A stretch of 64,000 nt of DNA from assembly GCA_902794075.1 (NCBI GenBank), contig CADBGE010000001.1, positions 8,437-72,436 of the forward strand, given 5' to 3'. The translations under genes and the position numbers were made by a program. This document shows, in pieces, positions 1 to 64,000 of this stretch. The notes beneath the pieces are model-generated. The model was not told where the DNA came from. It was given only the letters and a program-made list of their open reading frames with translations, and searched no databases. The DNA comes from an uncultured Erysipelotrichaceae bacterium (GTDB lineage: Bacteria; Bacillota_I; Bacilli_A; RF39; UBA660). Each line of letters starts with the position of its first letter. The first letter of the stretch is position 1.

Positions 1-1602
1 AATAAGAACAGAGTAAATAAAATATCGTTAGGTACAACAAATGAATATATATCATGTGCCGTTGGTACAAATTATGCGTATATATATGCTGATGAATCTT
101 CAGAGAAACTAAATGAAGATTATATTGGCTGCGCTTATTTTAAAGTAAATGAAACTTCATATAATTTTTATCGTAACTATTCTTATACTTACACTGAGAG
201 TGTTAATGGAAATATATTACTTAATGTAAATCCAATATTGTTTGCATATGATTTTGTTAATAAAACAAACGATAATAATGAGTTTAAGTTTAATCATGTG
301 AATATTTCTCACAATTCAGGAACTGGAACAGTTAATACATTTTCAGATATAACATATAATATAGAAAAAGAAAATATTACTTCAAATAATTATTATAATG
401 AATATAAAATATCTACTGCAGACATTAAAAATTTACTTAGTGGAGAAACGTATGGGGATTTTACTACATATATAAATTATTCATATATAAAATCAGAAGC
501 ATCAAGAACCGGCGTTGTTCATATTGATGGTAAACAAAGATTATTTAACAATGAATGTAATGATATTCATGTTTGGAGTTTAAAGCAGAAAGATAACGAT
601 AGTATTAGTTATCTTGATATTGAAGAAAATGAAGAAATGGACATATTGGCGTATGTGTCTTACGGTAAAATTTTTAATAATTTACCGTTTAATAGTTATG
701 TTTCATTTGATATAAATGGACGTTCAAATAATCTTAATTTGGCACAATTACCATATAACATTGAAAATGATATAAATGATGACACATATATTAGAATAAA
801 AAATGTTGATTCTAATTTTTTAATTAATAATTGTTATTATAACAATTTAACAACTACTTCATTTGATGAGATCTATAATAAACCATCTTTAAGAAATAAT
901 GAAAGCAAAATTATTAGTTATGCATATATAAAGGGTAGAAATAAAGATGCTGTTTTATATAGTAATATTAATAATTATAATGAAGTAAAATTTGAAAAGG
1001 AAATTTATAATTTGCCTATAGCAATATTGGGTGATAAATTATATTTTAACAGATTTAGTAATATATCTGATAGTTCCAATACAGATGGTGGAGTCACATT
1101 AAATGGTTTTATAATTTTTTATTCTGGTGGCATCTTAAAAAAGAATGAAAACAATATATATGAGCTTAGTTATAATGAAATTCCAAAATTAGAGATTACT
1201 GTATCTTGCGTTGCAGAAAATGAGAACATCGTGAGTCAAAATATTTCAATTACTAAAAATGATCCTACTAATACATATATACATATAAATTATACAACAC
1301 CAGATAGGGAAGTAACTGATGATAGATCATATATACAGGTTACATCAGATTTTATTGACAAATCCTTTAATGTTGCATATATATATTCAAAATGGCAAAA
1401 TGTGTCAGGTAATAAGAAAATCAGATTAAACATGAATGGACACGCTAAAGGAGATTGGCATACTTCTGTTCCAGCAAAGTCAAATGATACAATTGTATTA
1501 AAAAATATTAATACACCGGTTTCAACGGGTACGCCATGGGATTCTGATGCAGTAGGTAAATTATATATTGATGCAAAAATAGAATATGAATATAATAACT
1601 AA
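1..1602 (+). CDS. Asn/Tyr/Ile-rich virion structural protein candidate, 5'-truncated by window edge
   Basis: Frame 1 is open from nt 1 with no stop and runs into track ORF 238..1602, whose listed start is only a TTG. Its stop lies 2 nt before the next gene, at the head of a co-directional structural-looking block. No catalytic motif recognised. Confidence 0.45.
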   Translation, partial: NKNRVNKISLGTTNEYISCAVGTNYAYIYADESSEKLNEDYIGCAYFKVNETSYNFYRNYSYTYTESVNGNILLNVNPILFAYDFVNKTNDNNEFKFNHVNISHNSGTGTVNTFSDITYNIEKENITSNNYYNEYKISTADIKNLLSGETYGDFTTYINYSYIKSEASRTGVVHIDGKQRLFNNECNDIHVWSLKQKDNDSISYLDIEENEEMDILAYVSYGKIFNNLPFNSYVSFDINGRSNNLNLAQLPYNIENDINDDTYIRIKNVDSNFLINNCYYNNLTTTSFDEIYNKPSLRNNESKIISYAYIKGRNKDAVLYSNINNYNEVKFEKEIYNLPIAILGDKLYFNRFSNISDSSNTDGGVTLNGFIIFYSGGILKKNENNIYELSYNEIPKLEITVSCVAENENIVSQNISITKNDPTNTYIHINYTTPDREVTDDRSYIQVTSDFIDKSFNVAYIYSKWQNVSGNKKIRLNMNGHAKGDWHTSVPAKSNDTIVLKNINTPVSTGTPWDSDAVGKLYIDAKIEYEYNN

Positions 1603-1604
1603 AT

Positions 1605-2075
1605 ATGCCAGGATTAGATTATAAAATATTAAGTAAGAAGCCAATTGTAACAAGAAATGGAGTTAAGTTTCAAGATCTTGCAGTACAGACTATAGATCCA
1701 AATGTTGAAATATCTGGATCATTTCTTGTTGTGAATAAATACTATGTGGCGCGTCCAGATCTTATTTCGCTTGCGGTATATGGTGATGACAAATATGCTG
1801 ATATATTATGTAAAATTAATGGCATATCTAATCCATTTGAACTTAATGAAAACGATGTCATAATATTACCACATGTTGAAACACTTATGGATATAACAAA
1901 TGTTGAACCAATTGAATCAATATTTGTTGATGGAAATAAAGATCCAGATCTTGTGACAAACTTTATGGACACTGATTTACAAAAAGATGTAAATTCATCA
2001 CGTTCACCAAATGAACAAACAAAAGGTATGAGTAATATTGTAGTTGATGATGAAAATGGAATAATATTATATTAA
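1605..2075 (+). CDS. LysM-like domain tail/baseplate protein (T4 gp53 / P2 gpX-like role)
   Basis: YYVARPDLISLAVYGDDKYADILCKINGISNPFELNENDVIILP fits the LysM pattern seen in myovirus baseplate proteins. Tightly packed after the upstream ORF. Confidence 0.45.
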   Translation: MPGLDYKILSKKPIVTRNGVKFQDLAVQTIDPNVEISGSFLVVNKYYVARPDLISLAVYGDDKYADILCKINGISNPFELNENDVIILPHVETLMDITNVEPIESIFVDGNKDPDLVTNFMDTDLQKDVNSSRSPNEQTKGMSNIVVDDENGIILY

Positions 2076-2104
2076 AACAATTTTAAGATTATGTAAGATT
2101 ATAT

Positions 2105-3886
2105 ATGGCTGATACTAATGAAAATAATGAACAATTGATATATGAGTCTTCTGCTGGAGATTATGATGCATATACTCAAGAATCTTTAGATAATTATGAT
2201 GATCTTGAGAACAATGATTCATCAATGATAGGTTATTTTGTAAAAAATGGTCATATAACTGAAGCATTTCCAGAATCAGAATTGAGAGCAAATAATTTAA
2301 TGCCTCCAATAAACCCATTAGATCCTCATGTGTATCATGATCCACCGTATGCTCAGCCATTTGTTGTTAAATTAAAAAACACAACATCAGTTGCTGAAGG
2401 AACTCTTAATATGTCCTCAGACACAGATAACGTACGAATTGACGCCATTTCTATACCTGTAGTTAGACTTAACACAATGGTATTAGAATGGGAAAATATA
2501 GATGCTCTTACTATAACATATACAAAATTCTTACCAGAATTAACGCTTATTGCAAAAGATCCAGCAGGCAAATTTGGATTATCCGTTCGTCCTGGTTTAA
2601 ATAACATTATACAAGTAATCATAATGCCTGCTATTGATGGTAAGTATAAGAAAATTTCATTACCATTTTATATAACTGATGTTGATGTTGACATATATGG
2701 AGAAAAAACAACATACACTGGAATATTAAAACATATGCCACTTATTCAGCAACTTTTAAATTCTGAATCTATAAATTATAAGGCATGTTCTGGTGGAGTT
2801 GACCCAAATGATAAATGCATTGATTTAAATACTGAAAAACCAAACATGTGGCAGTTATTTCATGAAATTGCTGAAAGAGCAAAACTTGGATTTGCTGCAA
2901 TGCCAGGACTTAAAGATTATAATGATCATGCCGTACGTAACATATGTTCACAAAACTATAAAGAATTTCTTGAATACAATCTTAGCATAGGCGGCCTTGA
3001 TGAAAAAATGATTTATGATGGATGGGTTGATATGTATGGATATCTTGTTCTTGTTGATGTCTATAAAGCATTGCATGATGACATTCATCCAAATAATTTA
3101 GCTCTTCATGCTGAAACAGGTTTGCATACACATAATAGTAGATATCCTGATGAAAAGTTTAGTGCAGCCAGAAGATTGCTTACAAATTCAAATATGACTA
3201 AAGCTAAGTCAAATCTTGAAATAGAAGAGTTCTATAATACGTCTAATATTGGAGAAATACAACAGCATGGTACTCTTAACACTATATACTATTTTTGTCC
3301 ATTTGGCAATCACGGAATGAATAATATATTACCTGAACAAGTTAGAATACAAGAAGATAGCACGGATGGTAAATATGTAGAAGATTATGAGGTTCAAAAA
3401 TATTGTGGTTGGTCATTTGTTGGATGCGAAGATTTTAATATATCACGACAAATGGAAATACGAGATGCATATTTAACAAAGTTAAGAAACTCCAGCAGTA
3501 AATTAACGATTAGACTTGCAAATCCTAATTATGCATTACAAAGAGGAACGTTAGTAACAATAGTCAGAATGCGGTATGATTATGAATATAAAATGAGAAT
3601 GCTTAATAGTGAAAGTAACTTATATCCAAATCCACAAGTAAAAGGATTTACACCAGACAAATCAGGTGGTGAAGTCAATGGAATTAGTAATAATGACATT
3701 TTGTATAATGACGGTATAGGTGTCATATGCGCAGAGGATTCAGGAATATATTATATAGATGGCATGAGATTTGATTATATAAATGGAAATGAAAAAATAC
3801 AACAATATCTATATCTTATCAAGAGAGATCCATTGACATCATTAAGTAACTTATCAACATTTGATAGAGCAAAGGCTCCTGATTAA
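2105..3886 (+). CDS. large virion structural protein candidate (baseplate module?)
   Basis: 593-aa uninterrupted ORF, co-directional with neighbours and followed by a hairpin terminator. No motif recognised. Confidence 0.3.
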   Translation: MADTNENNEQLIYESSAGDYDAYTQESLDNYDDLENNDSSMIGYFVKNGHITEAFPESELRANNLMPPINPLDPHVYHDPPYAQPFVVKLKNTTSVAEGTLNMSSDTDNVRIDAISIPVVRLNTMVLEWENIDALTITYTKFLPELTLIAKDPAGKFGLSVRPGLNNIIQVIIMPAIDGKYKKISLPFYITDVDVDIYGEKTTYTGILKHMPLIQQLLNSESINYKACSGGVDPNDKCIDLNTEKPNMWQLFHEIAERAKLGFAAMPGLKDYNDHAVRNICSQNYKEFLEYNLSIGGLDEKMIYDGWVDMYGYLVLVDVYKALHDDIHPNNLALHAETGLHTHNSRYPDEKFSAARRLLTNSNMTKAKSNLEIEEFYNTSNIGEIQQHGTLNTIYYFCPFGNHGMNNILPEQVRIQEDSTDGKYVEDYEVQKYCGWSFVGCEDFNISRQMEIRDAYLTKLRNSSSKLTIRLANPNYALQRGTLVTIVRMRYDYEYKMRMLNSESNLYPNPQVKGFTPDKSGGEVNGISNNDILYNDGIGVICAEDSGIYYIDGMRFDYINGNEKIQQYLYLIKRDPLTSLSNLSTFDRAKAPD

Positions 3887-3917
3887 ATTTTCATATAACA
3901 TATGTTAACATATAAAA

Positions 3918-3956
3918 GACTGATAATTCTTAAATGTGTTGTCAGTCATTTTTTTG
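3918..3956 (+). terminator. rho-independent terminator candidate
   Basis: gactgataat (3918..3927) pairs with gttgtcagtc (3938..3947): 10 bp including 2 G-T wobbles, 10-nt loop, then a T-run (attttttt). Confidence 0.5.
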
Positions 3957-4020
3957 ATGCATAAATTCATTCTTTGAATTTTAGTTCACAAAAATATTTT
4001 TAATTATAAATGAAATTTTA

Positions 4021-4028
4021 TATAAATC
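4021..4028 (+). promoter_or_regulatory. T4-late-promoter-like box TATAAATC
   Basis: One mismatch to the T4 late consensus TATAAATA, ending 3 nt before the ATG at 4032. Confidence 0.25.
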
Positions 4029-4031
4029 ATA

Positions 4032-4616
4032 ATGAATATTTCATCAGTAAATACATTCAATAAGCCAACAGCATTGCATGGCCCACGAAAATATAGTGAG
4101 CTTGCGAATAATGTTCCGAATAAAATTCATGACGAATTATATAATGCTGCTATTGAAAAACTTATTGCCGATCTTAATAATTATAAGGATGTTGTGGATG
4201 CTGTCAACACTAAAAATGAAAATTGGGAAGATATAATCATATCAATAAATGAAATACCATATACTGAATATTGGAGAGCAAGTGATGTTATGATAACATT
4301 TAAATATTATATTGATGTAGATGGTGAGAAATTGCCACGATTAAGAAGATTTAGATTTGATTTATCACCATATTGGGGAAACTGTTATACTAAAGAAAAT
4401 CACAGTGTTTCCAATGTAAAATTTGATAAAAACATACCTAATGATACTGAAATAGTAAAATATGATTATATAAGAGGTAAGGCAATAGTTAGAAGTAAAT
4501 TGGAAGATATTGAATATGATGTAGACTTTGATGAAATAAACAATTCGGATAATGAATCGGATGATGTAAAGCTTCCTTATGATACTTTCACAAGACTTGT
4601 TAATATAAATCTATGA
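4032..4616 (+). CDS. hypothetical protein (structural block)
   Basis: 194-aa ORF in a co-directional block; stop 11 nt before the next start. Confidence 0.3.
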   Translation: MNISSVNTFNKPTALHGPRKYSELANNVPNKIHDELYNAAIEKLIADLNNYKDVVDAVNTKNENWEDIIISINEIPYTEYWRASDVMITFKYYIDVDGEKLPRLRRFRFDLSPYWGNCYTKENHSVSNVKFDKNIPNDTEIVKYDYIRGKAIVRSKLEDIEYDVDFDEINNSDNESDDVKLPYDTFTRLVNINL

Positions 4617-4627
4617 TTATTTAAAGA

Positions 4628-6967
4628 ATGAATTTTAATGATATTTTAAGAAATCTACGAGGTGGAATTGAAACTCAAGGAGAACGTGCAATGGGTTCTA
4701 TAACTGAGGGGTGGGATGCCTTTACGAATCTGAATTCATTGTCACTACCTAATGTAGATGTAAAAAATTTGTTCGGTAGTATATCACAGATGACTTCATC
4801 ATTTAGTGATGCAGGTTCTGGAGATACAACACAGACTAATGTTTTGTCAGGATTAGATGATATATGGTTAAAAAATAATACTGGGTTAAATATACAAAAT
4901 TTAAATAAAACATTAAATCATAAAAAATATAGTGATGATCCTTTAAGAAGAAGCGTTAATGCTGAACCTTCTTTCTCTACTTCTAAAATAGAGCCCCATA
5001 CAATGACAACACCAGGCGGAACAAAAATTACATCACAAGGGGCGGATGCTGTAACTATTAAGCCAAATGATACATCTCCAGATATAAAAGAATTTGTAAC
5101 TAATTTTCAAGGATTAGATAGTAAATCACATGATGAATATTATGGGGGTGTTGTTGATACTTCTGATGCTGACCGTTTGAATTTTCAGACTCCTGACTGG
5201 AGTTATGCAGACTTCATCAATGAACGTGCAATATTTCAGAAATCACTTCAAAATCCTGTAGGTGAACAAGGATGGTTCTATTTTAAGATATTCTTTAACT
5301 TTGATACTCAATACGGATTATTTGGTGGTCTTCTGAATGATCCTGACCCAATGATGGCAACTAACTCTGCATATAAATATTTAAGAGCATGTGAATCACT
5401 CGGACAATATTATAAGACAAATGATAGACAGGTCGCATTGATGAAGTTTGCAAAGATACTTTCATACATAAGTACATATGCACCATGGTTCTTTAAAGGA
5501 ATAAAAAATTTAAATCAAGCAAATGTTCCAGTAATAAATGATTTTACTAAAGAAAGAAGTATTGAAATTGAATGTTCAACTGATGCCATTGACATGAGAT
5601 TAAACACATTATTAGATCTTTATAAATTTGCTTGTTATGATGAAATAGACCAAAAGGAAATAGTACCAGATAACTTAAGAAAGTTTGATATGACTGTAAT
5701 GGTCTTTCAATCACCTATAAAATATTTTCATACTTCATTTAGGACTTCATCAGGAACAAAATACGATTATAAAAGTACAGCATTAAAACATGGAAGTGGT
5801 TTTTCAGATGTCATGTCATTTAAGATGTTTACATTTATAAATTGTGAAATAGATCTTGAGTCCTTAGGTAATATGATTCCTGGTTCTATGAACAATGAAA
5901 AGCCGTTTACAATGGGTTCAGGTTCTATAAAAATTTTATATGATCGTGTATATTCTCATACAATGAATGAATTTATGCACATAATGTTCGGTAATGATGG
6001 ATTATATTATGATGGTTCAGCATCAACGGAAAAAATGCAAGGCATAAATGAATCAATGTATAAAATGCAGACTGCTCATCAGAACGCTCGTGTAAGAGAC
6101 ATTAAACATGCATATGATGACAATTATGATCCTAATCGTAAAAACAATATGATGTATAAGAATATTGTGGATGCTTCTGAAGCATTGTGCAATAATAATT
6201 TGAGAGCATTAGGATTTAATTCACTTGGAAACTTTGCCGGAGAAAATAAAGATTTGCAATTTGATAGAACACTTAACAGTGTCAGTAGAAGTGAATACTA
6301 TGATCTAAAATTAAAAATGCTAAAAAACGATCCAAGAATATTACAGGAAGCATTATCTGGAATAAATTCTGGAGCAAACAGCATGATTACTGAACTTATT
6401 GAATCATATAATAAAATGAAAGGTAGTATAAATACTACTTGGACTGCTAGTAGAAAAATTCTTGTTACTGATAAAAATGGTAGATTGACAAATGATGATC
6501 AAGAATATAATCCTTCAGGAATTTTTGGAACATATAATAGAAACATGTACTGGAGAAATAAAATAAATGCCATGAAAGACGGTATAGTTGCTCCAGAATC
6601 ATTAATAACTAGATATGAGGGTCAGCAATATGATTATTTGAATTTTACTCATAATGGATATTCCGACAACACAATAAATACTACAGCAAAAGGTAAAATT
6701 AAGTATGATATGCCAGGCACTGATTATTGGCTAAGAAAAATAAAAGCACTAAATGACGGCGTGGTTAGTCCTGAAACATTGGAGCAAAGATATTCAGGAC
6801 AAGAATATGATACTTTAAATTATACCAAAAATTATACAGACAATGGACAATCTAGTACTCAATTAACAACAGATGAAAATGGTCATCCAACAGATAGTAC
6901 AGGAACAAATTATTGGATGGAAAAAATACGTGAACTTAAAGAAGGAACAATAAAATCTAATAATTAA
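4628..6967 (+). CDS. large virion structural protein candidate with three C-terminal ~60-aa repeats
   Basis: 779-aa ORF. The C-terminus repeats MYWRNKINAMKDGIVAPESLITRYEGQQYDYLNF / DYWLRKIKALNDGVVSPETLEQRYSGQEYDTLNY / NYWMEKIRELKEGTI. Confidence 0.35.
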   Translation: MNFNDILRNLRGGIETQGERAMGSITEGWDAFTNLNSLSLPNVDVKNLFGSISQMTSSFSDAGSGDTTQTNVLSGLDDIWLKNNTGLNIQNLNKTLNHKKYSDDPLRRSVNAEPSFSTSKIEPHTMTTPGGTKITSQGADAVTIKPNDTSPDIKEFVTNFQGLDSKSHDEYYGGVVDTSDADRLNFQTPDWSYADFINERAIFQKSLQNPVGEQGWFYFKIFFNFDTQYGLFGGLLNDPDPMMATNSAYKYLRACESLGQYYKTNDRQVALMKFAKILSYISTYAPWFFKGIKNLNQANVPVINDFTKERSIEIECSTDAIDMRLNTLLDLYKFACYDEIDQKEIVPDNLRKFDMTVMVFQSPIKYFHTSFRTSSGTKYDYKSTALKHGSGFSDVMSFKMFTFINCEIDLESLGNMIPGSMNNEKPFTMGSGSIKILYDRVYSHTMNEFMHIMFGNDGLYYDGSASTEKMQGINESMYKMQTAHQNARVRDIKHAYDDNYDPNRKNNMMYKNIVDASEALCNNNLRALGFNSLGNFAGENKDLQFDRTLNSVSRSEYYDLKLKMLKNDPRILQEALSGINSGANSMITELIESYNKMKGSINTTWTASRKILVTDKNGRLTNDDQEYNPSGIFGTYNRNMYWRNKINAMKDGIVAPESLITRYEGQQYDYLNFTHNGYSDNTINTTAKGKIKYDMPGTDYWLRKIKALNDGVVSPETLEQRYSGQEYDTLNYTKNYTDNGQSSTQLTTDENGHPTDSTGTNYWMEKIRELKEGTIKSNN

Positions 6968-7017
6968 TTTAATTTAAACATTTTTAAAAATGTTAAACAT
7001 GGATTATATTTTATATA

Positions 7018-7025
7018 TATAAATA
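7018..7025 (+). promoter_or_regulatory. T4-late-promoter-like box TATAAATA
   Basis: Exact TATAAATA ending 12 nt upstream of the ATG at 7038, in an otherwise ORF-free gap. Confidence 0.3.
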
Positions 7026-7037
7026 ATAGACACAGAA

Positions 7038-7634
7038 ATGAAAAATAATTTAAAGATAAACAAAGTATCATATTTATATAAAGACTGGCAAAACGTGTCC
7101 GATGAAAGTGTTATAACGAACATTTTACAAAAACCAATATATTCATATGTTGAATCATCATATAATTCATTACTTATGATGAATGTTCATAATGATAACA
7201 ATACATGTATTTATAATTATCTTGTGTTTATTGATGACAATGGTGTAGGTTATCCAATTAATTCTTTAGTTTCAAAGACAGAAAATTCATCAGATAGTGG
7301 ACCTATTCGTATTTTCCCAAAAATAGAAATAAGTGATCTACGAGATAAAGATCATTTAGTAACAACATCTGTTGCTGAAATTAGTTCTAATATAAATTCG
7401 TTAACTGATGCTGTTAATAATATTGTTAGCACTCTTACTAATACAGCTGTTTCAACAAGATTAGGATTAAACATTGAAAATAATCAAGTAGCTTATAATT
7501 ATATGACTAATGCCGCAAACGCAATTGAAAGTGTGCAGCAAAGACTTGAAAGAGAAAATGCTCAAGTTACAAATGTAACAAAAGATGAAGCTGAAGTACA
7601 AACTCATGATATTAATCCAAACATTGGATTATAA
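7038..7634 (+). CDS. hypothetical protein, helical C-terminal half
   Basis: 198-aa ORF in the structural block; preceded by TATAAATA. Confidence 0.3.
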   Translation: MKNNLKINKVSYLYKDWQNVSDESVITNILQKPIYSYVESSYNSLLMMNVHNDNNTCIYNYLVFIDDNGVGYPINSLVSKTENSSDSGPIRIFPKIEISDLRDKDHLVTTSVAEISSNINSLTDAVNNIVSTLTNTAVSTRLGLNIENNQVAYNYMTNAANAIESVQQRLERENAQVTNVTKDEAEVQTHDINPNIGL

Positions 7635-7669
7635 AAGTTTCAGTAAATATATAATTTTATAATTAGTAT

Positions 7670-8410
7670 ATGTGGAAACATCCTTGGCAATTAGAAAAAT
7701 TCGATAATATATATAATAAAGATGAAAGATTTTTCTCAATACTCATTAAAGGACTTATAGCATGGTTCAATAAGAATGTAGTATTATATAATAAACCAAT
7801 AAAACATTTTATATTCTCAACGGGTTCATCTTATATGTTTGTTGAGACCAATGGTTATGAATTCACATTATCTGAAACAACGGGAGAAGATTGTGTATAT
7901 ATGGAAATGCCTAGATGCATTATTGAACTGTCTGACATTTCATTTAATACTGATGGACTTACAAACTGTTTTGCTAGAGGAGAATATGAAAGATATGATG
8001 ACGAAACAAAAACAATAAGTGGCTATAACGCAGAAATAATGAGAATTCCAATTGAAATGAATTTTCAATTTAAATATGTGTTGTCAAACTTTAATGAATC
8101 AATAGTGTTACTTCAAGAGATAATAGATAAGTTCATATATCAAAGGTTCTTTACTATTATATATCTTGGACAAAAAATAAGATGTGGTATTGAATTTCCA
8201 ACTTCAGAACATCCTGAATTAAATAAAATAGATTTTAGTTCAAATGAAACAAATCAAAAAGTACTTCAATTAGATATAAAGCTTACATCAAATTATCCTG
8301 CGATAAATGAACGTACAGAAATTCCTAATTCAAAAATAATAGATTCTTCTCAATATTCAATAAATTTGTCAGATGGTACACGAGATATTGATAAGAACAT
8401 TAATTCCTAA
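7670..8410 (+). CDS. hypothetical protein (structural block)
   Basis: 246-aa ORF, co-directional; no motif recognised. Confidence 0.3.
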   Translation: MWKHPWQLEKFDNIYNKDERFFSILIKGLIAWFNKNVVLYNKPIKHFIFSTGSSYMFVETNGYEFTLSETTGEDCVYMEMPRCIIELSDISFNTDGLTNCFARGEYERYDDETKTISGYNAEIMRIPIEMNFQFKYVLSNFNESIVLLQEIIDKFIYQRFFTIIYLGQKIRCGIEFPTSEHPELNKIDFSSNETNQKVLQLDIKLTSNYPAINERTEIPNSKIIDSSQYSINLSDGTRDIDKNINS

Positions 8411-8434
8411 AATAAACTTTTATAAAATAAGATT

Positions 8435-8803
8435 ATGATAGATCATGTTATATATATGGACAATATTGAGGACATTGTTCTAACGAAATATTTCATTGAA
8501 ACTAAGTTAACTGAAAAGAATGAATCCTTCGAAAAAATGTCATTAAATGATTTTATTGGAAAATTTATAGATATGACAAAAACTGTTGCAGCTTATAATA
8601 TAAATAGTGCAATTTCTGATGTTGTGCCATTCTTTATATATGTACTTGATAACGATAGATATATATTCTTTGTAGAAAAAAATGATAAGACAAATCTTAC
8701 ATTAAAGAAACTACAGTCAATAAATTATGATTTATCGAAACTTAACAAATATAGTGGCACTGATAATATGCTAAGAGTTGAAGGATATTCATATGATTTT
8801 TAA
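8435..8803 (+). CDS. hypothetical protein
   Basis: 122-aa ORF; its ATG is preceded by the recurrent TAAGATT context (8428..8437). Confidence 0.3.
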   Translation: MIDHVIYMDNIEDIVLTKYFIETKLTEKNESFEKMSLNDFIGKFIDMTKTVAAYNINSAISDVVPFFIYVLDNDRYIFFVEKNDKTNLTLKKLQSINYDLSKLNKYSGTDNMLRVEGYSYDF

Positions 8804-8845
8804 ATTTAACATTTTTATTTTTAATTATATAATTAATTAACTACG

Positions 8846-9229
8846 ATGAATAAATTAGGACCTATACAATTAGAACTTGTTAGCGATGATATAGCAAGTT
8901 TTTATAGATTTTTTTATCGTAAAAATTATAATAATAATGAAACATACACTATTCGTCTTGATAGTATCGAGATGAATTTGTTAAATCTTCATACTAAAAC
9001 ATTCTCAACCGTAAACGGATTAACAAATTATCTAAGTACAATAACAAACAACACAACAAATGTTTCACAATCAAACATAACATATGTTTGTAATGAAATA
9101 GATAAATTTAAAAATGATGATAATTTTTCATGTGTTGAAATAATATTGCCAATGAAAGATGGTAATGATTATACTCAAAATGACATTGATGAAATATATA
9201 ATGCTGCAGTAAAAACTCTTGGACTATGA
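8846..9229 (+). CDS. hypothetical protein
   Basis: 127-aa ORF; its stop overlaps the next start (ATGA). Confidence 0.3.
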   Translation: MNKLGPIQLELVSDDIASFYRFFYRKNYNNNETYTIRLDSIEMNLLNLHTKTFSTVNGLTNYLSTITNNTTNVSQSNITYVCNEIDKFKNDDNFSCVEIILPMKDGNDYTQNDIDEIYNAAVKTLGL

Positions 9230-10653
9230 ATAACTATAGACTACTTAACATAATTAATCCTCAATTCATATATAACATTGATTGCGGACAAGAAGAGAAC
9301 AACAATAAATATATGGTTGTCATACCTGCATTTATTGGATATGACAAAAATGTTGCTTGTTCATTATATCTTACTATTTCAGAAAAACTTCTTGATGCAT
9401 CAACAAATATGAAACTTGAGCAGATGATTAATGAAATGCAAGAAGACATTACAATATTGTTAAGAGGTTATGAAGATTTTGTTCCAGGTGTTGATTATTA
9501 TCTTTCTGAATCATTATATGATTATGTTCTTACATTCATTCCCGATGATCCTGATGAACCAATAATACCACCCAAACCTCCAACACCTGATGAACCGGAT
9601 GAACCTTATGAATTTGATTGGACAGGAATCATAATTCTTCACGGTAAAGACATTAATAGATTAATGAACATCAATAAATATAATATTAATCGTGTTAGTG
9701 AAATCATTGCTCTTGAGGAAGCAGAAAAGAAGAATCGTCGTAAAGTTTTAGTAATGACTCGTCCTGATATTTCGGCTTATTTAACAGATGAGGAAATTGA
9801 CGAAATTGATGAAGATCTTTCATCAAAAATAGTTATGAAGGATTATGTATTATATGATCATGATCTAAATTTTGGCCAGGACAAAGAATCATATAAATAT
9901 TTATATGACATAAATAATAAAGACATGCGTAATCTTGAATGGTTCTATAATATGAACAATTTAAATGATTATGTATTTAGCAGAGAAGAACTTTGTAACA
10001 TTCCTAAAACGTTCTTCTCAATCATCAATGATAATGCAATGGTTCAAAATCCTGAGACAATGAAAAATCAGATTTATGATAAGATTGTTAAATATTATGC
10101 AAATGGTGGCTGGGATGATGCTCTTGTGAATCTAAATCTTATACTTAATTCAACTATACCAACAACACTTCCTAGCTCAAAACTTAATTGTGGGTGTAAT
10201 GGTGGAAACGGAAATGGACTTGGCGATGGCACAGCAAATGGTCTAACTAGTTGTGCAGATATGTATAAAGATGCAATTAATGAATGGCTTAAGAAGATGC
10301 TTGCTGATGACGAATTCTATAAAGATTGGTTCTTCACAATCATTAGTGGAATGTGCCCAACACCTAATGTTGAAATGATAGATCCTTTAATTAATTTGTT
10401 GACAGAATATGTTGATTTAAATCTTGGAGGACCAAACAATAATGGAAGATTTAATCCAAACAAAAATTATGACATATTTAATCATATGAATTGTTGTAAT
10501 GACTGCAATGGCAATGATACATATAAGAATATAATATTGCATTATATTGAAGTTCTTAAGGCCGTTAAAAATAACGATATAGACGCAAACAAAAATATGA
10601 TAAAGATATATGGGGAAGAATTTGCAGGAATCTTACCATATTTGACTTGCTAA
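9226..10653 (+). CDS. hypothetical protein with Pro/Asp/Glu linker and Cys/Gly/Asn-rich C-terminal region
   Basis: 475-aa ORF with PPKPPTPDEPDEP linker, CGCNGGNGNGLGDG and MNCCNDCNGND clusters; translationally coupled to the upstream ORF. Confidence 0.3.
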   Translation: MNNYRLLNIINPQFIYNIDCGQEENNNKYMVVIPAFIGYDKNVACSLYLTISEKLLDASTNMKLEQMINEMQEDITILLRGYEDFVPGVDYYLSESLYDYVLTFIPDDPDEPIIPPKPPTPDEPDEPYEFDWTGIIILHGKDINRLMNINKYNINRVSEIIALEEAEKKNRRKVLVMTRPDISAYLTDEEIDEIDEDLSSKIVMKDYVLYDHDLNFGQDKESYKYLYDINNKDMRNLEWFYNMNNLNDYVFSREELCNIPKTFFSIINDNAMVQNPETMKNQIYDKIVKYYANGGWDDALVNLNLILNSTIPTTLPSSKLNCGCNGGNGNGLGDGTANGLTSCADMYKDAINEWLKKMLADDEFYKDWFFTIISGMCPTPNVEMIDPLINLLTEYVDLNLGGPNNNGRFNPNKNYDIFNHMNCCNDCNGNDTYKNIILHYIEVLKAVKNNDIDANKNMIKIYGEEFAGILPYLTC

Positions 10654-10657
10654 AATT

Positions 10658-11026
10658 ATGAAAACACTACCACAATTTATTTCACATGTGAAAACACTTC
10701 ATTCTTTGAATGAATTTATAAATGAAAAATTAATAATCAACAAAGATTATAATTATACTAAGAAAAAACAGTATTTTTCAAAAGATGATGAATGGACTAA
10801 TAAATGTTTTGATGCATTAAAATCACATTATAGTTCATCATATACTGTTGAATTGTCATCTAGTGGTGAATCAATATGTTTTTATAAAAAAGGCAAAAAG
10901 CCATCACTTAAAAATTTAGTTTGTGCAGTGTATGGCAATGTATTAGATTTAATTAGTTTTGGCCCAAATGAAAATTTAAAAGATTCATTAGGCAAGCAAA
11001 TAATTGAAATTATAGAAGAAGTATAA
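10658..11026 (+). CDS. candidate capsid-targeted internal protein
   Basis: N-terminus MKTLPQFISH...LNEFINEKLIINKDY resembles the T4 capsid targeting sequence MKTYQEFIAE and carries I-x-E sites (INE). It shares the NEKL[IV]INK[DN]Y motif with ORF 49747..50541. Confidence 0.35.
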   Translation: MKTLPQFISHVKTLHSLNEFINEKLIINKDYNYTKKKQYFSKDDEWTNKCFDALKSHYSSSYTVELSSSGESICFYKKGKKPSLKNLVCAVYGNVLDLISFGPNENLKDSLGKQIIEIIEEV

Positions 11027-11049
11027 AATTATATGGTTATTATATATAA

Positions 11050-11430
11050 ATGAAAAGTTTAATTGATTTTATTAAGGAAAGTTTATTGGCTGAACAAATA
11101 AATGAAAGCTCAATAACATTTAATTTTGACGGAATGGATGACGCTGATGAAGTTATTAAGAAGTTTGATTCATTTAATAGTGCTTCAGTTGATGATAAGA
11201 AGGTTGAAGTTGTTGCTGATTCTAATCTTGAAGAACTTAAGAAGATATATGATATACTTAAGGAATATTCAAATAAGGAAAGAAATAGTCAGCATAGAAG
11301 TTCTGATGAACAATATGCTCAAAAGACAATCAAGTTTGCAGATAAGGTTGATGAACTTGCTGAAATGATTGAAAAGATTGAGAAACCGGAAGATGAGGAA
11401 TCTGATGACAAAAAGAAAGAGGAGGAATAA
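11050..11430 (+). CDS. candidate capsid-targeted internal protein, acidic
   Basis: N-terminus MKSLIDFIKESLLAEQINE resembles the T4 CTS, with IKE/LAE/INE candidate gp21-type cleavage sites. The C-terminus is very acidic. Confidence 0.35.
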   Translation: MKSLIDFIKESLLAEQINESSITFNFDGMDDADEVIKKFDSFNSASVDDKKVEVVADSNLEELKKIYDILKEYSNKERNSQHRSSDEQYAQKTIKFADKVDELAEMIEKIEKPEDEESDDKKKEEE

Positions 11431-11452
11431 TTAATTTTTTACATATAAAAAC

Positions 11453-11478
11453 AAAAAGGAGCATATGCTCCTTTTTTT
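11453..11478. terminator. bidirectional rho-independent terminator
   Basis: aaaaa-ggagcatatgctcc-ttttttt between convergent genes. The GC-containing palindromic stem is flanked by an A-run and a T-run. Confidence 0.6.
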
Positions 11479-13441
11479 ATTTTCTATCTCGTGCCTTATA
11501 TTGTTTTTTGAATATTTCGGCCATCTTTAATGCAATTTTTCTTAAATTTGTCTTATCATCAATTGTTACCCAACAGCCTTCTCCATATAGTTTATTATTT
11601 GTTTCAATGTGGTCTGGAGTTAAATGATTTTTTGAAATTTGACTGACACACATCAAAGTCAATGCAACATCTCCATAATCATTTTTAATAGAAGTCATAC
11701 TTTCAGTCAACGATAAGTATAATGAATCAGTAATGTTGACCATGATTATAGGCAATTGTGTATTTGCACGCACCTCAGACAAAATTTTTTTAATTGATGC
11801 TGCATCATTTTGACCACCCTGCAATTGACGATTTCCTAACACATATTTGTTTGTGTTTCTTTTAGGAAATATATAACGATTGATATTGTCACCATGTCCA
11901 TAAATATATATTTCAAGTTCTTTATAGTCCTTCATTGCCTCATAGAACAGAACTGCAAGACGAGATGAAATACCGTATGGTGAATCTTTCTTCATACGAA
12001 TATTACCGCCAATATAATCTCCGAACATACTTCCTGATTCATCAAGGTTAAGAACAAGTGCATATTTTGGTTTTTTCTTGTTGACAGTTTTTTGTAACTT
12101 AGTGTTGACAAAATTTCCGCCTTGAAGAGCATTTATAATTTGATTGGGATCAAGTTGTCCTGACCGCTGATAATCAATTTTCTTATATTCTTCATCAGAC
12201 CCCGTAGGAACAATTATTTTTTGGAAATCCTTTATATATTGTTTAATATCTCCATATAATTTATTATATAACATTGAATTTGAGGTTTTCCATTCTTTAA
12301 TGTTCTCGTTGACGCCGTATCCACCATTCCATCCAAATTTGCCTGTTCCCATTGCGTCTTCATAAGTAAGTTCTTTATAAATTTCCTGTTCCTGCGTTTC
12401 ATTGATAGTTTCAGAAACAGAATCAATATTTATTGGAGAGGCGGGGTCTATAAGTGAATTGGATAGTGCCTTTTTTGCATCAGCCATTGTTGGAGTTTTG
12501 TTTGATGATTTTTTACCATCAGATCCACCATCATTAGATTCAGTTTCATCTTCTGATTTATTTCCGCCATTGGATCCCGAAGAGTCACCGCCTAAATCAT
12601 CACTTAATAATTCATCAATTGATGTACCTGCGCCATTTTCATCAATGTTCAATAAATTATATATTGCAATTGCTGCAGATATTGTGTCACGAGTGCAACG
12701 AACATTTTCAGACCGTTTAAGAATTCCCTTAAAGTCAAGAATGTTCCTAATCTTTTCAAACAATTCAGAATGTTGTTCAAGAACTTCCTCAGGAACAATT
12801 TTCAATTTATCGGGATAACGGACGGTTATAAGCAATAAATTGAAGATATCCTGAAGGTCATCAACACTCCAGTTAAAATTCTTTTTCTTTAACTGCTTTT
12901 TGAACAGTTCAATTTTAACGGCTTTGATGAAATTAGAATATCCAGGGAAACTTAATCCAATATTTCTTTCAATACACTCATCCTCAAGAATATTGTGTAT
13001 TGAATGAATAATCTCATTTAACAGATTACGATTCTTTTTACAGTACTCAAAATCAGTATACTTACAATGGCATGCCTCATGAATAAGAAGACCAATCAAT
13101 ACATCAAACTTTGAATAAACTTGATTGATGTTTAATTTTTTATTAGGAAGGAATTTACTATCAATAACAATACTGTTTCCATCAGTATATGCAGTTTCAG
13201 CATTTTTTGAGAAACGAATGCTTGCTCCAACATCCATTGCGTCAAGGATTTTATAAAATTCCTCACAGATAAGTTCATTGTCATCAATTAGTCGACGCAA
13301 ATAGTTTTCATCAAAGAGAAATTCAGAATAATTAGATAGTTCGTTATCCCAGCCAATTCTTTTTGAATCATCAGCAGAAATGGCATCAATGGTACGACCG
13401 TCAAACCAATCTTTTTTGAAAATTTCAGGAATCATAATCAA
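11477..13441 (-). CDS. vWA-domain protein (CobT-like) with HExxH-like N-terminal region
   Basis: The C-terminal half has a vWA MIDAS motif (LVLNLDESGSM). The N-terminal region contains LLIHEACHC, followed by a long Ser/Gly/Asp-rich linker. Divergently paired with an AAA+ ATPase. Confidence 0.6.
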   Translation of the reverse strand: MIMIPEIFKKDWFDGRTIDAISADDSKRIGWDNELSNYSEFLFDENYLRRLIDDNELICEEFYKILDAMDVGASIRFSKNAETAYTDGNSIVIDSKFLPNKKLNINQVYSKFDVLIGLLIHEACHCKYTDFEYCKKNRNLLNEIIHSIHNILEDECIERNIGLSFPGYSNFIKAVKIELFKKQLKKKNFNWSVDDLQDIFNLLLITVRYPDKLKIVPEEVLEQHSELFEKIRNILDFKGILKRSENVRCTRDTISAAIAIYNLLNIDENGAGTSIDELLSDDLGGDSSGSNGGNKSEDETESNDGGSDGKKSSNKTPTMADAKKALSNSLIDPASPINIDSVSETINETQEQEIYKELTYEDAMGTGKFGWNGGYGVNENIKEWKTSNSMLYNKLYGDIKQYIKDFQKIIVPTGSDEEYKKIDYQRSGQLDPNQIINALQGGNFVNTKLQKTVNKKKPKYALVLNLDESGSMFGDYIGGNIRMKKDSPYGISSRLAVLFYEAMKDYKELEIYIYGHGDNINRYIFPKRNTNKYVLGNRQLQGGQNDAASIKKILSEVRANTQLPIIMVNITDSLYLSLTESMTSIKNDYGDVALTLMCVSQISKNHLTPDHIETNNKLYGEGCWVTIDDKTNLRKIALKMAEIFKKQYKARDRK

Positions 13442-13560
13442 TATTTTATTACGATTATAAAATATAAATTAATTATGAAAAATTCAATATATTTTTTAGA
13501 AAGTCTTTTGAATTTTTGACACATCTTTAATATTTTATTGTTGTTAAAAAAATATTTATT

Positions 13561-14790
13561 ATGAAGATTTATATAAACATCAAAAACGGCAAATTCCGTC
13601 CAATGTTTGGTCAGTCTGAACACCTCGATAAAAATTGGGATGAAGAATTAAATGAGAAAATGTTAAACGAAAAGTCTCGCAAACTTATCAGGGGTCTTCG
13701 TAATGATATGTATGTATCTGAGAACTTTTCATTTGACCCCGCCACACTTGTATTTAACTTTGAAGAAATTCATCCATTTGCTGAGGAGGACTTTGATGAG
13801 TTTAACGAATATAAATTTGATGACACTATAGAATATAAGGCTGTTAGAAATGATTCCGAATCAAAGGATGAAGACATCAACAAGACAAGTTCACACATTG
13901 AAACTAAGCAAACAAAAAAATCTGAACATGTTAAAATTAAATATGATCCCGGAGTTTCTTTGTTAAAAACAATTAAAAATAAGTATTCTTGTCCTGACAT
14001 TGAGGATGGTTTTTATGTTCAGGAGAAAACATGGAATTATCTTGTTCGTAACATTATTAAGAAAAAGAATACACTTTTGCTTGGACCTACAGGAACAGGA
14101 AAAACTGACATTATTATCCGTATTGCAAAGCAGTTAAATATGGAACTTAACATATATGACATGGGCGCAATGATTGACCCATTGACTGATTTGCTTGGAA
14201 CTCATCGTATTAAGAATGGAAATTCCGTATTTGATTATGCAAAGTTTGTTGCTGATGTTCAGAAACCAGGGATCATTTTGCTTGATGAGTTGAGTCGTGC
14301 ACCACTTATGACAAACAATATTCTGTTTCCTTGTCTTGATCATCGTCGTACATTAAACATTGAGATTGCAGGATCAACTGATATTCGTGCGGTTAAGGTT
14401 CATCCTGATTGTGTATTCATCGCAACTGCAAATATTGGGCAGGAATATTCAGGAACAAACGATATTGATGCTGCACTTATGAACCGTTTCAATGCTTTGC
14501 AAGTTGATTATCTTCCTCAGGACATAGAGGCGAAGATTTTAAATGTTCGTACAAGTATTGATTCTGAAAAGGCAAATAAAATATTGAATGTCGCAAATGC
14601 AATTCGTAATTCATATATGAAACAAATTGTTTCTAAACCCATCTCAACACGTGAAACACTTGAATGTGCTGAACTTGTCGTTGATGGATTTTCAATAAAG
14701 GATGCAGTTAATTTAATATTTTGCCAAAAATATTCTAAGACCGACAATGATGAATATGATATCATTAAAAAGTTGATTATGGGATTTTGA
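13561..14790 (+). CDS. AAA+ ATPase, MoxR/CobS-like (AAA_5 type)
   Basis: Walker A LLLGPTGTGKTD and Walker B GIILLDELSRAP followed by NNILFPCLDHRR, typical of MoxR/CobS/dynein-related AAA. About 150 aa of N-terminal extension. Confidence 0.7.
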   Translation: MKIYINIKNGKFRPMFGQSEHLDKNWDEELNEKMLNEKSRKLIRGLRNDMYVSENFSFDPATLVFNFEEIHPFAEEDFDEFNEYKFDDTIEYKAVRNDSESKDEDINKTSSHIETKQTKKSEHVKIKYDPGVSLLKTIKNKYSCPDIEDGFYVQEKTWNYLVRNIIKKKNTLLLGPTGTGKTDIIIRIAKQLNMELNIYDMGAMIDPLTDLLGTHRIKNGNSVFDYAKFVADVQKPGIILLDELSRAPLMTNNILFPCLDHRRTLNIEIAGSTDIRAVKVHPDCVFIATANIGQEYSGTNDIDAALMNRFNALQVDYLPQDIEAKILNVRTSIDSEKANKILNVANAIRNSYMKQIVSKPISTRETLECAELVVDGFSIKDAVNLIFCQKYSKTDNDEYDIIKKLIMGF

Positions 14791-14837
14791 GTTTTCATAA
14801 TGTTTCCATAATTTACATAATAAATATTTTTTAACAT

Positions 14838-14875
14838 TTGGGCAGGGGTTTTATAATTCCTGTCCAATACTTTTA
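14838..14875 (+). terminator. rho-independent terminator candidate
   Basis: ttgggcagg (14838..14846) pairs with cctgtccaa (14859..14867): 9 bp with one G-T wobble, followed by T-rich sequence. Confidence 0.45.
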
Positions 14876-14913
14876 TATATTATAATTAAAATTAACATTT
14901 TTAAAATAAGATT

Positions 14914-16254
14914 ATGAATAAGATAGAAGAAATTTTAAATGATTACAAGAATGAACAGTTAACTTATATTGATAGAGAAGGAGAACATAAAATCAATATT
15001 AAGGAGTTTATTAAGACAGGTGTAGACAATGTACTTCAAAAACTTAATCGTACTGAACAAGTATTACTAAAGGTGGCAAACGCTAATCCTGAAAAACTTA
15101 AATGGGTTAATGACTATGCAATGATGAAAGTCGTCAATGAACTATATGAAAGAGTTGATGATTTAAGTGCAGGTCTTATTGAGAAAGACACAGAGATTGA
15201 ACGATTGAATAATGAAGCCACTGCATCAAGAGTAGCGTTTGAGACTGAAGACGGTATACCCAAAGAACAGGCTGAAAAACTACTTGAGCAGATTGCTGAG
15301 CTTGAAGCTGATGAACAAATCCTTCAGGAAAAACTTAATGTTGAAATTGTTGAACATGATGAACTAAAAAAGAAATATGAAGAACTAAATGAAAGATTCA
15401 ACAAATCAGTCGAGGCATATAAAGAATTAAAAAATGAACGTGACAATATTAGTGCTAAACTTGTTGCAAGTTCTTCTGAGAGTGAACAGCAATATAGTGA
15501 ACTTGTAAAGAAATATGATGAATTGAATAACAAATATGAATCATTAGAATCTGAGACTGCTGTTGTTATTGACCGTCATAATGAAGCAATGAAACAGGAT
15601 ACGTATGAGATTGAGTCGTTAAAGACAAGACTTGAAAATGCTGGAGAAGAGAATCTGAAGCTTAATGATATGATTAAGGAACTTCAGCAGATGAAAACTG
15701 ATCTCGAGCAAGAACTTAATGGGTATGCGGCGGACTTTGAGAAAGCATCTGCTCGCTGTCAGGAAATTGATTCTCGTAATGAGGAACTAAATGCTGAATA
15801 TGAAAAACAAAAAGATCTGATTGAAAAACTTGAAGAACAATATAACAACACTTGTGAAGAACTCAATAACCTTAAGGAAAGCTTTGGTGAGGCAACAGGC
15901 AAGATTCGAGAACTTGACTCAACAAATGTCGAACTTCAGAACAAGGTCAATGAACAAGATAATTTGATTAATGGTCTTAATGAAACTATTGATAATGTAA
16001 CAAATGAAAAGACTGAACTACAAAATTCATTGGAAGAAAAGGTAAAGGAAAATGCTCTATATGCAGCAAAAGTTCGTAATTCAGAAAACGATATCATTAA
16101 ACTAAAAAGATTTGAGAACGCCATAAACGAATTCCTTGATAACATTGGTTGGAACAAATCAGATAATAATTCAAACAATAATCAAGAAACACACGACACT
16201 GCAATGCATCGTATGGGTGATAATCAAGTTGTAGACTTTAACATTGGAATGTAA
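14914..16254 (+). CDS. long coiled-coil protein (Glu/Lys/Leu/Asn-rich)
   Basis: 446-aa ORF dominated by heptad-like E/K/L repeats; TAAGATTATG start context (14907..14916). Function unknown (scaffold or structural-maintenance type cannot be decided). Confidence 0.4.
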   Translation: MNKIEEILNDYKNEQLTYIDREGEHKINIKEFIKTGVDNVLQKLNRTEQVLLKVANANPEKLKWVNDYAMMKVVNELYERVDDLSAGLIEKDTEIERLNNEATASRVAFETEDGIPKEQAEKLLEQIAELEADEQILQEKLNVEIVEHDELKKKYEELNERFNKSVEAYKELKNERDNISAKLVASSSESEQQYSELVKKYDELNNKYESLESETAVVIDRHNEAMKQDTYEIESLKTRLENAGEENLKLNDMIKELQQMKTDLEQELNGYAADFEKASARCQEIDSRNEELNAEYEKQKDLIEKLEEQYNNTCEELNNLKESFGEATGKIRELDSTNVELQNKVNEQDNLINGLNETIDNVTNEKTELQNSLEEKVKENALYAAKVRNSENDIIKLKRFENAINEFLDNIGWNKSDNNSNNNQETHDTAMHRMGDNQVVDFNIGM

Positions 16255-16256
16255 TC

Positions 16257-16685
16257 ATGGGCAATTTAATTATAAATAAATTCATAAAATCAGAAAATAT
16301 TCCTAAGTTCATTAGAATTACAAATGATGTCATTATAAATACAGATAGTATAATGACTATTGAACGACAATGGGAAAATTCCAATACTTATGATGAATTT
16401 GTTTCCCATTATAATGAACTTATGAAAAGTACTACGGAGGAATACATTAAAAAACACCCAGAGATTTTGGTCAATAATGAGGATGAGGCTGAAATTGCTG
16501 ACATAATGTTCAAAAAATTTGACAATATAATTAGAAACCAAATTAAAAAGGATTGGGGCTATATACCTGAACCATGGGATACAAAATATATAATAAAATT
16601 ATTCAGTGGTATTGAATATACTATTTCTGATGAAATATATTATCAAATATTAAAAGTTATTGGGATAGAACCTACAGAAAATTAA
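16257..16685 (+). CDS. hypothetical protein
   Basis: 142-aa ORF starting 2 nt after the upstream stop. Confidence 0.3.
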   Translation: MGNLIINKFIKSENIPKFIRITNDVIINTDSIMTIERQWENSNTYDEFVSHYNELMKSTTEEYIKKHPEILVNNEDEAEIADIMFKKFDNIIRNQIKKDWGYIPEPWDTKYIIKLFSGIEYTISDEIYYQILKVIGIEPTEN

Positions 16686-16689
16686 GAAT

Positions 16690-18231
16690 ATGATATTAGA
16701 TAGAAGTTGGAATAAGAAAGACAGGAAATTAGTTATTAGTTATATTGATAAAATGGGCAATCGTCAGTTTTATCAAAAATATTTTCATCATATTAAGACA
16801 TACGAATATGATGATAACGGTGAGTTTGAGACTTGGAATGGAAAACGATGCAATAAAGTATTTAAAGATAGTTCAACATATCAGCCGAACATTTTTGACA
16901 TATTGGAATTTATGTATGAACTTCCGAAGGATCTTAATGAAACAATGCATAAACAATATTTTCCAAAGTGTTATGCATGGGATATTGAGACCGAGGTATC
17001 TGATGAATTTCCTGATCCTGCAATAGCAAAACAAAAAGTAACATCTATATCATTAGTGGGCCCAGACTTAAGTTGTATTGTGTATGGGCTTCATGATATG
17101 ACTATTGAACAAAGAAATCTTTTTAAGAAACGTTATCTTGAATGGATAGACAACAATGAGTTTGCATCGTTCATGAAAAAGTCTGAGCCAAAAGTGTTAT
17201 ATAAATATTTTGATACTGAGGAGAAGATGATTGAACATTTTTTCATCAACATTGTATCAAAGGTTCCTGTATTGATTGGTTGGAATGCATATAACTTTGA
17301 CTGGCAATATATGGTCAATCGTGCAATAAACTTATTTGGACGAAATACTACATATAATATGATTCGTAAGGCTTCTCCGACAGGTGAACTTGGGAACATT
17401 TCATACAAGGATATGAACAACTTAACGTATCGTCTTCCGACTCCGAAGCATTCTGTTATCATTGACTATATGAAGATTGTTGAGTCATATGATTATTCAT
17501 TAAGACCGTACGAATCATATTCATTGGACTGGGTATCATCAAAGGCAATAAATGCTCATAAGATTAAGTATCAAGGAACACTGCAGGATTTGTATGAAAA
17601 GGATCATGAATGGTATTATTACTATAATGCAATTGATAGTCTACTTGTGATGCTTATTCATTATAAACTTAAGTCACTTGAAAGTCCTTGTGCTGTATCT
17701 TCATTAACACTTATTCCACTTCTTGATGCTCAACAGCAGACTCAACTTACTACTGCAAATGTGTTTGAGATTTTTTATGAAGACAATAAAAAGGTCGTAT
17801 ATAATCCTGATGAGATTGAACGAATAAAGGTTGCATATAAAGGAGCATTTGTTGGCTGTGTTCCAGGACGATACGAATATACTGTGTGTGATGACTTTGC
17901 ATCGCTTTACCCTTCACAAATCATCACTTGTAATTTTTCATTTGAGAACTTTATGCAGAAAAAAGTTCCAAACAATATTGAAGGACTTCCTGATGTAATT
18001 GTTCCGTGGTCTTCAGAAGAACTTGAAGAATTTAAGAAAGATCCTAATTATTTTGTTAGCATTGAAGGAAATGTATATAAAAATGATAAAGATTATGCAT
18101 TTAAGAGAGTAATGCTAAAACTTAAATCAGGTCGAGCAGTATATAAATATGGTGGCCAAAGAATTGATTCAGAATTATTAACTGAAATAGACAGATTAAT
18201 TAGTGAAAAAGAAAAAGTTATCAATTCATAA
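16690..18231 (+). CDS. family B DNA polymerase, N-terminal fragment (3'-5' exonuclease plus polymerase motif A only; T4 gp43-like)
   Basis: ExoI YAWDIETEV; ExoII GWNAYNFDWQYMVNR (T4 gp43: GWNVESFDIPYVYNR); ExoIII YYYNAIDSLL; Pol motif A DFASLYPSQI. The ORF ends about 100 aa later, and motifs B (KxxxNSxYG) and C (YGDTDS) are absent here and from every other ORF in the window. Confidence 0.8.
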   Translation: MILDRSWNKKDRKLVISYIDKMGNRQFYQKYFHHIKTYEYDDNGEFETWNGKRCNKVFKDSSTYQPNIFDILEFMYELPKDLNETMHKQYFPKCYAWDIETEVSDEFPDPAIAKQKVTSISLVGPDLSCIVYGLHDMTIEQRNLFKKRYLEWIDNNEFASFMKKSEPKVLYKYFDTEEKMIEHFFINIVSKVPVLIGWNAYNFDWQYMVNRAINLFGRNTTYNMIRKASPTGELGNISYKDMNNLTYRLPTPKHSVIIDYMKIVESYDYSLRPYESYSLDWVSSKAINAHKIKYQGTLQDLYEKDHEWYYYYNAIDSLLVMLIHYKLKSLESPCAVSSLTLIPLLDAQQQTQLTTANVFEIFYEDNKKVVYNPDEIERIKVAYKGAFVGCVPGRYEYTVCDDFASLYPSQIITCNFSFENFMQKKVPNNIEGLPDVIVPWSSEELEEFKKDPNYFVSIEGNVYKNDKDYAFKRVMLKLKSGRAVYKYGGQRIDSELLTEIDRLISEKEKVINS

Positions 18232-18279
18232 TATTTTTGATTTTTAATATATAATATAAAATGATATGTATATATTAAT

Positions 18280-20031
18280 ATGAAATTAGGAAATCTTGAA
18301 AGTATATTTACTGATGGAAATAATTTATATGATGCAATAAATGAAAATTTAAAACCTCAAACATATTTAGAAGGTAAAAAACCTAAAAGAATATCTCGTA
18401 TATTGACTACACTATCTCATTATGGAATGAGAATTGATGATAAAGTGTACAAAAATATGCGAGCTGTTCCTGCTGATAAAGCATTACAACCTAAAGATGA
18501 CGCACTACTTCAGACTACACTTTGGGGTGCTGGAGCAAATAATTGGAAAATAAAACCTGAGGAAGAAAAAACTTTTTCAGAAAAATCATTAACACAAAAA
18601 CTTGAGATTCTTCGAAAGATGGCAATGCAGCCTGAACTCGAAGACATTCTTGATATGATGGCTAATGAAAGTATTGTGTATGATGATGATGAATCATATA
18701 TATGTGAACCATTCCTTGACCAAGCTCTTATACAGGATCTTAATGAGAAATCTGCTGAAGAAATTCGCACTTCAATGAACACACAGTTTTATAAATTATA
18801 TGCTCTATTAAGATGGAAACAACAAGCTTGGGATGTTTATAAAAGATATTTAATAGAAGGAGTACTTGCATATCAGATTATATATGACGATGTAGAAAAT
18901 CCAAAAACAATTCTTAACATTATTGATGTAGATCCAAACACACTTACAAAAAGCATAGAAGATGGCGTTGTATATTGGATTCAATTTAAAGATGTCATTG
19001 GAAGAGAACGTAAACTATTGGACGCAGAGATTATATATATAAAATATGAAGATTCTGGTGTAGCACCTCGTCAATCATATCTTGAAAGATTAATTCGTCC
19101 ATTTAATTTATATAGAATTGTTGAACAGGCACAAGTCATTTGGACCGTTACTCAATCATCATTTAAGACAATGTTTACTATACCAGTTGGTGGTATGAAT
19201 AAGGCTAAAGGTGCGCAGACATTAGCTTCAGCAATGAATAGATATAAAGAAGACATTAGTTTCAATGTTGAGACTGGTGAACTTCAAGTAAATGGTAGAG
19301 TTAACATGCCATTTAATAAAGAATATTGGTTACCACAAAATGAGGCAGGAAAACCTGAAATAGAAACTCTTGTAGATAATGGACCACAGCTTAATGATTC
19401 GGACCAAATAAAATACTTTGAATATAAATTATATAAAATGTCAAAAATTCCAGCAACAAGATTTGACAAAGATGCTCAAAGCACATGGTTTGGTAATGAT
19501 CCTACGCAGGCACTTCGTGATGAAATCAACTTCTCAAGATTTGTTAATCGTATGCGAAATACATTCGCGGAAATATTGTTAAAACCTTTACGAATTTCTG
19601 TTGCACTTGCTATGCCTGACATTAAGAACGATAAGCGTATTCTTGATGCAATGTCATTACATTTCAATAGTTATAATTTATTTGAAGAAATGATGAACAT
19701 TGAGATTATGCAGAGACGAATTGACTTCATCGCAACATTTAAAGATAGTCTAACAGAAACAGATGCAGAAGGAAATGAAAAGCCATTCTTCTCACTTAAG
19801 TTCCTCGTAATGCAATATCTAAAGATGACAGATGCTGACTTAGAACTTAATGAAAAATACAAGTTAGAAGCTGAACTTGCAAAGAAGTCCGGTAAAAATG
19901 GTAATGAAGAAAAAGAAGACAAAGAATCTTCTAAAGATGAAGATGAAAGTGAATCAGACGAAACACAAGACATAGATTCAGAGATGTTGGGTGATGTACA
20001 ACCAGAATCTTCAGAAACTGCTCAGGCATAA
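18280..20031 (+). CDS. portal vertex protein (T4 gp20-like)
   Basis: Collinear matches to remembered T4 gp20: [12 protein letters not shown] vs [33 protein letters not shown] vs [41 protein letters not shown] vs [20 protein letters not shown]. Acidic C-terminal tail. Confidence 0.8.
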   Translation: [583 protein letters not shown]

Positions 20032-20056
20032 AATATATATAAAATAATGTACGATT

Positions 20057-21310
20057 ATGACTAATAATGTAACAAATATGGGTAGTGCTTCGACTGTTAG
20101 CAATAGCGGTCATCTTGAAGATTATGAATTTCTACCCGGAGTCATTGTTGAAACTGATGATCCATTAAGATATGGTAGAGTAAAGGTTAGTGCTCTTGGA
20201 GCATATAATGCAAATAATTCATCATCAAAACAACTTCCATGGTGTTATCCTTTTATGATGATTGGAAATAATTCTTATGCGTCATATGAAAAGGGTTCAA
20301 AGGTATGGATTCTTAGAAACAAAAAACGACAAGACGAAAATTGGTTTTGGCCAATGTATGAACAGCATGCAATGACACAATCATTTGTTGATGGAAAAAA
20401 TCCTGAAGACAAACCAGAAGTCATAAGTATGAGAAACAATGGTGGTTCGCAATCATCAATAACATATGATCATAAAGGAGGATATAACATATCTACAGGT
20501 GGAAACGGTGGTGGTGCATCTTTAAACATTGGTACAAGTTCATCAGCATCTATGACAGGAGGAAGTTCATCTGTTAGTGCAAATAATGATGGCATTAATC
20601 TTGGAACACCTGGAGAAGATCCTCATCCAGCAGTATTGGGCGATAAGTTATCTTCGTTTATTTTAGATATGTTCAATATGTTAATTAAATTCTGCGAAAC
20701 GCTTTCCGCCGAAGATCCAATGGCAAAAAATGCTACACTCTTAATGTCAGAATGGTTAATAGAAAAATTGTCTGGAACTGAAATTGAAGATATGTTATCT
20801 AAAAAAGTAATGATAAATGAAACAACAGCTGCTGATGCTGCAGCAAAAGAAAAAGCAAAAGCTGAAGAAGAAGCTACAAAAGAAAAAACAAAAACAGAAG
20901 TAACTGTTCAAGAAAATAAAGAAAAAAATTATAAATCAGCTCAAGAAAAATTATCAAAAGGACAAAAAATGACAAAGGATGAATATGATTCTTTAACACC
21001 ATTTGAACAGAATATGTATAGAAATAATAAATTAATGGAAGGAACAATATATAGTACAGCTGCTCAAAATCAATTTTTGCAAGACATGAAACAGATTGGA
21101 CAATCACGACAGAGTCAACATGGTCAACAGACTCAACAGAATCAAACATATAGACAACAAAACATTGCAGTAAGCGACAATACTTCAATGTATAATAGAA
21201 CTACACCACCATCAATTGAGACACGTACATATTCAATACCAACAAGCAACAATCAAATACCTATAGGGGGTTCATATGATCCTAATAATGCAGTGTTTCG
21301 TCAGGGATAA
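20057..21310 (+). CDS. baseplate central spike/hub protein with gp5-type N-terminal OB fold
   Basis: LPGVIVETDDPLRYGRVKVSALG...LPWCYP...GSKVWIL matches the gp5/gpV/VgrG OB-fold signature. It is followed by a Gly/Ser-rich segment and HPAVLGDKL. No lysozyme motifs; Lys/Glu- and Gln-rich tail. Confidence 0.6.
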   Translation: MTNNVTNMGSASTVSNSGHLEDYEFLPGVIVETDDPLRYGRVKVSALGAYNANNSSSKQLPWCYPFMMIGNNSYASYEKGSKVWILRNKKRQDENWFWPMYEQHAMTQSFVDGKNPEDKPEVISMRNNGGSQSSITYDHKGGYNISTGGNGGGASLNIGTSSSASMTGGSSSVSANNDGINLGTPGEDPHPAVLGDKLSSFILDMFNMLIKFCETLSAEDPMAKNATLLMSEWLIEKLSGTEIEDMLSKKVMINETTAADAAAKEKAKAEEEATKEKTKTEVTVQENKEKNYKSAQEKLSKGQKMTKDEYDSLTPFEQNMYRNNKLMEGTIYSTAAQNQFLQDMKQIGQSRQSQHGQQTQQNQTYRQQNIAVSDNTSMYNRTTPPSIETRTYSIPTSNNQIPIGGSYDPNNAVFRQG

Positions 21311-21321
21311 TTTATGAATTA

Positions 21322-22914
21322 ATGAACAATATGGATGAGAACAAAAAGAATAAACTTAAAGAAAGATTAACAAATGAATTAGGAGATAAGTTAAGAAGTA
21401 TTGAAATGGATGTAACAAATTCATTTCTAAGTGGTAAAATATGTTCTCCATTAATAGCAACAGCAGATAATGCTGTAGTACAGGCAAACGCTATAGCATC
21501 AGGAACACTTAATGCAGCTGCTGCAGCTGGTTTATATATAACTAAAGATGGTCTTAGGTATGACCCAACAGTAATGACTGATGCTGCAGGATTAATTGTT
21601 AATAGTGCAATTCAATCAGTAACATCAGAAATAGTTAGAATTAAAGATAATGCCGTAAAAGATATAACATATATACCTGATCCCTCCATAATATTAAAGA
21701 AAGCTATATCTTATTTTGCATATGACATAAAAAATGACTTAATAGATATAAATAAATTATTAGAAGATTTAAACGTAAACATTGATGACAAAGAAACTGA
21801 AAGACAGGATGAGGCAATAAATAAAACACATAAATCATTAAATAATTTCATATCATATACAATTCCTGAACTATCTAATAAATTAAATACAATTTCAAAT
21901 AATATAAATACTGTGACAGGTTATGCTGCATCATATATGGCTTTTGGACCTGAATGGGTCACAGAAAAAGTATCATATTATATAGCAGATGGATCATATA
22001 TAGCAGAAACATTCGTTAATGAACAAACAAAGAAATTAAATGACTGGAAAATTGAGCAATATAATCGTTTGGCAAAAACAATAGGAACACAAATGACTAA
22101 AAAGTATCAGGAACTTATTAAACAAAATGTTAAAGCAATAAATAATGAAACTGCTATCGTTAAAGAAAAACTAAAATTAAAAGGAACTGCATTGATGCAA
22201 AAAGCATCTCTTGAAATAATGGCAAAGACTGGAATAAAGATACCTATAAACAAAGTAAAGCCTGAAAATTTAAGTAAACTAAAACGAACAACGGAATTAA
22301 GTAAATTATTAGGATTAGCAGCACAAGCATTACCATTAAATGGCCCAAGTACTTCAAATGACAATGAAATAACGAATGCTGAAGTTAAAGAAGACATAGA
22401 GTATTCACAATTATTACAAAAAAGAAGAAATCAATTAAATCAGTTAAAGGATGGAAAGTCAATTGAAATTTCTAATTTAGAATATTCAATAGAAACTGAA
22501 ATTTATTTAGATGAAATAGATTATTTAGAAAGTGAAATAGAAGCATGCAAAAGAACAATTGATAGTGTAGATTTTTATATAAATGAAATTGATGAATATC
22601 TTCTTGAAGGTTCAAGCGTATTTGAAAAATATAAAGAAAATAACATAGAAATAGAAAGAAATTTATTGTCGTCAATGAGACACTCAACGTCCATAGATGA
22701 ACTTATAAATAATATAATGTATTTATTAACTAACAATTCATGGGAACCAAGAAAAGGTAAAACGATGGCATGGGATGATACAATTGATGGTTATTCGGAA
22801 TTTGATAATAAAAATGATTTAGATGTAATTGGTAAAAAGAAAAATGAATATGTTCCAGAAATGTATGCTCAAAACTTTATGAATGCCGGAGGTAATGGAC
22901 CAATTGAACTATAA
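21322..22914 (+). CDS. hypothetical virion-associated protein (tape measure or hub role possible)
   Basis: 530-aa mostly helical ORF directly after the spike gene, with an Ala-rich hydrophobic N-terminal segment. Assignment is positional only. Confidence 0.25.
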   Translation: MNNMDENKKNKLKERLTNELGDKLRSIEMDVTNSFLSGKICSPLIATADNAVVQANAIASGTLNAAAAAGLYITKDGLRYDPTVMTDAAGLIVNSAIQSVTSEIVRIKDNAVKDITYIPDPSIILKKAISYFAYDIKNDLIDINKLLEDLNVNIDDKETERQDEAINKTHKSLNNFISYTIPELSNKLNTISNNINTVTGYAASYMAFGPEWVTEKVSYYIADGSYIAETFVNEQTKKLNDWKIEQYNRLAKTIGTQMTKKYQELIKQNVKAINNETAIVKEKLKLKGTALMQKASLEIMAKTGIKIPINKVKPENLSKLKRTTELSKLLGLAAQALPLNGPSTSNDNEITNAEVKEDIEYSQLLQKRRNQLNQLKDGKSIEISNLEYSIETEIYLDEIDYLESEIEACKRTIDSVDFYINEIDEYLLEGSSVFEKYKENNIEIERNLLSSMRHSTSIDELINNIMYLLTNNSWEPRKGKTMAWDDTIDGYSEFDNKNDLDVIGKKKNEYVPEMYAQNFMNAGGNGPIEL

Positions 22915-22932
22915 CATATGTTAACAATATAT

Positions 22933-23056
22933 AAGTTCATGGATCATCTTAGACGGTCCTTAAAAATGGCAACTATATAATTTATTAAAATGATTATAAA
23001 AAGTTACTAGATGATGATCTAGATATAGTCTAAGATGTTCTAAGATACATAGTATA
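22933..23056. repeat. left copy of a 124-bp long-range inverted repeat
   Basis: 22962..23056 is the exact reverse complement of 41361..41455 (95/95, checked base by base). 22933..22948 also matches 41469..41484, with a 13-nt diverged patch between the two matches. Confidence 0.95.
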
Positions 23057-23057
23057 A

Positions 23058-23065
23058 TATATTTG
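23058..23065 (+). promoter_or_regulatory. Bacteroidota-type -7 promoter element candidate (TAnnTTTG)
   Basis: tatatttg lies immediately after the repeat and ends 13 nt before the terminase ATG. A TATAAT hexamer overlaps it at 23053..23058. Confidence 0.25.
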
Positions 23066-23078
23066 TAAGTGTTAAAAA

Positions 23079-23693
23079 ATGGCAAAAAATAAGTCTGACA
23101 TAAACTATGAATTTGATCCAGTAAAAAGAGAAATTCAAGGAAAAGAAGCTGAAAAAATAATTTGGACAACAAAATCATTGGAAAAAGCTGTTGAAGCTCT
23201 TAATGAAGGACTTCCGTTAAAAGCAAATCCATTTGTTGGAAAAGTTACGCAGCTTCTTAAGCCAGATTTAGTATATAGGAGAACAACAGAAGAAATAGAA
23301 GATTATATAAAATGCAAACAAGATCCTGTGTACTTCGCAGAGAAATGTTTCTTGATGACACCTGAAGGATTACAACAATGTAAGATGCGTGATTATCAGA
23401 AAGATTATTTATATCATCTTAAAGCAAACAGATTCTCAATATTATTGGCAGCGAGGCAAAGTGGAAAAACTCTTAGTCTTATGACAAATGTAACTATTAA
23501 AATTTGTAAAAATGACAATAGATTTGTCAAGATGCTAAAAAAATATTATTATTATATAAATAATAATGATTATATTATAACATTACCATTATTTGAATTG
23601 TATAATATATTATGTAATAAATCATTATTATGGAAAATAAAATATAATATTTATAAACTATTATTATGGCTGGAAAAAAAGGACAAAAAATAA
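23079..23693 (+). CDS. terL: terminase large subunit N-extein (to Walker A) fused to a short split-intein N fragment
   Basis: CKQDPVYFAEKCF...MRDYQKDYL...LAARQSGKT aligns with T4 gp17 CRDDIVYFAETYC...LRDYQRDML...LSRQLGKT. After the T codon at 23469..23471 the sequence becomes Hint block-A-like (SLMTNVTIKI...DYIITLPLFELYNIL) and then stops. Confidence 0.8.
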   Translation: MAKNKSDINYEFDPVKREIQGKEAEKIIWTTKSLEKAVEALNEGLPLKANPFVGKVTQLLKPDLVYRRTTEEIEDYIKCKQDPVYFAEKCFLMTPEGLQQCKMRDYQKDYLYHLKANRFSILLAARQSGKTLSLMTNVTIKICKNDNRFVKMLKKYYYYINNNDYIITLPLFELYNILCNKSLLWKIKYNIYKLLLWLEKKDKK

Positions 23694-24820
23694 ATGCCGA
23701 AAATTCTCACAGAAATCCACAATATTGGAAAAAATTAAATCCAACATGGAGTGATGAAGAATGTGAACAAAAGGCAAATTGGATTAAAAAATCATCAAAT
23801 TATAGATGCATAGAATATTATGAAAGATACTATCCTGAACTTTCGCATGAAGAGCACATATTATTAAGAAAACAAAAATTGAACGAACAAAAAACTAATT
23901 ATCCAAATTGTATAGACTATTATGAAAAACGATTTCCGGAATTATCTCATGAAGAACATTTAAAAATGTTAAATGAATATTCAAAGGCTGAAAATTATCA
24001 ATGTATAGAATATTATGAAAAACGATTTCCGGAATTATCTCATGAAGAACATTTAAAAATGCGTCAAGAGAAAGTAAAAACAGCATTAGAAAAAATGCCA
24101 GATATGTCTGGCCAAAATAATCCAAATAGTAAATCAAATACAACATTAGAACAACGACAAGAACGTTCACCATTTTCAAAAAAATTTTATGAAAAACGAA
24201 ATTTAACCGAAGAAGATAGACATAATTTTACAAGTAATATTAAACGAGAATATAATACGCAATTATCATATTGGTTACATAAAGGATATTCAGAAACAGA
24301 AGCAAAAGAAAAATTAATAGAACGACAAAAAACATTTACATTAGAAAAATGTATAGCAAAATATGGGGAAGAAGAGGGAACAAAAAGATATAATGATAGA
24401 CAACAAAAATGGTTAAAATCATTATATCAATCATTTCAAAATAATGGTGATGGGCGCTCAAAACAATCAAGATTTGCAAAAGAAATAATTAAAGAATGCT
24501 GTAAATATTTAAGTATTTCTATTCCAAAGAAAGAAAAGTATATATCATATAATGAAAAAGTATTTGCATATGATTTCACATATAATAAAAAAATAATAGA
24601 ATTTCAAGGAGATTATTGGCATTGCAATCCTGTCTTATTCGACGAAACTTTTTTCAATAAAGTTAAACAGGCAACAGCTAAAGAAATCTGGGAATATGAT
24701 AGAATTAAAAAACAAGCAGCAGAACATTTCGGATACAAAGTATTATATGTTTGGGAATATGATTATACTAAAGATCCTGAAAATGAAATAAAAAAATGTT
24801 TAGATTTTTTATCTAAATGA
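23666..24820 (+). CDS. free-standing homing endonuclease, Vsr-like / PD-(D/E)xK-type nuclease domain with repeated helical modules
   Basis: The C-terminus AYDF...IIEFQGDYWHCNP...KEIWEYDRIKKQAAEHFGYKVLYVWEYDY fits the Vsr/DUF559-type endonuclease pattern. The N-terminal half has three CI(E/D)YYE(K)R(F/Y)PELSHEEH modules. It overlaps IntN by 28 nt and IntC by ATGA. Confidence 0.65.
   Translation: MAGKKGQKINAENSHRNPQYWKKLNPTWSDEECEQKANWIKKSSNYRCIEYYERYYPELSHEEHILLRKQKLNEQKTNYPNCIDYYEKRFPELSHEEHLKMLNEYSKAENYQCIEYYEKRFPELSHEEHLKMRQEKVKTALEKMPDMSGQNNPNSKSNTTLEQRQERSPFSKKFYEKRNLTEEDRHNFTSNIKREYNTQLSYWLHKGYSETEAKEKLIERQKTFTLEKCIAKYGEEEGTKRYNDRQQKWLKSLYQSFQNNGDGRSKQSRFAKEIIKECCKYLSISIPKKEKYISYNEKVFAYDFTYNKKIIEFQGDYWHCNPVLFDETFFNKVKQATAKEIWEYDRIKKQAAEHFGYKVLYVWEYDYTKDPENEIKKCLDFLSK
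23909..24061 (+). repeat. two near-identical 60-nt direct repeats (93-nt period) inside the HEG
   Basis: 23909..23968 and 24002..24061 (tgtataga[c/a]tattatgaaaaacgatttccggaattatctcatgaagaacatttaaaaatg) differ at one position. A third, diverged copy starts at 23807. Confidence 0.9.
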
Positions 24821-26769
24821 AAACATATATTAAAACATTATTATATAAAATATTATCATTATTAGATTATATAAATTATCATTTTATATATAAAGAAAAA
24901 CTTATAGATAATTATAAGACTATTGAAGACATCAAAATAAAAGACAATAGTATATTTATATTATCAGATAATGGTTTTAATAAATTATCATCATTAATGA
25001 TTAGTAAGCCATTTGAAATATGGCATATAGAATTAGAAAATGGATATAAATTAGAATGCGCTGATGAACATATAGTTTTTCTTAAAGACTTTAAAGAAAT
25101 TTATGTAAATAAATTAAATATAAATGATGAAATAATAACAGATGTTGGTTTATCTAAAGTTATAAATATTTATAGTACATCTGAAAAGATATCTATGTGT
25201 GACACAACAGTTGATCATATCAATCATAGATTTTATTCAAATGGTATTTTAAGTCATAATTCCACAACTACTGCTATATACTGTCTTTGGACTATATTGT
25301 TTAATACTGACAAAACAGGACTAATATTGTCAAAGTCTGGTGCTGCAGGTCAAGACTTATTGAATAAAATAAAAGACATGTACCTATATCTTCCATATCA
25401 TCTGAAATGTGGTACAATGAAATGGAACCAAGGTGGAATATCATTTGACAACAATTCTAATATATCAACAGAAGCATTCTCTCCAACAGCTGGCTTGGGT
25501 AAGACAATTAATTTCTTAATATTAGATGAGTTTGCATGGTGTCCTCAGAACGAAGTTGAATTATTCTACAACAATATTATTCCAACTGTTACTACTATTT
25601 CAGATAGTAATGTATGTATAATGTCAACACAAAATGGATTTAATTTATTTTATAAGATATGGAAAAATTCTGTTGAAAAGAAAAGTATATATGCACCATT
25701 TAAAATAGATTGGGACCAAGTACCACAATGGAATAGTGAAAAGAAATGCTGGGAAAAAAGAACAGATGAATGGAAAAAGATGATGATAGGTGTCCTAGGT
25801 TCAGAAGAGGCATTTTATTATCAATATGGAACACAATTTTTAGCACCAGATGGATGTTTAGTATCTCGTGAATGTCTAAAAAGAATACATGATAATACTA
25901 CATTGTTTGAAAAAATAACTGAAGAGCAATGTGAAGAAATAAACTTACAGATACAATTTAAAGACGCATTATATATAAAACCAGGATATGACATAAGAAA
26001 TTTTGTTGATGGTAAACATTGGTATGTAATAACAATTGACCTTGCAGAAGGTGGTGGTGGAGACTACACTGTTTTTAATGTATTTGAATATTTAAGTAAA
26101 GATAAATTTGAACAGGTAGCATATTGGCATAGTAATGAGGTAGACATTGAACTTGCATCATTAGAATTTTGGTTATTGTCCGGACAGTTATTTAATAATG
26201 ATAGATGCATATGGAGTGTTGAATGGAATACTTATGGAGCATTGTTTTATAATTTATTGAGAAATTATAATGAACCTGATTTTAGTCCAGAAACAGCATG
26301 GAGAAATAATATAGTAAACGAAGGTATAGACTTATTTTATTTTGCGAGATATCCTCGTCAAGCAATAGATGATGATGGAATGGGTACTAAAAAGATTCAA
26401 GGAATACGTTTTAGTAATGCAAATAAATCTATGGCTTGTTCATTGTTAAGACTTATGTTTGAAAAGGGTGACATCATTATAACTGATTTGGTTACTGCTG
26501 GTGAGCTTGAGAACTTTGAAGATAAGAATGGAAACGGTAGTTATAAAGCATCTTATGGACATGATGACATAATAATGACATGTTGTCAATTGCCATTACT
26601 TAAACAAACAGCAAGATATAAAGATTATGTAGAAGAATTTGAAGCATTTAAGATAGGCGGAAAATTTAATGAAACAAATAATAGTGACAATGTGAATACT
26701 TTATATAATTTTAATATTTCAAGAGAGGAAGAACTGTTTACACCTCCTGAAGGAATGCAACAAATGTAA
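24817..26769 (+). CDS. terL: split-intein C fragment fused to terminase large subunit C-extein (ATPase Walker B plus nuclease)
   Basis: Residues 1-148 carry Hint blocks B (GYKLECADEHIVFL), F (ISMCDTTVDHINHRFYS) and G (NGILSHN). From Ser149 (25261) the sequence is STTTAIYCLW...INFLILDEFAW...TQNGFNLFYKIW...SYGHDDIIM, collinear with T4 gp17 TVVAIFLAHF...AMIYIDECAF...TPNGLNHFYDIW...GYHDDLVM. Confidence 0.85.
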   Translation: MKTYIKTLLYKILSLLDYINYHFIYKEKLIDNYKTIEDIKIKDNSIFILSDNGFNKLSSLMISKPFEIWHIELENGYKLECADEHIVFLKDFKEIYVNKLNINDEIITDVGLSKVINIYSTSEKISMCDTTVDHINHRFYSNGILSHNSTTTAIYCLWTILFNTDKTGLILSKSGAAGQDLLNKIKDMYLYLPYHLKCGTMKWNQGGISFDNNSNISTEAFSPTAGLGKTINFLILDEFAWCPQNEVELFYNNIIPTVTTISDSNVCIMSTQNGFNLFYKIWKNSVEKKSIYAPFKIDWDQVPQWNSEKKCWEKRTDEWKKMMIGVLGSEEAFYYQYGTQFLAPDGCLVSRECLKRIHDNTTLFEKITEEQCEEINLQIQFKDALYIKPGYDIRNFVDGKHWYVITIDLAEGGGGDYTVFNVFEYLSKDKFEQVAYWHSNEVDIELASLEFWLLSGQLFNNDRCIWSVEWNTYGALFYNLLRNYNEPDFSPETAWRNNIVNEGIDLFYFARYPRQAIDDDGMGTKKIQGIRFSNANKSMACSLLRLMFEKGDIIITDLVTAGELENFEDKNGNGSYKASYGHDDIIMTCCQLPLLKQTARYKDYVEEFEAFKIGGKFNETNNSDNVNTLYNFNISREEELFTPPEGMQQM

Positions 26770-26785
26770 ACAATATTTTTATTTA

Positions 26786-26793
26786 TATAAATA
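26786..26793 (+). promoter_or_regulatory. T4-late-promoter-like box TATAAATA
   Basis: Exact TATAAATA ending 16 nt upstream of the ATG at 26810. Confidence 0.3.
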
Positions 26794-26809
26794 ATACTTA
26801 ATATAGAAT

Positions 26810-28372
26810 ATGATTAACTTAAGTACATACTTGATAATGGAGGCTAACCAAAAACGTCCAAGCGGCCTCGGAAAAATAAAAGATAAGTCAGTTGAGCAAG
26901 ATGTTGAAATGATTGCAGGTGATGTTTATGATTTGTCAGACAGTAACCGATATACTGAAACGATGAAGTATTACAAAGGTGAAGGTAACGGATATATCAC
27001 TGACAAAGAAGGCCATGTATATGATGTGTTCACAAGCACTGAACAGGGTGATGCAGGACGAATTGCTGGAGGCTCAACATATAGATATGTAACGATAAAA
27101 AATGTCCATGGAGTTGACATTAATTTTAGAGGTTATTCTGCAGTATTTTCATCATCGTATGGCATGGACATAATTGATGACATCAAAGCAGGTATGTATC
27201 TTGAAGATTATCTTGCAAAGCATTGGAATGATATTTCAAATAGTGATGTACAAAAGAATAAGGAAATAGTGAAACTTAAAGAAATGGGTAATGCTGAGGC
27301 AAAGACATATAATAAACAGAAAGAAGAATCAGCAGCAGATAAAAGACTTAGATTCTGGGAAAGATACATTATTATAAGAAACATTAAAATTACAGTAAAG
27401 AATGGAGATATTGATATTGACACAAAGGATGCTGATGACCATTATAAAAGACAGTTAGGTAAAGAAAAATATAAAAAAGAAGGCGGATGGAATGAAGAGG
27501 AACTTTATAAAGAATATATATCTGCATTAAAGGATGCTCTTAAACCTGCTATATCAAAAATATTCGGTGATACATTTGGTTGTTCAATATCGGATATGAA
27601 TGGTCTTGTATTTAATATTGTTGCAAAGTCAAACAGTAACTTGCCTATGATACGATTAGGATTTGATACAAAGAAAAAAGAATTTGTTGAGTTGGCATAC
27701 GAAAAAGCAAAGCTACGAGGCAAGAACGAATGGGTTGGAACAACAATTGAACCGGCGATTGGTCCAACAGTAACACTTGTAAAGAAAGATGCTAATGAAC
27801 ATATGATTGAAATATTCACCAATGCGTCCAAGGAATGGATGAAACTTAACAAAGGAAAGCAGAAAGAATGGGTTGATGCAAACTGGGAATCAATATGGAA
27901 GAATGGAAATTCAACTCATTGGTTATATGGCAAAAGTACAATGTCAAAAGGTGAAGCAAAAAAGAAAGCTGCAGATAATTATAAGAAAGATCTTGCAGCT
28001 CATAAATGGGATACATCTGGAGATACAATAACATTCCTTACTGAGTTCATTTCACAATTTATGACTGAACCTGAAAAGATTGAGAAAGTCACGGGCGAGG
28101 AAGTTGAGAACTCACCAATTGAGAAGCCTCGTCGTGGAGAAAAAACAAAGATGGGTAAGGGTGCACGTGCTGCTCAGGAAAAGAAAATGGATGCTTGGCA
28201 CAATGGTGAAAGAAAACAGAATGTATCGAACTGCTCTGATGCAAAGCTTAAGATGAACTATGAAATTTGCAAGGAGAAAGGATATGAAAAAGAAGCCGCT
28301 CAACTTAAAGCCGAAGCAATAAAGCGCGGTATAGTGCTTGAGAGTATTATGAACTATATAGAATTATATTAA
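26810..28372 (+). CDS. hypothetical Lys/Glu-rich protein (possible large internal/virion protein)
   Basis: 520-aa ORF after terL. The N-terminus MINLSTYLIME is weakly CTS-like with an I-x-E site. No enzymatic motif accepted. Confidence 0.3.
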   Translation: MINLSTYLIMEANQKRPSGLGKIKDKSVEQDVEMIAGDVYDLSDSNRYTETMKYYKGEGNGYITDKEGHVYDVFTSTEQGDAGRIAGGSTYRYVTIKNVHGVDINFRGYSAVFSSSYGMDIIDDIKAGMYLEDYLAKHWNDISNSDVQKNKEIVKLKEMGNAEAKTYNKQKEESAADKRLRFWERYIIIRNIKITVKNGDIDIDTKDADDHYKRQLGKEKYKKEGGWNEEELYKEYISALKDALKPAISKIFGDTFGCSISDMNGLVFNIVAKSNSNLPMIRLGFDTKKKEFVELAYEKAKLRGKNEWVGTTIEPAIGPTVTLVKKDANEHMIEIFTNASKEWMKLNKGKQKEWVDANWESIWKNGNSTHWLYGKSTMSKGEAKKKAADNYKKDLAAHKWDTSGDTITFLTEFISQFMTEPEKIEKVTGEEVENSPIEKPRRGEKTKMGKGARAAQEKKMDAWHNGERKQNVSNCSDAKLKMNYEICKEKGYEKEAAQLKAEAIKRGIVLESIMNYIELY

Positions 28373-28380
28373 ATATTAAA

Positions 28381-28674
28381 ATGACATCACTTGAACAATA
28401 TATATCAGAATCATTAACAAAGACCCAACGCATGATAGTTGGGTCTATTGTTATTGATATGTTAAAAAATTCAAAATTGACTTCTGAACAACTTAATGTT
28501 ATGTTCAATAATATAGATCTTAAAATAATTTCAGATATAGAAAATTATATATTGTCAACAGACAAAGAAAATGCTATGCCATATATGGCCGATAAAGATG
28601 ATTTTCTTATACAAACAAATTCTGAAAAAATTATTAATAATCTATGCAAATATTTTGTTACTTATATAGTGTGA
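28381..28674 (+). CDS. candidate capsid-targeted small protein
   Basis: N-terminus MTSLEQYISESL resembles the T4 CTS MKTYQEFIAE, with an I-S-E site. Confidence 0.3.
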   Translation: MTSLEQYISESLTKTQRMIVGSIVIDMLKNSKLTSEQLNVMFNNIDLKIISDIENYILSTDKENAMPYMADKDDFLIQTNSEKIINNLCKYFVTYIV

Positions 28675-28682
28675 ATTTATAG

Positions 28683-29069
28683 TCATCCAATTCTCATGTC
28701 CTCAATTTCATCACTTATTTCATACAATGATTTTATATAATGAATTGGGGCTATGTATTCAATACTATTTAAATAAGCAATGTCGCCACCGATTGATACA
28801 TAAGCTGATTTATAAGCTTCCTTTATATCAGTAGCAACAATAAAATATGTTTTATTATTAGATATTGAAATACGATATAACTTTTTATTTTTTTCAATAT
28901 CATTACATGAACCAATAAATGTGTCACTAATAAGTAACACATTTTTAATGTCATAATTAAATTTACGTTCAAATATAGCATTTATGTCTGAAACAGCATA
29001 ATAATGATTATTATCTGTTCCGTCATAAAGCTGTACTTTATATATTTTCATTTCTTTATTCATCTGCAA
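28683..29069 (-). CDS. hypothetical protein with internal two-fold repeat
   Basis: 128 aa; IYKVQLYDG..HYYAVSDINAIF and LYRISISNN.TYFIVATDIKEAY look like a duplicated small alpha/beta module. Last gene of a minus-strand operon. Confidence 0.3.
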   Translation of the reverse strand: MQMNKEMKIYKVQLYDGTDNNHYYAVSDINAIFERKFNYDIKNVLLISDTFIGSCNDIEKNKKLYRISISNNKTYFIVATDIKEAYKSAYVSIGGDIAYLNSIEYIAPIHYIKSLYEISDEIEDMRIG

Positions 29070-29093
29070 AGTTCTTAAAATATTTTTAATGCT

Positions 29094-30212
29094 TTAAGCA
29101 TCTGCAAAGTTCTTAAAATAGTTTTTTATCAATATTACTGGTGTTCCTTTGTCACCACTTCCTGATGTAAGGTCACATAAGCTTGCAAGAAGATCATAAT
29201 ATTTACGAGGTGTTGTTCCTTGTGCAAGCATTGGATTCATATCAATATGTTTATTCTTTTCTTCAATTAATGTTTTTATATTTTCAGAATCATTTGTGAC
29301 TTCATCAGCAATATACTTAATCTTAATTTCATTTGGTGATTTGTCAAGAAGATCTCCAGTATGATATGGACAACTCACTGGATCTGCAAATTCCCAGATA
29401 CCGGCTGAAGGATCTTTAAAGCATCCGTCTCCATATACCATAACATGGATTTTCTTTTTAGTCGTGTCCTCAACCCAATATCTGATATGTTCACAAACCT
29501 CCTCACACATTTCTTTTGTTGGAAACAGTTTCAATCGTTCATCACCACACTTATTTGAGCCTAACAAACCATATTCACACCATCCTCTATTTTCTCCAGG
29601 TTTATTAAATATTTCTGTAAGCTTAATGATTTTTGATAACGATTCTGCAGAATCATTCCATGCAATAAGATTATACATTTCACGAGCATCATCATTTCTT
29701 GAATGAATTGTACTAACTATTATATTTCCTGATGCGGCTTTATATAAATCAAATACATGGTCAGACTGCATTATTACAGCAGTAGCACATTCATCAGTAA
29801 TAATTTTTCTATAATATTCAATAATGTTTACACCAGTCCATGGATTGATGATATCATTACCTACTTCATCTTTTCCATGACGTAACTGCACAACCACTCT
29901 TTTTGCTCCTCGAGCAATACCACGAAGAATCATACTAAATCTATTTCTTGAATAGATTGGCCAGAGAACTCCTACTGTTGCATTGTTGCCATACTTGACT
30001 TTGATGAAATTTGCGATATCATCAACCGTGACATAATTATTATATGCACGAGCAATTAATGATTCAGTTATCCCTATAATGTCATCATTGTCAATTCTAA
30101 TCTCATTACTTAATATCATTTTTTTTAGTTCATCACAAATGATATTCTTAACATTATCACCAGACTTGATGATAGGCATTCGTAATCCTATTGCTTGTGT
30201 TCCTAAACTCAT
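29094..30212 (-). CDS. CofE-like (F420-0:gamma-glutamyl ligase family) protein with a large insertion
   Basis: N-terminus LRMPIIKSGDNVKNII...DDIIGITESLIARA parallels CofE LPLIKEGDDLAELI...GDVLVV.STVISKAEG. Central GLLGSN...LKLFP and VMVYGDGCFKD parallel NAGIDASN...LLLPP and VIITDTNGRCFRR. The C-terminus SGSGDKGTPVILIKNY parallels GEGGDGIPAVVVRGL. Confidence 0.55.
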   Translation of the reverse strand: MSLGTQAIGLRMPIIKSGDNVKNIICDELKKMILSNEIRIDNDDIIGITESLIARAYNNYVTVDDIANFIKVKYGNNATVGVLWPIYSRNRFSMILRGIARGAKRVVVQLRHGKDEVGNDIINPWTGVNIIEYYRKIITDECATAVIMQSDHVFDLYKAASGNIIVSTIHSRNDDAREMYNLIAWNDSAESLSKIIKLTEIFNKPGENRGWCEYGLLGSNKCGDERLKLFPTKEMCEEVCEHIRYWVEDTTKKKIHVMVYGDGCFKDPSAGIWEFADPVSCPYHTGDLLDKSPNEIKIKYIADEVTNDSENIKTLIEEKNKHIDMNPMLAQGTTPRKYYDLLASLCDLTSGSGDKGTPVILIKNYFKNFADA

Positions 30213-30304
30213 TTCTTGTTCTGATTATTGATATTAATTTTTTTAGATGCTGCAGCTAAACCCCACGTATCATATTTGTCATCCAAAACTTCATTACCGA
30301 ACAT
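30209..30304 (-). CDS. micro-ORF (31 aa), translationally coupled
   Basis: MFGNEVLDDKYDTWGLAAASKKININNQNKK. Its TGA overlaps the downstream ATG (ATGA), and it fills an otherwise unexplained 104-nt gap in a tight operon. Below the track cutoff. Confidence 0.3.
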   Translation of the reverse strand: MFGNEVLDDKYDTWGLAAASKKININNQNKK

Positions 30305-30316
30305 CGTAGATTCCAT

Positions 30317-31012
30317 TCATGTATTGTTAATTTCAGTATAATTATTATAATCAAAATCTGCATCAGTTGAATTACTACATCTTTCTTGATATTTATGTTG
30401 TTCTTCTAACGGAATGCTTGATGTATATACATGATTAAACGGTATTGGATCATTGTCGCAATATACTTTATTAATATCATACCATGGGCTACTTGGTGTT
30501 CCTGGTGTCCATGGATATGTTGGATATGGATCTGTCAAAGTTTTTTGGGATAACAACAATTTGTTTAACTTATCATTGATGTCATCAAGCTTCCTCTCAA
30601 TCATTTCTTTCCATTTTTGTTCATCACCGAACATTTCCTTTAAACCAGGAATCTCAAGATAATCATCTTTTGATACATTCTTGAACAGTTTCTTCCATCT
30701 TTTATAATCTTCATTAGCAGGTTCATCATTGATTACATGAGGCCAATATGATGAATCCTTTCCAATGCACCACTCCATTCCAGGCTCAAACTTAACAAGA
30801 AATTTATGGTCAACTTCTACTACATATGTCTGATCATTGTTTTCCATATTATCACGTTCATCAATAAGTGTTATATAGTAATATGGCTTACCAAAAAAAT
30901 CAGGCAAATTACACATAGCAAAATTATTTGCAACTATACGACCTTTCTTCCAAGTTTGTCTACCTGGATTACAACAAAACAAAACAACATCACCAATCTT
31001 AAAGTTATTCAT
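30317..31012 (-). CDS. hypothetical protein with SH3/Tudor-like N-terminus
   Basis: 231 aa; FKIGDVVLF...WKKGRIV at the N-terminus, a central helical region and a Pro/Tyr/Trp-rich C-terminus. Lies between thyX and the CofE-like gene. Confidence 0.3.
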   Translation of the reverse strand: MNNFKIGDVVLFCCNPGRQTWKKGRIVANNFAMCNLPDFFGKPYYYITLIDERDNMENNDQTYVVEVDHKFLVKFEPGMEWCIGKDSSYWPHVINDEPANEDYKRWKKLFKNVSKDDYLEIPGLKEMFGDEQKWKEMIERKLDDINDKLNKLLLSQKTLTDPYPTYPWTPGTPSSPWYDINKVYCDNDPIPFNHVYTSSIPLEEQHKYQERCSNSTDADFDYNNYTEINNT

Positions 31013-31018
31013 ATTATA

Positions 31019-32038
31019 TTATTTATTATTTATTTTTTCATTTATCATATCACCAATCAGTTTCATATCAGGATGCGGTTTTCCTGTAGTTCCAATGCTT
31101 CGTAAGTCAATGAAATGCTGCCAGTCATCTTCATATGCAGTGTGAACCAATTCGGTATGTAGGTCCAATGGAAGTACGCGCCTAGCTTGTTGTGGTGTCC
31201 AGCCCATTTTAAGCAAATTCATATATGAAAATTCTGATGCCATATTTCCAAACAGCCAAGCCGTTACAACGCTCCAAAGATCATTCTTATCATTAATGAT
31301 TTCTTGGCATAATCCTTTAAATATGTTATCTCCGTAAGATATTTCAAGAGACGAAAGTTCCATATTAACGTCGTCTTCATTAATGTCTGCATTAAGTGCT
31401 ATTGAAATTTCATTTCCGAACTTATCTTTACTATAATTACAATATCTTGTTGACTGTTCTGCTGGACTGTCTGCTCTATGTCTGTTTGCTTCTGCTGAAA
31501 CACCTCTGTCAGTGAACATTTTTATAGTGATTCTTTTATCATGATGATCTCCAGGTTCACACATAAATGACAACACATATTCTTTATCTAATCCAAGTTC
31601 CCAACCATGAAGTTTTTCACGACGCATTGGTCCAAGTTCATCCCAATTAATTTGTTCAATAAACACACGATAATTAGTAGTTATAGCATAATGGTCAACA
31701 CTAATTGTGGTTTTATCATCAATATTATGTTCCTTTTTATATTTATTGACTCGTGAATATGGGTTCTTTTTAAATATCTGTATAATATTAGATTTCCACA
31801 TGTACTCTCTATCATCACCAAGATTTCCGAGAGGTATATCTAAATATAAAGTTCCATGTTCAAGCATTGATGTATGTTTAGACGCAATCATACGATTGAC
31901 AAACTTCTTTGCTGAATCATCCGTTATATTTGCTTCTGACTTATAACATGTACGACCAGCAATTTCAATTTGTTTAAGTATACCTTCGAAACCCGGTTGT
32001 TGTTTAATAATTTCTATATCAGGATTAATAAATTTCAT
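31019..32038 (-). CDS. thyX: flavin-dependent thymidylate synthase ThyX
   Basis: Contains the ThyX signature RHRxxSxxxxSxR (ANRHRADSPAEQSTRY) plus an N-terminal HTSMLEH region. At 339 aa it is longer than typical ThyX. Confidence 0.8.
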   Translation of the reverse strand: MKFINPDIEIIKQQPGFEGILKQIEIAGRTCYKSEANITDDSAKKFVNRMIASKHTSMLEHGTLYLDIPLGNLGDDREYMWKSNIIQIFKKNPYSRVNKYKKEHNIDDKTTISVDHYAITTNYRVFIEQINWDELGPMRREKLHGWELGLDKEYVLSFMCEPGDHHDKRITIKMFTDRGVSAEANRHRADSPAEQSTRYCNYSKDKFGNEISIALNADINEDDVNMELSSLEISYGDNIFKGLCQEIINDKNDLWSVVTAWLFGNMASEFSYMNLLKMGWTPQQARRVLPLDLHTELVHTAYEDDWQHFIDLRSIGTTGKPHPDMKLIGDMINEKINNK

Positions 32039-32136
32039 TTTCTTCGTCTATGTTTAGTAAATAAATAACCGTATGCGAAACCACATATAGAAACAACAAT
32101 CATTGTAATGATAACGGTTAAAATAGTTTCTAACAT
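32035..32136 (-). CDS. micro-ORF (33 aa) single-pass membrane peptide
   Basis: MLETILTVIITMIVVSICGFAYGYLFTKHRRRK: one hydrophobic helix plus a basic tail. Its TGA overlaps the thyX ATG (ATGA). Below the track cutoff. Confidence 0.4.
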   Translation of the reverse strand: MLETILTVIITMIVVSICGFAYGYLFTKHRRRK

Positions 32137-32147
32137 AATTTTTAACT

Positions 32148-32420
32148 TTATTTTTGATAAATGATTTCCTTTCCCATTCCTTGCGCAAAATAATGCTCTG
32201 TTTGAGCTCCGTTACTGTCTTTCCAATTATTCATCATATACACAACATCACATGATTTGATTACATTTAAATCATGTAATATTCTATCTTCCCATAAACT
32301 TGATGTATGCTCAAATCTACAAGGATTCATTACATTATATTCATTTTGAAATTCCTTTTCAATTTCAGCAAATAATGACTTGTAATTGTCAAGGCCCTTC
32401 ATTTTGCCCGAAATATACAT
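32148..32420 (-). CDS. DUF4406-type nucleoside 2-deoxyribosyltransferase-like protein
   Basis: MYISGKMKGL..N...F......NVMNP...W......DL..IKSCDVVYMMNNWKDSNGAQTEHYFAQGMGKEI matches the remembered DUF4406/NDT-like pattern (YIaGPmtG...NP...cD.i..l.gW..S.GA..E...A...G). Confidence 0.55.
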   Translation of the reverse strand: MYISGKMKGLDNYKSLFAEIEKEFQNEYNVMNPCRFEHTSSLWEDRILHDLNVIKSCDVVYMMNNWKDSNGAQTEHYFAQGMGKEIIYQK

Positions 32421-32552
32421 TTTTTTTCTTCATAACATAAAAAATAAACATTGTTTATATTAATATATAAATGAATGAAAGAAATATTTAATACATTTTA
32501 ATATCATTTTTTGATTTTTAATTATATAAATTTTTTATTGGAAATTTAAGAT

Positions 32553-35500
32553 ATGTTTAAACCACTATTAAGAACAATACCTACACTTACTGGTAATTTC
32601 ACACTTGCTTGCAAACTTGACACATATAGAAAGAACAGTGTTCTAAATTATGAATGTGGAGTTACTGAAGCTGTTCTAATGCCATTACAAAACAATTTAG
32701 CAAACAAACATGTAAATGTTAGTTTATTATATGATAGTTATGAATATGATGTGCAAAGATATTATAAGTCATTTTCTAGTATGTTTTATACTGATAATTA
32801 TGATTATGACAAAAATAATATATATGACATAAATCTATCATCTAATAAGACATATGAAAATAGAAATAAGGATTATGAATTTGGATGTAAAAGAAACATA
32901 ATGAATAGTGGTTATCAATATATGTTTTATGCTCCATTTTATATAACTGACACAAAGTCGTTACCAGATGAATTTATTTTGCATATAGAATTTAAGAAGA
33001 ACATATATAAGAACATACACATAAAGATTTTTGACAATAATGACAGTGACAAGATATCTAATTATTTAAGTGTTTATTTAAAACGATATGTTGAAAAGAT
33101 AGATGAAAGATGCATATTTTGTTTACCAGAAAGTCATCAAGCAACATATTTTGGAATTGATGTTCAAACAGGTGGATTTAAATATTGTAAAGATAATGTG
33201 TTTGGTGTATTATATGATGAACAATTATCCATTAATGATTTTGATAAAGTAATAAATGATGGGTTCAATAGAAACAAAATAATAATGCGCCAAATTGTTC
33301 CGTTATCATTTATGTTCAACATATCTGACATATTGACAAGAAATGAATATAATACATATATAAATGAAAAAATAAAGATTAGTGGTTGGTATGAAAGAAA
33401 TGGAATGAAATATGATTTTTATGATTTTGATACGGATTATAAAACATTAATGCTAAATGATGTAAACGTATTAAATCCTGACCAATCAAATATAAGTGAG
33501 AACAATAATTTAAAACAATCATTACATGAAGGAATTGATGAACAATTAAAATATGACAACACAATTTCAATCACACATAACAAATGGTGTCTTTTGCCAA
33601 CACTAAACAACACAGAAAAATATATAACAAATTCATCAAACATATTTCTTGATTCTTATGGAAACTATTATAAGACTCCAATAATGTATCAATCTAATTC
33701 ATCATATTTATATTATGACAATGAAAAGCATGATGTTGACTTATTAAATTCATTTAACGCTGTAAAGAATAATAACATAGAAAATATCGTGACACAAACA
33801 AAATTTTCTGAGGATGACATATTATATGAAACTAATTGGCATGATGTATATAACAATAAATGCATAATTGGCGGATTCTTATATGACATAAATGATTTGT
33901 CTTATACTGAAACACTTGATAGTAATGGTATAGTACGAAGTAAGTATCAGAAAATAGATAAATTTAATATATTTGCTTATGTCAACATATTAAATTCTAA
34001 TGACAATATAAAATACTGTAAATATTCGTTGATTGAAGATCAGCCATTAGAAATTAATGCAACAGCATATAATGACCTTGAAAACCCAATGTTCATGAAA
34101 GACATTGTACAGTATAATTATAGATATGGCAATTATCATGAATCTAATACATTATTTAATGGATCATATATGACTTTTGATGATCTTGCTAAAATAGCAT
34201 ACAATGATACAGCGCATAGTTATGATTCAATTAATAAAGACATATATATTGATTATTCATATTACTATTATGTTTCAAATATGTATGCTAAAATAAATTC
34301 ATTAAATGATTTAGCAAAAATAAGTACAGACATAAATCATTTAGATATAAAATTATGGGACGGGTTTGAGATTTATAATGACATTGATACAGAATCTTTT
34401 GTTACTGCCGTAACATATCTTGATAAGAATAGAAACGAAAAACTTTCTGACATATGTTATATCGCAATTAATCAGTCAAATAACGTAAAATCAATAAGTG
34501 ACATTCCAGAAAATGATATTGTGAACACTAGAAATTCAAGAATAGCTTTTTACAATACTTTTGCTGATTGCCATGAATTAGTAAAAAACATTTATCTATC
34601 TGACAAAAATAAGAATGAAAACGAAGAATACATTCATTCACAATCATACATATTATATCATAACTTATTAAATGATGATTATCTATCATATATAAATAAT
34701 TATTATCATCATATTCCAAAATACGAAGATAGTGCATTTATATCAAGAGGCCACATGGAACGCAATGATGTTAAAATAAATTACGTATATTGTGACAATT
34801 GGATTCTTGATGAATACATAAATTATATAAATGAAAATGTCAATGAGAAACATAAGATAAAGAATATAGAAAAAACAATTGAAGATGCATACATTGGATT
34901 TATTAATTATGATCAGTATAAAACTTATAGAAAAAGAATGTATGGAAAAAATATAAATAATAACATATATGTGCTTAATGTTTATGTAATAATTAACTCA
35001 ACGGCGGACAAAAAAATAATTACTGAATTTAGAACAATAAAAAAATATGAAAAACTATCTAATGAGAAGTTAAAGAATGAAGAACTAATTAAAACACTTA
35101 TAAGTGAGCATAGATTATATCATTTTGGGCAGGCTTGTAAAATATCTAAATCATTCTATAATAAAATACTAAAAATATTTAAAGAAAACACTAAGCTTAT
35201 AGGAAGTAGTACAAACTTATCATTTATATTATATACAACTAATGAAGATATAATGGATAAGATTAAAATAAAAAATGATGGCATAATATTTAACGGATAC
35301 GACGCATATGATAAAAAATATACATTGGATAATTTAAAAGATACTACAGAACCAATACTAATACCATTAACGACACATGTTTTATGGTCATTAGAATCTA
35401 TTAAAGAAACATATGACATATTGACTTCTAATAACATAAGAACAGATGAAGATGAAACATACATAACGCATAACATATATGATTTAATAAGTTGTAATAA

Positions 35501-36482
35501 GATTAATACAGTCATTGATGAAAATGATTTAGATGAGAATGGAAACATAAAAAATTATTTTGATAGTATTATAGAACATCATAAAGAAGATCCAGAGCAT
35601 TTCAATAAATTTTATGAACGAATTAATACTCCTTTAATAGATTCCGACAATACAATGAAAATTATTGAAAAGGATAATGAAACATATGCATACTATTATA
35701 TTACATTGAATTTATACAACAACATATATTCATTTAACATAAATACAACAAACAACATAGATACATTTGATTTATCATCATTTAAATTAGAAGATATATT
35801 ACCATACATAAAAGACAATGTTTTGAACTATATAGCAAATGTCATTGGAGAAAAGATATTGATGAAAAAGAATGATATAAATATAATGATAGACAAAACA
35901 TTTGATTTTGCAAACAATAATGTAACGAACAATTATCTTCCATTAAAGACACATATAAGTAGATATTATAATGACATCACACCAATATTGAACAAATCAG
36001 CTTCTGTAAAAGCATATAGTTTATTATATAATAAAAAGAATAATATAGCGCATAAAAATGATTTTTTAGGTAATGTTGTATACTATCATAATGATGTTCC
36101 TATTGAATATGATGACACCTATTTGTCATATTGCGGCATACCATGTGTTGATTATGATGGAAGTGTACAATATACAAATGAATATGAAAGAAAGTTTTAT
36201 AACAATAATGAATTTTATCTTCTTGAACCATTATTTGAAATAACAGACAACACATTATATACATTAGAAAATATAAGAAAAATAGAAGAACATGATTATC
36301 TGTTCAATAATATTTTCATTCCACATATGAAAAAATTCAAAGGAATGGAATCTCTGAATAATGACGAATATTTATTTTTATTTAACAGGTATAAGGTTGA
36401 TTATACATCATATCCTGTGAAACTTAATATAATTGAAACAGATAAAATGCACAAGCTAAAATTTACATTCGCTCTTGTGTAA
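32553..36482 (+). CDS. giant Asn/Tyr/Ile/Lys-rich protein (virion structural candidate)
   Basis: 1309-aa uninterrupted ORF; TATAAATT box upstream; no motif recognised. Confidence 0.35.
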   Translation: MFKPLLRTIPTLTGNFTLACKLDTYRKNSVLNYECGVTEAVLMPLQNNLANKHVNVSLLYDSYEYDVQRYYKSFSSMFYTDNYDYDKNNIYDINLSSNKTYENRNKDYEFGCKRNIMNSGYQYMFYAPFYITDTKSLPDEFILHIEFKKNIYKNIHIKIFDNNDSDKISNYLSVYLKRYVEKIDERCIFCLPESHQATYFGIDVQTGGFKYCKDNVFGVLYDEQLSINDFDKVINDGFNRNKIIMRQIVPLSFMFNISDILTRNEYNTYINEKIKISGWYERNGMKYDFYDFDTDYKTLMLNDVNVLNPDQSNISENNNLKQSLHEGIDEQLKYDNTISITHNKWCLLPTLNNTEKYITNSSNIFLDSYGNYYKTPIMYQSNSSYLYYDNEKHDVDLLNSFNAVKNNNIENIVTQTKFSEDDILYETNWHDVYNNKCIIGGFLYDINDLSYTETLDSNGIVRSKYQKIDKFNIFAYVNILNSNDNIKYCKYSLIEDQPLEINATAYNDLENPMFMKDIVQYNYRYGNYHESNTLFNGSYMTFDDLAKIAYNDTAHSYDSINKDIYIDYSYYYYVSNMYAKINSLNDLAKISTDINHLDIKLWDGFEIYNDIDTESFVTAVTYLDKNRNEKLSDICYIAINQSNNVKSISDIPENDIVNTRNSRIAFYNTFADCHELVKNIYLSDKNKNENEEYIHSQSYILYHNLLNDDYLSYINNYYHHIPKYEDSAFISRGHMERNDVKINYVYCDNWILDEYINYINENVNEKHKIKNIEKTIEDAYIGFINYDQYKTYRKRMYGKNINNNIYVLNVYVIINSTADKKIITEFRTIKKYEKLSNEKLKNEELIKTLISEHRLYHFGQACKISKSFYNKILKIFKENTKLIGSSTNLSFILYTTNEDIMDKIKIKNDGIIFNGYDAYDKKYTLDNLKDTTEPILIPLTTHVLWSLESIKETYDILTSNNIRTDEDETYITHNIYDLISCNKINTVIDENDLDENGNIKNYFDSIIEHHKEDPEHFNKFYERINTPLIDSDNTMKIIEKDNETYAYYYITLNLYNNIYSFNINTTNNIDTFDLSSFKLEDILPYIKDNVLNYIANVIGEKILMKKNDINIMIDKTFDFANNNVTNNYLPLKTHISRYYNDITPILNKSASVKAYSLLYNKKNNIAHKNDFLGNVVYYHNDVPIEYDDTYLSYCGIPCVDYDGSVQYTNEYERKFYNNNEFYLLEPLFEITDNTLYTLENIRKIEEHDYLFNNIFIPHMKKFKGMESLNNDEYLFLFNRYKVDYTSYPVKLNIIETDKMHKLKFTFALV

Positions 36483-36511
36483 AATCATAATATATAAAAT
36501 AACTAAGAATT

Positions 36512-39500
36512 ATGCCAATTAACAACATTAACACGCTACAGAATTACGAAGATCTAAAATATACTGTAGAACTTGCTAAACAAGACCAAAACAATAATCT
36601 TGATACTGATTATTACATTCATGCTCTTGCGAATCTAGAACAAAGAAATGAATATAGATATTCCAATGGCATTAAGTATGGCATATTGACATATGATAGA
36701 GACATAACGGTTGGTATTAATGATGTAAATAGTAATGATCATTTGGTAAATGATGAAATAGCAGCAACGACAACTCTTCTTGAGTTAAACAATGATATGT
36801 CATTTGATATAATTGTAAACAATATTGAAACATATCTTAAGCATTCACAGATATACAATGACGGCAGTTCAATTAAATCATTATTGTTTGGCAAAATTCT
36901 TGGTTCTGATGATTCTGAAAACGCAAGTAATGTTGAGATTCAATATACAGATATAGATTTAAATGAACATATTTTAAAGGAGGCATATAGAGCATTTCAT
37001 TTGGACGATCCAACAAATGACAACATATATATATTAATTCATCTAAAATTAAATGAAACTACACTTAATGAGCATATATACAAATTAATGGTATATAAAT
37101 TAAGTATTCCTATAAATAGTGAAAATTTCAAAAATGTATTTAAAGCTACAACATATGCTCAAAATTCTATATCTGATGTATTTGGAGAAAAATTAACTGT
37201 AGGCAGTACACAATTATTTGATGAACTAATAAGTTCTTGCGGAGTATATACTGTTGAGACAATAGAAAACAACTATACTCTTGAATGCACGTATGATACT
37301 ATTGAAGAACATTTACTTAAGATAAGTGACAAATCATTAATGTCAGATAGTTATAATAAAATAAATGAACTTTTATACTTTAACTATTATAATATAAGTC
37401 AATATGTCAATGCATTAAACAATGATTTAACTATGACATATCCAAACATTCTTAAGTATTATTCAGTAAAACAGTTCAATTCTAATAACAACACACTTAA
37501 GGAAATGATTGCAAAGACATTATATAACGAAATATATAATAGTCTTACTGAAATACAAAAAAGAAGTGCTACATTATTCATTCCTAAAAATACAGTAATA
37601 ACTTATGTAAGTAATGTAGAAAATTCTTTGCAGATATATTATACAGATGATATTTATATATATTTCACAAATAATTCTGATGTAAACATAGAAACAAACA
37701 AAAATGTAGAAGGAATAAAATTTTATTATAGTGGAATAGACAAAACTATCATATATAACATATACACAAAATATAACACAAAATATACTGAACTTGTAGA
37801 CTGTTTTAAAGTAAACAAAAAATATGTTCTCCCATATATTGATGATTCGCATCTTTGGAACATCAACGATAATCAGACAACGATTTATGCAAGTGGAGAA
37901 TCAGCTGGAAATCCAAACATATTCATTATAAGAACTTATCTTGATGATAAGAACAATATAAAACAAGCTCAACTAAATAGAACTGACATTCAACAAAATT
38001 TATTGACATATGCTTATAAACGTCAGAACATAAGATACTATAATAGTGGAACTGAAGCAACAAAAGATTATACATACATATTTGCTGTGCCAATTATAAA
38101 TAGTAAGAGCATAGATAAATTAAAATATGCTACACTATTTGTAATGTCAAACGTTGTAGTGTCAGGTAAAGATAAAAATAATAATGTTATATATAAACCT
38201 GGTCCATCAGTCACAACTATATGGGCAATAAATGACAACACTACAAGTAACCAATCAGAATTTATAATTGTTACTAATGATGGAACAGAAAGAGGAACTC
38301 CGATAACATTTGAGGATATGTTCGGAATTGATGAACTAATATATCGTAGATTTGTTGAATATGGACATAATGCAAATGTGTTTGATGATATGATAGCAAT
38401 AAAGTTGCCTAAAAATATCATCAATGGTTCTGAGCCTAAGCCTAATTATAATTATTTCTCAATAGAGAGAAACCCAATACTTAAGATAGACGGAATATCG
38501 GAAACTGATGAAAGTTCATATAACTATAATCTTGTTGAAATGAAAATAAATGATACACTTAATTATCATGATTTTTCATATGCAACAGATACATATTATA
38601 CTGGAAACAGAAAATTGATGAATATATGGGCAGATAACGGAAAAAAGGTTTCACAACCATATACAGTAGAGTATAAAAATAATGTAGCATCAGAAACTCA
38701 TATATTAAGAGCAGGAGCACTTAGTAGTGAAAGCACTTCAGCCGGAATTACTGAACAGACAGTAATTTCATCTAATGATGATCATTCTATTAAAACAGAT
38801 GAAAATAGCACCTCAGTTGTTCTTAATAAAATTGATGTCAATGAATATCTACCACAATCATATGTTCCAATATTAAAGGAATCAAATATTTTCCATCAGG
38901 ACAATAATATAATAAATAGAACAAACATATATTCATTCAATGATCAAGGTAAAATATATTATGCATATATTGGAACATCTTGTGAAAGCGGAAATAAAAA
39001 CGTATTGCATATAGGAACATCAGATTTTGCACACATGGTCAATCTTGGTAAAGAATCTCTTGTAACTGACGATGATTCCAATAATATATTCAACAAAACT
39101 GATGGGTTGTCAATAGATTTCACATATACATACATAAATTCTAAAGTTACAAACATTGAATATCTAAAGACAAAATATAACATATCGAAAAATGAATATA
39201 TCAGTTCCGGTGAACATGTAAAAGTTATAACATTGCCATTATATTATATACATAATGAATATAATGAAGGAGGTAATCAAAAAAATATAATAGTAAATGT
39301 AATAACTGAAAATATAACTGATAATCCTATAGTTGAAATAACACATAATAATGTAACTTTACAAAGTAATAGGAATGATAATTGTCGTTTTATAAAAATA
39401 AGTCTTTCAAGTGGTAATAAAGATTTCGGTAAATATATTACTAATACATATCCAGAACTTAAAGGTATGATTGGTAATTTATCAGAAGTACAAACAGTCA

Positions 39501-39622
39501 ACAATGACGAATGGATAAATGCATCAGGCTATTATGATAATGAACTTAAAACACTTTTCTTTGATTCTCCATTATTAGTAAACATCGTTATTAAAGGCAC
39601 ATCAACAAGTATTTACTTGTAA
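36512..39622 (+). CDS. giant Asn/Tyr/Ile-rich protein (virion structural candidate)
   Basis: 1036-aa uninterrupted ORF directly downstream of the 1309-aa ORF; no motif recognised. Confidence 0.35.
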   Translation: MPINNINTLQNYEDLKYTVELAKQDQNNNLDTDYYIHALANLEQRNEYRYSNGIKYGILTYDRDITVGINDVNSNDHLVNDEIAATTTLLELNNDMSFDIIVNNIETYLKHSQIYNDGSSIKSLLFGKILGSDDSENASNVEIQYTDIDLNEHILKEAYRAFHLDDPTNDNIYILIHLKLNETTLNEHIYKLMVYKLSIPINSENFKNVFKATTYAQNSISDVFGEKLTVGSTQLFDELISSCGVYTVETIENNYTLECTYDTIEEHLLKISDKSLMSDSYNKINELLYFNYYNISQYVNALNNDLTMTYPNILKYYSVKQFNSNNNTLKEMIAKTLYNEIYNSLTEIQKRSATLFIPKNTVITYVSNVENSLQIYYTDDIYIYFTNNSDVNIETNKNVEGIKFYYSGIDKTIIYNIYTKYNTKYTELVDCFKVNKKYVLPYIDDSHLWNINDNQTTIYASGESAGNPNIFIIRTYLDDKNNIKQAQLNRTDIQQNLLTYAYKRQNIRYYNSGTEATKDYTYIFAVPIINSKSIDKLKYATLFVMSNVVVSGKDKNNNVIYKPGPSVTTIWAINDNTTSNQSEFIIVTNDGTERGTPITFEDMFGIDELIYRRFVEYGHNANVFDDMIAIKLPKNIINGSEPKPNYNYFSIERNPILKIDGISETDESSYNYNLVEMKINDTLNYHDFSYATDTYYTGNRKLMNIWADNGKKVSQPYTVEYKNNVASETHILRAGALSSESTSAGITEQTVISSNDDHSIKTDENSTSVVLNKIDVNEYLPQSYVPILKESNIFHQDNNIINRTNIYSFNDQGKIYYAYIGTSCESGNKNVLHIGTSDFAHMVNLGKESLVTDDDSNNIFNKTDGLSIDFTYTYINSKVTNIEYLKTKYNISKNEYISSGEHVKVITLPLYYIHNEYNEGGNQKNIIVNVITENITDNPIVEITHNNVTLQSNRNDNCRFIKISLSSGNKDFGKYITNTYPELKGMIGNLSEVQTVNNDEWINASGYYDNELKTLFFDSPLLVNIVIKGTSTSIYL

Positions 39623-39659
39623 TAGATATACATATACAATAATACATATACTTTTTAAT

Positions 39660-40184
39660 ATGACAAAAATTTTTATAATTGGCCATAGAAATATTGATAC
39701 TTTGAACATAGGACTACGGATTCAGTCAAAGGATGATTCAATAACCGTCTCTCCAAGATTCACAACAAATAGTGATGAGGTCACAGAATATAAATATTTT
39801 TTAGATAAGGAGACTGTTAACATAAGTTATAAGAATAATGCCATCATAACTATAACAACAGATGACAATGAGTCTAATGGAATAGTTTATGATGATTATT
39901 ATAATAACGATATTTTCTGCATGAATCTAAATGAGTTCAATATAATTCCAGATAAATTGTTTGAGGAAACTCCAGAAAAGGACATACTTGTCGTTTGGGT
40001 AGATTCTTCAACAAATGTTCCGAAGTCTGACATAAATGAAGTGAACTATCTTGAAGATAGAATATCTAATTTAAATTATATGTATTTTTGTAATGAGGAT
40101 CCTGACACAATATCTGATATAGTAATAAAATATTTTTATTCTGACCAATTTGAAAGAGAAGAAATTCTAAAAGATCTTTTGTAA
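39660..40184 (+). CDS. hypothetical protein
   Basis: 174-aa ORF followed by a strong hairpin. Only a loose resemblance to the guanylate-kinase fold, with a degenerate P-loop (see rejected list). Confidence 0.3.
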   Translation: MTKIFIIGHRNIDTLNIGLRIQSKDDSITVSPRFTTNSDEVTEYKYFLDKETVNISYKNNAIITITTDDNESNGIVYDDYYNNDIFCMNLNEFNIIPDKLFEETPEKDILVVWVDSSTNVPKSDINEVNYLEDRISNLNYMYFCNEDPDTISDIVIKYFYSDQFEREEILKDLL

Positions 40185-40200
40185 AAAAGATCTTTTTATT
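40169..40200 (+). terminator. rho-independent terminator candidate
   Basis: aaaagatctttt (40169..40180) pairs with the second copy at 40185..40196: 12-bp stem, loop gtaa, then T-rich sequence. Confidence 0.5.
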
Positions 40201-40317
40201 ATTTTTATTATACATTTTTTACATATTTTTGAATTTTGTATCAGTTCATAATTATTTTATATTATAAAACATATAGTAAGACATAAAAATGTCAAAAATT
40301 AAACTTTATTAAACAAT

Positions 40318-40938
40318 ATGACTGAGGATTTTAATATAACTGGTACATGGGTAAATCGTTTAACCGGCGATAAGATTGTTGTTAGGAACACAATTATTGA
40401 TGGCGATGATATGATAATAATCTGCGCGGATGGACGACAATTAAAAATGTCTGAATTTCAAAATTATATACAAATGTCTGATGAAAAATCAAATGGAATT
40501 GATGATACATTATCATTAGGAGACATTCGAGGAATTGAAAATGAACGAAGAGTCGTAGTTGGTAATTATAATGCACATACTAATGATCGTTATGTTATTA
40601 ATAATGATCGTACAATGATGAATAATATAATAAATGATTATGATCCACCAAAGTCTAACAAAGAATTCGTTGAAGATGCTATTAATAGAAAAGGAAGTGA
40701 AAAAATGAATGAAAGTGAAAAAATGTTGAGTAAGTTATTTGAAAAGATAGATTTGGACGTTGATTTGAAAATTAATTTGAACTGTAGTAATTTCCCAGTT
40801 AAGGAGTTAAACATGTTACAGACAATATATGATGTAACAGTAGATGATATAAGTAATTATATAATAAAGAATATTTTAAATTTTGACGTATTTAAATCAG
40901 CAATCACGGAATATGTCAATGAACAGCTTACAAATTAA
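40318..40938 (+). CDS. hypothetical protein
   Basis: 206-aa ORF; no motif recognised. Confidence 0.3.
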   Translation: MTEDFNITGTWVNRLTGDKIVVRNTIIDGDDMIIICADGRQLKMSEFQNYIQMSDEKSNGIDDTLSLGDIRGIENERRVVVGNYNAHTNDRYVINNDRTMMNNIINDYDPPKSNKEFVEDAINRKGSEKMNESEKMLSKLFEKIDLDVDLKINLNCSNFPVKELNMLQTIYDVTVDDISNYIIKNILNFDVFKSAITEYVNEQLTN

Positions 40939-40956
40939 TAGAGTGGTATATGCTAT

Positions 40957-41205
40957 ATGAAAGATAATGATATTGTCCAATATTTGGACAGAATCGTAAA
41001 CAATGATAAATATGTTGAAGAATGCCAGAAATTCATACTAGATAAATTTAATGTAAAAAGTGAGTATGACAAAGAAACAGGCACTATTTATATATGGACA
41101 CCAAATGTATATGAAAGTCTAAATGTTGGATATGCATCAGATTATTTAAGAAATACATTTTCTCCAGAAATGCTTAACATTGTTTATGGTTTGAAAAAGA
41201 ACTAA
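40957..41205 (+). CDS. hypothetical protein
   Basis: 82-aa ORF, last of the plus-strand block, followed by hairpins. Confidence 0.3.
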   Translation: MKDNDIVQYLDRIVNNDKYVEECQKFILDKFNVKSEYDKETGTIYIWTPNVYESLNVGYASDYLRNTFSPEMLNIVYGLKKN

Positions 41206-41292
41206 AAATATGTGGCCGTTTTTCACAAAGCAGCCACATAACAAAATAAACTTTAAGATTATGACTAAAGAATGGGTACCCATTTAAAAATA

Positions 41293-41323
41293 AAAATTCT
41301 GAACCTTTATGATTCAGAATTTT
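41293..41323. terminator. bidirectional rho-independent terminator
   Basis: aaaattctgaa (41293..41303) pairs with ttcagaatttt (41313..41323). The A-run and T-run flanks allow function on both strands in a convergent gap. Confidence 0.55.
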
Positions 41324-41360
41324 TTGTGTATATTATGTTATATATTAAAAAATGTTAAAA

Positions 41361-41484
41361 TATACTATGTATCTTAGAACATCTTAGACTATATCTAGAT
41401 CATCATCTAGTAACTTTTTATAATCATTTTAATAAATTATATAGTTGCCATTTTTGAAGATAATAGATGATGATCCATGAACTT
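41361..41484. repeat. right copy of the 124-bp long-range inverted repeat
   Basis: Reverse complement of 22933..23056 (95-bp perfect core, a 16-bp second match, and a 13-nt diverged patch). Confidence 0.95.
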
Positions 41485-41488
41485 TTTA

Positions 41489-42568
41489 TTATATGTTTTC
41501 AAGAATGTCCTCAACATCATTTGCTTTAGACTGAAGTAATGATTCTACAACACTAATGTTATTTGATATTCCAATCAAGTTATGTTTTTTCATTTCATTT
41601 AGTATCTCATCAGGATATTGCGATTTATCCAACCACACCATCTTTTTATTAAAATCAAAATGCTTCAGTATAATGTTTATGTCATCATTAATTATTCTAT
41701 TTACATATGACTTATTGTTCATTAAATTGATGAAATAGTTTTTTACTGCTTCATAATCATTTATGTCAATGTCATAATTAATGTCCTTTTTAGAAATTCT
41801 AAATTTTTTGGTTGAATCAGGATTCTTTGCATGTCTCATGGCAATTGGTAAAACATTATCTCCTAAATCTCCCATAAAAATTTTCTCAATTACTATTTCA
41901 CGAGGATTTATGTCAGTTACCTTAGATGATTTTTTAATAATGTTATTCATTATTCTTTCGTTTTCAGAATATTCATTATTAAAGAACCAATTCATTTCAC
42001 TTTCATTAGTAAGTTTTTTGAACAATCCATTATCCTTGTTCCACCATACTGTGAAACATCCATTTGAATCAGTATTTATTAATTGCTTAAGATCATTGTC
42101 CTTTGTCCATATTATAACATTTGTTCCTTGTTCATTAAGTGTCGTTGACCAATACCAAGCCCAATCATCACCTTCTACATAATGCTCATGACAAGTTGTT
42201 ATATCATTATCTTCAAGTAACTGCTGAAATTTATTGAATTTGTCAAAAACGTAATCCCAATCAATTTCATCACTATGCACACGGGTTTCTTTATATCCAA
42301 CTACTTCACATATTCCGAGTTTCTTAAGAGGCTCTTCAAGTTCACTTATATCAATGTTTTTTCTCCATGAACCTCCATCGGAAACAAAAACAATGTTATC
42401 TATATCTGAAAAATTTCTCAATACTATTTTCATTGACTTTATCATTAGTAATTCAATTTCAGAACATAGATCATCAATGTTAGTTATTTTATTTAGCAAT
42501 ACGGCCATTCTACTCATGAACAACCAATTACCGTCAACAATTAAAGTTAGTTTACTATTATTCGACAT
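41489..42568 (-). CDS. rnh: RNase H / flap endonuclease (T4 rnh-like 5'-3' exonuclease)
   Basis: PIN/FEN motifs: LTLIVDGNWLFMS, IVFVSDGGSWRK, GYKETR, IWTKDNDLKQL, and the H3TH motif GDLGDNVLP. Confidence 0.75.
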   Translation of the reverse strand: MSNNSKLTLIVDGNWLFMSRMAVLLNKITNIDDLCSEIELLMIKSMKIVLRNFSDIDNIVFVSDGGSWRKNIDISELEEPLKKLGICEVVGYKETRVHSDEIDWDYVFDKFNKFQQLLEDNDITTCHEHYVEGDDWAWYWSTTLNEQGTNVIIWTKDNDLKQLINTDSNGCFTVWWNKDNGLFKKLTNESEMNWFFNNEYSENERIMNNIIKKSSKVTDINPREIVIEKIFMGDLGDNVLPIAMRHAKNPDSTKKFRISKKDINYDIDINDYEAVKNYFINLMNNKSYVNRIINDDINIILKHFDFNKKMVWLDKSQYPDEILNEMKKHNLIGISNNISVVESLLQSKANDVEDILENI

Positions 42569-42622
42569 TATCTACTTTACATAAATTTATAATTATAAAA
42601 TATAATTTTTTTAAATAAAATT

Positions 42623-42749
42623 AAAAGTTCTGCCACAAGAAGTAACAGAACTTTACAATTAAATCAAAAGTTTTGCCACAAGAAGTAACAGAACTTTACA
42701 ATTAAATCAAAAGTTCTACTACATATGTAGCAGAACTTTGTAAAATTTT
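42623..42749. repeat. three tandem ~43-nt repeats, each a hairpin flanked by A- and T-runs
   Basis: Units at 42623..42665, 42666..42708 and 42709..42749. Units 1-2 are aaaagtt[c/t]tgccacaagaagtaacagaactttacaattaaatc (stem agttctg/cagaact). Unit 3 keeps the outer stem but has a longer stem (agttctactaca/tgtagcagaact). Confidence 0.9.
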
Positions 42750-42752
42750 CGT

Positions 42753-42988
42753 TGTGATATTATGTTGTGACTATGACTATAGCAATAACAAGAACCCCGT
42801 ATGAGCATCAATAGCAAGACGACATTCTCTAATGTCTTTCAAAGCAAAATCATTTGATTTTATGTATCTAATTGATACAAGTTTGCTCAGGGCCAGTGAA
42901 TTTTACCAGATGGTGTAGGGTTGTTAACCCCACTTACTATGAATTTCACTTTGTTAATAATTCTCTCATATGACAACATAATATCACA
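42753..42988. ncRNA. candidate structured RNA, or MITE-like element, closed by a 16-bp perfect stem
   Basis: tgtgatattatgttgt (42753..42768) is the exact reverse complement of acaacataatatcaca (42973..42988). The interior holds local hairpins (gacatt/aatgtc at 42821..42836, tgtatc/gataca at 42863..42879, gggtt/aaccc at 42918..42930). There is no ORF of 60 aa or more, and composition is less AT-rich than other intergenic DNA. Strand and class are unknown. Confidence 0.35.
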
Positions 42989-43147
42989 TTAATGTTAAGT
43001 TAGACTTTAAAAATCGTCAAGTCTTAACAAACTATTCCCCTTTGTAATGGTCATATATCTTAATTGCTATAATGAATAGAATAAAGCATATAATAAACCA
43101 AAACAGAGATTGGGAAGGTTCCCATATAGGTGTAAACCAACAAATCA

Positions 43148-44092
43148 TTACTTTTGGTTTTGAACATTATTCACAAGGTCAACAATTTCCTTAAGTTCAT
43201 TAGGAATGATGATCTTCAATTTGCGAAGTTCCTCAAGTCTCTGCATCTTCCAAGTGTTGAACAACGTTTTATATTCAGCATGTTTCTTGCTAATGTTAGC
43301 ATTGTTCATGGACTCAATCTCATTATACTTATCAAGCATAACAGTATATTGGTCATTAAGTTTCTGAACCTCGTTGTCAATATTGAACTTGATTGAGTTC
43401 AGACGCTTCTGATACTCTCGATGAAGCTCTTGCATCTCAAAAAACTTTTTCTCAATTACATCAGCAGGAATAGATGACTCATAGTTGTAGATCACAGTGC
43501 TTGACTGATAGTCCTTAACACTTGATGTTCCATGCTTCTGAAGTGCAGTAGCACGAGCTCGAGAATACTCACCATTAGGATGAATAAACTTACCGATCTT
43601 TGAACATGCTGCAAGTAAGAAAAGATATTCATTAATCTCCTTAATGGACATATTGTTCATTGCCCATTCATCAGCAGTCATAGTGATGTCATCTGGCTCA
43701 GGATTCTCAATGATATCTGCACCAAATGTGTTGAGATCGACATCAGGATAATTCTCCTTCATCCAAGTATTGAAGTTAGTTCTTTCACATTGGCTTAGAA
43801 GAGTCTCTTTCGCACGAATTGCCTCACGCATCCACGAAATAAGACCGTTAAGCTTTGATGCAATTATTTGACGCTCAATAAGTGTGTTGAGCTGAGATTC
43901 TTTAAGACCACGAGACAGAATCATTTCTGTACTGTTGTTCAATGAACTCACCTTTGTTGTAATAAAGTCAATTGAATCAGCATTAATGCCTTCCACCATT
44001 TCTTTTGCCTTGTTGGCAATGTAATTGGCTGATGTACTTGTATAACCACTTGTTCCAAAGAACTTCTCGCAATTGTCGAATTTAATGTTCAT
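43148..44092 (-). CDS. hypothetical protein (higher-GC island)
   Basis: 314-aa ORF, visibly more GC-rich than the phage backbone; TAAGATTATG start context. Confidence 0.35.
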   Translation of the reverse strand: MNIKFDNCEKFFGTSGYTSTSANYIANKAKEMVEGINADSIDFITTKVSSLNNSTEMILSRGLKESQLNTLIERQIIASKLNGLISWMREAIRAKETLLSQCERTNFNTWMKENYPDVDLNTFGADIIENPEPDDITMTADEWAMNNMSIKEINEYLFLLAACSKIGKFIHPNGEYSRARATALQKHGTSSVKDYQSSTVIYNYESSIPADVIEKKFFEMQELHREYQKRLNSIKFNIDNEVQKLNDQYTVMLDKYNEIESMNNANISKKHAEYKTLFNTWKMQRLEELRKLKIIIPNELKEIVDLVNNVQNQK

Positions 44093-44194
44093 AATCTTAA
44101 AGTTTAATTTGTTTGATTTTATTATAATATATTATAGTATCTAAGAAAAATTAAAAAATTTCACATAAAAAATTAATTAAAGTTCGATGATATA

Positions 44195-45085
44195 TTATGC
44201 TGATTCAGTTTGAACAGTCCAGCCTGTAGGAATTCCATCATTACCACTAGAAAGTGACACCATGTTAGGATGTTTGACAAATGTACCTGTTGACGAGACA
44301 TTTCTAACCCACCGCGTAGTGGCTGAAGAATCAATAATATTTGTTGCTAACATTTTAATATAATTCAATGATGTGCAGCCATCGAACATATAACAGTAGC
44401 AGCTATCAACTAATGTTGACGCAGGTAGAATAGGAGCTTTGATTAATGAAGTGCAACCACTGAACATACTACGATAACAGTTTTGCTGCAAAGATAGGGC
44501 CGGAAGTATTTTTGGTGCCGCAATTAATGATGTGCAGCCTTCGAACATATGTTCATAACAATTGTCAGTAAATGTAGTTGCTGGAAGTGATAGATTTTCT
44601 GCAGAAACTAAATTAATGTCATAGGCAAACATATAAGAAAGTAAATTAGATTTGTCTCTGATGTTCAATTTTCCCCTAAAGTTATCACCATATAACATCG
44701 AATATGGATTTCCCATTGCTTCATAACGCCCAGTTGATGTTATATATCCAAAATCAGAGGCACCATCCAATACTGCCTTGAATAAAATTTTGTTTCCTGC
44801 AGTAACAGTTGGCGTTGGAGTTTCAGATGCTATATTTACCCACGTTTTTCCGTTGTCAATAGAATAGCTAAATGATACTATAGTAAGAGATTTATTAATT
44901 TCGATTGTAAAACTAGCATCCTCAAGTGCTTTGAATGTTAAGTAGTCCTTGCTATAGTCATGTGGCTTGTTACCTGTAACTAGTGCTTCATCTCTAACAT
45001 ATGCTAACCATGGTTCTTTATAATTATTTCCATTACGCAAAGAATCATGCTCTGATTTTGTATTAAATAAATGTAGATATTCCAT
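44195..45085 (-). CDS. leucine-rich-repeat-like (BspA/LRR_5-type) protein
   Basis: About 25-aa repeats: NCYEHMFEGCTSLIAAPKILPA / NCYRSMFSGCTSLIKAPILPA / SCYCYMFDGCTSLNYIKML, typical of BspA-type LRR surface proteins of Bacteroidota and other anaerobes. Confidence 0.5.
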   Translation of the reverse strand: MEYLHLFNTKSEHDSLRNGNNYKEPWLAYVRDEALVTGNKPHDYSKDYLTFKALEDASFTIEINKSLTIVSFSYSIDNGKTWVNIASETPTPTVTAGNKILFKAVLDGASDFGYITSTGRYEAMGNPYSMLYGDNFRGKLNIRDKSNLLSYMFAYDINLVSAENLSLPATTFTDNCYEHMFEGCTSLIAAPKILPALSLQQNCYRSMFSGCTSLIKAPILPASTLVDSCYCYMFDGCTSLNYIKMLATNIIDSSATTRWVRNVSSTGTFVKHPNMVSLSSGNDGIPTGWTVQTESA

Positions 45086-45185
45086 TTTTTTTATTTAAAA
45101 ATATTTGTCAAATTACATAAAAAAATTGGCCCAAATAAGGCCAATTCAAATATTTGTCTAATCTTTTATTCTCACTTTTAAAGTA

Positions 45186-45371
45186 TTAGGCAACACTATC
45201 GACTGCAACAGAATCAACTGTTACACTGTCTACACTGTCCATAGCTACTGAATCAGTAACAACCTCAGTGCTGTCATTTGCAGTAACTTCTGTATTTGCA
45301 TTACCATTGCAGCTTACAAATGAACAACCCATCAAAATAGCGCAAACAAATCCAAAAATAGTCTTTTTCAT
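45186..45371 (-). CDS. small lipoprotein with DSV repeats
   Basis: Signal peptide MKKTIFGFVCAILMGC with a lipobox Cys; C-terminus DSVAMDSVDSVTVDSVAVDSVA. Confidence 0.5.
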   Translation of the reverse strand: MKKTIFGFVCAILMGCSFVSCNGNANTEVTANDSTEVVTDSVAMDSVDSVTVDSVAVDSVA

Positions 45372-45426
45372 AATTGTTAATAAATTTTTAATTTTTTGTT
45401 AGTTAATATTATTTATGTTACCTGCC

Positions 45427-45434
45427 CAAAAATA
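45427..45434 (-). promoter_or_regulatory. Bacteroidota-type -7 element candidate (TAnnTTTG)
   Basis: The minus strand reads tatttttg about 56 nt upstream of the lipoprotein ATG at 45371. Confidence 0.25.
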
Positions 45435-45513
45435 TTTTGGACATGATTTTTTCTTTGTACAATATAAAAATATAAAAAAGATTAGTTGAAATTCAAATAT
45501 TTTTTAGAAAAAA

Positions 45514-46194
45514 TTAATGACGTCTCCCAGAGCTTGGTTTTGACATTCCACCGCCTCCACTTGGACGATGACTTCCGCTCGGTCTTCCCATTGAACCACT
45601 GTTTGGCCTTGAGCTTGGACGTATGGTTGATGGATTATGACTTGGACGAGGTCTTCCGTTGTTTATTGTTCCATTGCCTGGTCTATTTCCATTTCCAGGT
45701 CTATTTCCATCTGGTCTTACATTATCGTGATTAGGTCTATGTCCGCCTTGACCAACTCCCGGTTTATGTCCACCAGGTTTATGGCCACCTGGATGCCCAG
45801 GACGAACTCCACCGGGGCCACCATGAGGTCTGTGATGTGGTCTGTTCCAATCATGATGATGCGGTCTAAATCTATAATCACGATAGTGGGGTGTGAAGTG
45901 ATGATAGTGATAATAATACCAATCCCATGAATATAATGTAGCATATGGGCGGAAATACCAATAGCCATTATAATAGAACGGATAATAATAAAGTCCATTA
46001 TACAAATAGTACCACAACTGCCCTTCATAATAGTATGGTGTACCGTATGTTATGATAATGTTTACATCCGCATTGTCACTGATGACATATTCTTCATCAT
46101 AAGGTTCATAAGTTGATGCATATGTTGCCGTACAAGACTGTAGACAAATCATTGCAGCAACCGATAGAATGAGTGCAAATAATAACTTTTTCAT
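45514..46194 (-). CDS. lipoprotein with Tyr/Trp-rich domain and His/Pro/Gly/Arg/Asn-rich tail
   Basis: Signal plus lipobox MKKLLFALILSVAAMICLQSC; YYYEGQLWYYLYNGLYYYPFYYNGYWYF; then HHRPHGGPGGVRPGHPGGHKPGGHKPG...GNRPGNGNRPGNG. Confidence 0.5.
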   Translation of the reverse strand: MKKLLFALILSVAAMICLQSCTATYASTYEPYDEEYVISDNADVNIIITYGTPYYYEGQLWYYLYNGLYYYPFYYNGYWYFRPYATLYSWDWYYYHYHHFTPHYRDYRFRPHHHDWNRPHHRPHGGPGGVRPGHPGGHKPGGHKPGVGQGGHRPNHDNVRPDGNRPGNGNRPGNGTINNGRPRPSHNPSTIRPSSRPNSGSMGRPSGSHRPSGGGGMSKPSSGRRH

Positions 46195-46273
46195 AATCTT
46201 CTATAATGTTATATTTGTGATATATATATATAAATATATAATATTCAATGTTCATAAAATAGAAAAAATCATA

Positions 46274-46936
46274 TTATATATACAAACCGTTGTTTTTTAT
46301 ATACGTATGAACTTGTACAGCTTCATGCTCTGTTTGATCATCCCATTGAGCATTGTTGTATCTATCAAGAATTGGCTGAAGTTTAATTTCACGCGTATCA
46401 TTTATATCAACATCAGATTTAGGCACATACAATTTTTTCATGAGAAAATTCATGATCTCACTTCTATGCAATGTGTTAAATACCTTCATAATGTCCTGTG
46501 CAAGAATGTCATAAAGAAATTCTATTTCAGGATGATGCATTGATTCACCAGTAACTGTGTTATGAAAAACAATATTAAAAGTAGTTTCCTTTGGCCAAAT
46601 GGTTTTAAAGATGAAAAGTTTATCGTACTTTCCTTTGCTCCATTCATTATTAAAAACATCAAATACTATAACATTTGTTCTTAGCCTGTTGAATTTATCT
46701 GTCATAACGACATTTGTATTCATCATCTGACAATCAGTTGCGTCATATTCACATACTCCATATCCATTAAATTTAATCAGATGCTTAAGTCGACCTGCTG
46801 AGATAATGTTATTGATGGAGTTAACTTCCTTCAGCTTAAGTACTGATGTTTCTACATAAGGATACATTTTCTTAAATGAATAATCAAATTTCTTTTCCAT
46901 AGTTTTTAATGTTAGTTTATTTAACGTTTGAATCAA
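46274..46936 (-). CDS. hypothetical protein
   Basis: 220-aa ORF. The alternative ATG at 46900 would remove the overlap with the upstream gene. Confidence 0.35.
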   Translation of the reverse strand: MIQTLNKLTLKTMEKKFDYSFKKMYPYVETSVLKLKEVNSINNIISAGRLKHLIKFNGYGVCEYDATDCQMMNTNVVMTDKFNRLRTNVIVFDVFNNEWSKGKYDKLFIFKTIWPKETTFNIVFHNTVTGESMHHPEIEFLYDILAQDIMKVFNTLHRSEIMNFLMKKLYVPKSDVDINDTREIKLQPILDRYNNAQWDDQTEHEAVQVHTYIKNNGLYI

Positions 46937-47192
46937 TTTCTTGGTATTCCATATAAATTTCTACGACATTCTTTACAAATGACTTTTGTTGTTCCTCTGT
47001 TAATGTCTCAAATTTTTGTTTCTGGCAGTTTTTTAGATGCATAAATTCAAAATTTGATGTATAATCTTCCATCTTGTCACTTATAAAATTTGCAGGACAA
47101 TCATTAAACATCTTTTCACAATTTTCACCAAAAATGCATTTATCACATTTTAGAAAACTATAATCTTTTTCCATTAATTGTTCGTCATTCAT
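46917..47192 (-). CDS. hypothetical Cys-containing small protein
   Basis: The ORF track start at 47198 is a TTG; the first ATG is at 47192. The region contains CDKCIFGENCEKMFNDC. Confidence 0.3.
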   Translation of the reverse strand: MNDEQLMEKDYSFLKCDKCIFGENCEKMFNDCPANFISDKMEDYTSNFEFMHLKNCQKQKFETLTEEQQKSFVKNVVEIYMEYQEIDSNVK

Positions 47193-47733
47193 AACCAAAT
47201 CTATTTTTCATTATATTAATAACAATGTCATTAAACTTATTATGATATTCTTTATTGAAGCATGATAAGATGTACTGAATGAATGTTTCATTGCTTATCT
47301 TATTATCATTTATGTTGTTTATCTTTTCATATATTTCTACAAAATCATTTAACTTATCATTAATTCCAATTTTCAATAGAAGTAGACTAGCATAATCATT
47401 TATTTGTTTCACAAAGTATTTCTCAAGCCTATTATCATTATAATTAATGTATTTATCAAAATCAATTTCTAATGTTTCGTATGTATCATCAGTATTTTCA
47501 ATGTCATATATGATCATGGACAATTTAATGTTCAATAAGTCAGACAAATTGTCACAATCATTATATATTTTATTTAATATTGGTTCTTTATGATTAGCTA
47601 TAATGTCTTCTAAAGTTGTCTCATTACTTTCAAATATTCTAAAAAGAATTGGTGTCTTATTTATGACAGCATCATTAATTAGAATATTAAATGAACAGAT
47701 CTTATTTTGTGAATTACTTGTCATTTTTGTCAT
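47185..47733 (-). CDS. hypothetical protein
   Basis: 182-aa ORF in the minus-strand operon. Confidence 0.3.
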   Translation of the reverse strand: MTKMTSNSQNKICSFNILINDAVINKTPILFRIFESNETTLEDIIANHKEPILNKIYNDCDNLSDLLNIKLSMIIYDIENTDDTYETLEIDFDKYINYNDNRLEKYFVKQINDYASLLLLKIGINDKLNDFVEIYEKINNINDNKISNETFIQYILSCFNKEYHNKFNDIVINIMKNRFGYE

Positions 47734-47971
47734 CCTTAATGATTTTATAAATAATTTCGTCGCATTTTAGTTTTTTGCCTAAGTACTCACAAACAAGAAC
47801 CCATACAATTAGATATCCAATTTCCCCAAAGATCAGGCCGAATGTAAGAACTAACTCATCATTTGAATTAATGATATATGGCACAACAACTTTCATTCCT
47901 ACTTGATACATTACGATTGACAGAATAACCATTACTGTAACAAGAATTGAGCAACGAATTGAGAGTTTCAT
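47714..47971 (-). CDS. small membrane protein (2-3 predicted TM helices)
   Basis: Start moved to the internal ATG at 47971 (MKLSIRCSILVTVMVILSIVMY...) because it carries the recurrent TAAGATTATG context. Hydrophobic segments throughout. Confidence 0.4.
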   Translation of the reverse strand: MKLSIRCSILVTVMVILSIVMYQVGMKVVVPYIINSNDELVLTFGLIFGEIGYLIVWVLVCEYLGKKLKCDEIIYKIIKDDKNDK

Positions 47972-48129
47972 AATCTTATATTTTTTAATTAATTGTAAAT
48001 ATAAAATAAAAATGTTCATATATAAATTCAAAAAATATTTTGAAAATATTATGTTAAAAAAATTTAAATTTTTATATGTAAGATAAATATTTTATAATTA
48101 TAAATTATTACTTTTTGTAAAGAATTATA

Positions 48130-49140
48130 ATGAAAGATTTGGTGATTGGTGACTGCCACTTTGGGATTAAGACTAATTCAATATTTTGGCTAAATAAACA
48201 AATTAAGTTCTTTGATGAGGTTGTTATAAAAACAATAAAAACAGAAAATATTGATAGAATAATTTTTTTAGGTGATTTAACTGATGTTCGATATTCAATA
48301 AATCAATATGTAGGTATAGAACTTAAAAGATTAGTTAATAGAATTGCAGATACTGGAAAACGGATTATCTTTGTAGCAGGAAATCATGATTATTATTCTC
48401 CTATTGAGGAGTATGTTGATTATAATAGTTATGAAATGCTGTTTGGAGATGAATTTATAAAACAGCATCCAAATGTAACATTTGTTACTAAGGATCCATT
48501 GCTTGAGGATGGCTCATTATTTCTTCCTTGGTATTGGACAGAGAATCCGGAACACTTTGATGATATGCTATATCGTTATAATATTAAGCATGATGTTGAT
48601 GCAATATACTGTCATGCTGATTTGACTTGTTGGCCTGGTCCTCGTATAGCAAGTATACACGGAAAACCTATATATTCAGGACACATACATTATATAGTAG
48701 ATGATCCTGTATGCAATCTTCATAATGTAGGAGCAGCATTTGCGTTTACATTTAATGATGTAAATCAGGATAGATTTATATATATAATGGAGGACAATAA
48801 GATTGTCAAAAAGATAAAGAATGAAATTTCTCCAAAGTTTGTTCGTATAGTAAATAAAGACATATTTAAAGATGACGATTCATTATATGATAACGCATAT
48901 GTTCAATTAATTGTGTCATCAAACAATATCAATAAATCTGAATATGTAGATAGAATAAAATTTCTTAAGAATAAATATGTTGATTCAAATGTAAGAGTTC
49001 ACATAATAGATTCAGAATATGAAATTGATAATGCAAATATAAAAGGAATTAATTCAAATATTGGAAAATATATAGAAGACAATATTCCAAAGAACTTAAA
49101 TGATAAGTATTTATATATAAAAGAAAAAATAAAGAATTAA
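48130..49140 (+). CDS. Mre11/SbcD-like recombination nuclease (T4 gp47-like)
   Basis: Calcineurin-like phosphoesterase motifs GDCHFG, FLGDLTD, VAGNHD, YCHAD and SGHIHY. The N-terminus parallels T4 gp47 (KILNLGDWHLGVK...GDIFDVR...VGNHD). Confidence 0.75.
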   Translation: MKDLVIGDCHFGIKTNSIFWLNKQIKFFDEVVIKTIKTENIDRIIFLGDLTDVRYSINQYVGIELKRLVNRIADTGKRIIFVAGNHDYYSPIEEYVDYNSYEMLFGDEFIKQHPNVTFVTKDPLLEDGSLFLPWYWTENPEHFDDMLYRYNIKHDVDAIYCHADLTCWPGPRIASIHGKPIYSGHIHYIVDDPVCNLHNVGAAFAFTFNDVNQDRFIYIMEDNKIVKKIKNEISPKFVRIVNKDIFKDDDSLYDNAYVQLIVSSNNINKSEYVDRIKFLKNKYVDSNVRVHIIDSEYEIDNANIKGINSNIGKYIEDNIPKNLNDKYLYIKEKIKN

Positions 49141-49146
49141 TAATAC

Positions 49147-49743
49147 ATGGCTAATTTAGAAATTGAGCTCCCTGATATTTCAAAACGTACATTATATATC
49201 ACAGATGTCATAGATAATGTTACTACACGTGAATTTACGGAAAAACTTAATGAAATAGACTTTGAGGATTATTACATGACAAAAAGTAATATATCTAAAA
49301 TAAGTTCATTAGGAATTGATGTAGATAATATACAGACTCCGCCAATAAAAGTTTTTCTAAATTCACCAGGTGGTTATATTTATGATGCACTGGCTATATA
49401 TGATATGGTTCATAAGAGAAACGACATAATATGCATGTGCTCAGGAAAAGTAATGAGTGCAGCAACATTCATATTATTAGGTTTTGATGAAGGACTTCGT
49501 TTTGCTACTGAGAACACTACATTTATGATCCATCAACCAAGTTCAATGACATTTGGAAGACTGAAGGATATGGAAGAAGATGTTGAGGAAACAAAGCGTC
49601 TACATAAGATTATAACGAACATATATCTTAAGAATAGTAAAATACCAAAAGATGTCCTTGATAAGATATATAAAGAAAAGAAAGATTATTACTTCACTGC
49701 AAAGGAAGCATTGAAGTGGGGAATGATTAAGAAAATAATTTAA
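49147..49743 (+). CDS. ClpP-family serine protease
   Basis: LNSPGGYIYDALAIYDMV, catalytic Ser context GKVMSAATFIL, His context FMIHQPS, and C-terminus FTAKEALKWGMIKKII, as in ClpP. Confidence 0.65.
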   Translation: MANLEIELPDISKRTLYITDVIDNVTTREFTEKLNEIDFEDYYMTKSNISKISSLGIDVDNIQTPPIKVFLNSPGGYIYDALAIYDMVHKRNDIICMCSGKVMSAATFILLGFDEGLRFATENTTFMIHQPSSMTFGRLKDMEEDVEETKRLHKIITNIYLKNSKIPKDVLDKIYKEKKDYYFTAKEALKWGMIKKII

Positions 49744-49746
49744 AAA

Positions 49747-50541
49747 TCAATCAAGATACAAAAATTCTTTAAGTGTCTTAATGAATTTTTCTTTATTTTC
49801 ACAAGGATAATTTGATGTTGATTTATTTACTCCCCAATTATATAATATGTAAAGAGTGTCTTCAGGCTTATTTTTTGGATAAAATTCAACCATCTCAACT
49901 TTTGGATAACCCTCCTTATTACAATATTTAGGATTTCTTATATAACCAGTATATATAATAAAATCATCTAAATTATATTTGACAAAATCAAACTGAAATT
50001 GATTAATTTCTGATTTTTCTAAAAAGTCGAATAATTTTTCTATTTCAGTTTGATTCATTTTTTTATTTTCTAAATAAAAATGTTTTGCATCTTCACTTTT
50101 ATAAAAACTGTCTATTATTCTTTTAGCTGAATAAATTTCATATCTATGCCATTCTAAACTCATGTCCAAAATAAGATTGTCATCTTCACATATGTTGATG
50201 TTTCTGCCTAAATCATTTTTTATTGATAATTCATGCTTGCCACATTTAATAGAACACAATATATCACCCTTCTTAAAGTCGTATCTAGTTTTTGATGTGT
50301 CACAATATGTTACGTTGTCAATAGAATCATGTATTAAGCCATTAAAAATATCAACCAATAAATCACAATCATATTCTGCTTCAAAATCATCTTCTTTTAT
50401 TCTTATAATATCATGAAGATTATCTTTAAAATCATCAGGCAATCCATTAAATTTATAATTTTTGTTTATGACAAGTTTTTCATTCACTTGTGATGGAATA
50501 ATGACAAGTTTTTCATTGATGTAATCTAGTAAAGAGATCAT
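49747..50541 (-). CDS. candidate capsid-targeted protein; N-terminal motif shared with ORF 10658..11026
   Basis: MISLLDYINEKLVIIPSQVNEKLVINKNYKF: a CTS-like start and a duplicated NEKLVI motif. The only minus-strand gene in this block. Confidence 0.3.
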   Translation of the reverse strand: MISLLDYINEKLVIIPSQVNEKLVINKNYKFNGLPDDFKDNLHDIIRIKEDDFEAEYDCDLLVDIFNGLIHDSIDNVTYCDTSKTRYDFKKGDILCSIKCGKHELSIKNDLGRNINICEDDNLILDMSLEWHRYEIYSAKRIIDSFYKSEDAKHFYLENKKMNQTEIEKLFDFLEKSEINQFQFDFVKYNLDDFIIYTGYIRNPKYCNKEGYPKVEMVEFYPKNKPEDTLYILYNWGVNKSTSNYPCENKEKFIKTLKEFLYLD

Positions 50542-50725
50542 AAATTATCTGTATTTTTTTATAATTAAAAATAAATTAAATTATTTTAACAAACATTAAT
50601 ATTTTATATTTATAAATATAGATGAAATGATATGAAAGTAACAGTTTGAGCATATTGTAGATTAGAAAATTTATATTTAAGATACTGTTCTGAAAATATC
50701 AAAGATAATAACATTAATATAATAT

Positions 50726-51730
50726 ATGACTAAAGAATATATACTGATAACAGGCGTTGCTGGATTATTGGGAAGTAGAATGGCAGATTGGATAATAGAA
50801 AACAAATCTGACCAATTTACAGTTGTAGGTATTGATAACTTATTTGGGGGATATATAGAAAATGTGCATCCTGATGTAATATTCTATAGAGAAGAATTGG
50901 CAACAGCAAATCTTAAACAAATATTTGATAAATATAATTTTAAGTATGTATTTCATTTTGCTGCTTATGCTGCTGAAGGATTAAGCCCATTTATGCGAAA
51001 GTTTAATTATTCAAACAACATTCTTTCAACTGTTAACATTGTTAATGAATGTATTATGCATGATGTGAAACGATTTGTATATACATCATCAATGGGAGTT
51101 TACGGTCATCCAGTAAACAATAATAGATTTGATGAAAAAGATGAATGTCACCCAATAGATCCGTATGGTGTTTCTAAATATGCATGTGAAATGGATATAC
51201 AAATTGCTGGAGAACAACATGGACTTGATTGGTGTATTATTCGTCCGCATAATGTTTATGGAGTAAAGCAAAACATCTGGGATAAGTATAGAAATGTACT
51301 TGGCATTTGGATGGTCAACATATTAAAGAATGAGCCAATGTCCATATATGGAGATGGTGAGCAACAAAGAGCATTTACGGAAATGAGTGACATATTAGTT
51401 CCTCTTTGGAATGCAGCAACATTTCCATCAGCATCAAAGCAGATTATTAACCTTGGAGGAATTAACGCATACACAATCAATGAAACTGCAAGAACATTAT
51501 GCAATATCACAGGTTATGATAATATTGAATATAAAGAACCAAGACATGAAGTAAAGTTAGCAATTCCAACATATCAGAAATCAATTGACATATTAGGATT
51601 TGAGCATAAAACAAATCTTAAAGAAGGATTAAAGAATATGTGGGAATGGGCAAAGAAACAACCAAAGCGCCCACAATATAAATGGGATAATTATGAAATC
51701 ACAAAAAATATATATAGTTATTGGAAATGA
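50726..51730 (+). CDS. NAD-dependent sugar-nucleotide epimerase/dehydratase (extended SDR)
   Basis: Rossmann motif ILITGVAGLLGSRM, catalytic YGVSKYACE (YxxxK), and TSSMGVYG. Confidence 0.75.
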   Translation: MTKEYILITGVAGLLGSRMADWIIENKSDQFTVVGIDNLFGGYIENVHPDVIFYREELATANLKQIFDKYNFKYVFHFAAYAAEGLSPFMRKFNYSNNILSTVNIVNECIMHDVKRFVYTSSMGVYGHPVNNNRFDEKDECHPIDPYGVSKYACEMDIQIAGEQHGLDWCIIRPHNVYGVKQNIWDKYRNVLGIWMVNILKNEPMSIYGDGEQQRAFTEMSDILVPLWNAATFPSASKQIINLGGINAYTINETARTLCNITGYDNIEYKEPRHEVKLAIPTYQKSIDILGFEHKTNLKEGLKNMWEWAKKQPKRPQYKWDNYEITKNIYSYWK

Positions 51731-52542
51731 AAATACCGTATACTGTAATAACAATGATATTTAATAACTATGAACCAATTAGAGATCCATTGGTAATAGA
51801 TAAAAACGCTGAATATATTTGTGTAACAGATGACAAAAATTTAAAATCAGATATTTGGAAAATTATATATGAACCTAAGTATGATACAACTGAATTAACC
51901 GGTGTCCAAAAAACATATATGACAAAATATTCAATATTTGATTATGTCTCTCCGGAATCAAAATATATAATTCAATTGGACAGTTCAATATTGATTAAAT
52001 CGTCATTAAATCCAATTATAAAATATTATTATGAAAATAACTATGATTTAGGCATGGCTATTCATCCAGAAAGAAATGATTTAATTGATGAATATCATAC
52101 GTGGGAACGTATTAGAGGATTAAATCATATTTTTTTAAATTTGTTTTTAGATTATGTTAAACTGCATCCTTATAAAGATTTTAAATTAGAAAAATCTGGA
52201 TTATTAGAATGGACTTTCAAAATATATAAAAATACATCTATAATGAGAAATTTTATAAATGATTTATATAATGCGTTAAAAGAACAATCTAATTTTAAAG
52301 ATTCAAATGATCAATGTATGGGAATGTATATCTTATATAAATACATAAATGAAATAAATCCAAAATTTTTTAGATGTAATTTATATATGGACGGATTATA
52401 TATGGAAAGATATGCACATAATTCATTAACACACATATTACAACATCATAGAAAAAATTATAAGTCTATTGAAGAATTTGAAAACGCTGAATTATACCAT
52501 GAACCAATTAAGTTAAAATCATTTAATGATATTTTATATTAA
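51727..52542 (+). CDS. DUF616/TOD1-like putative glycosyltransferase
   Basis: YICVTDDKN...DIWKIIYEP...VQKTYMTKYSIFDYV..SKYIIQLDSSILI resembles the DUF616 pattern. Start moved from the TTG at 51721 to the ATG at 51727, which overlaps the upstream TGA (ATGA). Confidence 0.35.
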   Translation: MKIPYTVITMIFNNYEPIRDPLVIDKNAEYICVTDDKNLKSDIWKIIYEPKYDTTELTGVQKTYMTKYSIFDYVSPESKYIIQLDSSILIKSSLNPIIKYYYENNYDLGMAIHPERNDLIDEYHTWERIRGLNHIFLNLFLDYVKLHPYKDFKLEKSGLLEWTFKIYKNTSIMRNFINDLYNALKEQSNFKDSNDQCMGMYILYKYINEINPKFFRCNLYMDGLYMERYAHNSLTHILQHHRKNYKSIEEFENAELYHEPIKLKSFNDILY

Positions 52543-52562
52543 ATTAATAAAAAATAATATTT

Positions 52563-53495
52563 ATGAAAATACTTATATTAATGATGAGTTGCCATACTGA
52601 TTTGTATGAAAATCAGGCAAAATATATGTATGAAGCATTATTATCAAGTATTAGTAAATTAAAACTTGAAGATATAATAACGTTAAAAGTTTACTATGGT
52701 AATAGTCAGAATGTATATGAAGACAATAACATTATTTATTTAAAATCTGGTGATAATTTTTCAAATACATATTATAAAACATTAGAGGCATTTGAATATG
52801 TTTCTAATAATTATGAATATGATTTTTTATTAAGAATAAATTGTTCTACATATATAAATATTCAATTATTATATAATATATGTAAATATCTTAAAGAAAA
52901 CAACATAACTGATGTTTCTTATACACATGAATTATTATATTTACCAAATTCCGTTTTTGCTCCAAATATTTATAATTTTCATTTAATTGGAAAAATGATG
53001 CTATTTTCTAAAGAGACTATAAATTTAATATTAGATAATAAATTCATATTTATGGATAATGATGAATACCCTAATGCCGGAATTCGTATAGAAAATGGTA
53101 AAAAAATTATTGCATATCAAGATGATATAGCTATATCAGCGGTTATTAATACATATAATTTAAATAACAATAATGATGCACATCCATATATGACAGCGTT
53201 TTTAAGTATACCGATGTTTAATGAAACATTTCATACATTTGAATATTGTAAGAATTTCTTATCAATTGTAGTTAAAGATTCTAATAATAAAAATGATCAA
53301 AAAATTAATCAAATACTTTCATTACAAAAAATGTTTAACGATAATGTTATACACGATGATGAAATTAAAAACATTTTAAAAATAAATATTAAATATTCTT
53401 GTAATCCTAAAGTATACATAGGTTTCTTTAACAATAAACATAATTATGTGTATAAAAACAAAATTATTAAATATATAAAAAGCAAAAACAAATGA
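52563..53495 (+). CDS. hypothetical protein, possibly Fringe/GT31-like glycosyltransferase fold
   Basis: KILILMMSCHT..., YKTLEAFEYV...YDFLLRINCSTYINIQLL and YQDDIAIS loosely recall GT31/Fringe-like blocks. No clear DxD motif. Confidence 0.25.
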   Translation: MKILILMMSCHTDLYENQAKYMYEALLSSISKLKLEDIITLKVYYGNSQNVYEDNNIIYLKSGDNFSNTYYKTLEAFEYVSNNYEYDFLLRINCSTYINIQLLYNICKYLKENNITDVSYTHELLYLPNSVFAPNIYNFHLIGKMMLFSKETINLILDNKFIFMDNDEYPNAGIRIENGKKIIAYQDDIAISAVINTYNLNNNNDAHPYMTAFLSIPMFNETFHTFEYCKNFLSIVVKDSNNKNDQKINQILSLQKMFNDNVIHDDEIKNILKINIKYSCNPKVYIGFFNNKHNYVYKNKIIKYIKSKNK

Positions 53496-54361
53496 AATAT
53501 ATTTCTTTATCTGATTTGTCTAATACAATAAGAAATAACTTACACAAAATTCCAAGAAATATTGATTGTATTATTGGTGTGCCAAGAAGCGGTATGATAG
53601 CTGCTTCATTAATAAGTAGTTATTTAAATGTGCCACTTATTGATGTTTATTCATTTTGCGCAGGGTTAAAACCAAGTGGAGGAGGAAGATTATTGTATTT
53701 TAATAAACAAAATAATGAAGCAACAAATAATGTATTAGTTATTGATGACACAGTAAATAATGGTGGAAGCATGAATAATGTAAAACAAATGCTTTCACAA
53801 AAATCAGATATAAATTTTATATACATGTGTGTATATTTAGAAGGGCGTGGAGAATCAAGTATAGATTTATATTTAGAAGATGTAAGACAATATACTGACA
53901 ATTTCACAATGCCTGTATTATATGAATGGAATATATTTCAACATTATCCGCATGTAATGTCAAAATGCATGTATGACATGGATGGAGTATTATGTATAGA
54001 TCCTCCTGATGAAAGAAATGAAACGGAATATATTGAATATATAAAAAATGCAAAACCATTATTTGTTCCAAGAACACCAATTGGAGCTATAATAACATAT
54101 AGATTACAAAAAAATGAAGAAATAACAAAACAGTGGTTAGCTAAATATAACATATTATATAATGCATTAAAAACATTTCCAGCAAACAGTTGGGAAGAAA
54201 GAAATGCTTCAGGAATTTCTCCAGAATTATTTAAAGGGACAATATATAAAAAATATGATTTTTTTAATTTGTTTGTTGAAAGTAATGATTATCAAGCACA
54301 ACAAATTGCAAAGATATCTGGAAAAAACGTTTATTGTGTAGAAACAAATAAAATGTATTAG
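53492..54361 (+). CDS. phosphoribosyltransferase (type I PRT) - HAD phosphatase fusion protein
   Basis: The N-terminal half has IIGVPRSGMIAASL and the PRPP-binding loop VLVIDDTVNNGGSM. The C-terminal half starts with HAD motif I, MYDMDGVLCIDPP (DxDGV), and has a later ESND acidic motif. ATGA-coupled to the upstream ORF. Confidence 0.6.
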   Translation: MKYISLSDLSNTIRNNLHKIPRNIDCIIGVPRSGMIAASLISSYLNVPLIDVYSFCAGLKPSGGGRLLYFNKQNNEATNNVLVIDDTVNNGGSMNNVKQMLSQKSDINFIYMCVYLEGRGESSIDLYLEDVRQYTDNFTMPVLYEWNIFQHYPHVMSKCMYDMDGVLCIDPPDERNETEYIEYIKNAKPLFVPRTPIGAIITYRLQKNEEITKQWLAKYNILYNALKTFPANSWEERNASGISPELFKGTIYKKYDFFNLFVESNDYQAQQIAKISGKNVYCVETNKMY

Positions 54362-54424
54362 AACATTATTTTTAATACTTATTAACAACTTTTATATATT
54401 AATATATAATAGAATATATAAGAT

Positions 54425-56125
54425 ATGCAGATTAAGAAAATTAAGATAACGAATTTCAAATCTATTTACGGCACACAAGAATTTAATTTTGAAGATCTTA
54501 AAGGTCTTATAAAGCTTTCTGGATCCATTGGAGCAGGTAAAACTACAATAGCAGAAGCACTTCTTTATGGATTATATGGGAATGTAAAGGGCCAGAATAT
54601 TAATCAATTAATTTCATGGAACAGAAAGTTTTGTGAAATAGAAATTGATATGATAGCAAGAGATAAGAATATACATATAGTTAGAGCTACTAACAAACCT
54701 CTTATAGTTCTTGTCAACAATGTTGTTCTATCTTCATCTAATAAGAGAGATACACAAGAGATACTTGAAACAGAAGTTTATGATGTACCTAAGATTGCAA
54801 TATTGAAGATGTGTCTTATATCATTCAATATGTTTAACTCTCTTGCATCAATGAGTGCAGGAGAGACAAAACAGTTTCTTGATGATGTGTTTGGATTTAA
54901 GGTATTCACAGAATATAATGACCAAATTACAATTGAAAAGAAAACTTTAACGAATGATAGTATACGTGTTAAAGCTGTATATGACGAAACACAGAATACA
55001 ATAGATACATTAAAGAAAAAGAAAGAAGCACAGATTGCTGAAATTAAGAAAACATTTAATATTGATGAATATATATCAAACAAGAATGTATTAATAGAAG
55101 AAGGCAAGTCTAAAAAATCTGAACTTAATGACATTGAGAAAGAACGTGATGAAAAGGTAAACAACATTACTGATGAAATTAGTAAAGTATCTAAACTAAT
55201 TACGCAAGAACTCACCCTCGGTAAAGCTGCCAGGAAAAATTATGAAACATTTAAGTCGGGAATTTGTCCAACATGTGGACAAAGCATAGATAATGATGTT
55301 GTAAATACGTATAAGTCTGAACTTGAGGAACATCAGCATTTATATACAGAATATAATAATAAAAAGAATGAACTTGACAAGGAGCGAACAAATGTTAAAA
55401 ATGAATATCAGATAAAGACAAACGAATATAATAATATATTATCTGAATTGAGAACTAAGATTCGCGATATAGATGAGCAAATAAGAATATATGAAAATGG
55501 TAAGAAACTGATTGATGAAAATTTTGATGAACTTATTACAGATAATGAAATTAAACTAAAGAATCTTGAAAGTCAAATAAATAAGTATGATATAGAAATT
55601 GCTGAATGGAATGACATGAGTGAACTATTTGGAAAGACTCTTCGTTATAACTTGCTTGACACACTTATTCCTCATATTAATAAATCAATTAACTTTTTTA
55701 TCAATAGACTTGAGCAGAATTATACAATAAAATATGATCAGGAATTCAAGGCTCATATATTTGTTGATGGTTACAATAAGGAAATTGGATATAATAATTT
55801 AAGTACGGGCCAACGTAAATCATTAGACATTGCTATTATTTTTGGAGTACTTAATAATATCATATCTAATGTTGATTTCAATATATTATTCCTTGATGAG
55901 CTGTTCTCAAATATGGACGCAAATACTAGAAACATTATGTTAAATCTTCTAAATGAAACGATAAGTAAAGATAAATCAGTTTTCGTCGTTAATCATGCTG
56001 AAATGGCTGATGATTATTTTGATCATAAAATACGCGTTACTTTAAACAATAAGAAAATTAAATCAGACATAAAGAATGTAGATGATGTAGTTATTCGTAT
56101 GTCAAATTATGAAAACATATTTTAA
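54425..56125 (+). CDS. Rad50/SbcC-like recombination ATPase (T4 gp46-like)
   Basis: Walker A GSIGAGKTT, long coiled coil with zinc hook CPTCGQ, ABC signature LSTGQRKS, Walker B ILFLDELFSNMD, H-loop VVNHAE. Confidence 0.8.
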   Translation: MQIKKIKITNFKSIYGTQEFNFEDLKGLIKLSGSIGAGKTTIAEALLYGLYGNVKGQNINQLISWNRKFCEIEIDMIARDKNIHIVRATNKPLIVLVNNVVLSSSNKRDTQEILETEVYDVPKIAILKMCLISFNMFNSLASMSAGETKQFLDDVFGFKVFTEYNDQITIEKKTLTNDSIRVKAVYDETQNTIDTLKKKKEAQIAEIKKTFNIDEYISNKNVLIEEGKSKKSELNDIEKERDEKVNNITDEISKVSKLITQELTLGKAARKNYETFKSGICPTCGQSIDNDVVNTYKSELEEHQHLYTEYNNKKNELDKERTNVKNEYQIKTNEYNNILSELRTKIRDIDEQIRIYENGKKLIDENFDELITDNEIKLKNLESQINKYDIEIAEWNDMSELFGKTLRYNLLDTLIPHINKSINFFINRLEQNYTIKYDQEFKAHIFVDGYNKEIGYNNLSTGQRKSLDIAIIFGVLNNIISNVDFNILFLDELFSNMDANTRNIMLNLLNETISKDKSVFVVNHAEMADDYFDHKIRVTLNNKKIKSDIKNVDDVVIRMSNYENIF

Positions 56126-56164
56126 AAAATATTTTTATATATAATAAATATAAGACAATATAAC

Positions 56165-56455
56165 ATGGCATATTTTAGTAATTACATTAATACACTTAAA
56201 GGTCTTAAAGATACTGTTGCTGGAGACATTGCATCGTTTGAAGAAGATGATGATCGTTTGTTAGCAAGTTTGATTAACTTTAAAAAAGAAGTAGAGCAGA
56301 TGATTGCTATTGCAGCAAATAATTCGGCAATAGAGGGAAAGGCTTCATTAATTCCAGAAGGAGTACAGACACATTGGTGGGCAGGCTCAGGTGATGAACC
56401 CCAATATCAGGGAGATCATGAATCATTAAGTCCGAAACCAGGCTCAAATCCATAA
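56165..56455 (+). CDS. hypothetical protein
   Basis: 96-aa ORF. Confidence 0.3.
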   Translation: MAYFSNYINTLKGLKDTVAGDIASFEEDDDRLLASLINFKKEVEQMIAIAANNSAIEGKASLIPEGVQTHWWAGSGDEPQYQGDHESLSPKPGSNP

Positions 56456-56481
56456 AATTATATTATATAAATTTTAAGATT

Positions 56482-56766
56482 ATGGCTAAGAAAAAAGATA
56501 TAGATAATGTAACTGATAATGATAATGTTACATTAAATGAAGAAAAACTATATAAATATGAAGTAGGTGATGAAGTTTTCACCATGGAAGACAATAAAGT
56601 CAAATCATTCATAATTCAAAAAAGAATAATTATGACTCGTTTTGATGGAGACGGTAATATAGTTACTTCAGTTTATTATGATGAATCAAATTGGGATTCA
56701 TTTAAAGCAATGTATGCTGAAAATGTTTTATATCCGTCAAAGAAAGAATTATTAGAAACATTATAA
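56482..56766 (+). CDS. hypothetical protein
   Basis: 94-aa ORF with TAAGATTATG start context (56475..56484). Confidence 0.3.
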   Translation: MAKKKDIDNVTDNDNVTLNEEKLYKYEVGDEVFTMEDNKVKSFIIQKRIIMTRFDGDGNIVTSVYYDESNWDSFKAMYAENVLYPSKKELLETL

Positions 56767-56793
56767 AAAATTATATATATTTTTATTAAGATT

Positions 56794-57888
56794 ATGACAG
56801 ACAGAGAAAAGTTAGACGCAATTCTTGCAGAAGAGGAAGCTAATACTCAACAACCACAAGAAACGGTTGAGGAGAATGCTCCTGAGTTGAAGAATGAAGC
56901 TTCACAATATCTAGGAACATCTCTTCAACATAACCCAATGACAGGCAGAACTTTTGAAGAAGATGAGCAAGATAAGAATTTAGCTAAAAGAAAGGGTCTT
57001 ACTCGTATAGGTGAAGAAATTGGTCATAAAGCAGAAATACGTGATGGATGGATTGATATTGATAAGGCATTACTTGGCGACCGTGCAATATTCTATCCTG
57101 AAGATTGGCAGTTCAGAGTACGTCCTGCAACAGTTGAGGCAATTCGTAATTGGTCAATGATTGATGATGAGAATCCTCTTAGTGTTGATGATGTATTTAA
57201 TGAAGTTCTGAAGTCATGTATAGCAATTGTTACTCCGGAAGGTCCAAAGCCATGGGGCAATATTTGTTCATGGGATCGTTTCTTCTTCTTATTGCTTATT
57301 CGCGAATATACATTTAAGCAGGGTGAAAGTGAAGTAAGTTATGAAGAGGACTGCCCTGAATGTGACAATCCAGTTAAGTTCACATTAACTTCCCAATCAC
57401 TTAGTTATGAATTACCAGATCCTGAAGTAATGCCAATGTATGATCGTGAGACGCGTACTTGGAACATTGACCCAGCAGAATATGATGTTGAAGCTGATGT
57501 CACTACTTTTTATGTACCAACACTTGAAAAGGATCAGAACATTAAAACATGGTTAATTGCTAGATATAATGAAAATCGTAATAAGAAGATTGACCAAGTA
57601 TTCATGCGTTTTGCTCCATGGATGTCACAAAAGATTTCAAAGGATGACACAATTGCAAAACGTCAAATGCGTGAACTTGAAATGAAGTATAAGAGTTGGG
57701 ATGAGGATCAGTTTGAATTTTTCAATGATGTTATTAAGAACATTATTGTTACTCCAGATAGAAATTTGACAACTGTATGTCCAGTTTGCGGCGAGGAGGT
57801 CGTTTCACAAATTCGATTTCCGAACAATATATCAGCCCTATTTAAGTCAACATCTAAACGCAGAAAGAAGTTCGGTTCAAAGCAGTAA
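56794..57888 (+). CDS. baseplate hub subunit candidate (T4 gp26-like) with two zinc-ribbon CxxC pairs
   Basis: WQFRVRPATVEAIRNW...DRFFFLLLIREYTFKQGE...CPECDNPVKF resembles the remembered gp26-family pattern (F.vRP.tv.E...l...D...ll..iR..s.G....C..C). A second pair, CPVCGEEV, lies near the C-terminus. TAAGATTATG start context. Confidence 0.4.
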   Translation: MTDREKLDAILAEEEANTQQPQETVEENAPELKNEASQYLGTSLQHNPMTGRTFEEDEQDKNLAKRKGLTRIGEEIGHKAEIRDGWIDIDKALLGDRAIFYPEDWQFRVRPATVEAIRNWSMIDDENPLSVDDVFNEVLKSCIAIVTPEGPKPWGNICSWDRFFFLLLIREYTFKQGESEVSYEEDCPECDNPVKFTLTSQSLSYELPDPEVMPMYDRETRTWNIDPAEYDVEADVTTFYVPTLEKDQNIKTWLIARYNENRNKKIDQVFMRFAPWMSQKISKDDTIAKRQMRELEMKYKSWDEDQFEFFNDVIKNIIVTPDRNLTTVCPVCGEEVVSQIRFPNNISALFKSTSKRRKKFGSKQ

Positions 57889-57907
57889 TAATGATGAGGA
57901 TATTGAG

Positions 57908-58249
57908 TTGGCGGAGCATGCTCCAGCAAAAATCATATATGATATGTATAGAATAAATCTTGAGAATCTTATAAAGAATAAAATGTATATTTCTAAAGAA
58001 TATCATATACAACCATCTGAGGTAGATAAAATGCCATTTTATGAATATGAAATATATCTTGAACAAATGAACTTAATTGCTAAGAAACAAGAAGAGGAAA
58101 ATAAAAAACAGCAAGAAGAATATGACAGCATGCGTTCAAGTATGAATCCAAGTAAAATGATGACAAATATGAACAATAATATGTCTATGCCGAAGATGCC
58201 AAGTGTATCAATGCCAAAAATGCCAACAATAAATATTCCAAAAATATAA
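57908..58249 (+). CDS. hypothetical protein with Met/Asn/Pro-rich tail
   Basis: The track start is a TTG; the first in-frame ATG is at 57941. The C-terminus is MSMPKMPSVSMPKMPTINIPKI. Confidence 0.3.
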   Translation: MAEHAPAKIIYDMYRINLENLIKNKMYISKEYHIQPSEVDKMPFYEYEIYLEQMNLIAKKQEEENKKQQEEYDSMRSSMNPSKMMTNMNNNMSMPKMPSVSMPKMPTINIPKI

Positions 58250-58251
58250 AA

Positions 58252-58274
58252 AGCACCCGTGAGGGTGCTTTTTA
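58252..58274. terminator. bidirectional rho-independent terminator
   Basis: agcaccc-gtga-gggtgct, flanked by an A-run and ttttt, between convergent genes. Confidence 0.65.
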
Positions 58275-58278
58275 TTAA

Positions 58279-59367
58279 TTATGCAATGAACCCAATTTTC
58301 TTCTTTTTGCTCTTTGAGAAGTCATTCTCTTTCTTAATATGAATAAGATCTGCAATTGTCATTGGCTCATTGACTGATGATTCAATTTTCTTACACTTAT
58401 CACATGCAAGTTTCTTGAACTCATACTTCAGTTTCATTCGGCCCTTACGCTTAATAGCATCATCAATGTTCTTTAGGTCTGTATTGAATGTGCAGATGAA
58501 CTTACACTTTATTACTGATGCAAGAATTCCATCTGACATATTCAAGAATGTACTGATGATAGGATTATTGATGTCTTCACGGGACTTAAGTAGTTTTTCA
58601 CAATCCTCAAGAATGTATATAGCATCCTTATTTTCAATGAACACTGACAGCAATGAATGTGATGTGATGTCATTAAGAAGATATGAATCAAGAATGATGA
58701 ATTTCTTGTCCTTATGTTCCTGTATCAAATGCTTAATGAATGTCGTCTTACCTGTACCAGGTTCTCCATACATTAGACACAATCCCTTGTCCTCATTCTT
58801 AATAAAATCATTAAATGCTTCTACTGGGATATCGTCGTTATAAGTCCTGTCAATATAAATATCCATTCTTGGAAATTCTTCGTCTGACACAAAATATGTT
58901 CCATTTCGATGAGTTAGAATTCCAACCTCAATCATATCATCTTCAATATCGTCAACTATTAAGTTATACTGAATATTCTTAATAAATTCATTATCTTGTT
59001 CAATATCATCAAGACAATACAATTGTACATGGTCATTCATCTGACGAACAATCATCCATTGATTAATATAATAATAGTCATAGTCAATCATGAATGGAGT
59101 AAACCCTTCTGACAATAAAAATGTATGAAACTTAGTAACATCATAATTATCATCAAAATCACGGTCACGATCACTTGCTACGCATTCGTCATAAACATAT
59201 TTCTTGTTGATTTCATATATGTGCCCAACCCATATTCCAAACATTTGATAAAATAGTGTCTGAATTATATCTGTGGATGTTATATTATGTCCGCTCATTT
59301 CAAAGCACTTGGGCAAGGTTTCATACAGTTTTTGAAGTTGTTGTGCGTTTAGTTGTGTAATGTTCAT
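58279..59367 (-). CDS. classic-clade AAA ATPase with unknown N-terminal domain
   Basis: Walker A LMYGEPGTGKTT, Walker B AIYILEDCE, and second-region-of-homology-like NIDDAIKRKGRM. Confidence 0.65.
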   Translation of the reverse strand: MNITQLNAQQLQKLYETLPKCFEMSGHNITSTDIIQTLFYQMFGIWVGHIYEINKKYVYDECVASDRDRDFDDNYDVTKFHTFLLSEGFTPFMIDYDYYYINQWMIVRQMNDHVQLYCLDDIEQDNEFIKNIQYNLIVDDIEDDMIEVGILTHRNGTYFVSDEEFPRMDIYIDRTYNDDIPVEAFNDFIKNEDKGLCLMYGEPGTGKTTFIKHLIQEHKDKKFIILDSYLLNDITSHSLLSVFIENKDAIYILEDCEKLLKSREDINNPIISTFLNMSDGILASVIKCKFICTFNTDLKNIDDAIKRKGRMKLKYEFKKLACDKCKKIESSVNEPMTIADLIHIKKENDFSKSKKKKIGFIA

Positions 59368-59375
59368 TTTTATTA

Positions 59376-59807
59376 TTATGTTTTTAAAATGTTACGAACT
59401 AATATTGTCCACTTAGGCATATCTACAAGAATGTATTCATCTGAACATTCATACCCAATATTATAATATGAATCTTCATCAGCATCCTTATAGTCATGTT
59501 CCTCAAGGAATTGCTCAAGATAATCTTCATCAATAATTTTAAACGATGAATTAAACAGTCTTAACTTGTCAATGCTATTTTCATCATTATCTAAGTACTC
59601 AAATGCAAACTTATCGTGCGTAACAATTGCATTCAATTTTCTAAGAATCTTTTCAATGATCTCAACACTATGACTAAGTTTCAGAATGTCATAAAAATCA
59701 CCTTGAAGAAATATACAGCATGCAGCATCACGAGCATATTTGTTGATGTCAAGATCATCTTGTACGGGTAGATGAACCCTTACTGTTCTTGTTGATTTAC
59801 TCCCCAT
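59376..59807 (-). CDS. hypothetical protein
   Basis: 143-aa ORF; overlaps the upstream gene by 11 nt. Confidence 0.3.
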   Translation of the reverse strand: MGSKSTRTVRVHLPVQDDLDINKYARDAACCIFLQGDFYDILKLSHSVEIIEKILRKLNAIVTHDKFAFEYLDNDENSIDKLRLFNSSFKIIDEDYLEQFLEEHDYKDADEDSYYNIGYECSDEYILVDMPKWTILVRNILKT

Positions 59808-60477
59808 AATCTTCTTTAAAATATAGTAATGTTGGATTGTCCTTTTTGACTGTCACAATTTCTTTAATCTGTTCTTTAGTTAAATTAATGGACGTGGTCT
59901 GCTCAAGGATTTCCCTAAATCTTCCTACATCAAAACCATGTGTAATAATATGTACACCGTGCGCTGTAGGAATATGAGTGATAATATTGTCATACACATC
60001 ATTAATTGCATTATAATGACGTCCTGAACGACACTTACAAATCTTTTCACAGATGATATCTACTTGCTCTTTTTTAAGATCATCAACATCAACAATCCAT
60101 TTTTTCTTTACACCAATTTTAGGTGTTACACCACATGCATGATCATATACTCTATGACCTTGATGACACCTATCTTCACGTACCAAATCAATATATGCCT
60201 TTGCTGCTTCAAGAGCAACTTCTTTCGCAGACCTAACGTTTAAGTTAATATATGCTCTAGCATTATTCTGCTCACACAGCTGAATGATGGCTTCTTTGCG
60301 CCTATCAAAATCTTCAAGACTTCTGATATAATATGTCTTGATTGTTCTATATCCATTGTTTGCAGAAGGAACAATATTTCCATCCTTCTTACGTTGAATG
60401 ATTTGAAGAAAATAGAAATCATCTTTATCTTCAAACTTCAGCAAAGTCCTAATTAAGTCAAAATTATTTACGTTCAT
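59797..60477 (-). CDS. hypothetical protein
   Basis: 226-aa ORF. Isolated motifs (WIVDVDD, TAHGVHIITH) are noted but not assignable. Confidence 0.3.
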   Translation of the reverse strand: MNVNNFDLIRTLLKFEDKDDFYFLQIIQRKKDGNIVPSANNGYRTIKTYYIRSLEDFDRRKEAIIQLCEQNNARAYINLNVRSAKEVALEAAKAYIDLVREDRCHQGHRVYDHACGVTPKIGVKKKWIVDVDDLKKEQVDIICEKICKCRSGRHYNAINDVYDNIITHIPTAHGVHIITHGFDVGRFREILEQTTSINLTKEQIKEIVTVKKDNPTLLYFKEDYGE

Positions 60478-60482
60478 ATATA

Positions 60483-60863
60483 TTATGATTTACTAAGTTC
60501 TGCCATCATTTCGTTATATTCCTCTTGATGTTTCTTTCGTTCTTTACGAGCAACATATTTCTTATGTTTCAGTTCTTTCCATTCGTCTGATGCAAAATAC
60601 GCTTCGTCTCGCTCCTTAAACTCATCAATTTGCTTTTGAAGTTCATGACAAATACTGTTCCATTCATCAATAGTTATAAGTTTATATTCGTGCTTTAAAT
60701 GAGTCTTTTTATCTATATCACCAAAACACTTTTTGGTTTCTTTTATATATTCAAGAGCTTCATCTTTTGTCATTTCGCCAATATCTCCCTTGAACCAATC
60801 AGTGAATTGAATACCATTTTCTCCCCGGTATTCATATCTTGTCATTACAATATACTTTTCCAT
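60483..60863 (-). CDS. hypothetical protein
   Basis: 126-aa ORF with a basic helical C-terminus. Confidence 0.3.
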   Translation of the reverse strand: MEKYIVMTRYEYRGENGIQFTDWFKGDIGEMTKDEALEYIKETKKCFGDIDKKTHLKHEYKLITIDEWNSICHELQKQIDEFKERDEAYFASDEWKELKHKKYVARKERKKHQEEYNEMMAELSKS

Positions 60864-60877
60864 TTCTTAAGAACAAT

Positions 60878-61069
60878 TTACGATGGCCAACAATCATCAC
60901 AGATTCCTGTCATGAGTGCTTCTCGTTGACTTGGTGTGAGATACGGAAATGCTCTTTGAACAAGTTCACCATTTTCCCACTTATCATAGTCATCAGAATT
61001 TACTCGGACTAACTGTACCTTGCCGCAGAACGGACATACACATTCGATTGTCATATTCAAATCTTTCAT
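60878..61069 (-). CDS. small zinc-ribbon protein
   Basis: 63 aa with CVCPFCGK...CDDC (two CxxC-type pairs). Confidence 0.4.
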   Translation of the reverse strand: MKDLNMTIECVCPFCGKVQLVRVNSDDYDKWENGELVQRAFPYLTPSQREALMTGICDDCWPS

Positions 61070-61074
61070 ATCTT

Positions 61075-61431
61075 TTAGTATTTTAATGTTCTTAATCCAA
61101 AATCAAATTTGACTCGTTCACGAGAACCAAGAGGTCCATAAAATGTCTGATAGAAAATTCGTGCTACAGAAAATTTCATTCGTCCATCAGAACATTCGCT
61201 ACACAAACAATATCTTTTAGTTGACAATGTAACATCTCCAGCATTACGAATACTGATGATCTTCTTAGTGTTCTTATTACGAATTCTGCCTTCTGTTGAT
61301 ATTTCATAGATGGGTTTGATGAAATATACATTTGAACTTCCCCATTCATTGAGAGAACAGTTCTGATAGCGCGTGCAAATTGGAACCCATTTTTCTTTTG
61401 CCATGATTTTAAGTTTTAATGTTGTTGTCAA
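61075..61431 (-). CDS. NUMOD4-like domain protein (possible homing-endonuclease remnant)
   Basis: KWVPI...YEISTEGRIRNKNTKKIISI fits the NUMOD4 motif (E.W..I....YevSn.GrvrS) that precedes HNH nucleases. No HNH motif follows in the 118-aa ORF. Confidence 0.4.
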   Translation of the reverse strand: MTTTLKLKIMAKEKWVPICTRYQNCSLNEWGSSNVYFIKPIYEISTEGRIRNKNTKKIISIRNAGDVTLSTKRYCLCSECSDGRMKFSVARIFYQTFYGPLGSRERVKFDFGLRTLKY

Positions 61432-61499
61432 TTACAAATATAAAATAAAAATGTTCCTTGAAAAATTCAAAGAACATTCATATTATTTTTGTTTTATGA

Positions 61500-62279
61500 T
61501 TACTTAACATTAATGAATGGTGTTGAACTTCCAAGCATATATTGCGGTAGTTTTCCATCCCACTTCTGTACGGCTTCATAATCAACAAGTTTTTGATTCT
61601 TTTCCAATGCCTGGGCCTTAATTCCCATTGCCTCTGCATCAGCCTTTGCAGAAATGACCTTCTGATTAGCTTCCTCTTGAATTCGTTTAGTATTGTTCAC
61701 GGCTTCCTGTGCCTTCTGTTCTGCAATCACTTTATTTTCGATTGCAGCCTCAAAATTATCAGAATAATCGAGATTTGTAATTTGGAATGAAATATTTTGA
61801 ATATACTTTTTACTAATCTTATTCTTTAGTGTAGTCAAAATTTGCATTCGTGCCTTATCTCTATTCGCAACAAGATCTTGTGCCTGCCAACTTCCTACAA
61901 TGTCTTTAATAGCATCCTGAAGAATTGGTGTAATAAGCTTTGTTCGATAATCTTTTCCAATCTTTTCGTACAACTGAGGCACACTCTCAGGAACCACATT
62001 ATAAGTAAGATTGAATCCAATAGTAGCAGTCTGAATGTCTTTCGTATATGTTACCGCAGTATCATTATAGACTTGCGTACGAATGTCTGTCTCAATCATT
62101 GTACTTACGAACGGCCACTTAAAACCAATGCCATTATTAAATGACGTCTGATGTACATTACCGAGTGTTACCAATGTTCCTCGATAACCAGGAGAAACAT
62201 AATAAATACTTGAAATAAGCATAATAAGAACAAATACGCCAATTCCGCACTTCACATAAAAACTTTTGTTAAATTTCAT
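61500..62279 (-). CDS. SPFH/band-7 (prohibitin/HflC-like) membrane protein
   Basis: N-terminal TM helix GIGVFVLIMLISSIYYV, an SPFH core (PGYRGTLVTLG...GFKWPFVS...), and a C-terminal Ala/Glu/Gln-rich helix (AEQKAQEAVNNTKRIQEEANQKVISAKADAEA). Confidence 0.7.
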   Translation of the reverse strand: MKFNKSFYVKCGIGVFVLIMLISSIYYVSPGYRGTLVTLGNVHQTSFNNGIGFKWPFVSTMIETDIRTQVYNDTAVTYTKDIQTATIGFNLTYNVVPESVPQLYEKIGKDYRTKLITPILQDAIKDIVGSWQAQDLVANRDKARMQILTTLKNKISKKYIQNISFQITNLDYSDNFEAAIENKVIAEQKAQEAVNNTKRIQEEANQKVISAKADAEAMGIKAQALEKNQKLVDYEAVQKWDGKLPQYMLGSSTPFINVK

Positions 62280-62298
62280 AATCTTATAATTTAATTAG

Positions 62299-62619
62299 TT
62301 AAAACATTTTATCATTAATTACATTAATTCCGAATTTTTCAAGATACATCTTAATGCTCTTTCGGCAATTAGTACCGCCACTATAACCAACATGCCATTT
62401 AACTTCATCACCATCAGTTACATCTCGTTCGTATTCTTTCCAATCATAAATTGTGAACGCAATATTATCGTCTGTCATAAGTTGCCATTCCTTCTGTACC
62501 TTATTATCGCTACTTGGTTCATCATAAGTGGGTTCACCAATACGTTCTACAAGTTCGTTATAAGACAAGTTAATCACATCATTATGAAAGCTTGTGCCGT
62601 TCCAAGGATTATTTTTCAT
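62299..62619 (-). CDS. hypothetical protein
   Basis: 106-aa ORF upstream of the SPFH gene. Confidence 0.3.
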   Translation of the reverse strand: MKNNPWNGTSFHNDVINLSYNELVERIGEPTYDEPSSDNKVQKEWQLMTDDNIAFTIYDWKEYERDVTDGDEVKWHVGYSGGTNCRKSIKMYLEKFGINVINDKMF

Positions 62620-62728
62620 TGTTTTTAATTTTAATGATTAAACAAATTTTTAATTACAATTATAATATAAAAAAATTCCCTCCAAAATTCAATTTGAAAG
62701 GAACATTTTTATGAAATAATAGTAATTT

Positions 62729-64000
62729 TTACAAAGACACAACATATGTTGATGTGCCATTATCATTTACTGTCCAACTTGTTATATGTCCGTCATTATT
62801 TTTACCTCCTCTTTGATTACAGTATTTATCTCCATAATAATATGATTTAATAGCAAAATCTCTTCCTGCTTGTGAATAATTTCTATAGATACCTTTAGCT
62901 GATGTTGTAAAGTCATGCATTGTGACATAAGGATCATTTATGATACAATATTTATATGAATTTGGAACAGTTTCACTAACATTTTGTGATTTCCAATAAG
63001 AAGTCCAATATGAATAAGCTGTTTCTACATTAAGGTCCATAACAAATGAACTTGCAATTGCTGGAGCTGTAATGTCATCAGAATTTAACATATATGAATT
63101 ATTTAATTTTATATATATTTTGCCCCCATTTCCTTGTGGCCCAACTGCATAATATACATTTTTCCCAATATTTATATATGTGTTATTAATAATTATGCTC
63201 GGTATATCATAATTTGATTCATAACCAATACCTTTAAATCCATTCGTTGATTGCCCAACTCTAAATAAATTCAAAATGTCATAATTATAATAATCAAAGT
63301 ATGTATAACTTTCTCCATCTTTATCATATTTTTTTGCTTTACTCAAGTTAATATTATATAAAAGTTGTGTTTCTTTCCCATTGTATGTAATTGGCTTAAA
63401 TGCCAATAGTTTAGCATCATTATGTGAAACACCATTTGTTCTAATTTTAGTATTTGTTATGTATTCAATATTATCGTCATTTTTTGCCGGCCATTTCCAA
63501 TTTAAATTTATTGTTGAATTGTCAATAAGCATATTATAAGCCGCTGATCTAATTCCTACCAAACTTGATGTATTACAATACGCAACATTTAAATCAATTG
63601 TTGAGTTAGTTATCTTAAATGTGTCATTATTGCGAGAACATTGCGAATAAAATATAAATGTATCAACATTTGTAAATTTCAAACCAGTCCATGAATGATC
63701 AACAGAATCATCATTAGCATGAACAATATCATAATATTCTTTGTTTGCTATTTCATAATATATATTATCAATGTGGTTATTATATGAGAATTGAGCAAAA
63801 TGTTCTGGTTTAGCAGATTCTTGTTTAAAACCTGTATGACACTGATGAAATTCTGAATTATATATGTATGTATTATTTGCGCATGTTGATATGTCAATTC
63901 CTTGCATTACATAATGTGATTTTACATTATATGCTGTTATATAAGATCCATGAAAACCTAATGGCTGATAAAGCATATGACTAAAATCACAATCATGTAT
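62729..64000 (-). CDS. Asn/Tyr-rich structural protein candidate (tail fibre or spike-like), 5'-truncated by window edge
   Basis: The reading frame stays open upstream of the listed ATG (63976) to the window end (…IHDCDFSHMLYQ…). Repetitive NST-rich segments suggest beta-rich fibre or spike architecture. Confidence 0.4.
   Translation of the reverse strand: MHDCDFSHMLYQPLGFHGSYITAYNVKSHYVMQGIDISTCANNTYIYNSEFHQCHTGFKQESAKPEHFAQFSYNNHIDNIYYEIANKEYYDIVHANDDSVDHSWTGLKFTNVDTFIFYSQCSRNNDTFKITNSTIDLNVAYCNTSSLVGIRSAAYNMLIDNSTINLNWKWPAKNDDNIEYITNTKIRTNGVSHNDAKLLAFKPITYNGKETQLLYNINLSKAKKYDKDGESYTYFDYYNYDILNLFRVGQSTNGFKGIGYESNYDIPSIIINNTYINIGKNVYYAVGPQGNGGKIYIKLNNSYMLNSDDITAPAIASSFVMDLNVETAYSYWTSYWKSQNVSETVPNSYKYCIINDPYVTMHDFTTSAKGIYRNYSQAGRDFAIKSYYYGDKYCNQRGGKNNDGHITSWTVNDNGTSTYVVSL

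What the first reader, a model, noticed from the sequence alone, without database searches (positions are those of the whole stretch)
22933..41484. 124-bp inverted repeats (95 bp perfect) bracket an 18.3-kb segment containing terL, nucleotide-metabolism genes and two giant ORFs
22962..23056 is the exact reverse complement of 41361..41455, verified base by base. A further 16 bp also match (22933..22948 vs 41469..41484), separated from the core by a 13-nt diverged patch. Intergenic DNA in this window is otherwise non-repetitive at this length, so this is not a chance match. Both copies sit immediately 3' of a gene in the same relative orientation (ORF 21322..22914 on plus, rnh on minus). The left copy also abuts the terL start with TATAAT and TAnnTTTG-like boxes at its edge; the right copy is followed by a terminator. 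The core contains a hairpin (ctagat-gatg-atctag) and a tandem tctaagat. Possibilities: a substrate for homologous recombination giving two genome isomers (T4-type recombination works on repeats of this size); a mobile regulatory cassette like the PeSL elements proposed to shuffle modules in T4-type genomes (Arbiol et al. 2010); or a repeated sRNA/regulatory unit. No invertase gene is visible in the window.
Basis: seen in the sequence. Interest (0 to 1): 0.65.

Follow-up and report, generated by a model that had tools for sequence, protein, structure and literature searches.

The report
Dispersed intergenic repeat in huge phage
The two inverted 124-bp repeats are real, but they are two of about 5-8 copies of a conserved non-coding intergenic module in a ~400-kb rumen phage, most likely a transcript-level regulatory element, with no evidence that they flip the 18-kb segment.

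Summary
In detail: 22933-23061 is the reverse complement of 41356-41484 (129 nt, 92%), with a perfect 95-nt core, and none is expected by chance.

It is not a unique pair. K-mer depth and distinct flanks in public runs show about 5-8 copies in the ~400-kb genome. No third copy lies in the window or within ~8.5 kb either side.

Related phages carry homologous elements at the same two sites: upstream of terL, and downstream of an RNase H/FEN-like gene. Copies are 93% alike within this genome, 48-64% in two relatives, and 52-67% between genomes. This points to old sites and recent lineage-specific homogenisation.

Every assembly that spans a junction, and every relative, keeps the same orientation of the 18-kb segment. 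No invertase was seen in ~84 kb.

Each copy starts 0-18 nt after a stop codon and is co-oriented with transcription. It has a TATAAT/TTTATYAAA box and a small hairpin. In most copies a 5' arm is complementary to a downstream box.

My best reading is a cis-acting intergenic punctuation or regulatory cassette. It works like a PeSL but is not a member of that family. The exact function is unresolved.

Two side findings: terL is split by a split intein plus an endonuclease gene, and an abundant structured ~340-nt ncRNA lies at 42701-43039.

The parts
22933..23061 (+). Left copy of the intergenic module. It lies between the stop of ORF 21322-22914 and the start of the terL 5' fragment at 23079.
   Evidence: nhmmer family model E=1.4e-26
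41356..41484 (-). Right copy of the module. It lies in the 3' region of the RNase H/FEN-like gene (41489-42568, minus strand), upstream of a terminator.
   Evidence: nhmmer E=3.5e-27
22933..22961 (+). 5' arm of the left copy: a conserved AAGTTCATGGATCATC followed by a 13-nt variable patch. ATCATCTTAGAC is complementary to GTCTAAGATG at 23028-23037.
   Evidence: MFE and centroid fold, z=-3.5; duplex p=0.009 against shuffles
41456..41484 (-). 5' arm of the right copy. GGATCATCATCTA is complementary to TAGATGATGATC of the core, which is a different register from the left copy.
   Evidence: duplex p=0.001
22974..22989 (+). Conserved box TATATAATTTATTAAA, with the -10-like TATAAT at 22976-22981. 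The mirror copy is at 41428-41443 (minus strand). This is the most conserved part across all relatives.
   Evidence: Alignment A1 invariant columns. A hexamer of the form TAnnnT is kept in the window's two copies and in 7 of the 8 copies from relatives. The scanner found no sigma-70 -35 box on this strand.
23007..23022 (+). Small hairpin CTAGAT-GATG-ATCTAG; mirror at 41395-41410 (minus strand). The three variants seen in other copies or strains (23007 C>T, 23009 A>G, 23021 A>G) each turn a Watson-Crick pair into G.U on this strand.
23029..23046 (+). Tandem TCTAAGAT boxes ('box 2'), the pairing partner of the left 5' arm. They resemble the TAAGAT(T)ATG start context found at 12 of 65 genes in the window.
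41292..41324 (-). Strong intrinsic terminator (14-bp stem plus T run) about 35 nt after the right copy. It is probably bidirectional, closing the convergent units.
   Evidence: conserved in L019-L025
23058..23065 (+). TATATTTG (TAnnTTTG-type box) abutting the left copy, 14 nt before the terL ATG. It lies outside the repeat core and is absent at the right copy.
   Evidence: ATATTTGTAA recurs in other intergenic cassettes of this genome.

Best explanation
The two arms are two members of a dispersed family of about 5-8 copies of a ~125-nt non-coding intergenic module. The family is specific to a narrow clade of ~400-kb AT-rich phages from rumen and gut, whose host is probably Prevotellaceae (inferred).

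Each copy begins 0-18 nt after the stop codon of a gene and points in that gene's direction of transcription. The pair is inverted only because one copy sits in a plus-strand unit (upstream of terL) and the other in a minus-strand unit (after the RNase H/FEN-like gene).

Both sites are ancestral. The near-identity in this genome (95 nt perfect) comes from recent copy-to-copy homogenisation, that is gene conversion by the phage's recombination system. It does not come from a recent duplication or a designed inversion switch.

Mechanistically I read it as a cis-acting transcript-level punctuation or regulatory cassette. Read-through RNA from the upstream gene folds the 5' arm onto one of two downstream boxes (TAGAnGA or CTAAGA). 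This encloses an AU-rich conserved box that carries a -10-like TATAAT, which may act as an internal promoter for the downstream unit (terL on the left, a short terminated RNA on the right). The arrangement is functionally analogous to T4-type PeSL terminator/promoter cassettes and to T4 promoter-inside-hairpin arrangements.

Shown here: multi-copy status, conserved sites, co-orientation, sequence constraint, 5'/3' complementarity in most copies, and a single genome orientation in all assemblies.

Inferred, not shown: gene conversion, RNA folding in vivo, promoter activity, and any effect on expression.
For: Copy number. In run X2 the unitigs 22962-22998, 22969-23004 and 23008-23056 have word depth 328.6, 391.7 and 255, against 46-51 for the flanks. 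Run X1 gives the same ratios (224-272 against 35). At least 7 distinct flanks lie on contigs at phage depth: 5381/12291, 1233, 2626, 10595, 17297, 30276 and 2754 nt. Related strains in other hosts also hold the core at about 4-7x phage depth (X9: 95.6 against 13.5).

Conserved sites. L022 has a copy upstream of terL that is inverted relative to two tandem 151-nt copies downstream of rnh. L024 has homologues at both sites. L017, L019-21 and L025 have one at the rnh site.

Concerted evolution. Within-genome identity is 93% in the window, 61-64% in L022 (55-nt core 91%) and 48% in L024. Between genomes it is 52-67%.

Constraint. In strains whose adjacent terL coding DNA differs by 4.4-6.2%, mostly at third codon positions, the core differs by 0-2 nt per 48-80 nt.

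Orientation and stop-codon adjacency hold in every context examined.

5'/3' complementarity. Significant in winL (p=0.009), winR (0.001), L025 (0.001) and L017 (0.004), with Fisher combined p=4e-5 over 7 copies. Folds of these copies have z-scores from -2.1 to -3.5. L024-terL has a 9-bp UCAUAGAAU/AUUCUAUGA stem. A metatranscriptome-derived relative has 13 perfect bp, TCTAGATCCTCTT/AAGAGGATCTAGA, with different sequence, which is covariation.

That 152-nt RNA-run contig spans the 5' arm, the box and the 3' box.

The hairpin variants are all G.U-compatible on the sense strand.
Against: RNAalifold on the sequence alignment finds no common structure. The arm-box pairing uses different registers in different copies. 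It is not significant in the L022-rnh copies or in L024-rnh.

No -35 element or other recognisable promoter partner accompanies the TATAAT in the window copies. The box motif is not enriched elsewhere in the window (36 matches against 24.8 +/- 5.7 expected).

There is no Rfam family.

The RNA evidence is a single low-depth Logan contig (6.3x) that could be DNA carry-over, and no transcript ends were mapped.

The right copy has no downstream gene, so a promoter there would only make a short RNA.

The other 3-6 copies could not be read, so their gene contexts are known only from 30-nt flanks.
Confidence: 0.5

Rival explanations
1. Inversion substrate. Homologous (T4-type) recombination between the two 95-nt identical arms flips the 18.3-kb segment, so the phage population holds two genome isomers, perhaps with regulatory meaning.
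For: 95 nt of perfect identity in inverted orientation. The phage has T4-like replication and packaging genes (terL, RNase H/FEN). An inverted isomer would stay coherent, because each junction would still read gene, element, then terL or terminator (read directly). Many short-k assemblies break inside the repeat (L002, L006-L010, L013, L014).
Against: Every contig that spans a junction shows the window orientation: at least 8 long contigs plus L003-L005, L012 and L015. Relatives at 43-69% identity in the giant ORF keep the same orientation. In L024 the two elements are only 48% alike, yet the layout is the same, so the layout does not depend on recombinable identity. Contig breaks are explained by 5-8 copies of a repeat longer than k. 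No invertase was found.
Confidence: 0.08
2. Non-autonomous mobile element, of MITE/Correia, REP or IS200-PATE type. It would be spread by a transposase or by recombination, and the arms would be terminal inverted repeats or ssDNA hairpins.
For: It is a discrete ~125-nt module with sharp ends and complementary terminal segments. There are 5-8 near-identical copies. L022 has a tandem duplication of the whole unit. It is absent upstream of terL in a 61%-identical TerL relative (L027). It is confined to a narrow clade.
Against: No target-site duplication is visible at any copy. Both window sites are occupied in all close relatives, so no recent insertion is seen. Strict co-orientation with transcription and stop-codon adjacency are not expected for DNA transposition. 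No transposase was found in ~84 kb. The element was not found in Prevotella or other genomes near ThyX loci, in GTDB with a family pattern, or in IMG/VR.
Confidence: 0.15
3. DNA-level protein-binding site cluster, for example a replication origin of the T4 oriF/oriG type (promoter plus AT-rich unwinding element) or an operator/iteron array for a phage regulator.
For: The short motif TAGAnGA (or its complement) recurs on both sides of the AT-rich box, in direct or inverted orientation depending on the copy. Background is 0.5 per kb per strand. A goat-gut relative has three direct GACGCTAGA repeats around the box. There are several copies per genome in both orientations.
Against: G.U-compatible variation and wobble-containing helices argue for RNA on one strand. 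Constant orientation relative to transcription is not required of origins. The composition profile shows no skew change at either copy. T4 origins are not sequence repeats of each other (general knowledge).
Confidence: 0.1
4. A family of small-RNA genes. TATAAT would be the promoter, and the ~75-nt core (plus ~60 nt to the terminator at the right copy) would be a trans-acting sRNA of about 130 nt.
For: The -10-like hexamer is kept as TAnnnT in all but one copy examined, including a TACAAT/TATAAT change between L019 and L020. The homogenised tract begins just upstream of the box and runs downstream. The right copy and its orthologues are followed by a strong terminator. The boxes resemble the TAAGAT start context of 12 of 65 genes.
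Against: The left copy has no terminator before terL. The only RNA contig seen includes the 5' arm upstream of the putative start, and it is of low depth. Its downstream sequence is poorly conserved between species.
Confidence: 0.12

Closest known systems
PeSL / PmSL cassettes of T4-type phages (Arbiol et al. 2010, PMC2839356; Comeau et al. 2014, PMC4122927)
   Same: Both are short, multi-copy, non-coding intergenic modules in a large virulent myovirus-like genome. Both combine a stem-forming segment with a promoter-like box just downstream. Copies are well conserved within a genome and are a potential substrate for recombination between copies.
   Different: PeSLs have a sigma-70-like -35/N17/-10 promoter followed directly by a Shine-Dalgarno sequence and a start codon. 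They sit in hyperplastic regions between small accessory ORFs and mark indels. Here there is no -35. A ~75-nt conserved segment follows the box. One copy has no downstream gene. The sites flank core genes (terL, RNase H) and are positionally conserved. The window also holds a second cassette class that is more PeSL-like: a hairpin plus T run plus TTTTATTTTATATTTGTAAT.
T7/T3 RNase III processing sites (R sites) and other intercistronic mRNA hairpins (general knowledge)
   Same: Repeated, related stem-loop elements placed between cistrons, co-oriented with transcription, and several per genome. The hairpin sits at the 3' end of the upstream message.
   Different: T7 sites are ~50-60-nt two-stem structures with a defined internal loop. 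Here the stem is 8-13 bp, its register varies between copies, and it encloses a ~60-nt AU-rich conserved loop. Cleavage is untested.
T4 promoter-within-hairpin arrangements (genes e, soc, 49, I-TevI; general knowledge)
   Same: A promoter-like box is enclosed between two complementary segments. Long read-through transcripts can fold, while transcripts started inside would lack the 5' arm.
   Different: In T4 the 3' arm sequesters the ribosome-binding site of the downstream gene. Here the 3' box lies 30-50 nt upstream of the terL start, and the right copy has no gene. The T4 cases are not repeats of one another.
Bacterial intergenic repeat families (REP/BIME, ERIC, Neisseria Correia elements, RUP/BOX; general knowledge)
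   Same: Roughly 100-150-nt non-coding modules with complementary ends. They are often transcribed within 3' UTRs, sometimes carry promoters, are multi-copy and are homogenised.
   Different: Those are chromosomal, with tens to hundreds of copies, often with target-site duplications (Correia: TA) or a cognate RAYT or transposase. None of this is seen here, and the host replicon is a phage.
Site-specific invertible segments (Mu G, P1 C, Hin/Gin/Cin/Pin systems; general knowledge)
   Same: Inverted repeats bracket a multi-kb segment of a phage genome.
   Different: Those use 26-34-bp crossover sites and an adjacent serine invertase, and they switch tail-fibre genes. Here the repeats are 95-129 nt and belong to a dispersed family. 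No invertase was found, the segment carries terL and nucleotide-metabolism genes, and only one orientation is seen.

Membership tests
PeSL (promoter-early stem-loop) cassette | Sigma-70-like promoter with -35 and -10 hexamers about 17 nt apart | tested here: not met
   TATAAT is present (22976-81), but the consensus scan finds no promoter on the element's sense strand in either window copy. Only the L022 rnh copies have TTGTCA-N16-TATAAT (read).
PeSL (promoter-early stem-loop) cassette | Stem-loop (terminator) immediately upstream of the promoter | tested here: inconclusive
   Local hairpins occur in some 5' arms: L017 GTTCAT..ATGAAC followed by TTATTTTT, copy 4 TTCATTA..TAATGAA, and winL GGATC..GGTCC. 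None occurs in winR or L022. In most copies the arm instead pairs across the box.
PeSL (promoter-early stem-loop) cassette | Shine-Dalgarno sequence and start codon of a downstream gene at the 3' extremity | tested here: not met
   In the left copy the ATG is 22 nt beyond the repeat. The right copy is followed by a terminator and no co-oriented gene.
PeSL (promoter-early stem-loop) cassette | Clustered in hyperplastic regions and associated with indels between close relatives | tested here: not met
   Both sites flank core genes and are conserved in L022 and L024. There are 2 copies in ~81 kb examined.
Site-specific invertible segment (Gin/Hin type) | Adjacent serine invertase gene | tested here: not met
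   No Resolvase or integrase Pfam hit among the genes of L001, L011, L046 and L047 (about 84 kb) or in direct scans. The rest of the genome was not examined.
Site-specific invertible segment (Gin/Hin type) | Both orientations present in the population | tested here: not met
   Only one orientation appears in all spanning assemblies and in all relatives. Minor isomers cannot be tested, because only k=31 unitigs were available.
Homologous-recombination genome isomerisation (large inverted repeats) | Repeats are the only or dominant recombining pair, and isomers are detectable | tested here: not met
   The repeat has about 5-8 copies.
MITE / Correia-like non-autonomous transposon | Terminal inverted repeats | tested here: inconclusive
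   Complementary end segments of 8-13 nt occur in 6 copies or relatives, but in variable register.
MITE / Correia-like non-autonomous transposon | Target-site duplication and empty sites in close relatives | tested here: not met
   No direct repeats flank any copy. Both sites are filled in all close relatives. The only empty site is in a distant relative (L027).
RNase III-type intercistronic processing site | Co-oriented intercistronic position with a conserved dsRNA stem | tested here: inconclusive
   Position and orientation are met in all copies. The stem is significant in 4 of 9 copies, with Fisher p=4e-5. No consensus structure was found in the alignment.
RNase III-type intercistronic processing site | Endonucleolytic cleavage in the stem | not testable with these tools
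   No read-level RNA data were available.
Rfam RNA families | Match to any curated covariance model | tested here: not met
   No hit at gathering score in the window. No hit at E<=5 on 22850-23150. Only chance-level hits in 41150-43250.

The most novel reading that the evidence does not exclude
The module is a previously undescribed class of structured cis-regulatory RNA, specific to a clade of ~400-kb gut and rumen phages that probably infect Prevotella. Its variable 5' arm can pair with either of two downstream boxes that mimic the phage's TAAGAT translation-start context. An internal promoter sits in the enclosed loop. Together these would give a temporal or read-through switch for terL and other units. 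The copies would be kept matched to a common trans factor by gene conversion.
Probability: 0.2. Interest if true: 0.6.

Novelty: new variant of a known kind. Interest (0 to 1): 0.4.

Why it matters
Huge phages from gut and rumen are known almost only from protein annotation, and their non-coding regulatory grammar is essentially undescribed. This element gives a concrete, conserved, multi-copy cis-module in one such clade, sitting directly in front of the packaging gene terL.

It is also a clean example of lineage-specific concerted evolution of dispersed repeats in a phage genome: 93% identity within this genome against 48% in a relative.

It has a practical side. Repeats like this break short-k assemblies of huge phages at predictable places.

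If the arm-and-box switch were real, it would give an experimentally tractable entry into gene regulation in uncultivated megaphages. If not, it remains an ordinary intergenic repeat family and can be annotated as such.

Tried and rejected
- BLASTN of the element against 50,697 GenBank phages found no match.
- Exact and degenerate family patterns found nothing real in IMG/VR, JGI metagenomes or GTDB genomes. A looser pattern gave 14 IMG/VR hits, all chance matches in coding DNA.
- Rfam found nothing. tRNA/tmRNA search found none.
- Searches for further or degenerate copies in the window and in about 17 kb of extensions, using blastn-short and an nhmmer family model, found none.
- RNAalifold on the 10-copy alignment gave no consensus structure.
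- I rejected a conserved mini-ORF in the box (ATG GCA ACT ATA TAA). Its length and even its start codon vary or vanish between copies.
- An antisense promoter (TTGCCA-N18-GATGAT) is not conserved in relatives.
- I tested whether the neighbouring abundant ncRNA base-pairs with the element. The z-scores were about 0.
- DGR, CRISPR-like and att-site readings were rejected on anatomy: non-coding copies, no A-specific differences, no repeat-spacer layout, and no reverse transcriptase or integrase nearby.
- Two look-ups of window-edge proteins failed because of start-codon choice.
- The ThyX-centred scans returned only distant relatives and Prevotella chromosomes, none carrying the element.
Full report
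**1. Observation**

The repeat exists as described. The repeat finder gives arms 22933-23061 and 41356-41484: 129 nt, 92% complementary, 18,294 nt apart. It is the longest repeat of any kind in the window. The 95-nt core 22962-23056 occurs exactly twice, once on each strand, with 0.00 matches expected in shuffles.

Reading both strands confirms the details:
- the 16-nt outer match AAGTTCATGGATCATC;
- the 13-nt divergent patch, TTAGACGGTCCTT on the left and ATCTATTATCTTC on the right;
- the hairpin CTAGAT-GATG-ATCTAG at 23007-23022;
- the tandem TCTAAGAT at 23029-36 and 23039-46;
- the position of both copies just 3' of a stop codon and in the same sense as that gene.

The left copy is followed by TATATTTG and the ATG at 23079. 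The right copy is followed about 35 nt later by a strong intrinsic terminator at 41324-41292 on the minus strand.

**2. Where the window comes from**

The RNase H/FEN-like protein (41489-42568, minus strand; weak Pfam 5_3_exonuc_N) is encoded on a 400,026-bp ENA metagenome contig. It is also on about seven other 0.2-1 Mb contigs from other samples. Runs holding the sequence are bovine, sheep and goat gut metagenomes.

GC content is 22-35%. The nearest GenBank TerL is from an uncultured 462-kb phage, at 32% identity. The window is therefore part of an uncultivated ~400-kb huge phage.

**3. It is a dispersed family, not a pair**

I laid Logan unitigs of two deep runs on the junctions. The repeat core has word depth 224-272 in X1 and 255-392 in X2, while the flanks sit at 35-41 and 46-51. 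That corresponds to about 5-8 copies per genome.

At 80% likeness, at least seven different contigs at phage depth end in, or contain, a copy. Their flanks differ from the two in the window. Examples of upstream flanks are ...GCGTTAAAGA|ATAAGTTCATATATCATCTTAGACAGCCTC, AATGTTCATTAAATGACTTCTAATGAATTA| and ...GCTAAAAATCATTCTA|GATCATCATC. Three copies share the downstream flank CTTTAAAATATTTTAAAACATAACAAAATA.

Related strains in sheep and other gut samples show the same excess, for example 95.6 against 13.5 in X9.

There is no third copy in the window, nor in about 8.5 kb beyond each end (L046, L047). This was checked by blastn-short and by an nhmmer model built from ten copies. The many assemblies that stop inside the repeat (L002, L006-L010, L013, L014) are what a 95-nt multi-copy repeat does to k=31-87 graphs.

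**4. No sign of inversion**

Every contig that runs through a junction has the window arrangement. On the right these are L001 plus 6 similar contigs, and L003, L004 and L005. On the left they are L011 plus 6 similar contigs, and L012 and L015.

Three relatives, whose giant ORF is 69%, 43% and 48% identical to that of the window, have the same order and orientation: terL (+), ThyX (-), two giant ORFs (+), rnh (-) (L022, L024, L025).

The precomputed Pfam tables for about 84 kb, plus my own scans, show no resolvase or integrase.

An inverted isomer would be structurally coherent: the 530-aa gene, then the element, then the terminator; and rnh, then the element, then terL. Rare recombinants therefore cannot be excluded, and read-level data were not available. 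Nothing suggests that inversion is what the repeats are for.

**5. Both sites are old; the identity is recent**

In L022 a copy lies directly upstream of an intact terL (1068-1122). It is inverted relative to two tandem 151-nt copies downstream of rnh (19072-19373). L024 has recognisable homologues at both sites. L017, L019-21 and L025 have one after rnh. All ten align over their whole length, and all are recovered by the family HMM at E of 1e-16 to 1e-27.

| Comparison | Identity over the module |
|---|---|
| Window, left vs right copy | 93% |
| L022, the two tandem copies | 88% |
| L022, terL copy vs rnh copies | 61-64% (55-nt core 91%) |
| L024, the two sites | 48% |
| Orthologous copies between genomes | 52-67% |

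The two sites therefore carried diverged paralogues in the common ancestor. The window lineage, and partly the L022 lineage, homogenised them. This is the signature of gene conversion among dispersed copies (inference).

A phage whose TerL is 61% identical has only 22 nt upstream of terL and no element (L027). More distant relatives and Prevotella chromosomes lack it too. The family is confined to a narrow clade.

**6. Constraint**

In strains X9 and X14 the adjacent terL coding DNA differs from the window at 12-17 of 273 positions, mostly spaced by three. The high-depth core unitigs differ at 0-2 of 48-80 positions. A non-coding stretch that is more conserved than neighbouring synonymous sites is under selection, is being homogenised, or both.

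**7. Anatomy common to all copies**

- (a) A 5' arm starts 0-18 nt after a stop codon. It begins (G)TTCAT(A/G)GA(A)T and contains nTCTAATG, CATCTTAGAC or CATCATCTA.
- (b) AAAAATG(G/T) follows.
- (c) Next is the most conserved box, TA(T)A(T)AATTTATYAAA. Its hexamer is TAnnnT in the window's two copies and in seven of the eight copies from relatives, including a TACAAT/TATAAT swap between strains L019 and L020.
- (d) About 12 nt follow, then box 1, TAGAnGA, which in the window lies inside the CTAGAT/ATCTAG hairpin.
- (e) Box 2 is CTAAGA(G/T)AT.
- (f) The module ends around ATAGT(A/G)TA.

In the window copies no -35 partner is detected on the sense strand. The L022 rnh copies do have TTGTCA-N16-TATAAT. 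The box motif is not enriched elsewhere in the window, so it is not this phage's general promoter.

**8. 5' arm and box complementarity**

The MFE folds pair the left arm (AUCAUCUUAGAC) with box 2 (GUCUAAGAUG), and the right arm (GGAUCAUCAUCUA) with box 1 (UAGAUGAUGAUC). The 13-nt patch that distinguishes the two copies therefore retargets the arm to a different box.

The same topology appears elsewhere with other sequences:
- L025: UUCAUAGA....CAUCUAAUG with CAUUAGAUG....UCUAUGAA;
- L017: GUCCUCUA with UAGAGGAC, and GAAUCGUC..AUGAAC with GUUCAUGACGAUU;
- L024-terL: UCAUAGAAU with AUUCUAUGA;
- a relative seen in a sheep metatranscriptome: UCUAGAUCCUCUU with AAGAGGAUCUAGA, 13 perfect pairs.

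Against shuffled arms the pairing is significant in winL, winR, L025 and L017 (p from 0.001 to 0.009). The Fisher combination over seven non-redundant copies gives p=4e-5.

The pairing is not significant in the L022-rnh and L024-rnh copies. Because the register differs, RNAalifold sees no common structure.

The three variants seen in the small hairpin (23007 C>T, 23009 A>G, 23021 A>G) all give G.U on the sense strand. That is suggestive of RNA, though the chance of this outcome is 1 in 8.

The short motifs also occur as direct repeats in some copies (X10), which keeps a protein-binding reading alive.

**9. Transcription data**

Two sheep-gut metatranscriptome runs hold a 152-nt contig, at depth 6.3 and 2.4, that contains the 5' arm, the box and the 3' box of a related copy. 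The module, including its 5' arm, is therefore present in RNA-derived libraries. This fits read-through from the upstream gene. DNA carry-over cannot be excluded, and no ends can be read from unitigs.

**10. Interpretation**

The pair is two members of a clade-specific, transcription-oriented intergenic module. The inverted geometry is incidental to the opposite orientation of the two host units.

The best-supported function is cis-acting at transcript level. An arm-and-box helix would form in read-through RNA, acting in punctuation, processing or stability. It would enclose a conserved AU-rich box that may double as a -35-less promoter for terL on the left, or for a short terminated RNA on the right.

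This works like T4-type PeSLs and like T4 promoter-in-hairpin arrangements. It fails the PeSL membership tests on four counts: -35, SD/ATG, hyperplastic-region location, and association with indels (for the definition). I put about 0.5 on this reading. I put more than 0.85 on the narrower statement that it is a dispersed conserved cis-element and not an inversion switch.

The rivals are a MITE/REP-like mobile element, a DNA-level origin or operator cluster, an sRNA gene family, and isomerisation. Each is weighed in the rival-explanations section of this report.

**11. Side findings**

*(a) terL is fractured.* ORF 23079-23693 carries TerL residues 1-133 up to the P-loop RQSGK. ORF 24817-26769 carries an intein C-terminal ...GILSHN|S followed by TerL residues 129-631. 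Between them, in a third frame, is a 384-aa endonuclease-like ORF. This matches the 'fractured gene' layout of a split intein plus a free-standing homing endonuclease (PMC2677866). L022 and L024 have an intact terL.

*(b) An abundant structured ncRNA.* The 579-nt gap upstream of rnh holds a ~340-nt RNA at 42701-43039 on the minus strand. It is the only strongly covered stretch in the metatranscriptomes: depth 59-78, against 0-19 for its neighbours. It is highly conserved in all close relatives. Its consensus fold has 74 pairs, of which 17 covary, including a 16-bp closing stem. It matches nothing in Rfam or GenBank phages.

*(c) A second cassette class.* A more abundant intergenic cassette (hairpin, T run, TTTTATTTTATATTTGTAAT) is the better PeSL analogue in this genome.

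*(d) Host hint.* The nearest cellular relatives of ThyX are from Prevotella and Segatella, and TAnnTTTG-like boxes are present. Both hint at a Prevotellaceae host.

Noticed in passing
window 23079-26769: terL is split into three ORFs in three reading frames. The N-terminal 133 aa of TerL plus about 70 aa are at 23079-23693. A 384-aa endonuclease-like ORF is at 23666-24820 (weak REase_MTES_1575, phrog_22677). The intein C-terminal part (...GILSHN|S) plus TerL residues 129-631 are at 24817-26769. This looks like a split intein with a free-standing homing endonuclease inserted at the Walker-A P-loop, the 'fractured gene' layout. Relatives L022 and L024 have an intact terL.
   Followed up: partly
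window 42701-43039 (minus strand), within the 579-nt gap 42569-43147: A ~340-nt conserved, highly structured non-coding RNA. The consensus fold has 74 pairs, 17 with compensatory changes. In two sheep-gut metatranscriptomes it is the only strongly covered stretch of 40.3-43.3 kb (depth 59-78). There is no Rfam, tRNA/tmRNA or GenBank-phage match. It is possibly a new phage ncRNA class.
   Followed up: partly
window 42609-42740 (minus strand): Three tandem terminator-like hairpins (AAAGTTCTG...CAGAACTTTT, about 43-nt period) lie between the ncRNA and the rnh promoter region. Logan unitigs break here.
   Followed up: no
window 13448-13487, 47971-48039, 61405-61499, 62620-62728; L047 1648-1757, 2052-2159, 9892-10000: A second, more frequent intergenic cassette: a GTTCC...GGAAC hairpin, then ATTTTTATTTTATATTTGTAAT(T). 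This is a terminator-plus-promoter layout much closer to classical PeSLs than the element under study. It contains the TAnnTTTG-type box TATATTTG.
   Followed up: partly
window 23797-24078; L013 697-1758: Three tandem repeats of 93-102 nt lie inside the endonuclease-like ORF. One assembly (L013) encodes 353 aa instead of 384 aa, which is copy-number variation of one 31-aa unit.
   Followed up: partly
window, gene starts (e.g. 8435, 14914, 32553, 44092, 56482, 62279): 12 of 65 genes have (T)AAGAT(T) immediately before the ATG, against 3.3% background. The tandem TCTAAGAT boxes of the repeat resemble this start context.
   Followed up: partly
window 31019-32038 (ThyX): The closest cellular homologues of the phage ThyX in GTDB genomes are from Prevotella, Segatella and Hallella, at 41-44% identity. 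Together with the TAnnTTTG-like boxes, this suggests a Prevotellaceae host.
   Followed up: partly
window 41261-41287 (+): A mini-ORF, MTKEWVPI*, sits behind a perfect CTTTAAGATT start context. It is the truncated counterpart of a 44-aa ORF (MTKDW...) called in L024 (18772-18906). It lies between the 82-aa gene and the bidirectional terminator.
   Followed up: no
window 40318-40938: A 206-aa ORF has a weak Pfam Intein_splicing hit (E=0.005, below the family cut-off). It may be another Hint-domain remnant.
   Followed up: no

Follow-up and report, generated by a model that had tools for sequence, protein, structure and literature searches.

How could a complete terminase large subunit (TerL) be made from a gene whose parts lie in three reading frames? 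In the window (the whole stretch of 64,000 nucleotides analyzed here, from an uncultured Erysipelotrichaceae bacterium), the terL locus is made up of three overlapping ORFs on the same strand, each in a different frame in the ORF list of the window (Table 1), and no second TerL was found in these 64 kb. ORF1 and ORF2 overlap by 28 nt, while ORF2 and ORF3 share an ATGA (4 nt); the ORF coordinates, frames and overlaps given by a first-pass annotation were recomputed and found correct. The inserted DNA is AT-rich and homopolymer-rich, with a GC content of ~20-26%. That annotation proposed an atypically split intein that breaks TerL in two, its halves separated by a free-standing Vsr-like homing endonuclease gene (HEG), a reading that is now supported at the sequence level by intein-profile and HINT matches and by the same layout in at least 12 further loci, each with an intact HEG.

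Table 1. Features of the terL locus (positions in the window)
Feature	Position	Strand	Details and evidence
ORF1 (TerL N-part + IntN)	23079..23693	+	204 aa
TerL N-extein, aa 1-130	23079..23468	+	ends in first Walker A half (...LAARQSGK); gp17 alignment, PHROG
Intein residue 1, Thr131	23469..23471	+	codon ACT; predicted first nucleophile
IntN	23469..23690	+	74 aa (stop codon 23691..23693); family alignment, AF2, Foldseek
IntN block A strand	23469..23504	+	12 aa; family alignment
IntN insertion	23505..23567	+	21 aa; conserved in relatives
IntN beta2/alpha1	23568..23612	+	15 aa; family alignment
IntN amphipathic tail helix	23613..23690	+	26 aa; conserved in relatives
ORF2 (free-standing Vsr-like HEG)	23666..24820	+	384 aa
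ORF2 N-terminal repeats	e.g. 23798..23866, 23909..23968, 24002..24061	+	~30 aa each
ORF2 C-terminal Vsr-like nuclease domain	~24569..24766	+	D303, E312, W318, H319, W342, D345
ORF3 (IntC + remaining TerL)	24817..26769	+	650 aa
IntC	24817..25260	+	148 aa; PDB sequence matches, AF2, Foldseek
IntC N-terminal amphipathic helix	24817..24894	+	26 aa; conserved in relatives
Block B GYKLECADEHIVFL	25042..25083	+	His85; in IntC
Block F (MCD...NHRFYSN)	25189..25242	+	Asp129; in IntC
Block G (GILSHN)	25243..25260	+	His147 + Asn148; in IntC
TerL C-extein	25261..26769	+	502 aa + stop; gp17 alignment, Pfam Terminase_6N + 6C
Walker B (ILDEFAW)	25519..25539	+	in C-extein
Nuclease motif (GHDDIIM)	26557..26577	+	in C-extein

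The two TerL parts and their junction

ORF1 residues 59-130 align with T4 gp17 as far as the GK of Walker A (gp17 residues 93-166), and ORF3 residues 149-650 align with it from residue 167 on (E 2.7e-31), in agreement with the earlier claim that the gp17 match is interrupted at Walker A and resumed at 25261. When the two parts were spliced in silico, the resulting TerL aligned with gp17 without any gap across the junction. The N-extein matches PHROG terminase large subunit entries and the C-extein matches Pfam Terminase_6N and 6C, models that had been proposed as a check; Walker B, the GHDDIIM motif and intein blocks B, F and G all lie where the first-pass annotation had put them.

Intein-free homologues read exactly RQSGK|STTTAIYCLW (P0173; 30 loci; also at the DNA level). 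By this comparison, the junction is GK|T...HN|S, with an intein that begins directly after the Walker A GK and not after GKT or GKTL as previously considered, and with Ser149 of ORF3, which is the Walker A Ser, at position +1. A ligated product would carry the peptide RQSGKSTTTAIY across its junction, and the predicted junction peptide of ligated TerL in a chymotrypsin or GluC digest is ...AARQSGKSTTTAIY. This point of Walker A, between the invariant Lys and the next Thr/Ser, is the 'classic' P-loop intein site and is also that of the mycobacteriophage TerL1-a P-loop inteins (Kelley et al. 2016, PMC5050341), but these are contiguous and interrupt a TerL of the terminase_1 type, whereas the window intein is split, comes with a free-standing HEG, starts with Thr and interrupts a TerL of the T4 gp17/terminase_6 type.

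Could the split be an assembly or sequencing artefact, a contiguous gene broken by frameshift errors, or could the locus be a decaying pseudogene? The composition of the insert does make it prone to indel errors, but independent assemblies from different samples show the same three-ORF structure with intact ORFs in sequences that are 48-65% divergent, the endonuclease starts at an ATG of its own and its N-terminus is conserved, and ~300 protein clusters of the N-fragment exist, with all of the 120 listed being roughly 200-220 aa long. Since the same layout recurs in independent contigs, the three-ORF pattern is far beyond chance, and we give an artefact or a pseudogene next to no credit. IntC (55-65%) and the HEG (52-56%) are conserved to the same degree as the exteins (58-73%). 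Within the same TerL clade, intein-free, contiguous-intein, split-with-HEG and split-without-HEG alleles coexist: intact HEG homologues of 384-408 aa occupy the same position in 12 loci, and two further loci, L036 and L049, are still split after losing it.

Anatomy and fold of the intein halves

The first 148 residues of ORF3, in which the first-pass annotation expected a Hint domain, do match solved inteins by sequence over residues 34-148 (VidaL, 1.9e-5; gp41-1, 1e-4), and a family profile compared with the PDB recovered VidaL (8.5e-14), gp41-1 (2.4e-12), CatC (7.9e-10) and also NrdJ-1. IntC alone covers residues 18-128 of the 128 of gp41-1; the Pfam Intein_splicing model matched under threshold and the IntN sequence had no match in the PDB. 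An AF2 model in which the two halves were fused (pLDDT 83.3; ~86-92 in the IntN region) predicts for IntN a strand (137-143), a helix (147-155), a hairpin (158-170) and two further helices (171-178 and 183-200). Every one of the top 50 Foldseek matches of this model in the PDB is an intein or an intein-like HINT domain, the alignment with VidaL (E 2.9e-9, TM 0.82) running over both fragments, so that the modelled fold is the HINT (horseshoe) fold of class 1 inteins.

Like class 1 inteins, the window intein also has Asp and His in block F, His-Asn in block G and a hydroxyl or thiol residue at +1 (Ser/Thr/Cys). The His of block B, the Asp and His of block F, the terminal HN and Ser/Thr+1 were present in 26/26 aligned loci, irrespective of residue 1 (T, S or C) and of a cis or split state, and an alignment of 29 relatives shows no variation in its A, D, H, D and SHN columns. 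As for the TxxH of block B, His85 is invariant, and in place of Thr stands an Ala that is invariant too (ADEH): this Ala had been seen before and taken for unusual, but it is family-wide and common to the active VidaL intein (CAFNH), and is therefore probably no defect. The window intein contains four cysteines, Cys143 and Cys179 in IntN and Cys81 and Cys128 in IntC. A class 3 intein (WCT triplet) was considered and rejected, as B+2 is Val, F:4 is Asp and G:5 is Ser when block positions are mapped by hand onto the alignment; the Cys beside F:4 is not invariant (MSD, MGD or MYD in relatives).

As in atypically split inteins, IntN holds only block A, IntC holds blocks B, F and G, and the split comes after the first helix. 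IntN itself is not short: its 74 aa comprise a core of ~27 aa, the 21-aa insertion that the first-pass annotation had already recognized and the 26-aa tail, compared to 15-37 aa in natural atypically split examples (PMC13014065). A distant relative (L003) has an IntN of 31 aa. The cultured Vibrio phage Va1 carries a short Cys1 IntN, which we take to resemble the AceL-TerL sequence, at a different TerL site (...QNFE|C). The amphipathic tails described earlier as extra elements exist and are conserved, but in contiguous, cis-splicing relatives the counterparts of the IntN tail and the N-terminal helix of IntC turn out to form one uninterrupted helix-loop-helix, and the endonuclease gene is located in its loop. 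The two helices flanking the break probably assist the docking of the intein halves, as a kind of zipper.

The split had also been likened to those of AceL-TerL and GOS-TerL. In these two inteins and in the consensus Cat-TerL (Thiel 2014; Bachmann and Mootz 2015; Stevens 2017; via PMC11766414 and PMC13014065), the host is also a phage TerL, the split follows the first helix ('S2') and IntC carries blocks B, F and G; CatC matches the window IntC significantly in both sequence and fold, with an identity of only ~28%. The likeness thus holds for the split position and the distribution of blocks, but it applies to the length of IntN for the core only, and the intein is a different one: AceL/GOS-TerL have Cys+1 with Cys1 or Ser1 (PMC11766414) and an IntN of 25-37 aa, whereas the window intein has Thr1/Ser+1, an IntN of 74 aa with an added insertion and tail helix, and an additional N-terminal helix on IntC. 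Since they have Cys+1, AceL/GOS-TerL cannot occupy the GK|S site of the window and belong to another TerL site, so that identity with their allele and site was rejected on a comparison of the +1 residue (Cys there, Walker A Ser here).

Threonine at the first position of the intein

Since the intein starts right after GK, its residue 1 is Thr131 and not Ser, and the Ser1/Ser+1 nucleophile pair suggested by the first-pass annotation has to be replaced by Thr1/Ser+1. Thr thus stands where class 1 inteins have a Cys or Ser nucleophile. Over 118 protein clusters, this position holds Thr in 52, Ser in 38 and Cys in 28, and no other residue; it switches at least 19 times on the tree, and its codons TGT, TCT and ACT are connected by single steps. 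Cys is found in L002, L003 and most cis forms, while four contiguous inteins (L024, L039, L042 and L043) have Thr1 too. Thr is a sterically poorer nucleophile, and C1S changes abolish the activity of several inteins (PMC10189870). Thr1 was absent from the natural inteins catalogued as of 2009 (PMC2807308), but it would be chemically competent, as the Tli pol-2 intein still splices with an S1T change (Tori et al. 2010, PMC2807308).

An alternative is that the intein halves no longer splice and only dimerise non-covalently, leaving a two-chain TerL in which the GKT of the N-fragment ends Walker A. Thr1 and Ser1 lineages do restore GKT/GKS at the end of the N-extein, which makes a non-spliced complex possible in those lineages; the absence of Thr1 from the 2009 catalogue would fit as well, the modelled extra helix pair could serve association alone, and phage Aeh1 NrdA provides (PMC3045599) a precedent for a fragmented phage enzyme that assembles without splicing. 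On the other hand, residues needed for chemistry only (the His of block B, the Asp and His of block F, His-Asn, Ser/Thr+1) are invariant or nearly so in T1, S1 and C1 forms, non-nucleophiles such as Ala, Gly or Asn never occur as residue 1, and the Cys1 of 28/118 clusters is no Walker A residue. Moreover, the contiguous Thr1 inteins put 208-215 aa into the P-loop, an insert that must go for TerL to work, and TerL pentamers have been argued to be unable to form while an intein is present (Kelley et al. 2016, PMC5050341). We therefore consider dimerisation without splicing to be unlikely. The restriction of residue 1 to T, S or C, together with the retention of the block B His and of blocks F and G, argues for Thr1 as a working nucleophile.

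Other naturally split inteins that use hydroxyl nucleophiles only are PolB16 OarG (Pasch et al. 2023, PMC10189870) and Aes123 PolB1/CL, which differ from the window intein in having Ser1 and DNA polymerase B as a host. PolB16 is also atypically split and was described as the sole known natural cysteine-less atypically split intein (PMC10189870); unlike PolB16, the window intein is not literally cysteine-free. The candidate position for the NX-motif His of Ser1 inteins is a Ser in the window and variable among relatives.

The endonuclease gene and the fracture of terL

The N-terminal region of ORF2 contains at least three clear copies of CIEYYEKRFPELSHEEHLKM. An hhalign comparison of 13 homologues with E. 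coli Vsr (E 3.2e-4, probability 38.6%) paired D303 with D51, E312 with F62, W318-H319 with W68-H69, W342 with W86 and D345 with D97, these residues being invariant or nearly so, and tblastn identified a homologue of ORF2 in the PolB split-intein loci of Aeromonas phages, where it is annotated 'putative VSR endonuclease' and located between the intein halves of PolB1; both results favor the Vsr-like nuclease named by the first-pass annotation. Pfam MTES_1575 matched 11/13 family members below threshold, DUF559 matches were sub-threshold too, and the family profile had no match in the PDB, 3r3p chain included. The predicted core (Asp, Glu at the Vsr F62 position, Trp-His, Asp) is that of the EDxHD family of I-Bth0305I (Taylor et al. 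2011, PMC3239194), which likewise combines an N-terminal repeated putative DNA-binding region with a C-terminal Vsr-like nuclease, although the window endonuclease has more N-terminal repeats. Candidate targets of the endonuclease are intein-free alleles and cis-intein alleles without HEG.

Since group I introns also host Vsr-like endonuclease genes (Dassa 2009; I-Bth0305I, PMC3239194), the insert might instead be removed at the RNA level, as a group I or other intron with an HEG, or two programmed frameshifts might give one contiguous intein with endonuclease. An A_AAA_AAG heptamer (23675..23681) in the ORF1 frame would indeed shift -1 into the ORF2 frame, but it is missing in L006, L014, L020 and L022, overlaps vary from -33 to +91 nt among related loci, and the ATGA between ORF2 and ORF3 offers no slippery site. 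Rfam intron models, which bear on the group I intron that the first-pass annotation had named as its refuter, gave no match even at E up to 10; the sequences on either side of the HEG code in frame for conserved intein halves, which together adopt a HINT fold in the model, and L036 and L049 are split with no endonuclease gene at all. Intron removal or double frameshifting is thus very improbable.

The architecture is that of the 'fractured genes' (Dassa, London, Stoddard and Pietrokovski 2009, PMC2677866), as claimed at first: adjacent ORFs on the same strand encode consecutive parts of a phage DNA enzyme, each fused to an intein half, with a free-standing Vsr-like HEG between them whose 3' end overlaps the IntC start, likewise in 12 related loci. 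This overlap is 4 nt in the window and 4-53 nt in relatives, compared to 6-69 bp in Dassa 2009, where a terminase locus is among the eight host enzyme types. Among the inteins named there, gp41-1, NrdJ-1 and IMPDH-1, the three compared, have come into use since then as inteins with a canonical split and a long IntN, whereas here block A alone is in IntN; also unlike those fractured genes, all four allele states are found within one TerL clade.

Altogether, we consider it likely that this locus encodes a two-polypeptide, trans-spliced TerL whose gene was fractured by a Vsr-like HEG. A Vsr-like (EDxHD-type) HEG would have lodged in the loop of a once-contiguous mini-intein, so fracturing the gene; it is presumably co-transcribed with the TerL halves, its stop overlapping the IntC start. 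TerL would then be made as TerL(1-130)-IntN(74 aa) and IntC(148 aa)-TerL(502 aa), and the docked intein halves, probably with the help of the amphipathic helices, would rebuild one HINT domain for class 1 protein trans-splicing: an N-O acyl shift by Thr1, trans-esterification by Ser+1, Asn148 cyclisation and an O-N shift that finishes the peptide bond. Ligation of Lys130 to Ser149 would yield a TerL of 632 aa whose P-loop (RQSGKSTTT) is intact, and the family would, by its sequences, provide a natural intein starting with Thr, which was unseen in the 2010 survey of known inteins (PMC2807308).

Layout of the TerL locus and position of the intein junctions

The large terminase locus of the window comprises three plus-strand ORFs lying in three separate frames: ORF1 (the N-terminal part of TerL followed by IntN, the N-terminal intein half), ORF2 (a Vsr-like endonuclease gene) and ORF3 (IntC, the C-terminal intein half, followed by the remainder of TerL). 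ORF1 overlaps ORF2 by 28 nt and ORF2 overlaps ORF3 by ATGA; an ORF listing recovered exactly the ORFs and overlaps reported in the first-pass annotation, and the motifs that it quoted were all found in place. ORF3 residues 149-650 match T4 gp17 from residue 167 onwards (E 2.7e-31), and Pfam searches returned Terminase_6N and 6C, together with an Intein_splicing match below threshold. The GC content is 17-26% over the insert, compared to ~30% in the adjoining TerL coding sequence. This is a textbook "fractured gene", and the initial reference to the architecture of Dassa et al. 2009 was essentially right once the junction and the nucleophile are corrected.

The N-junction had been proposed to lie after GKT or GKTL. 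Four results place it after GK instead: RQLGK-T167 of T4 gp17 aligns gap-free to RQSGK plus S149 of ORF3; a close intein-free homologue (P0173, 643 aa) reads ...FLSCRQSGKSTTTAIYCLWVILFNTDK...; 30 intein-free metagenome loci carry GK directly followed by S[TV][TV]TAI; and intein-bearing relatives (loci L002 and L003 and most contiguous forms) have a Cys directly after GK. The intein therefore consists of the two segments listed in the table, and only one half of the proposed Ser1/Ser+1 pair stands, namely Ser+1, while residue 1 is a threonine. Ser133, the third intein residue, was rejected as a candidate Ser1, its column being N, L, F and others in relatives. Splicing would generate a ligated TerL of 632 aa reading RQSGKSTTTAIY, with ...AARQSGKSTTTAIY as the junction peptide; when ligated in silico, this protein aligns continuously with gp17.

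Features of the fractured TerL locus
Feature	Coordinates	Strand	Remarks
ORF1 (N-extein + IntN)	23079..23693	+	204 aa; ORF listing
ORF2 (middle gene)	23666..24820	+	384 aa; ORF listing
ORF3 (IntC + C-extein)	24817..26769	+	650 aa; ORF listing
IntN	23469..23690	+	74 aa, ORF1 Thr131..Lys204
IntC	24817..25260	+	ORF3 Met1..Asn148
Residue 1	23469..23471	+	Thr, codon ACT
Residue +1	25261..25263	+	Ser149, the Walker A Ser/Thr
IntN 21-aa insertion	23505..23567	+	helix 147-155 in model
IntN 26-aa amphipathic tail	23613..23690	+	helix 183-200 in model
IntC 26-aa N-terminal amphipathic helix	24817..24894	+	helix 206-229 in model

Two readings other than an intein were considered for the interruption. A group I intron was rejected, since Rfam returned nothing relevant on 22500..27500 at E up to 10, nor across the whole window at gathering thresholds. 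A programmed -1 frameshift was suggested by an A_AAA_AAG heptamer in the ORF1 frame (23675..23681), which has the sequence of the dnaX-type slippery site and at which a -1 slip into the ORF2 frame would fuse the N-fragment to the endonuclease. This was also rejected: the heptamer is missing in L006, L014, L020 and L022, and the ORF overlaps range from -33 to +91 nt among loci. Being non-conserved, it probably does no more than encode the Lys-rich GKKGQK start.

A scan of 22800..27000 was uninformative, giving 39 promoter-like sites where 34 are expected and, between the ORFs, no terminator on the plus strand. Inspection by eye showed no obvious Shine-Dalgarno sequence before the start codons of ORF2 or ORF3. 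Neither tRNA genes nor Rfam families (gathering thresholds) were detected across 1..64000, and none of the three families (TerL, intein, endonuclease) has a second copy within the 64-kb window.

The intein fold, its break and the gene in between

The Hint-domain match that was sought in the first 148 aa of ORF3 is present: residues 34-148 match solved inteins, with VidaL (1.9e-5) and gp41-1 (1e-4) ahead of CatC and NrdJ-1. A profile of 29 family sequences matched the same four PDB entries and nothing else (VidaL 8.5e-14, gp41-1 2.4e-12, CatC 7.9e-10, NrdJ-1 8.9e-5); IntN alone gave only chance-level PDB matches. When ORF1 was fused to ORF3(1-195) and modelled with AlphaFold2 from a 73-row alignment, in which contiguous relatives were included as bridges for the IntC rows, the mean pLDDT was 83.3 and reached ~85-95 over the intein, compared to 41.7 for the fused intein from a single sequence. 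All of the best 50 Foldseek matches in the PDB were inteins or intein-like HINT domains, and the alignment to VidaL, an intein described as splicing in about a minute (PMC13014065), had a TM-score of 0.82 (normalised to VidaL) over 226 columns, so that it begins in the strand of IntN and continues into IntC.

Across the 29 relatives, the columns without variation are A-D-x-H of block B, the Asp of block F and S-H-N at the end. The Ala replacing Thr in block B is thus indeed present but is no oddity of this copy, being family-wide and common to VidaL (CAFNH). A class 3 mechanism was rejected for lack of a WCT triplet. The column of a candidate NX-motif His upstream of block B, provisionally mapped to the PolB16 intein, holds S in the window, whereas relatives have H, N, A, F, R or Y there, independently of their residue 1.

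IntN holds block A only and IntC alone covers residues 18-128 of the 128 residues of gp41-1, so that the break falls after the first helix, at the atypical "S2" position known from AceL-TerL and GOS-TerL (PMC13014065). The likeness to these two inteins noted in the first-pass annotation holds for the split position, but not for the intein or its site: AceL-TerL, GOS-TerL and Cat have Cys+1 and an IntN of 25-37 aa (PMC11766414), whereas here residue +1 is the Walker A Ser and IntN is 74 aa long, which makes this a different intein at a different site.

Compared to the 31-aa IntN of the distant locus L003 (CFSDNTLLKIRNKITGEIQEITAKELFEMGE), the window IntN carries two additions, a 21-aa insertion and a 26-aa amphipathic tail. 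Both this insertion and the amphipathic tails on the two halves had been recognised initially, and both tails turn out to be conserved, the one of ORF1 across ~120 N-fragment clusters of homologous proteins (WKxKYxLYKxIY) and the one of IntC in its relatives (LYKLISLLDYIDY). In contiguous relatives such as P0170 (900 aa), the two tails form one unbroken segment, ...TLIWKSKYFIYKRIYNKSKFSSIYKRILSLLDKIDNK...; each tail is therefore one arm of a helix-loop-helix insert, with the endonuclease gene sitting in the loop. The tail helices may act as a zipper for fragment association.

Several lines of evidence agree with the earlier description of the middle gene as Vsr-like. Intact homologues of 384-408 aa occupy the same place in 12 related loci, and the distant L003 copy (463 aa) also aligns; D303, E312, G315, Y317, W318, H319 and E364 are invariant in this family. 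Matches to Pfam MTES_1575 (restriction-endonuclease-like) were below threshold in 11 of the 13 members, and DUF559 matched two members. Using hhalign, the family aligned to E. coli Vsr (sequence verified against 1cw0) with an E of 3.2e-4 and a probability of only 38.6%, pairing D303 with D51, E312 with the F62 position, W318-H319 with W68-H69, W342 with W86 and D345 with D97. The same pattern, including the extra Glu at the F62 position, was described for Vsr-like "EDxHD" homing endonucleases (PMC2677866; PMC3239194), and tblastn revealed homologues annotated as "putative VSR endonuclease" between the N- and C-intein halves of the split DNA polymerase in Aeromonas phages. ORF2 had no PDB match, either as a single sequence or as a 13-sequence profile, and matched only a PHROGs family of unknown function. 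ORF2 is a putative homing endonuclease.

Its N-terminal two-thirds contain at least three clear copies of a ~30-aa repeat (CIEYYEKRFPELSHEEHLKM), presumably DNA-binding by analogy with the NUMOD-type regions of the EDxHD family. Near-identical repeats at 23798..24061 (two copies of CI(E/D)YYEKRFPELSHEEHLKM and one variant copy) can be recognised at the DNA level as well, where they give rise to a spurious ORF of 94 aa on the minus strand (23895..24179). The only DNA match to the region in the phage database was LR756500.1 (uncultured phage, 462 kb) at ~195.7-196.9 kb, with 70.6% identity over 206 nt of the TerL C-part and a directly adjoining endonuclease homologue; this genome has three endonuclease-like places in total. 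Weak homologues of the nuclease domain occur in Prevotella Lak megaphages.

Threonine at residue 1

In the 118 N-fragment clusters compared, GK is followed by T in 52 (44%), by S in 38 and by C in 28, and by no other residue. The codons used are connected by a single-step path (TGT to TCT to ACT), and Fitch parsimony on a neighbour-joining tree requires at least 19 changes at residue 1; the Cys1 proteins P0055 and P0057, for example, nest beside the Thr1 group of the window. Thr1 is also found in four contiguous inteins (L024, L039, L042 and L043), L039-L043 being sisters of the Cys1 forms L034, L037 and L040. In the contiguous Thr1 inteins, the 208-215 aa insert lies between the P-loop Lys and Ser of TerL, and its excision therefore seems obligatory.

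According to Tori et al. 2010 (PMC2807308), Thr1 had not been observed in natural inteins, and a 2025 review gives only Cys1 and Ser1 combinations (PMC11766414). Beyond generic mentions of "Ser, Thr or Cys", our literature search brought up nothing on natural inteins with Thr1; its coverage was incomplete, so that "unreported" is provisional. One could alternatively suppose that Thr1 and Ser1 forms ceased splicing and use their own GKT or GKS instead. We disfavour this explanation, against which argue the intact catalytic set, the Cys1 members and the contiguous forms; rather, we infer that the TerL of the window is spliced.

Allele states, related systems and significance

The N-fragment had 297 matches in 90% clusters (the 120 listed being all ~200-220 aa) and 953 among 50% representatives, some of them full-length TerLs that either contain a contiguous intein or lack one. 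From metagenome contigs of up to 474 kb, 80 loci were retrieved, several labelled human gut. Classification of these loci, together with loci fetched earlier and the window, distinguished an intein-free allele (30 loci), a contiguous intein of 203-229 aa (11 loci), a split intein with the endonuclease gene (12 loci, window counted), a split intein with a decayed endonuclease gene (L002) and abutting halves without endonuclease gene (L036 and L049). In the Cys1 locus L002 (1678..2880), the endonuclease gene has decayed to ORFs of 52 and 157 aa and both intein halves are intact. L036 and L049 are still split although the gene is lost altogether, and in L036, the N-fragment stop overlaps the IntC start by 4 nt.

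Split and contiguous forms are intermingled: L085 (split) and L043 (contiguous) share 90% identity over 456 nt of IntC DNA, and the main difference within the L014/L024 pair is ~1.3 kb in place of ~60 nt in the loop. Compared to L006 and L007, the window shows identities of 55% and 65% for IntC, 52% and 56% for the endonuclease and 63% and 58% for the C-extein. Conservation of IntC and the endonuclease is thus similar to that of the C-extein, as would fit selection that is still acting or homing that recurs, and the allele series and this conservation fit the gene-fracturing model of Dassa et al.

More elaborate arrangements were also seen. In L003 (Logan SRR33648772 contig, 141 kb; 3921..9637), a more distant TerL is cut at least three times. 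Its N-fragment, which carries the 31-aa Cys1 IntN, is followed by an endonuclease gene, by an IntC-TerL piece ending in a further short IntN, by a 570-aa ORF (an endonuclease-like region, IntC, the 11-aa extein CILIDEASHIE, which is the Walker B motif, and a third IntN) and by a further endonuclease-like ORF; L004 and L005 are arranged in the same way. P0034 and P0038, from contigs of 13 and 11 kb, carry a closely related IntC (...NHRFYSNGILSHN followed by STILRYIAGLQEPTAGD...) fused to an ABC-transporter-type ATPase (PF00005), the +1 residue again being the Walker A Ser, which suggests that the same split-intein family moved to the P-loop of an unrelated ATPase. In the cultured Vibrio phage Va1 (MK387337.2; L088 1649..5066), TerL is annotated as two overlapping CDSs, the record mentioning neither intein nor endonuclease. 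The first CDS ends ...QNFE followed by CVSGSTIINIFDKETNEFKDIRIDELERLLNS (CVSGSTIINIF...), a short Cys1 IntN at a TerL site other than Walker A, and in the second, a Vsr-like nuclease region (EFQGNYWH) comes first and runs in frame into an apparent IntC.

This kind of system is already known, and contiguous inteins of mycobacteriophage TerL1-a likewise lie between the P-loop Lys and Thr/Ser, a "classic" intein site (PMC5050341). PolB16 is described as the only known natural cysteine-less, atypically split intein and as slow (PMC13014065); the window intein would be a second example free of nucleophilic cysteines, with Thr rather than Ser and with four non-catalytic cysteines. What is new is the apparent Thr1/Ser+1 pair read from the sequence, the evidence that a large family interchanges Thr, Ser and Cys at residue 1, the helix-loop-helix where the intein is broken and the full series of allele states within one clade.

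Our overall proposal, to which we give an even chance of being correct, is that the TerL inteins inserted between GK and S in phages of gut and rumen make up a large family, hitherto undescribed, which uses Thr as a natural and common residue-1 nucleophile. In contiguous and split forms alike, Thr would have been exchanged freely with Ser and Cys, on at least 19 occasions, and the window copy would be a thiol-independent, atypically split Thr1/Ser+1 intein with a helix-helix "zipper" built in at the break.

For annotation, gene callers give TerL here as two or three "hypothetical proteins", and ~300 N-fragment protein clusters stand in public data without a name. A single phage TerL clade displays empty, contiguous mini-intein, split plus endonuclease gene, decayed endonuclease gene and split without endonuclease gene alleles, matching the stages that the 2009 gene-fracturing model put forward. 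Split inteins that need no Cys nucleophile and in which IntC provides most of the fold are wanted for protein semisynthesis and for labelling under oxidising conditions, and the family, if our proposal is true, would offer a new scaffold for cysteine-free protein ligation. Close relatives differing only by T, S or C at residue 1 form a natural mutagenesis series for oxyester versus thioester chemistry. If Thr1 initiates splicing, this would be, as far as established, a natural Thr1 intein family, overturning the rule by which residue 1 of natural inteins is always Cys or Ser (in classes 2 and 3, a non-nucleophile).
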